IMG/VR virus record: IMGVR_UViG_3300040816_000784
DNA: 20,000 nucleotides
Direction: 5' to 3' (one strand)
Source of the DNA: an uncultured virus (IMG/VR IMGVR_UViG_3300040816_000784)
Taxonomy: Duplodnaviria > Heunggongvirae > Uroviricota > Caudoviricetes
Below are positions 1 through 20,000 of the stretch, piece after piece; the first letter of the stretch is position 1; each line of letters starts with the position of its first letter. Below the pieces are notes generated by a model. The model was not told the origin of the DNA and made no database searches. It worked only from the letters and a program-made list of their open reading frames with translations. The position numbers were made by a program, and so were the translations under genes.

Positions 1-21
1 TTGTTGTAAATGCATTGTCAT
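1..21 (-). CDS. Probable 5' end of a downstream gene (MTMHLQQ...), truncated by the window edge
   Basis: ATG 2 nt after the stop of the 24..764 ORF, in the same tightly packed style; only 7 codons are visible. Confidence 0.35.
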
Positions 22-23
22 AA

Positions 24-764
24 TTATATTATAACTCCTAACTTTGCTTTTGTCAACAATTCTTTTTCGCTTTTATACTCTCCAACTAAGTAATCGCCAG
101 CCATAACATCACTTAGAGATAAATGGCCTTCATTTGTAGTACCGTCTTCTAATATAGCACCAGCATGTTGGTTAGTAATTTTAAGTGTACCATTAAGTAT
201 GTCCTCACTAGGAACAAGATACATGTTTACTTGATCTCTACAAACTAGCACACAAAGAATATAATCAAACTCTTTTGCTTTTGTTTGTTGAAAACTGCCA
301 TTACCACTTTGCGAAATATCTGCAAATGATAATGCACGTTCTTCAAGTAGGCTAGGAATAGCCTGATACTTCTTGCCTTTATTTTTAGGCTTACCACTGG
401 CCGCCCTTATAACTTTGATTTCTACTTTAAGCATATCATTGCCTTTCTCAAGTAGTCTATCAAAGTTAGTAGCCTTACAGTTGTTTGCTTTGTAAAACTC
501 CTCGTAGATAACTTTGGTTTGTTTGGTCTTAGTCAAGATATCAATAAACTTATCTTCAACTATTTCTTCAACAGTTTCACCAATACCTGTACCGTAATTA
601 GCATACAAGTTGTAAAAAGGAAAGTCTGCTGTTTTTATAGACTCGATAACTTTGTCTAGCAGTTGAGGACTATGTTTAAGTGCCTCAAAGAAGTCTAGTG
701 TATCACCAGCAGTATCCTCAGACCTTTCAAAACCAATTGCTTCTAAAACATGTTTATCTAACAT
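24..764 (-). CDS. PD-(D/E)xK restriction-endonuclease-like nuclease
   Basis: FD-x10-VEIK spacing (NFDRLLEKGNDMLKVEIKV) resembles the PD..(D/E)xK active site; followed by FQQTK..EFDYILCVLV as in type II REase-like proteins; TAATG-coupled to the upstream gene. Confidence 0.55.
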   Translation of the reverse strand: MLDKHVLEAIGFERSEDTAGDTLDFFEALKHSPQLLDKVIESIKTADFPFYNLYANYGTGIGETVEEIVEDKFIDILTKTKQTKVIYEEFYKANNCKATNFDRLLEKGNDMLKVEIKVIRAASGKPKNKGKKYQAIPSLLEERALSFADISQSGNGSFQQTKAKEFDYILCVLVCRDQVNMYLVPSEDILNGTLKITNQHAGAILEDGTTNEGHLSLSDVMAGDYLVGEYKSEKELLTKAKLGVII

Positions 765-1126
765 TATTTGACCACCGTTCTTAAAACTTCAACTATTACT
801 TTACCGTATTTGGCAAACCACCCTTGATCTTCTGCCATTGCTAGTTCAGGCATCAGCATAAGTGCTGTTTCTGTGCCTAAGAATGCATTACCAATTAGTA
901 AAAAGCCTGCACTTGATACTAGTAGGTACATGTGATCGTTATCTCTGAAACTGTGAATTATAATCAACAAGGTTCCAAAAATCATTGATAGGTATGCAAA
1001 TATTTCCATGTCAGGATTGCTTTTACCTAGTGCAACGGTCATTCCAATAAACAAACTGGAACAACCGATTATCTTCAAAGTGGTTTGAACAACACTATGA
1101 ATTTTTTGCTTTTGCTTCTTAGTCAT
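764..1126 (-). CDS. Small multi-pass membrane protein, unknown function
   Basis: About 3 hydrophobic segments; AAGGA SD upstream. Confidence 0.7.
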   Translation of the reverse strand: MTKKQKQKIHSVVQTTLKIIGCSSLFIGMTVALGKSNPDMEIFAYLSMIFGTLLIIIHSFRDNDHMYLLVSSAGFLLIGNAFLGTETALMLMPELAMAEDQGWFAKYGKVIVEVLRTVVK

Positions 1127-1132
1127 TATTCC

Positions 1133-1648
1133 TTATTGGATAATGCCGTTAGACAGTTCGTATTGGATAGCAATACTGTTAAACAAGTTATAGTACTCGT
1201 CATCACTGTTTGGTCTGTGTTCTGAACCATAAAGGTCAGCATCAACAAAGTTCCAATTCACTGAACCGTCTTTGTTAGTGTTTTCGTCTGAACTGACTGC
1301 TCTGTTAAATGCTCTAGCAAACTCGCTATCAAAAGTAACACCAGGTCTGTAAGCGGCACCTTTACCAAAGAAACCCATTTTTTCTAATGCATGACCAACT
1401 GAGTTGAGTGAAAACTTACCACTGTCTCCATCAGCATCACCTAAAGTGATTTGCATTGGATCATCAATAATATAGAACTTGTCTTCACCAAGTTCACCAA
1501 AGTTCTTAGACACATAGTCTTCTACAAACTTTTTACCCTTTTCAAATGCTTCAGCATCATTAGTTCTGTATTGCATATCGTACATTTCCATACCTTTCTG
1601 CAACATTGTTGGCTCTTGTTGTTCGCCTAAAATTCTAACATTTAACAT
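1133..1648 (-). CDS. Phage early hypothetical protein
   Basis: 171 aa ORF with TAGGAG SD and its own sigma70-type promoter. Confidence 0.7.
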   Translation of the reverse strand: MLNVRILGEQQEPTMLQKGMEMYDMQYRTNDAEAFEKGKKFVEDYVSKNFGELGEDKFYIIDDPMQITLGDADGDSGKFSLNSVGHALEKMGFFGKGAAYRPGVTFDSEFARAFNRAVSSDENTNKDGSVNWNFVDADLYGSEHRPNSDDEYYNLFNSIAIQYELSNGIIQ

Positions 1649-1683
1649 AAAAAACTCCTACTGTTTTATTAAATTATGTATAT

Positions 1684-1719
1684 ATTATAGCAAAAAAGGC
1701 CGAACGAGTCAACCTTTTT
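1684..1719 (-). promoter_or_regulatory. Sigma70-type early promoter
   Basis: AAAAAGG-TTGACT-N17-TATAAT on the minus strand. Confidence 0.85.
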
Positions 1720-1740
1720 GCCACTTTTTTTGGTATTTTT

Positions 1741-1941
1741 TTACGATTTTTTGCTATTAAGTAGTCTCAAATCACCCATTGTATAGGCTACAAACAATAA
1801 TATGGGTGTGAAAGCCAATGCAATTTGAGTGTTTTTAGACACATCTAGCATACTGATTAGGTAGTTATATCCATACACTACTGCAAACATAGTGAACAAA
1901 ATACCCAGTCCAATTGAGGTTTTTTTGATAATATCTAACAT
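1741..1941 (-). CDS. Small two-TM membrane protein
   Basis: 66 aa, two hydrophobic helices, CAGGAG SD, own promoter. Confidence 0.7.
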   Translation of the reverse strand: MLDIIKKTSIGLGILFTMFAVVYGYNYLISMLDVSKNTQIALAFTPILLFVAYTMGDLRLLNSKKS

Positions 1942-1976
1942 AAATTTACTCCTGTTATGTGTTTAATTACTCTATT

Positions 1977-2012
1977 ATAGTACTACATCTAGTATGTAAG
2001 GTCAACCTTTTT
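1977..2012 (-). promoter_or_regulatory. Sigma70-type early promoter
   Basis: AAAAAGG-TTGACC-N17-TACTAT. Confidence 0.75.
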
Positions 2013-2026
2013 CACAATATATAGTC

Positions 2027-2054
2027 AAAAAAATACCCTCCGAAGAGGGTATTT
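2027..2054 (-). terminator. Rho-independent terminator with C(UUCG)G tetraloop
   Basis: Minus strand AAATACCCTC-TTCG-GAGGGTATTT-TTTT downstream of the porin-like gene; UUCG loops are typical of T4-like phage terminators. Confidence 0.9.
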
Positions 2055-2077
2055 AAACTCATAATCGGGGTGTCGAT

Positions 2078-2686
2078 TTAGAATTTGTATGAGTAGCCAA
2101 CATAAAAGTTGTCAACGTCTTGTACCTTATCTAAAAGGTCTTCGTCGTTGTTATCGTGATCGATAAAACCAACTTTTACTGAACCACCCGCTAAGTCAAA
2201 AGACTTAGATACTTCAATGTAAGAACCTGCATTGTCCCAGTCGCCATAGGCAACGTCAACAACTTTTAATGCACTTGTTTCTACTAAGTAGAAATCACCT
2301 GCATCGTCAAGTCCTTTAGCATAGTATACGCCAAATAGATCAAAGTTTGCTGAAACGCCCACTTCTTCCCATCCGTCAATGTCAATACCTTGGTAGCCAC
2401 GGTCAACGTATGCAACGTTTAAATCAACGCCACCTAAGTCAAAACCATAACCAACCATAGTAGTTGTCATTAAATCTGAAGTTTCATTCAAAGACATAAC
2501 TTTTGCACCAGCAAAGATACCATTATCAAGACTTACTAAGCCTTGTGCTGAATATCCAATACCGTCACTCATAGTTACACCTCTGAAGATATTATCAGAT
2601 GCGATACCAACTTTACCACTAATATCAGCGGCAAATGTTGGAGTCGATAGCATAATTGCTACCATAAATGTGAATATACCTTTCAT
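2078..2686 (-). CDS. Outer-membrane beta-barrel protein, TorF/TIGR02001-like putative porin
   Basis: Sec signal peptide (ending ..TFA-A), N-terminal ISG.VGIASDNIFRGVTMSDG motif, alternating beta strands, C-terminal YVGYSYKF beta-signal, strong AGGAGG SD. Confidence 0.8.
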   Translation of the reverse strand: MKGIFTFMVAIMLSTPTFAADISGKVGIASDNIFRGVTMSDGIGYSAQGLVSLDNGIFAGAKVMSLNETSDLMTTTMVGYGFDLGGVDLNVAYVDRGYQGIDIDGWEEVGVSANFDLFGVYYAKGLDDAGDFYLVETSALKVVDVAYGDWDNAGSYIEVSKSFDLAGGSVKVGFIDHDNNDEDLLDKVQDVDNFYVGYSYKF

Positions 2687-2762
2687 ATATTCCTCCTTTC
2701 TTATATACGTTACTGAATTTTAAAGACGACTAAGGCCGGCCTTTTGCGACAGTAACTATTCT

Positions 2763-2799
2763 ATTTTACTAAAAATTGACTCTAAGGTCAACCTTTTTT
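2763..2799 (-). promoter_or_regulatory. Sigma70-type early promoter for the porin-like gene
   Basis: AAAAAAGG-TTGACC-N17-TAAAAT. Confidence 0.8.
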
Positions 2800-2839
2800 T
2801 GGGAGTATTTTGAATCTTTTTTTGATATTATAAGACTTT

Positions 2840-2856
2840 TATTTATCAATAGTTTG
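2840..2856. promoter_or_regulatory. IHF-consensus match overlapping a late-promoter-like GATAAATA
   Basis: TATCAA-TAGT-TTG (2844-2856) fits WATCAANNNNTTR; GATAAATA lies on the minus strand at 2840-2847. Confidence 0.4.
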
Positions 2857-2889
2857 TGCGATTTTTATGCAGACTCTTTAGACGATCCA

Positions 2890-2919
2890 AAAAAAAGCAC
2901 CCTTAAGGGTGCTTTTTTT
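2890..2919. terminator. Palindromic (bidirectional) intrinsic terminator
   Basis: Perfect 30-bp palindrome A7-GCACCCTTAAGGGTGC-T7 just after the 2934..3197 gene. Confidence 0.9.
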
Positions 2920-2933
2920 CTAACAGTTAGTTG

Positions 2934-3197
2934 TTACACTAAGCCGTTTGCCATTGCTTTATAACCAGCGGCAATAACAGCTCTCGAAGGTGTACCTAAA
3001 CGGTATACATTTCTGCTTCTGTTTTTAGTGTCGGTCACTGTGTTCAAATAGATAGGATATCCTTTGAATCTTAGTGATTGAATCACTGCTTGTGGGTTAC
3101 CAGCACCGAAAAAACTTCTGATTTGTGCTGAAGATAAAGTTCTGCCTTCTTGTAAAGCGGCTAAAACTTTGCTTTCTTTAGTTGTTGATGTAGTCAT
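2934..3197 (-). CDS. Small winged-helix/HTH DNA-binding protein
   Basis: VLAALQEGRTLSSAQIRSFFG..NPQAVIQSLR..GY.I...YRLG pattern; AGGAGG SD; own promoter and terminator. Confidence 0.7.
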   Translation of the reverse strand: MTTSTTKESKVLAALQEGRTLSSAQIRSFFGAGNPQAVIQSLRFKGYPIYLNTVTDTKNRSRNVYRLGTPSRAVIAAGYKAMANGLV

Positions 3198-3254
3198 ATG
3201 ACCTCCTAATTTTCAACTTTTTGGTTAGAACACCCTTGCTCTAACTTGTATACT

Positions 3255-3289
3255 ATTATACACATTTTATACACAAGGTCAACCTTTTT
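3255..3289 (-). promoter_or_regulatory. Sigma70-type early promoter
   Basis: AAAAAGG-TTGACC-N16-TATAAT. Confidence 0.75.
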
Positions 3290-3308
3290 ATGAATATTCC
3301 TATATCCA

Positions 3309-3740
3309 TCATCCTTTATATCTCTCTGCTAGGTACGTTTGGTGATGTTTCCAAACGCCTTTATCTATAAAACCCCATTCTCTTACATGGGGACCTGGAA
3401 TAAATAGAGTCCAAGTATCAACGCCAGGCTCCAACTCAATGCGGTGTAGGCTACGACTGCCTGCAAAACGACAGGAACCGGGCCTCCGCCATTTTCGTTC
3501 GCCAGTTTTAAGGTGCTCCCAATAGCCACCTTTAAGGATAATAGTGCAATAAGGCCAAGGATGGTCATGTAAATCATCTGGGTCTCCTTTGTGAAAGTTA
3601 TGTAAAAATATGTTGAAAGGGAACCACTTGCGTTCTTTTAAAAACAAGTAGTACCTAGTTAAATATGGTATGTTACTTTGTCTATCTAGTATTACCCTTT
3701 TTCGTCCAAGAGCATCTAAAAACTTTAGAAAAAGTGTCAT
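3309..3740 (-). CDS. Cupin-fold metal-binding protein
   Basis: LHDHPW...ILKGGY.E...HRIEL..WTLF..GP..REWGF; His-rich cupin motif common in phage proteins. Confidence 0.7.
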   Translation of the reverse strand: MTLFLKFLDALGRKRVILDRQSNIPYLTRYYLFLKERKWFPFNIFLHNFHKGDPDDLHDHPWPYCTIILKGGYWEHLKTGERKWRRPGSCRFAGSRSLHRIELEPGVDTWTLFIPGPHVREWGFIDKGVWKHHQTYLAERYKG

Positions 3741-3752
3741 ACTGTGTAATAC

Positions 3753-4190
3753 CTATTTGTTTGCTTCTGATACACGTTTGCGTAAACTACTACTACTAAA
3801 AGAATGATCTCTTCCATTGTATATAATTTTACTGCCACGTTGCTTGGCAATGTCTTTGCCAGTGAAGTCTTTTGTTTTATACTCGTCACCTAAGATACGA
3901 ACGTCTATTGGTAATGTGAGCAGTAAATCAATTAAATCTTGTTCTGTGTTGTAGATAACAATTTCATCTACATACTTTACTGCCGCTAGTTGTATTTGTC
4001 TTTCGACAATGCTCTGCACTGGTGCATTCTTTTCTGGACGGTCTAATGTAGGGTCGTTTTGTAATCCTACTATTAAAAAGTCACAATGTCGTTTGGCTTC
4101 TTCTAACATTGTAACATGTCCTGCATGTAGCAAATCAAATGTGCTACATGTAAATCCTATTTTACCGCAATCTTTATAATGTAGTCTCAT
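3753..4190 (-). CDS. Cytidylyltransferase, glycerol-3-phosphate cytidylyltransferase (TagD)-like
   Basis: TFDLLHAGH (HxGH), LIVGLQ.DP, YVDE, GDEY, R.H.FSSS.LR. Confidence 0.85.
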   Translation of the reverse strand: MRLHYKDCGKIGFTCSTFDLLHAGHVTMLEEAKRHCDFLIVGLQNDPTLDRPEKNAPVQSIVERQIQLAAVKYVDEIVIYNTEQDLIDLLLTLPIDVRILGDEYKTKDFTGKDIAKQRGSKIIYNGRDHSFSSSSLRKRVSEANK

Positions 4191-4368
4191 CTCTTATAAC
4201 CGGTCGTTTACAGTAATCTAATTTACCTGCCTGTGTTTCATGTGGTATAAAATCAGCATTCTTTATAACTCGCCTAAGTTCTTTATCTAACTTTCTACCA
4301 TCGTTTAGTAGTTCATTACTGTAAGGTAATTCTACAGTAATAGTTGCTCTAATTATTTTATCTGCCAT
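4174..4368 (-). CDS. Hypothetical protein
   Basis: TAATG-coupled within the operon. Confidence 0.6.
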   Translation of the reverse strand: MADKIIRATITVELPYSNELLNDGRKLDKELRRVIKNADFIPHETQAGKLDYCKRPVIRDETTL

Positions 4369-4808
4369 TATGAATAATCTTGTAACATTTTCCTTATTTC
4401 TAATGCGTGTTGTTCTTCCATGCCAATTTGCCCTCTTGCATATTCTTCAAGCATAATACTTGCATCAGCAACTTCCATTAGTAGTTCTTTGTATGTCTCT
4501 ACTGCTTTCATTTCGTGTTCTAAACTCTCAGTGAGAATTTGTTCAACACTATGATTGTGATTTTCTTCAATAGCAGATATATTTTGACTTGGGTGTCCAC
4601 CAAAGCCTGTGATGTACTCACCTGCTTGTAAGGCATGTGCTAAACTTTCGTTTGCCTGTTCCTGTAAAAATGTCACAATAGGAATCCTATTGGGTCCAGT
4701 AACCATCAGTGAACTGTGAGCATATCTAACTACTCCAGCCATTTCTAATTCCACAATTCTGTTAAGTATATCGCATACTTTGGATGTGTTTAATTCTTTC
4801 AATTCCAT
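4368..4808 (-). CDS. Ferritin-like (bacterioferritin-related) protein
   Basis: Four-helix pattern LNRIVELE...Y...ESLAHA...LEHE...Y...EEQH; the canonical Bfr heme Met appears to be Leu. Confidence 0.85.
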   Translation of the reverse strand: MELKELNTSKVCDILNRIVELEMAGVVRYAHSSLMVTGPNRIPIVTFLQEQANESLAHALQAGEYITGFGGHPSQNISAIEENHNHSVEQILTESLEHEMKAVETYKELLMEVADASIMLEEYARGQIGMEEQHALEIRKMLQDYS

Positions 4809-4814
4809 ATGTCC

Positions 4815-5264
4815 TTATTTTCCTGGTAAGCCTGCTTCTATAAACTTACCGATTGTTTCCATATCTTGGTCACTGAGCATTCCTGCCTGTGCCCACATAG
4901 TGCTACTCATAGCACCTACTTGTCCTCTGTTCTTGTAAGTGTTAAGTCTACCTACAATATAGTCTGAACTCTGTCCTGCTAGTTTAGGGAATGGTCCCAT
5001 ACCTTCACCTGCTTGTCCATGACATGCGGCACAACCTGCCCATAAACTTCTAATACTGCTGAACTCATCTGCGTTAGCAAGTTCTTTTTTACGTTGTTCT
5101 ATTTCAACAACTGTGCCGTTAAGTGCTACATACTCTTCGTAGCATTCTCCTGTACAGGCACCCGAACTGGAAAAACCCGTGTATTCTAAATCTGGGTATA
5201 CTTTAAATCCAAAGAACACCGCTATTGCTAGTGTTCCTAATAATGCCATTCCTAATTCTTTCAT
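4815..5264 (-). CDS. Membrane-anchored class I cytochrome c (c553/c4-like domain)
   Basis: N-terminal TM helix, CAACH heme motif, G.G...P.LAGQ..DYI..L..YK, distal Met region MSSTMW. Confidence 0.9.
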   Translation of the reverse strand: MKELGMALLGTLAIAVFFGFKVYPDLEYTGFSSSGACTGECYEEYVALNGTVVEIEQRKKELANADEFSSIRSLWAGCAACHGQAGEGMGPFPKLAGQSSDYIVGRLNTYKNRGQVGAMSSTMWAQAGMLSDQDMETIGKFIEAGLPGK

Positions 5265-6043
5265 TACTCTCCGTTGTAATACTCAAGACGTTCTATATCG
5301 TCTTCAGTGGTTTCTTCACCATATTGTATTTCTATAATATGACATGGTTGATCACTTTCATTTATTACTTGATGCCAGTCACCTTTTTTAATATGAATAA
5401 CTTCATCAGTCTTTAAAGTAGTCATTATAAAATCGTTTGGATTGTTTGTGTCTAGTCCATGTTTTATATAACACTCACCTTTACTAACAAACCACATTTC
5501 ACTACGTTTAAAGTGTCTTTGGTAACTGATACCTTTACCTGGTTCTATTACCAATTCTTTAACTTTAACTGCTGAGTCTTGAAACAAGTCACTGAACTCG
5601 CCCCACACTCTACGTTCTGTTGGGTACTTCCATTCTTTGAGTATCCAACTACTGCTATTGGCTTTGTTATCGCCACCAACAGCAAATTCAAACTCATAAC
5701 CCTCAACATCCATTTCTGGTATGTTGTCTTTACCTCTGTCGCCGCCATTACAAAATACATATTTGTGTTGATGACCAAATGCATTTCTAACTTGTATGAG
5801 ACCGTGTGTTACACTGCCATCACTGTCATCAACAGCATACACATTGTCTACCATATCCATGCGTTGAATTATAATTGAGCGTTCTTCAAAAGGCATAAAA
5901 GGTCTGCCCTTCTTTCTAGTGAGCCATTCGTCACTGTTTACCAGTACAACAAGTTTGTCACCATATGCTTTTGCACTTTCTAATAGATTTATATGACCAG
6001 AGTGCAGTGGATCGAAACCTCCACTAACAACAACTATTTTCAT
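5264..6043 (-). CDS. Fused cytidylyl/adenylyltransferase + mannose-6-phosphate isomerase type II-like cupin
   Basis: SGGFDPLHSGH, NSD.WL.RKKG.PF, NGGDR, then R.WG...VKELVI.PG..IS.QRH..RSE.W...H...IIEIQYG....EDDIER. Confidence 0.85.
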   Translation of the reverse strand: MKIVVVSGGFDPLHSGHINLLESAKAYGDKLVVLVNSDEWLTRKKGRPFMPFEERSIIIQRMDMVDNVYAVDDSDGSVTHGLIQVRNAFGHQHKYVFCNGGDRGKDNIPEMDVEGYEFEFAVGGDNKANSSSWILKEWKYPTERRVWGEFSDLFQDSAVKVKELVIEPGKGISYQRHFKRSEMWFVSKGECYIKHGLDTNNPNDFIMTTLKTDEVIHIKKGDWHQVINESDQPCHIIEIQYGEETTEDDIERLEYYNGE

Positions 6044-6462
6044 TATGCTACACCGCGTGAGCGAAGCCTTCTTTGTATAGCCTCTTTGTATTGAGCATGT
6101 TTACGTTTCTTACGTTTACACTTCATCCACTTAGTACCAGTTGACTGATACATGTGAAAGTCTCCACGTTGCTCTGCATCTCTAACGTATTTGCTCCAAC
6201 GTTTTTTTGCTTGGTCCTTCATACGTTTACGTTTAACTGAAGGCTTTTCGTAATATTGCTGTTTAGCAATTTCTTTTTGGAAATCAGATTTTTCTAATCT
6301 CTTCTTGAGAATTCTAATGGCTTTATTTACATCACCATTTCGAACTTCAATACTGGCATCAAATTCTTTTTCTTTAGGTTTAGTTTTATCGAACTTTTTC
6401 TTAAAGTCTCTATTGTAACCCTTAGTAATTTGCTTACCTTGTTGTTTAAAATTTGTACTCAA
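6043..6462 (-). CDS. rpsU: Ribosomal protein bS21 with basic N- and C-terminal extensions
   Basis: Core IEVRNGDVNKAIRILKKRLEK....KE....QYYEKPSVKRKR; TTG start 3 nt after the clpX stop; 139 aa versus about 55-75 aa for typical bS21. Confidence 0.85.
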   Translation of the reverse strand: MSTNFKQQGKQITKGYNRDFKKKFDKTKPKEKEFDASIEVRNGDVNKAIRILKKRLEKSDFQKEIAKQQYYEKPSVKRKRMKDQAKKRWSKYVRDAEQRGDFHMYQSTGTKWMKCKRKKRKHAQYKEAIQRRLRSRGVA

Positions 6463-6465
6463 TGT

Positions 6466-7716
6466 TTACCTCATTTGTTTAAGTTTATAGTTTGTGTCTA
6501 CTTCACTAATACCAGTATTATACGATAAAACTGGATAAGAGTCAAGATCTTTTGGATATTTATTAAAACTTATTTTATCTACACCACTTTGTTTAAGTTT
6601 TGGTGCCCTAAACATAATGTTATGTAAACTAGATTCTATAATGCTTTTCAACCCTCTAGCACCTACTTTTCTATCAATAGCCAATTGTGCTACATCCTTT
6701 AAGTATTGCTTTGAGAAGTCTACATCTATATCATCAAATTCTAATAATTTTTGCATTTGTTTAAGTACACTACCTTTTGAGTTTTCTAATACTTCTACCA
6801 TTTGATCTTCAGTTAAACCTCTGAGATGTATTAAGTTTGGTAGTCTACCTACAAATTCTGGAATCAAACCAAATTCAATTAAGTCTCTATGTTCTACATA
6901 TTCTAACCATGAATCTGATTGGAATTTTTCGCCAATTGCTTTATTAAATCCTATTGACGTTTTGTTTAGTCTCTTTTTAACAACTTGGTCCAAACCAACA
7001 AATGAACCACTTACTACAAATAATACATTTTTTGTATTAAATTCTATAAATTCATCCATGCGTTTAGAACCATTAGTTGAAACTTTTATTGTAGTGCCTT
7101 CAACAAGTCTTAGTAATGCTTGTTGTACACCTTCTCCACTAATATCTTTTGTACTGGTATTTGATTCACTGCTTCTAGTCTTTTTATCAATCTCATCAAT
7201 AAAGACAATGCCTCTTTCTGCTAATTCTACATTCCAATCGCAAGTATTAAGTAACCTTTCTATAACACTTTCTACATCTTCACCTACATAACCTGCTTCA
7301 GTAAGTGTGGTTGCATCTGCTATAGCAAATGGTACACTTAGTTTCTTAGCAAGTGTTTGTGCTAATAATGTTTTACCTGAACCAGTAGGGCCTACCACAA
7401 CACAATTACTTTTTTCTATTTCATTTTGTGTGTCAAATATAATTCTTTTGTAATGATTGTAGGCACTGACACTTAAGACTTCTTTTGCATAGTCTTGGCC
7501 AATAACATAGTCATCTAAAAATTCTTTTATTTCTTGGGGTTCTGGTATGTTTTCCAAGTCGAGTTCATCAACTTCTACATCATTTATGATCTTATAACTG
7601 ATATTGATACACTCGTTACAAATGTAACTAGTTGGTCCTGCTATAAGTTTTTTTACTTCGTTTCGCTTTTTACCACAAAAACTACATTCAAGATTATTAT
7701 CTTTTTTGTCAGACAT
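6466..7716 (-). CDS. clpX: ATP-dependent Clp protease ATPase subunit ClpX
   Basis: CSFCGK..ICNEC Zn finger, GPTGSGKT, GYVGEDVE pore loop, IDEIDK, GEGVQQALL, IGF loop, PEFVGRLP, GARGL. Confidence 0.97.
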   Translation of the reverse strand: MSDKKDNNLECSFCGKKRNEVKKLIAGPTSYICNECINISYKIINDVEVDELDLENIPEPQEIKEFLDDYVIGQDYAKEVLSVSAYNHYKRIIFDTQNEIEKSNCVVVGPTGSGKTLLAQTLAKKLSVPFAIADATTLTEAGYVGEDVESVIERLLNTCDWNVELAERGIVFIDEIDKKTRSSESNTSTKDISGEGVQQALLRLVEGTTIKVSTNGSKRMDEFIEFNTKNVLFVVSGSFVGLDQVVKKRLNKTSIGFNKAIGEKFQSDSWLEYVEHRDLIEFGLIPEFVGRLPNLIHLRGLTEDQMVEVLENSKGSVLKQMQKLLEFDDIDVDFSKQYLKDVAQLAIDRKVGARGLKSIIESSLHNIMFRAPKLKQSGVDKISFNKYPKDLDSYPVLSYNTGISEVDTNYKLKQMR

Positions 7717-8417
7717 TACTTTTTAAAATACCTCGGTTCAGTGTCATCATTATCTTCATCCTTAGTTGGTAATGGTACTGCCCAAAAGCCCAACTGTTTA
7801 TTTAATTCTTCTTCGCTGTATTTTTGCAAAAGTTCGAATATTTCTTTTGCACTCAGGCCTTCTTTGTTAAGTTCACTGTTTGCAATAAATTGCGCCGAAC
7901 GTCTTAAATCTTTTGAAGATTCTTTTTCTACAACTTCTGGTTTTGTCTGTAGTTTATTTATAAGTTCTTGGTTGTGTGCTTTTAATTTTGCGATCTGATC
8001 TCTGTATAATTGCTCTTGATGGTTTGCCATAGGCATGACAACTTCTCTAACATTTTTGCTAGACTCTACTTCAACCTCAACAATCTTTTCTACTTCAACA
8101 ATCTTCTCGACTATTCTTTCGGGTCCTGGGACTTCGACAATTCGTTCCACGATTTGCTCGGGTCCTGGGACTTCAACAATACGCTCGGGTCCTGGGACTT
8201 CGACTTCGCGAGTGACCACGACCTCCTTTGGGACCTCGACCTTGCGTTCAACCTCGATAATTTTCTCGACCTCAACTTCTATCTCCTTTTCAACAATTAC
8301 TTCTTTAGGCTTTTTATCTAGTTGATCTAAGGCATCATTCAGAGATGATAATGTTTTACCATATCTGATCCAAAGATCATCTAGAGCTTCTTGAATTTTA
8401 TTTTCTTTTTGAGTCAT
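7716..8417 (-). CDS. Protein with VEVPGPERIVE/EKIVE repeats and coiled coil
   Basis: Low-complexity E/V/K/I repeats; overlaps both neighbours in the operon. Confidence 0.75.
   Translation of the reverse strand: MTQKENKIQEALDDLWIRYGKTLSSLNDALDQLDKKPKEVIVEKEIEVEVEKIIEVERKVEVPKEVVVTREVEVPGPERIVEVPGPEQIVERIVEVPGPERIVEKIVEVEKIVEVEVESSKNVREVVMPMANHQEQLYRDQIAKLKAHNQELINKLQTKPEVVEKESSKDLRRSAQFIANSELNKEGLSAKEIFELLQKYSEEELNKQLGFWAVPLPTKDEDNDDTEPRYFKK
8119..8201. repeat. Three copies of a 17-bp coding repeat
   Basis: TCGGGTCCTGGGACTTC at 8119, 8158 and 8185 (encodes EVPGPE on the minus strand). Confidence 0.9.
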
Positions 8418-9870
8418 CGTTATCTAGTCTTTTTGATATTTTCTTTTCTAAATCAAGAATCTCTTTTGGAGGTTTGATATTAAGTTTAGGCGACTTTTCT
8501 ACTATCTTTTCTATAACGACTTTCTCTGGTTTTTGTTTTTGTAATTGTTTAACAAGGCCTTCGAGCTCATCTATTTTTTTATTATTAGCCGCGGCACTTT
8601 CTGCCATTGCAACTGCGGCATCTTCTACTGCACTCGGAACATCTTCTAAGTCTGGCATATTATCACCATACTGTGCTCTTGCTTGTTCTTCGAAGTCACT
8701 GTCATGCCAATCATCATTTAGATCAATTGAAGTTCCTTCGTCTTTGTCTTCTGGCATATCAGGTCCTGTTTTTTCAAGGTTTATGCCATAACGTAATAAA
8801 GTTTGGTTGGCCGCAATCACTAGCATAACTGCTAATGGGTCAAACACGAATACCAACATAAGTATGAATACTTGTACTGCTTTGTCGAGTAGCTCTGATG
8901 AGTCACCACCAAATAATAATTGTGCAACATATTTTATAGGTCCTACCTCTTTTTCTAAGTTTCTAACTTCTTGTTCTGCTTCAAACTTTTCGTCTTTAAG
9001 TGTTGCTATAACATTGTATATTTCATCAATTTCTGTGTTGTATTCTTCGATTTTTAATAAGTTGTCGTCTTGTGATTGAGTACTTGAATTCCTCAACCTA
9101 TTTATTTCTGCATTTGCATCATCAATAGTTTTTTGTGCTTGAGCCCTATATCTATCAATGTTATCCTGTTGTGATTTTATATCATCTCTAATTTGATCAC
9201 GTTGTGGTTTTTGTTGATCAAACAATGTATTTGCTTGAGCAACATAGTCTATGGTTTCTGTTTCAGCACGTCTAAATGTTCCTCCTTCTTCAGTGGTAAT
9301 AACTTCTACACCTTTTTCTCTAAGGTCATTTACTGCTTTGTCTAGTACTGCTAATTGATTTCTTAAACTAGTAATTTGTCCTTGTGCATAATCTATATCG
9401 CCTTGTACTCTTTCCCATGCACCATCTCTAATAGTTTCTTGTTGTTTAAAACTTTCACTTACGTCAACACTTCCGCCAACACCTAGTATTCTATCTTCTA
9501 ATATATCTATTTTGTTTTCTTGTCTGGCTATTTGGCCATCTATACGATCTACTGTAGCAAAGGCATCTCCTGCCACACCTGCTTGATCCAAATGTGCTTT
9601 ACTTAGATAACCAAATATACCCATACTTGTAATCAGCATGAGTATAAGGACCGCTAAACTTAGATAAGTTTTTAAGGCCAGAGTTGTTTCGTTCCAATAC
9701 CTATAAAGCCAACTTGCTGTAAGTAATTTACCTATTTCAAGTGTTCCAGCCATTATAGCAATTGGTAGAGCCGCCGCACTGAATATTGCCATTAAACCAG
9801 CAATACTAAACCAAGCCGCAACACCGGCTATGGCTAAGGCAGTAATTAAAGTTAAGATACCAAACCACAT
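8398..9870 (-). CDS. Membrane protein with three N-terminal TMs, long coiled coil and a distal TM
   Basis: Start moved to ATG 9870 (MWFGILT..); LE.GKL.TASWLY and ITSMGIFGYLSKAH motifs, EVGPIKY.A, VFDPLAV. Confidence 0.8.
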   Translation of the reverse strand: MWFGILTLITALAIAGVAAWFSIAGLMAIFSAAALPIAIMAGTLEIGKLLTASWLYRYWNETTLALKTYLSLAVLILMLITSMGIFGYLSKAHLDQAGVAGDAFATVDRIDGQIARQENKIDILEDRILGVGGSVDVSESFKQQETIRDGAWERVQGDIDYAQGQITSLRNQLAVLDKAVNDLREKGVEVITTEEGGTFRRAETETIDYVAQANTLFDQQKPQRDQIRDDIKSQQDNIDRYRAQAQKTIDDANAEINRLRNSSTQSQDDNLLKIEEYNTEIDEIYNVIATLKDEKFEAEQEVRNLEKEVGPIKYVAQLLFGGDSSELLDKAVQVFILMLVFVFDPLAVMLVIAANQTLLRYGINLEKTGPDMPEDKDEGTSIDLNDDWHDSDFEEQARAQYGDNMPDLEDVPSAVEDAAVAMAESAAANNKKIDELEGLVKQLQKQKPEKVVIEKIVEKSPKLNIKPPKEILDLEKKISKRLDNDDSKRK

Positions 9871-9878
9871 AGTAAATA

Positions 9879-9898
9879 TATTTATCTTATTATAAATA
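9879..9898. promoter_or_regulatory. Back-to-back T4-late-type promoters
   Basis: GATAAATA (minus, 9879-9886) and TATAAATA (plus, 9891-9898) in a 33-bp divergent gap. Confidence 0.7.
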
Positions 9899-9903
9899 CA
9901 TAT

Positions 9904-10434
9904 ATGATACTTAATTGGATACATAACAGAGAAACCAAAGAATTAAAGTGTGTTATAAACGATAACCTATATTACACAACGTATAATGGTGGTGGCACTA
10001 TAACAAGATATCTTGATAGCAATGAATCTGTTATCACAGATTGGGAAGATGAAAAATATTGGCTTAGTGCAAACTATCCTGAATTAGGAGTTTACGAACC
10101 ATTTGAGTTACCTGATGATCAACAAGAACAATGGATGATTGATAATAAATGGAATGAAGCATTTCCTTCATTTGGTTTATGTCCAGATGGTCATTACTTA
10201 GATAGATTACAACGTTTAGCGGAAGTACAAGAACTCAAAGGATACTACGATTTTATATACGAGCCAGAAAATAAATTAAATATTATAAAGAAAAATGGTG
10301 AGTATTTTAAAAGAGAATGGTGTGAAGAAAATAACAGTTTTTACAATTTACAACCTTGTTGTGTATTCCCAGATAATCCTGGTCTAACTCCCTTAACTAA
10401 AGAACAGGCAGAAAGTTATAAAAGTAGAGGGTAG
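9904..10434 (+). CDS. Hypothetical acidic, aromatic-rich protein
   Basis: 176 aa ORF filling the gap between minus-strand blocks, with a late motif upstream. Confidence 0.7.
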   Translation: MILNWIHNRETKELKCVINDNLYYTTYNGGGTITRYLDSNESVITDWEDEKYWLSANYPELGVYEPFELPDDQQEQWMIDNKWNEAFPSFGLCPDGHYLDRLQRLAEVQELKGYYDFIYEPENKLNIIKKNGEYFKREWCEENNSFYNLQPCCVFPDNPGLTPLTKEQAESYKSRG

Positions 10435-10450
10435 GACATACTACCCCTAC
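10424..10450. terminator. Hairpin between convergent genes (possible terminator)
   Basis: GTAG-A-GGGTAG loop CTACCC-CTAC; weak U tract. Confidence 0.5.
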
Positions 10451-10533
10451 AATCAATCTACACAATGCCTTTTCGGCACTTTGCGAAATGCTGGAACCCT
10501 ACTGTTTTCGGGACACTGATTTCAAGTTTATTA

Positions 10534-11016
10534 TTATACGTTTTCTATAAAACGTAATTTTTGATGATCAGCAAGTTCAACAGTAGCACTATTATGTGCA
10601 TGTTCTCTTACAGTAGTTGCTTGTACCCAGCATCTACCATCTGTGAGTTCAGTAACTATTTCGTTTGCCTTATCAAAAGCCATTTCTGCAAACCTCTCAC
10701 AACCAGTTGCAGAAACAATTCTCAAATCAACTAGATTTTTTTCTTCTAGTTCCTTGAATGTTTCTAATTCTGGATCATCTTCGGCTACCAAGTATGTGTG
10801 GTCAAACATTTCTTTCAACCATTCTTTAAGTGGCTTTAATCCACCAAAGTCTACTATCCAATTACGCTCGTCAAGTTCTGTTCCACCAAAGGTGAATTCA
10901 AACTGTAATGCATAACCGTGAATTAGATTGCAATGACTATCTGCTCTCCATTGTCTAAATGCACAACTGTGTCCTGTTGCATGTGTGTATGTTTTTCCTG
11001 AATAGAATCTTTTCAT
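10534..11016 (-). CDS. queD: 6-carboxytetrahydropterin synthase (QueD/PTPS)
   Basis: HCNLIHGY, VDFGGLK, FDH, GCERFA, VREH..NSA. Confidence 0.9.
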   Translation of the reverse strand: MKRFYSGKTYTHATGHSCAFRQWRADSHCNLIHGYALQFEFTFGGTELDERNWIVDFGGLKPLKEWLKEMFDHTYLVAEDDPELETFKELEEKNLVDLRIVSATGCERFAEMAFDKANEIVTELTDGRCWVQATTVREHAHNSATVELADHQKLRFIENV

Positions 11017-11022
11017 AATTGT

Positions 11023-11050
11023 ATTATACCGATTTTAATATAAAAGTCAA
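11023..11050 (-). promoter_or_regulatory. Sigma70-type promoter, predicted leaderless queD transcript
   Basis: TTGACT-N16-TATAAT-ACAATT-ATG with no SD. Confidence 0.7.
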
Positions 11051-11055
11051 GTTTT

Positions 11056-11343
11056 TTATACGATTAAATTTGTTGTTGATTGAACGTATGCTTTTGAAGT
11101 TTCATCGTTTGTTTTAACAACACTCATACAATGATTTGCTTGTATTGTATGCTTTAAGTCTGGTTCAACTGTAAGCATAAAAGGTAGAAGGCCGTAACCT
11201 TGTTGATTCATAGAAACAATCATAGGCTTAGATACAGTTGTACCTTCGTCATTTGTTTCTTCTAATGTGCCAATTAGTTCTTCACCAGTGATAAGTCTAA
11301 CACTAACAACTTCGCCTTGCTTTAATGGTTTTTGTAATAACAT
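11056..11343 (-). CDS. Small beta-rich protein, possible Sm-like fold
   Basis: VVSVRLITGEELIG...KPM...LLPFM...YVQSTT pattern seen in small proteins of T4-like phages. Confidence 0.6.
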   Translation of the reverse strand: MLLQKPLKQGEVVSVRLITGEELIGTLEETNDEGTTVSKPMIVSMNQQGYGLLPFMLTVEPDLKHTIQANHCMSVVKTNDETSKAYVQSTTNLIV

Positions 11344-11370
11344 AAAATATTTTCCGTTTTGTAATAGGAG

Positions 11371-11378
11371 TATTTACC
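11371..11378 (-). promoter_or_regulatory. Late-promoter-like GGTAAATA
   Basis: Intergenic, 27 nt upstream of the 11343 start. Confidence 0.45.
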
Positions 11379-11413
11379 CTATACAAAAACCATCATAAGA
11401 CTTTTTTGGTATA

Positions 11414-11887
11414 TTATTCTATGCCTGCTTCTTCTAGAGACATTTCAACTAAACCTTCTTCGATAAGTTTTTTTCTGTTTTTCATATGTGCGGCTTTAGT
11501 TTTATCTTTACTACCACCCATATACTTAACAGCATATCCTTCATTGATTAAAATTTTAGTTACTAGTGAACCATTCTTATATCCACCATATCCATCTTCA
11601 ACAATAAAGTCACCAAGGATACGACCGAACTTGCCTTTCATATCTTCGCCGTCTTTGTTTATTTGAGTCTTAAGGACTGGTTGACCTTTTAATAGTTCTT
11701 TTAATTTTGCCTTACTGGCTAAACCAAATTTCTTTTCTACTAAATCTCTTGTTCGACTTTCTGGGGTGTCGATACCCATTATGCGTACTCTTTCGTCTTT
11801 GAGGACAATTCCGAAACCTAAATCTATGTCTACGTCTACTGTGTCTCCGTCAACGATTTTTACGACTTTACATCTATACTCGTACAT
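11414..11887 (-). CDS. Thermonuclease (SNase-like) nuclease
   Basis: VDGDT, RVRIMGIDTPE, GKFGRILG; TAGGAG SD. Confidence 0.9.
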   Translation of the reverse strand: MYEYRCKVVKIVDGDTVDVDIDLGFGIVLKDERVRIMGIDTPESRTRDLVEKKFGLASKAKLKELLKGQPVLKTQINKDGEDMKGKFGRILGDFIVEDGYGGYKNGSLVTKILINEGYAVKYMGGSKDKTKAAHMKNRKKLIEEGLVEMSLEEAGIE

Positions 11888-11925
11888 CGTTACTCCTACA
11901 TGCTATCCTACCAGCATTATAAGAG

Positions 11926-11933
11926 TATTTATC
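11926..11933 (-). promoter_or_regulatory. Late promoter GATAAATA
   Basis: Intergenic, upstream of the nuclease gene. Confidence 0.65.
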
Positions 11934-11938
11934 GAATA

Positions 11939-12493
11939 TTAGTCGTTTCTTACTAGGAACGTATGGTTATAAATTTGTGCAGAAACTGGGTATGCTGTAC
12001 CCCAACTTGGACTACTAATATTATGATTATAATAATGTGTAGCACCACTGGTTGGATCTATAGTAATACCTTTTATAGATAGTAATGCAACTTGTACACT
12101 TTGTTTCCAGGCTTCCATATTTGGACCAATAGGTTTGAACTGCCGTTGTCCATGTAGATACACAATCTGTATATCATCTGCTTTGCCATCACAATACCAA
12201 CTGAATTGGCATCTACCAATCACAGGAACTTGAGTACCATTCCATTTAGTTCTCATTTCTGCTTGATGTACAACATCACAAATGTTGTTAGGATACTTAG
12301 GGTGTTTTACTCTGTTAAGTGTAACATGAGCCACAGCACTTTTACCTGCTAATGTTTCCCCTTTTGCTTCATGGTAGACATTTTGTGCTAGGCATAAGAC
12401 CTGCTCTGCATCAATGTCTACATTGTTTAAGTTATACGGAGCATAATTTATCATCATGCTTAGTAATACGGTTTTAATTGTAGTAATTTCCAT
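11939..12493 (-). CDS. Cell wall hydrolase, SleB/Hydrolase_2 family
   Basis: CLAQNVYHEAKGE, AVAHVTLNRV, YPNNICDVV.Q, CQFSWYCDG, DPTSGATHYY, NHTF. Confidence 0.92.
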   Translation of the reverse strand: MEITTIKTVLLSMMINYAPYNLNNVDIDAEQVLCLAQNVYHEAKGETLAGKSAVAHVTLNRVKHPKYPNNICDVVHQAEMRTKWNGTQVPVIGRCQFSWYCDGKADDIQIVYLHGQRQFKPIGPNMEAWKQSVQVALLSIKGITIDPTSGATHYYNHNISSPSWGTAYPVSAQIYNHTFLVRND

Positions 12494-12515
12494 ATTGCAC
12501 CTTCCTTATGTATAT

Positions 12516-12544
12516 ATTATACTAAAAAATGTGTTCTATGTCAA
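12516..12544 (-). promoter_or_regulatory. Consensus sigma70 promoter
   Basis: TTGACA-N17-TATAAT upstream of the SleB-like gene. Confidence 0.85.
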
Positions 12545-12555
12545 GTGTTTTATAT

Positions 12556-13311
12556 TTAGTAAATTTGGTAACCTTGGGTAGAAAATATATTAAAATTTTC
12601 CTTACACCAATCATTCATTTCGCCTACATTTTTTAATCTTAGCATTTTAAGATGTGCTGTAAGTATATCTTCTCTTCGAATATTTACTTTTTGTATTTTG
12701 TTTGCATAGTCATAATGTTCTAAAATAGTAGGGTGTAATTCTGGTGCACCTCTATGCGTGTAAAGTGGTTGTTTTCTGCTACCCCATTGACCTTTTATGC
12801 TAACAAGACTTTCCATCATAGTAGGGTAATCAAATTTTATAATTTCTGACACATATTGCAAATGATCTAATTGTTGTTGATTTAAATTTTGATATTCAGC
12901 AAACGTTGTATCAAAAATATCATGGATTGCTGTGAACCAATAACACAATTCATTTGCTTCTAGGTATTCCTTTAAGAAGATAATATCATTTAAACTTTGC
13001 ATCAGCATCCAGTCTCGAGGAACACCTGGATTTGAGTATTGAGAACCTTGGCATACCCAAGTAGTTTCTCCGTTATTGGTACCAACTTTATCATGTCTAA
13101 ATAAGGAAGGTAACATGATAATAATTTTGTCTAGTTCAGTAAAATTATATTTGCGATTTGCATTAGCAACTTTATGTAGTATCTGAGTTATTCCGCCGCC
13201 TTTTTGTCCAAAGTTATAACCATCATTTTTATAACAAATCATATCTGCCCAAGTAGGCCAATGCCATTCGGTAAAACTACAACCAAAAGTAAAAATTCTA
13301 CTATTACTCAT
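12556..13311 (-). CDS. SGNH/GDSL-like hydrolase-fold protein
   Basis: Start moved to ATG 13311, overlapping the ferredoxin stop; [22 protein letters not shown]. Confidence 0.65.
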
Positions 13312-13663
13312 CGGTAATATCTTTAAATGGGATTCTTGATACTTTTTCAAATGCTTCGTTGGTATCATAGTTGATATCTTCGTGTCCGGGCATAGGATCT
13401 TTCACTTTGGTAATAACAGGCCATTTTTCTTCTTGACTCATTTTTTTATTAAATTCTAGCCAATGATGATCTTCAGGCTTTAGTTTTCTATCACTCACAA
13501 TAGCATCAACTGGGCACTCTGGTTCACAAATTGCACAATCAATACATATATCAGGATCAATGACTAATGTGTTTTCTCCTTCAAAAAAACAATCAACAGG
13601 GCAAACTTTAACACATGCGGTGTGTTTACAATCTACACATTCACCTTTTACAACATAAGTCAT
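13304..13663 (-). CDS. fdxA: Ferredoxin FdxA (dicluster Fe-S, Azotobacter FdI-type)
   Basis: MTYVV...C.DCKHT.CV.VCPVDCF.EG...[22 protein letters not shown]...WP.IT; AAGGAG SD. Confidence 0.93.
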
Positions 13664-13742
13664 TTAATCTCCTTTGCGACCTATTATTTACTCAAAATAA
13701 ACCATTTCACTTCGTTTTTTAAGTAAACGATTAAATATTAGT

Positions 13743-13836
13743 AACTGATTGGCAATGAACCAGTTGACAAAAAATGTTTTTCGCCCCTCATTAAGATGCG
13801 ATATATAGTAAAGGAACTCGGCGTTCCCCAATCAGT
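13743..13836 (-). ncRNA. Candidate structured intergenic RNA element
   Basis: 9-bp closing inverted repeat ACTGATTGG/CCAATCAGT enclosing two hairpins; no family recognised. Confidence 0.4.
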
Positions 13837-13845
13837 ACAACACTA

Positions 13846-14898
13846 TTAAACTCCGGAGTTTACAGTTTGTTGGAATAAATTGTAGAGTTGTTCACTGGCT
13901 AAGTTCTTAGCCTTTGCTTCACATTGAATATCGAATTGATCTATAAAACTAAGTGCCCATAGGTTAGCATCCTTGTTAGGATAATAATCTGAATGTGCTC
14001 TTAGTTTTTGTTTCTTGTGACCTTCTTCAAGTAGTCCCACGATATCATGCAAACCAATGTGGGTATTGTCACCAGCAGGTAAATGCTCGTCACGACTGTA
14101 ACTATAATGCATAGCAGGGCGAACTCCACGCCAACTGTCGATAACTGCTTTAACTCTGTCATCCTCGGGTTGTATGTACTCTTCATCTCTAATCCAGTGA
14201 TGATGTATATCTAATACAAGTGCCACGTGGTCTTTCAATTTAAGACTTTCGTCAAGACCCCAACACATCTCATCATTCTCAATAGTTATTGTATTTAGTG
14301 CTTCAGGTGATAATCGAGGCAAAGCCTTAATTATACCTTCTGCACCTTGTCGTCCACTAATGTGTACGTTTATTTTCATGTCTTGCCACTGCTGACCATA
14401 ACCCATCCAACGTGCCATGTTTACATGATACTCGAACTCGTCAATGCTACGTTCTACAACGTCTGGCTTATCTGAAGCCAGCACACAAAATTGACCAGGA
14501 TGGAAACTAATACGAACATCACGTGACTTCGCAAGTTCTCCAATCTTGGCAAATCCGGCCTCGAGTACTCTAACGTTAGTTGGATCATCCCATAAGTAAC
14601 GCCAATTAGGCTCAGTAGCCATAGGTATTTGATTACTTCCAAGTCTCACCATCCTTCTATTTTCAGGCAAAGTACTTACCCATTCAACAAGGTTGTATGC
14701 ACTTTGCATATTATGTGTAACAACATCAAGTAACTTTTGTTCAGCAACAGACTTTTCTTGTCTGTTACACCAAGCGACAGTTGTGCCTTTTTCTGTAAAG
14801 TTTTGTTGAATCTCTTTAAGAATCTTTGGCTTCTGACTTTGATCAGGGTCCATGTACTTGCAACAAAAACCTATACGTTGTATACTATTATCAAACAT
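13846..14898 (-). CDS. uvsE: UV DNA damage endonuclease UvsE/UvdE
   Basis: RIGFCCK, RISFHPGQF.VLAS, INVHISG, ITIENDE, VLDIHHHW, MHYS, AHSD, EAKAK; start moved to ATG 14898. Confidence 0.95.
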   Translation of the reverse strand: MFDNSIQRIGFCCKYMDPDQSQKPKILKEIQQNFTEKGTTVAWCNRQEKSVAEQKLLDVVTHNMQSAYNLVEWVSTLPENRRMVRLGSNQIPMATEPNWRYLWDDPTNVRVLEAGFAKIGELAKSRDVRISFHPGQFCVLASDKPDVVERSIDEFEYHVNMARWMGYGQQWQDMKINVHISGRQGAEGIIKALPRLSPEALNTITIENDEMCWGLDESLKLKDHVALVLDIHHHWIRDEEYIQPEDDRVKAVIDSWRGVRPAMHYSYSRDEHLPAGDNTHIGLHDIVGLLEEGHKKQKLRAHSDYYPNKDANLWALSFIDQFDIQCEAKAKNLASEQLYNLFQQTVNSGV

Positions 14899-14904
14899 GT
14901 CAGT

Positions 14905-14939
14905 ATTATATACTATTGATACAGCAATGTCAATAAATA
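14905..14939. promoter_or_regulatory. Overlapping divergent promoters: sigma70 (minus) and late-type (plus)
   Basis: Minus TTGACA(14928-33)-N17-TATAAT(14905-10)-6 nt-ATG; plus AATAAATA(14932-39)-5 nt-ATG 14945. Confidence 0.75.
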
Positions 14940-14944
14940 ATTGC

Positions 14945-15643
14945 ATGAATTTAGAAAAAGTTGATGGTATTATTGCTTGTGGGGATAGTTATACATTAGG
15001 TCCTAGATACGGTGATGATATACATCATGAGGATAGTTGGCCTAGCATTTTAGGTAAATCACTATCTAAGCCTGTTTCGAACGTTTCTAGAGGTGGTGCA
15101 AGTAATACTGAGATTTCATTACAACCACTAAAAACTTTATCTAGTTTTAAAAGTCCATTATTGATATTTGGATTTACTGTAGATATACGTTATCCGTTTT
15201 TCACTAGAGATGGCATTTTGCATAGTATGAATGGTTTAAGTGATGCAGACTTTGAACGTGAAGATTCTATAAAAAATAATAGAGTATCACTAGCAAAACA
15301 ATTTATGCAACAATTTCTACTTCCTGTAGGTGAACATACCGGAATGCAAAATTTGTTCGTGCAATCTGTAAAAACAGCAATGGCATATAAAAAACTAAAT
15401 CCTAGTGCTCAAGTGATATGGGGAAATATACATAGTCAAAAACCGACCAAACGTATCAAACCAAATAATAGATTAGTATCTGAGAGCATGTATTGTTTTA
15501 ACAGCATTGCAAATAGTAAACCATTACAATCGTTGATACATCATAATACCGATGCATGGATTTCCCCAAAAGATAGTCATCCTAACAAACTAGGTTGTAC
15601 CATAATTGCAGATAGCCTTAAGAGATACATTTCTCAATTTTAG
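14945..15643 (+). CDS. SGNH/GDSL-like hydrolase-fold protein
   Basis: CGDSYT.G, SWP..LG, N.SRGGASN, DSHPNKLG; start moved to ATG 14945. Confidence 0.75.
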   Translation: MNLEKVDGIIACGDSYTLGPRYGDDIHHEDSWPSILGKSLSKPVSNVSRGGASNTEISLQPLKTLSSFKSPLLIFGFTVDIRYPFFTRDGILHSMNGLSDADFEREDSIKNNRVSLAKQFMQQFLLPVGEHTGMQNLFVQSVKTAMAYKKLNPSAQVIWGNIHSQKPTKRIKPNNRLVSESMYCFNSIANSKPLQSLIHHNTDAWISPKDSHPNKLGCTIIADSLKRYISQF

Positions 15644-15650
15644 ATAAATA
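15643..15650 (+). promoter_or_regulatory. Late promoter GATAAATA
   Basis: Upstream of the 15701 gene. Confidence 0.65.
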
Positions 15651-15700
15651 AACATTGTAGATTAGTCTACATAATCGATTATTAGACGGAGTGACCAAAA

Positions 15701-16288
15701 ATGGCAGATATAAATAATTTTGCGTTAAAAGGACTGGGCAATTTAGTACAGTTTGGCAAACGCGGATTAAAAATCCTCACAAACACGACAGATGACTATT
15801 TTAGTTTTACTGACAACGACGGTTCGACTCTAGTTGAAGTACGTGGTGCTAATGCTACGGTGGCAAGTGCATTTTTGACCAAAGGTCAATTTGATGCGGC
15901 GACGTCTCCCATAGCACAATATGTTAGTACCGAAGTTGCGTACGATACAGGAACAACAACTTTGTTTGAGTGTCCTGCTAACTCTTTAATTTATAGTGTT
16001 ACTGTTGATGTACCTAGCCCTTGGGTTAGTGCTAATGACACAACTGCAATAGTAGTTGGTGATAGTGGTGATGCTGATAGATTATTCACAGCCGATGATG
16101 CTGACATGACTGAGACTTATCAGTTCCACAGCAATTATCAGCATATTTATACTGCTAATTCAAACGTTACAGCAACAATTACACAAGGTGGTGCATCTTC
16201 AGGTGTTGCTACTGTGACTTGTTTAGTCGTAACTGAGAACTTATCTGTTAAAGATTATGGTTCTATTGCAGACTTAGGCGGTTTATAA
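15701..16288 (+). CDS. Putative virion structural protein
   Basis: T/A/S/G/D-rich beta-type composition, late motif upstream, GGAG SD, followed by a terminator. Confidence 0.6.
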   Translation: MADINNFALKGLGNLVQFGKRGLKILTNTTDDYFSFTDNDGSTLVEVRGANATVASAFLTKGQFDAATSPIAQYVSTEVAYDTGTTTLFECPANSLIYSVTVDVPSPWVSANDTTAIVVGDSGDADRLFTADDADMTETYQFHSNYQHIYTANSNVTATITQGGASSGVATVTCLVVTENLSVKDYGSIADLGGL

Positions 16289-16312
16289 AAGTAACTAGAG
16301 TTCAAAGATATT

Positions 16313-16342
16313 AAAAGCCCCCAATTTATGGGGGTTTTTTTT
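16313..16342 (+). terminator. Intrinsic terminator
   Basis: AAAAGCCCCCA-ATTTA-TGGGGGTTTTTTTT. Confidence 0.88.
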
Positions 16343-16346
16343 GGCT

Positions 16347-16383
16347 AAAAAAGGTTGACATAACCTCTATATTTTGTTATACT
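16347..16383 (+). promoter_or_regulatory. Sigma70-type early promoter with extended -10
   Basis: AAAAAAGG-TTGACA-N17-TATACT with TGn before the -10. Confidence 0.85.
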
Positions 16384-16417
16384 ATCTAGTTCATATACAA
16401 AATCATAGGAGGTTTTT

Positions 16418-16645
16418 ATGAATAGTATATTAAAAAGTGCTGGTGATTTTATCGCCGGTCTAACAACCATCTTAGTATCATTACTAGGATTAGGTATTAT
16501 TGCACAATTATTGTTCGGTAGTACTGTGGTTATAGGTGATGTTGTTGCAAACATTACTGCGTTAGTTTCATCTTTAGGTGAAAGTGGCTTAGTAGGTTTA
16601 ATTGTAGCCATCATTGTTATTGGATTAGTGTCTAAAGACAAATAA
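16418..16645 (+). CDS. Small Gly-rich hydrophobic membrane protein
   Basis: 75 aa, 2-3 hydrophobic helices, AGGAGG SD, monocistronic. Confidence 0.8.
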   Translation: MNSILKSAGDFIAGLTTILVSLLGLGIIAQLLFGSTVVIGDVVANITALVSSLGESGLVGLIVAIIVIGLVSKDK

Positions 16646-16664
16646 TTTAATAACCAACTGTACG

Positions 16665-16695
16665 AAGGGCCGTTAGAAATAACTGCCCTTTTTTT
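16665..16695 (+). terminator. Intrinsic terminator with GAAA tetraloop
   Basis: AAGGGC-C-GTTA-GAAA-TAAC-T-GCCCTT-TTTTT. Confidence 0.88.
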
Positions 16696-16703
16696 GTGGT
16701 TGT

Positions 16704-16711
16704 GATAAATA
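16704..16711 (+). promoter_or_regulatory. Late promoter GATAAATA
   Basis: Between the terminator and the lysozyme gene. Confidence 0.7.
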
Positions 16712-16744
16712 CAAACATATAGAAATATTTTAAAGGAATCACAA

Positions 16745-17215
16745 ATGTTTTTTAGAAAAGACACAACACTAGATCGCGAAGCGGTCTTTGAACAACTCAA
16801 AATTGATGAAGGAGTAGTACATGAAATCTATCTCGACCACCTCGGGTATCCCACCTTTGGAGTCGGTCACCTTATCCTCGAAAGTGATGAGGAACATGGA
16901 AGGCCAGTTGGAACTCCAATTAGTGAAGAAAGAACACGGGCGTGTTTTGAAAGAGATCTTGACATTGCCATCGGAGAGTGTGAACTATTATACGAAGATG
17001 GGGTCTTTGGAGACTTACCAGACGAAGTTCAGCAGATCTTGGTCAATATGATGTTCAATATGGGTCGTACTAGACTCAGCAAATTCAAAAAAATGCATGC
17101 CGCTATCTTAGATGGTGACTGGAAAACAGCCGCAATAGAAGGTAGAGACAGCAGATGGCACAAACAAGTAACTAATCGTGCTGAAAGATTGATGGAAAGA
17201 TTAGAGAACGTATAA
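16745..17215 (+). CDS. T4-type lysozyme (GH24)
   Basis: E-x8-D-x5-T triad (DEGVVHEIYLDHLGYPT), GVGH, NMMFNMG, SRW..Q..NRA.RL. Confidence 0.93.
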   Translation: MFFRKDTTLDREAVFEQLKIDEGVVHEIYLDHLGYPTFGVGHLILESDEEHGRPVGTPISEERTRACFERDLDIAIGECELLYEDGVFGDLPDEVQQILVNMMFNMGRTRLSKFKKMHAAILDGDWKTAAIEGRDSRWHKQVTNRAERLMERLENV

Positions 17216-17877
17216 TGAAAATAACTGATTTTTTAAATGAGGCAGATCAAGTAAAGGCAAAAGAAAAAAAGCCTAAAAAGATTAAGCCTAATAAAGGTAA
17301 CGAAAGTCCACATCCTATGAGGGGAAGACTTGTTGGGGAAAGTAAGCCTCAAAAACAAAAACCTTATGACCCAAATAAAAATCAGCCTAACCCAGTAGCA
17401 AAGCATTCACGTAATAAAAGTGGTGCTGGTTCTCATAAGTCTGCTAAAGATTATGATAGAAAAAATAAACAATCAGACATTAGATCACAAATGGATGAAG
17501 GTACATACGTTGCCGACAGAATGGAAATCATAGATTACATCTTAAAAGAAATTAAAAAAGAAGCATACAACGATATCGGTATGATAAAACACCTAGCAGA
17601 TATGATAGGTAAGAAAGTTAGTGTAAGATATCACAAACATAAAAAAGAAGGCGGAGTATTGCAATTAGAAATGTATGATGGCAATATACCTTTTAATAAG
17701 TGTCCACAATGTGAAGGTGAGATAGTTCACATTGATGAGGCAGAAGGCAAAAAAGATGCCTGTTACCACAAGGTTAAATCAAGATACAAAGTATGGCCCA
17801 GTGCTTACGCCAGTGGTGCATTAGTACAATGCAGAAAGAAAGGTGCTAAGAATTGGGGAAATAGTAAGAAGAAATAA
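17215..17877 (+). CDS. Modular basic protein, candidate capsid-internal protein
   Basis: N-terminus MKITDFLNE resembles the T4 capsid targeting sequence; C-terminal module DACYHKVKSRYKVWPSAYASGALVQCRK. Confidence 0.6.
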   Translation: MKITDFLNEADQVKAKEKKPKKIKPNKGNESPHPMRGRLVGESKPQKQKPYDPNKNQPNPVAKHSRNKSGAGSHKSAKDYDRKNKQSDIRSQMDEGTYVADRMEIIDYILKEIKKEAYNDIGMIKHLADMIGKKVSVRYHKHKKEGGVLQLEMYDGNIPFNKCPQCEGEIVHIDEAEGKKDACYHKVKSRYKVWPSAYASGALVQCRKKGAKNWGNSKKK

Positions 17878-17878
17878 C

Positions 17879-18544
17879 ATGCTAATCAAAGAAATTATAG
17901 AAGACATAACTACTCTTAATACAGAACCTAAGTTAGGTAAACTTCCACATGAAGAAGTAGAGTCAGTTATTCATCAATGGGTCAATCAAGAAGATCACAT
18001 AGAATTAAGTAATGGCATGCATGTACTCAGTGGTGAGAATCACGGCTATGATGATAATGTAGCACTCATAGTTGATGCTGATTATAAAATATTGGATCAC
18101 GATGATGACATTGTTGAACTAATGCAACAATTCACAGCACAAGAAATAGACCCAAGCATTGTAGAAACAATAGTTGAAAAATGTTGGAAAGGATATCAAA
18201 AGAAAGGCATGAAAACCATGTTCGGAAAACGTGTGCCTAATTGCGTTAAGAATGAAGCAGTAGAAGAAAATTTAAGAGCCTGGTTTGGCAAAGGCAAAAA
18301 AGGCGGAGCCGGTGGTGGCGGTTGGGATAGATACAACACCAAAGGCGAACGTATTGGCAAGTGCGGAGACAGTAAGAAGGGCGAGGGTAAGCCTAAGTGT
18401 TTAAGCAAATCAAAAGCCGCAAGTTTGAGGGCCAAAGGTGGTAAAGACGCCATTGGTGCCGCAGTATCAAAGAAGAGACGTAACGACCCAAATAAGAACA
18501 GAAAGGGTAAGGCCAAAAATGTTTCTAATATCAAAGGGAAGTAA
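17879..18544 (+). CDS. Modular protein, candidate capsid-internal protein
   Basis: Start moved to ATG 17879 (MLIKEIIE); acidic N-terminal domain, then basic Cys-pair modules CWKGY..VPNCV and LRAWF..GW..KCG..KPKC. Confidence 0.6.
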   Translation: MLIKEIIEDITTLNTEPKLGKLPHEEVESVIHQWVNQEDHIELSNGMHVLSGENHGYDDNVALIVDADYKILDHDDDIVELMQQFTAQEIDPSIVETIVEKCWKGYQKKGMKTMFGKRVPNCVKNEAVEENLRAWFGKGKKGGAGGGGWDRYNTKGERIGKCGDSKKGEGKPKCLSKSKAASLRAKGGKDAIGAAVSKKRRNDPNKNRKGKAKNVSNIKGK

Positions 18545-18550
18545 ATAAGT

Positions 18551-18811
18551 ATGTATTGGTTATTCATATTAGCATTAAAAAGCATTCTATCAAGTATAAT
18601 TGGTAGTAGTTTTTATCAATGGTTTAAGAATACAAAAGCCGGCGTATGGTTTCAAGTAAAATTAGACAATACAATGGAATGGGTTGCAGAAAGATACGAT
18701 ATCGAAATTGCCACTAAAGAAGATAAGTGGTTATCTCAATATCCAAACTTAGCAAAACGTATAGAGGACCTGGAAAAGGAAGTAAAAATATTAAAAAATA
18801 AAAAGAAGTAA
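18551..18811 (+). CDS. Hypothetical protein with hydrophobic N-terminus and C-terminal coiled coil
   Basis: 86 aa ORF packed within the operon. Confidence 0.7.
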   Translation: MYWLFILALKSILSSIIGSSFYQWFKNTKAGVWFQVKLDNTMEWVAERYDIEIATKEDKWLSQYPNLAKRIEDLEKEVKILKNKKK

Positions 18812-18982
18812 ATGGCAAAAGCAAGTAACAGAAACAAACACACATCACTAATAAATGGAAAAGGAAGAAAATGCTCTTCTATTGGAGTTGGAGGCAGAGG
18901 TAGAAAAACTAAAGTTAGTATGTCGACTATGAACAAGTCTAAGAAAAGACAATTAAAAGTTTATAGAGGACAGGGGAAGTAA
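18812..18982 (+). CDS. 56-aa highly basic protein ending YRGQGK (absent from the ORF track)
   Basis: MAKASNRNKHTSLINGKGRKCSSIGVGGRGRKTKVSMSTMNKSKKRQLKVYRGQGK; fills the gap between neighbouring genes. Confidence 0.8.
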   Translation: MAKASNRNKHTSLINGKGRKCSSIGVGGRGRKTKVSMSTMNKSKKRQLKVYRGQGK

Positions 18983-18983
18983 C

Positions 18984-19196
18984 ATGCCAGTAAAATTTGG
19001 AAAAACTACTATTGTTAGAGACAGACAAACTGGTAAACTTACAACACAACATGAGTACATGAAGTCTAAATCCAAAGAGGAATTATTCGATTATATCAAC
19101 AATGGACAAAAACCTAAAATTAAACAAAAATGTCGCAACGAACTTGCTAGGCGTGGAGTTAAAATAGTTTATGTCGATAGATCATCAGAAGAATAA
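18984..19196 (+). CDS. Small basic hypothetical protein
   Basis: 70 aa, starts 1 nt after the previous stop. Confidence 0.7.
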   Translation: MPVKFGKTTIVRDRQTGKLTTQHEYMKSKSKEELFDYINNGQKPKIKQKCRNELARRGVKIVYVDRSSEE

Positions 19197-19893
19197 CGAA
19201 CCCTGTTTCTCTATAGTAGATATCAGAAACCCTAAAATATTAGATATATTAAACACCAGTGTAGAATTAGGGTTGTTTGATGATACATCAAAATCAAAAA
19301 TTAAATACGAATCCGTAGACTACGAAAAAGAATCTACAACATATTGTAGCATTGACTTTTTTAGGAATGTAGTCGAACCTAATAAACAGAACCACGGCAG
19401 AATCAATAAAGACCTTTTGATTGATGCAAATGGAAATGAACGTTCAAGTGCACCACCAATCAAACACAAAAAGAATGGCTTTGCAGATAAAACTCCAGGT
19501 GGAAAATACTTTATAAAATGTTTTGAAGATATTACTGGCTTAGATCTAGGGGATGGTTCTCAACCATTTGCTGGGTTTAGATCAAGTGTTTATCATCCAG
19601 ATGGTTATTTAAGTTGGCACAAAGACAATTACTATGGTGTTTATACTATAATGTTTAGTTATTGTGTAGACAATCCCAATGGTTTTTACAGGTGGGTAGA
19701 CAATCACACTGGAGAAATTACCACATTACCAGATAAGCCTGGATGGTCTTGTAAGTCTATGTTAAACATAGATGACGAACATGCAGAATGGCACACATTA
19801 TATACTGCAACTCCTAGATGTTCATTAGTACTAACATTTGGTGATTTTGCAGATTATGTTAAGTTAAGAGATTTTATTCAATCTGATAAATAG
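19171..19893 (+). CDS. 2OG-Fe(II) oxygenase-like (double-stranded beta-helix) protein
   Basis: YHPDGYLSWHKD (HxD), distal WH, RCS (RxS). Confidence 0.6.
   Translation: MSIDHQKNNEPCFSIVDIRNPKILDILNTSVELGLFDDTSKSKIKYESVDYEKESTTYCSIDFFRNVVEPNKQNHGRINKDLLIDANGNERSSAPPIKHKKNGFADKTPGGKYFIKCFEDITGLDLGDGSQPFAGFRSSVYHPDGYLSWHKDNYYGVYTIMFSYCVDNPNGFYRWVDNHTGEITTLPDKPGWSCKSMLNIDDEHAEWHTLYTATPRCSLVLTFGDFADYVKLRDFIQSDK
19885..19892 (+). promoter_or_regulatory. Late promoter GATAAATA
   Basis: Overlaps the oxygenase stop, 28 nt before ATG 19921. Confidence 0.6.
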
Positions 19894-19920
19894 TATTAAG
19901 TATTAAACAACGGATATTTT

Positions 19921-20000
19921 ATGAAACTTTATAAATTTTTAACAGAAGCAATAAACTATGCAGAACCAGATCCCAAACCAGAACAAGATATCGTAGATAA
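19921..20000 (+). CDS. 5' part of a gene beginning MKLYKFLTEA (capsid-targeting-like N-terminus), truncated
   Basis: Open to the window end; late motif upstream. Confidence 0.6.
   Translation, partial: MKLYKFLTEAINYAEPDPKPEQDIVD

Follow-up and report, generated by a model that had tools for sequence, protein, structure and literature searches.

The palindromic word GCWGC is completely absent from a 20,000-nucleotide stretch of DNA (the window) of an uncultured marine T4-like phage, and its removal is kept up by strong selection that works through the choice among synonymous codons. GCWGC is one among several purged palindromes in this DNA, the others having been overlooked in the initial annotation. 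The purge is very old, stable and common to the whole phage clade to which the window belongs. This avoidance is probably an escape from a candidate host restriction endonuclease of the TseI/ApeKI type, an agent for which being a nuclease, being encoded by the host and being an orthodox Type II enzyme are each putative.

Absence of GCWGC and the codon choices behind it

A manual scan had suggested that no GCWGC occurs in the 20 kb, and this is borne out: the count is zero over positions 1 to 20,000 on both strands, which read alike since the word is palindromic. A maximum-order Markov model predicts 15.8 sites, and 200 dinucleotide-preserving shuffles, none of which reaches zero, give 16.75 (sd 3.73). 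Base composition alone predicts about 12.5 sites, so that the roughly 10 estimated earlier was slightly low, while the strong deficit itself holds. The site-free territory comprises the minus-strand gene block (24-14946), the plus-strand block (14852-19893) and intergenic DNA. For the codon counts, the doubtful ORFs 9904-10434 (+) and 16345-16800 (-) were excluded beforehand. The comparison of GCWGC and GCSGC with a protein-preserving codon null, proposed in the initial annotation, was run on the 31 called genes: 2000 within-gene synonymous shuffles gave 15.9 GCWGC sites (sd 2.4, minimum 7) and protein-preserving, window-wide codon resampling gave 18.5, with zero reached in none of 2000 runs under either null. 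GCSGC is in excess, with 22 sites against 4.75 expected, or 9.5 by codon shuffle. Of the earlier proposal of strong selection by a GCWGC-targeting nuclease or modification system, the selection stands, whereas the nuclease is the best available, putative, cause.

The removal leaves the proteins unchanged: it proceeds by spelling Ala-Ala as GCC or GCG followed by GCN, by avoiding CAG (Gln) and CTG (Leu) between G and C, and by avoiding AGC or TGC directly after NGC. The earlier description of the alanine codons proved exact: all 20 Ala-Ala pairs in the window genes begin with GCC (12) or GCG (8) and none with GCA or GCT, whereas 279 of the 327 Ala codons without a following Ala (85%) are GCA or GCT. 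The remaining GCWGC frames, NGC-WGC and G-CWG-C, are also unused in the window genes. Each of the 18 Ala-Ala positions listed earlier is among the 22 GCSGC sites (Table 1), and the GCSGC at 5741 and 13195 lie outside Ala-Ala pairs. As a separate observation, the cytochrome c-like gene is missing from the nearest relative. The view that host-like genes had been purged as well is weak within the window, where only about 3.3 sites are expected over all of them under the protein-preserving null, but it holds in GCWGC-free relatives, in which 19 cellular-type genes carry 0 sites against 22.0 expected.

Other palindromes are also missing or rare in the window. AGCT (4 against 47 expected) is more strongly depleted than GCWGC, GCGC occurs once against 11 expected, ATTAAT is absent against 10 expected, and TACGTA is purged as well.

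Table 1. Positions of Ala-Ala codon pairs, surviving copies of purged words and a gene relevant to guanine modification in the window
Feature	Position	Strand	Gene or context
Ala-Ala GCG-GCC	400..404	-	gene 24-764
Ala-Ala GCC-GCT	1353..1357	-	gene 1133-1648
Ala-Ala GCC-GCT	2628..2632	-	gene 2078-2686
Ala-Ala GCC-GCT	2968..2972	-	gene 2934-3197
Ala-Ala GCC-GCT	3157..3161	-	gene 2934-3197
Ala-Ala GCG-GCA	3982..3986	-	cytidylyltransferase-like gene 3753-4190
Ala-Ala GCC-GCA	5026..5030	-	cytochrome c-like gene 4815-5264
Ala-Ala-Ala GCC-GCG-GCT, two overlapping GCSGC	8588..8595	-	508-aa gene 8398-9924
Ala-Ala GCC-GCA	8615..8619	-	gene 8398-9924
Ala-Ala GCG-GCC	8810..8814	-	gene 8398-9924
Ala-Ala-Ala GCG-GCG-GCT, two overlapping GCSGC	9770..9777	-	gene 8398-9924
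Ala-Ala GCG-GCT	9815..9819	-	gene 8398-9924
Ala-Ala GCC-GCA	11490..11494	-	SNase-like gene 11414-11887
Ala-Ala GCG-GCG	15896..15900	+	gene 15701-16288
Ala-Ala GCC-GCT	17099..17103	+	lysozyme-like gene 16745-17215
Ala-Ala GCC-GCA	17129..17133	+	lysozyme-like gene 16745-17215
Ala-Ala GCC-GCA	18416..18420	+	gene 17843-18544
Ala-Ala GCC-GCA	18458..18462	+	gene 17843-18544
Surviving AGCT (1 of 4 in the window)	2979..2982		AGCTC, GAGCT on the opposite strand
Surviving AGCT	8385..8388		GAGCT
Surviving AGCT	8564..8567		GAGCTC, G flank on both strands
Surviving AGCT	8891..8894		AGCTC
Sole GCGC of the window	7892..7895		GCGCC, GGCGC on the opposite strand
QueD/PTPS-like gene	10534..11016	-	pertinent to the modified-guanine idea, unsupported by other evidence

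Extent and relaxation of the purge among relatives

A normal GCWGC frequency in the rest of the genome would have spoken against the purge, and relatives' contigs of 63-119 kb were found to carry 0 sites against 52-108 expected. These contigs are G002 (119 kb, 107 expected), G003 (110 kb, 86 expected), G005 (99 kb, 108 expected) and G010 (63.5 kb, 52 expected); none of their 307 Ala-Ala pairs starts with GCW, against 85-91% GCW among their other Ala codons. Over 29 loci (517,631 bp), picked for having no site, 416 sites are expected. Genomes of the window's clade appear to be about 350 kb in length, as implied by CheckV completeness values.

When 79 homologues of the window's 508-aa protein were placed in a tree, the window's clade comprised 56 rows, of which 51 carry at most 15% of the expected GCWGC, compared with none of the 23 rows in the sister clade, which is a mirror image in that GCSGC is absent. 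The exceptions to the purge (L062; L008 and L009; L078 and L079) are nested inside the window's clade, and the relaxed contigs G006 and G007 are joined in none of 200 bootstrap trees of a nine-gene tree. The purge has been relaxed independently in at least three lineages, each with a remaining trace. Relaxed genomes stay under the GCWGC expectation (102 against 156 and 423 against 628) and have GCW as the first codon in just 60-72% of Ala-Ala pairs, a pattern interpretable as a fading trace of past selection. Different words are purged in different contigs: AGCT in G004 (0 against 260 expected), TTTAAA in G005 (0 against 55), and GATC (0 against 567), GGWCC (0 against 111) and GCSGC (0) in G008.

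Candidate agents of the purge

Under host restriction, a new GCWGC would expose incoming DNA to a host enzyme that cuts unmethylated GCWGC, and all copies would have been removed and then excluded by purifying selection. The same process would also remove AGCT, GCGC, ATTAAT and TACGTA, and the purged set would vary by lineage, as expected from a shifting host enzyme repertoire. Since different palindromes are purged per lineage, diverse host Type II enzymes fit better than one phage gene, and a host agent is also favoured because the unrelated podophages HTVC011P and HTVC019P are GCWGC-poor as well. On the question of host or phage origin, the evidence leans to the host. The phages seem to escape by target absence and not by methylation, since no methyltransferase exceeded the family cut-off in three family searches: the C5 family had no match in nine clade-II records, the D12 family none in five contigs, and the N4/N6 family a single sub-threshold match, in relaxed contig G007. 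Neither a GCWGC restriction enzyme nor a cognate methyltransferase was found in the phage contigs searched, and a scan of genome contigs gave a Balneola ClpX as its sole match. Restriction-modification (R-M) systems are usually variable between strains, and the clade-wide age and stability of the purge count against the host R-M reading.

The surviving copies of purged words follow a rule of their own, in that a G almost always lies immediately 5' on at least one strand. This applies to AGCT (4 of 4 in the window, 8 of 8 in G003, 46 of 46 in G005 and 52 of 52 in G010), GCGC (82 of 82), GATC (103 of 104 in G003) and GCWGC (all 16 copies in G004 and all 9 in G009), compared with 24-34% of sites in contigs without a purge of the same words. 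The exemption conferred by G at position -1 is common to many purged words, goes beyond ordinary enzyme behaviour and points to a putative phage-side factor. A variant of the host-restriction reading, which we consider fairly unlikely, is that GCWGC was purged as a restriction target beyond the shielding of a phage DNA modification, suggested to be a modified guanine located at G-purine steps; words able to bear the mark would survive, the rest would be deleted, and the phage factor would do the selecting. Besides the flank itself, this variant can draw on the cultured phage Mosig, in which all 19 GATC sites are GGATCC, on the podophages, whose 16 residual GCWGC sites include none with a G flank, pointing to a trait that the T4-like lineage carries, and on QueD in the window and GTP cyclohydrolase I (FolE) in G002. 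It is opposed by the strict lineages, which bear no GCWGC at all, G-flanked or otherwise, and a simple context-specific base mark misfits the words themselves, since a G within the site gives no protection even in the same dinucleotide context, AGATC being purged and GGATC kept, and the G of AGCT following an A. The 7-deazaguanine DNA modification set (DpdA with QueC, QueD, QueE and FolE) was not recovered, TGT/DpdA having no match in five contigs, among them one with a completeness rating of 91%, in a search limited by the site-free contigs being just 27-37% complete. QueC matches were sub-threshold, the one in G003 lying within a gene called NAD synthase by Pfam, and no PAPS-reductase (DndC/SspD-type) match was seen.

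It is quite unlikely that the agent is a phage-encoded GCWGC endonuclease that shreds host DNA for nucleotides, with the phage immune through site absence and not methylation. The purge is deep, stable and nearly all-or-none across the clade, as for a vertically inherited gene, but several words purged per lineage would require several such nucleases, and the depletion extends to unrelated podophages. A gene family whose ParB-like domain has matches in PHROG families annotated as ParB-like partition protein and as nuclease is present in five site-poor contigs (G003, G004, G005, G009 and G010) and missing from the syntenic position in G006 and G007, the two contigs that were relaxed independently. 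However, the domain falls below Pfam significance and the distribution is one of 10 alike among about 97 widespread gene clusters, making it a lead only. The window and its relatives do carry non-specific nucleases (SNase, UvdE and S1/P1 nuclease), whereas no restriction-endonuclease family was detected in the 33 window ORFs or in the 141 scanned out of 258 representative ORFs of site-poor contigs.

In vertebrates, CpG decays by methylation and deamination, and a comparable mutation bias, in which cytosine-methylated GCWGC decays by deamination, is very improbable as the cause here. Cytosine methyltransferases of both the C5 and the N4 type are known to act on GCWGC (PMC8936443 and PMC6329791, in their accessible text). 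However, deamination predicts GCWAC and GTWGC, and GCAAC is under-represented (31 against 44); the observed replacements, GCC and GCG, are beyond its reach, no C5 methyltransferase was found in the searched contigs of the clade, and zero sites in more than 500 kb with the proteins unchanged requires selection. An origin by chance or by faulty assembly or sequencing has next to no probability and no point in its support, given that neither the 2000 protein-preserving nor the 200 dinucleotide shuffles reach zero and that the same absence recurs in dozens of contigs with different sample numbers, intact reading frames and compensating codons.

Relation to known restriction avoidance and to SAR11 phages

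The avoidance of GCWGC is a classic anti-restriction footprint and as such a known kind of phenomenon. Staphylococcus phage K, also a large virulent myophage, has no known GATC sites, the target of its host enzyme Sau3AI; the total absence of a host restriction site, here a putative one, is common to both cases, and the host enzyme is known for phage K and putative here. ApeKI and AceI are names attached to GCWGC specificity, and the recognition word is the sole link between TseI/ApeKI-type R-M systems and the word purged in the window.

TseI has been used as a GCWGC-specific enzyme (PMC6329791), and the accessible parts of two papers describe the GCWGC methyltransferases M.AbaBS3I (PMC6329791) and M.BatI (PMC8936443), such enzymes being present on prophages and in aquatic bacteria, namely Chloroflexi of fresh and marine waters; no counterpart of either was found in the window's phage. 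According to the available text of Rusinov et al. 2018 (PMC6286503), orthodox Type II sites are completely eliminated in about one in ten phage genomes. The avoidance described there in non-temperate dsDNA phages is alike in the total loss of a short orthodox Type II palindrome, in the synonymous route and in several sites being purged per genome, and GCWGC is named in that text solely in a list of Type IIM sites. What differs here from that survey is a deep clade-wide purge in uncultured phages, with independent relaxations, a mirror-image sister clade and the flank rule of the survivors, and a host enzyme that is putative.

Among 33 pelagiphage genomes studied by Seong et al. 2022 (PMC9516812), about half are depleted in GANTC, a case that, from its available text, is alike in concerning marine phages, a short palindrome lost clade-wise and presumed hosts almost without R-M genes. 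Those phages are podophages, whereas the window belongs to a giant T4-like phage in whose clade GANTC is at expectation (1080 against 1111); GCWGC has no mention in the main text of that paper. Surveys, as far as their accessible text goes, report very few R-M systems in SAR11 (PMC7029224; PMC9516812), which would speak against the host reading if the hosts are SAR11-like, and in its available part a 2026 survey (PMC13712998) reports that cultured strains and single cells hold more defence systems.

GCWGC depletion is seen in two of the four cultured SAR11 phages examined, whose hosts the window's phage may share. The podophages HTVC011P (3 against 42 expected) and HTVC019P (13 against 49) are depleted, HTVC010P (57 against 66) is not, and Mosig has 126 sites, with the word absent from its under-represented list; the lack of depletion in the latter two counts against the host reading. 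Pelagimyophages are T4-like SAR11 phages with S21 as a core gene and genomes of about 140 kb, and are close kin of HTVC008M or Mosig. S21 was found in the window, and the genome size implied for the window's clade is about 350 kb. Among cultured phages, Mosig gives the best match to the 508-aa protein, at just 45.6% identity across 42% of that protein.

Absence of GCWGC from the window and related contigs

The window contains no GCWGC site on either strand, as had been claimed from a manual scan, where 16.75 sites (sd 3.73) are expected from 200 dinucleotide-preserving shuffles, 15.8 from a maximum-order Markov model and about 12.5 from base composition arithmetic. The codon-shuffled, protein-preserving comparison that the initial annotation had proposed was also made, using the 31 called genes and excluding two doubtful ORFs (Table). 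Synonymous shuffling within genes gives 15.9 expected sites (sd 2.4, minimum 7), draws from window-wide codon usage give 18.5, and zero was reached in 0 of 2000 runs under either codon null. GCSGC is in excess, with 22 sites observed versus 4.75 expected; the two codon nulls put the expectation at 9.5 and 6.2.

The codon choice described for Ala-Ala pairs is exact. The first codon is GCC in 12 and GCG in 8 of the 20 pairs and GCA or GCT in none, and the other Ala codons are indeed mostly GCA or GCT (279 of the 327 that are not followed by Ala). By our own arithmetic, independent choice would yield 20 such pairs with a probability of about (48/327)^20, or roughly 2e-17. NGC followed by AGC or TGC is never used in the window genes, and neither is CAG or CTG flanked by G and C.

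The rest of the genome was addressed using long contigs of the window's relatives, with expectations from a Markov model (Table). Four of these are strict, with no site at all (G002, G003, G005 and G010), two are leaky, with few sites (G004 and G009), and two are relaxed (G006 and G007). A pool of 29 loci, selected for having no site, holds 0 GCWGC in 517,631 bp versus 416 expected. None of the 307 Ala-Ala pairs in the strict contigs opens with GCA or GCT, codons that make up 85-91% of the other Ala codons there; in the relaxed G006 and G007, they come first in 60% and 72% of the pairs versus 92% and 85% elsewhere. The initial annotation had also considered the host-like genes to be purged. 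In the window this point is weak, with about 3.3 GCWGC expected in all cellular-type genes (cupin, cytidylyltransferases, ferritin, cytochrome c, S21, ClpX, QueD, SNase, ferredoxin and UvdE). It holds at the clade level, since 19 cellular-type genes of the strict contigs, including Suf proteins, FabF, MetK, NadE and PhoH, contain 0 sites versus 22.0 expected under the protein-preserving null (minimum 14 in 500 shuffles).

Table. Word counts, surviving sites and gene positions in the window and in long contigs of its relatives
Record	Position or length	Feature	Observed	Expected	Remark
Window		AGCT	4	46.7	within-gene codon null
Window		GCGC	1	11.0	within-gene codon null
Window		ATTAAT	0	9.6	within-gene codon null
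Window		TACGTA	0	5.1	within-gene codon null
Window		GATC	43	53.0	within-gene codon null
Window		TGCA	92	91.5	within-gene codon null
Window	2979, 8385, 8564, 8891	surviving AGCT
Window	7892	surviving GCGC			single site
Window	8398-9924 (-)	508-aa protein gene
Window	4815-5264	cytochrome c-like gene
Window	4809-5258	missing from nearest contig
Window	17843-18544	repeat-like gene
Window	18173-18501	missing from nearest contig			329 bases
Window	9904-10434 (+)	doubtful ORF			excluded from codon nulls
Window	16345-16800 (-)	doubtful ORF			excluded from codon nulls
G002	119 kb	GCWGC	0	107	strict
G003	110 kb	GCWGC	0	86	strict
G005	99 kb	GCWGC	0	108	strict
G010	63.5 kb	GCWGC	0	52	strict
G004	128 kb	GCWGC	16	108	leaky
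G009	82 kb	GCWGC	9	151	leaky
G006	92 kb	GCWGC	102	156	relaxed
G007	340 kb	GCWGC	423	628	relaxed
G004		AGCT	0	260
G004		TCTAGA	0	26
G004		TCATGA	1	30
G005		TTTAAA	0	55
G005		GTGCAC	0	16
G003		AGCT	8	234
G003		GATC	104	274
G003		GTTAAC	1	22
G003	5811-7337	ParB-like gene
G004	98667-99671	ParB-like gene
G005	62279-63433	ParB-like gene
G009	80860-82029	ParB-like gene
G010	3219-5201	ParB-like gene
G007	78,975-80,192	405-aa ORF			L150 1534-2751, minus strand
G008	74422-75585	C5 DNA methyltransferase

Descent of the purge and lineage-specific words

For the 508-aa protein of the window, a tree of 79 homologues (IQ-TREE, LG+G4, quick search; the short fragments L005 and L075, both with 0 GCWGC, were left out) contains two clades with an SH-aLRT support of 100. 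In the window's clade, clade II, GCWGC is at or below 15% of expectation in 51 of 56 rows, and in the sister clade the purge is found in 0 of 23. The five exceptions (L062, L008 with L009, and L078 with L079) are nested inside the window's clade. In a concatenated tree of nine genes from the long contigs, G007 falls beside the leaky G009 with 100/100 support and G006 is placed elsewhere, the two relaxed contigs being grouped in 0 of 200 bootstrap trees. Taken together, the two trees indicate an ancestral purge in the window's clade, with relaxation on at least three occasions. In the relaxed genomes GCWGC is still below expectation and GCSGC still enriched, which reads as a fading trace of former selection.

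Besides GCWGC, several further palindromes are purged in the window, a point missing from the initial annotation, and the purge of AGCT is stronger than that of GCWGC. AGCA is over-represented (224 versus 146, both strands of the window), which looks like compensation for the loss of AGCT. Each lineage purges an additional word set of its own (Table). The sister-clade contig G008 (145,922 bases, the IMG/VR contig behind L041) is a mirror image of the window, with 0 GCSGC and with GCA or GCT as the first codon in 152 of 152 Ala-Ala pairs. This contig, which encodes a C5 DNA methyltransferase, has GATC at 0 of 567 expected, GGWCC at 0 of 111 and CCGG at 4 of 108.

Footprints of this kind are also observed in cultured phages of SAR11. 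In the 141-kb myophage Mosig (EXVC030M, MT647606, L082-L084), GATC is found at 19 of 381 expected sites, ACGT at 0 of 188 and CGCG at 0 of 45, and GCWGC is not purged. The podophages HTVC011P (L158) and HTVC019P (L159) have 3 of 42 and 13 of 49 expected GCWGC, 0 of 86 and 0 of 100 GATC, 0 of 28 and 0 of 26 CCAGG, and 1 of 47 and 6 of 49 GAATC, respectively, and GCGC is at 0 of 34 in HTVC019P. In HTVC010P, GCWGC is not depleted (57 of 66). The podophage footprints are strong despite papers reporting few R-M genes in SAR11.

Guanine flanking the surviving sites

Where copies of a purged word survive, a G almost always lies directly 5' of the site on at least one strand. This applies to all four AGCT and the single GCGC left in the window, to AGCT in G003 (8/8), G005 (46/46) and G010 (52/52), to GCGC in the 29 pooled loci (82/82) and to GATC in G003 (103/104, of which 64 are Asp-Pro written as GAT-CCN). 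It also applies to every GCWGC of the leaky contigs (16/16 in G004 and 9/9 in G009, with G on both sides in 19 of the 25) and to GATC in Mosig, which is GGATCC at 19 of 19 sites. Where these words are not purged (G006, G007 and G008), a 5' G is found at 24-34% of sites. The base preceding the exempting G is rarely G. Exceptions are CGCG and CTGCAG, as well as GGATCC in the window's clade, and the podophages do not follow the rule, with 0 of 16 residual GCWGC.

Modified-guanine and phosphorothioate shields were considered, and the marker families sought were not found in the five contigs searched, one of which is 91% complete: the TGT/DpdA family and the PAPS-reductase family (DndC/SspD-type, a marker of phosphorothioation) gave no match, and QueC gave none above the cut-off, a match in G003 falling in a gene assigned by Pfam to NAD synthase. 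Nor does the pattern agree with a simple context-specific base mark, because a G within the site gives no protection although its dinucleotide context is the same. A tentative and rather improbable proposal is that T4-like marine phages, including Mosig, carry a protection that makes any restriction site harmless when G is directly 5'. Under such protection, a phage would need to delete only those site copies that have no 5' G. The mechanism would be new, given that neither these markers nor any of three DNA methyltransferase families gave a match above the cut-off, and given the misfit with a simple context-specific base mark. The exemption in the cultured Mosig offers a direct experimental route to possible new DNA protection.

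Possible agents behind the purge and phage gene content

The evidence leans towards a host agent behind the GCWGC purge. Many lineage-specific purged palindromes are what is expected from a varied host Type II repertoire, and the unrelated cultured SAR11 podophages HTVC011P and HTVC019P, though not HTVC010P, are likewise depleted. Methyltransferase searches were nearly empty in contigs of the window's clade, with the C5 family found in 0 of 9 clade-II records, the D12 family in 0 of 5 contigs and the N4/N6 family only as one sub-threshold match in G007 (17.6 bits versus a cut-off of 26.7). This match lies at the C terminus of a 405-aa ORF and corresponds to the first half of the N4/N6 DNA methylase domain; the ORF, which is followed by a DUF6552 ORF, may be what is left of a methyltransferase or a diverged form of one. 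Restriction-enzyme families gave no match among the window ORFs and 141 of the 258 representative ORFs of the relatives. Against a host agent, few R-M systems are reported in SAR11 (PMC7029224, PMC9516812), and the SMRT methylomes of SAR11 bins contain GANTC/GAWTC only (PMC8919816). In a 2026 survey, a third of cultured strains carry defence systems (PMC13712998), and GCWGC methylation has been seen in Chloroflexi (PMC6329791). A ClpX search of genome contigs for a host gave a single match, to Balneola, and the TonB-receptor-like gene of the phage, followed as a host hint, matched mainly viral clusters in a protein atlas. A protective methyltransferase was also sought in the seven clusters common to G006 and G007 and absent from site-poor contigs; the only match among the eight ORFs scanned was phosphomannomutase-like.

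A second bold but unlikely proposal is that a GCWGC nuclease encoded by the phage keeps it free of the site. The candidate lead is a gene with a ParB-like domain, present in G003, G004, G005, G009 and G010 and lacking from the corresponding syntenic position of the relaxed G006 and G007; however, this distribution is seen in 10 of about 97 gene clusters of wide occurrence, and the domain is unrecognised by Pfam. The domain has an invariant NGHHR motif, and the gene adjoins a 2144-aa gene and has variable fusions, one to a Cu/Zn superoxide dismutase domain, with a basic C-terminal tail common to three members. In a profile search against solved structures, the matches were swamped by the fused dismutase domain of one member. 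Deamination as the cause of the missing GCWGC was rejected from the substitution pattern.

Orthodox Type II sites are reported to be eliminated completely or nearly so in roughly one phage genome in ten, chiefly those of non-temperate phages (PMC6286503), and clade-wise GANTC depletion in pelagiphages and the puzzle of the missing SAR11 R-M genes have already been published (PMC9516812). In the literature as far as accessible, GCWGC avoidance was not found described for marine phages, and the papers examined that match GCWGC and Pelagibacter concerned a 16S primer or methylomes. Added here are protein-preserving statistics with a genome-scale and phylogenetic picture of the purge, the independent relaxations and the waning trace they leave, the sister clade as a mirror image, a test giving no support to modified guanine, and the finding of the G-flank rule in a cultured phage as well. 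The purge serves as a heritable barcode of former hosts and predicts a long-lived GCWGC-cutting enzyme in the hosts of these giant ocean phages, an abundant clade; such an enzyme is searchable in single-cell genomes and methylomes. It also sharpens the puzzle already published for GANTC, as streamlined ocean bacteria are said to be without R-M, yet the restriction footprints of their phages rank among the strongest. The puzzle would be explained by restriction that is common in wild populations but missed by metagenome bins, or else by another agent.

The window ORFs are phage-like, with many auxiliary genes, and their products include ClpX, ribosomal protein S21, QueD/PTPS, UvdE, a 7Fe ferredoxin, cytochrome c, ferritin/Dps, two cytidylyltransferases, SNase, a cell-wall hydrolase and lysozyme. 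The closest record is a 24,278-base IMG/VR contig, 96-98% identical to the window. Two stretches missing from it, one being essentially the whole cytochrome c-like gene and the other lying within a repeat-like gene (Table), are recent gains or losses. The sole Ala-Ala pair of the cytochrome c gene is already GCC-GCA. Relatives of the 508-aa protein are found on 80 IMG/VR loci (47-99% identity). Its top match in a cultured phage is to Pelagibacter phage Mosig, with 45.6% identity across 42% of its length, and the next matches are to jumbo phages of Xanthomonas, Ralstonia, Stenotrophomonas and Salicola. At the junction of the 508-aa gene, the 81 bases at 8370-8450 hold no run of nine A that could act as a slip site. 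CheckV rates contigs of 92-128 kb as 25-37% complete and a 339,794-base contig as 91% complete, which by our own division puts genomes of the window's clade at about 350 kb. On the relatives' contigs, a Pfam scan covering 141 of 258 representative ORFs identified T4-type matches, namely the T4-type large terminase, gp32, RecA/UvsX-like, DnaB-like, clamp loader and PhoH proteins. G002, G003, G005 and other relatives carry an unusually heavy load of cellular-type genes, encoding SufB, SufC, SufD and SufS with NifU, a TonB-dependent receptor-like protein, FabF, SAM synthetase, GMP reductase, NAD synthase, deoxyhypusine synthase, arginase, a GH6 glycoside hydrolase, DnaJ and several B12-binding radical SAM enzymes.
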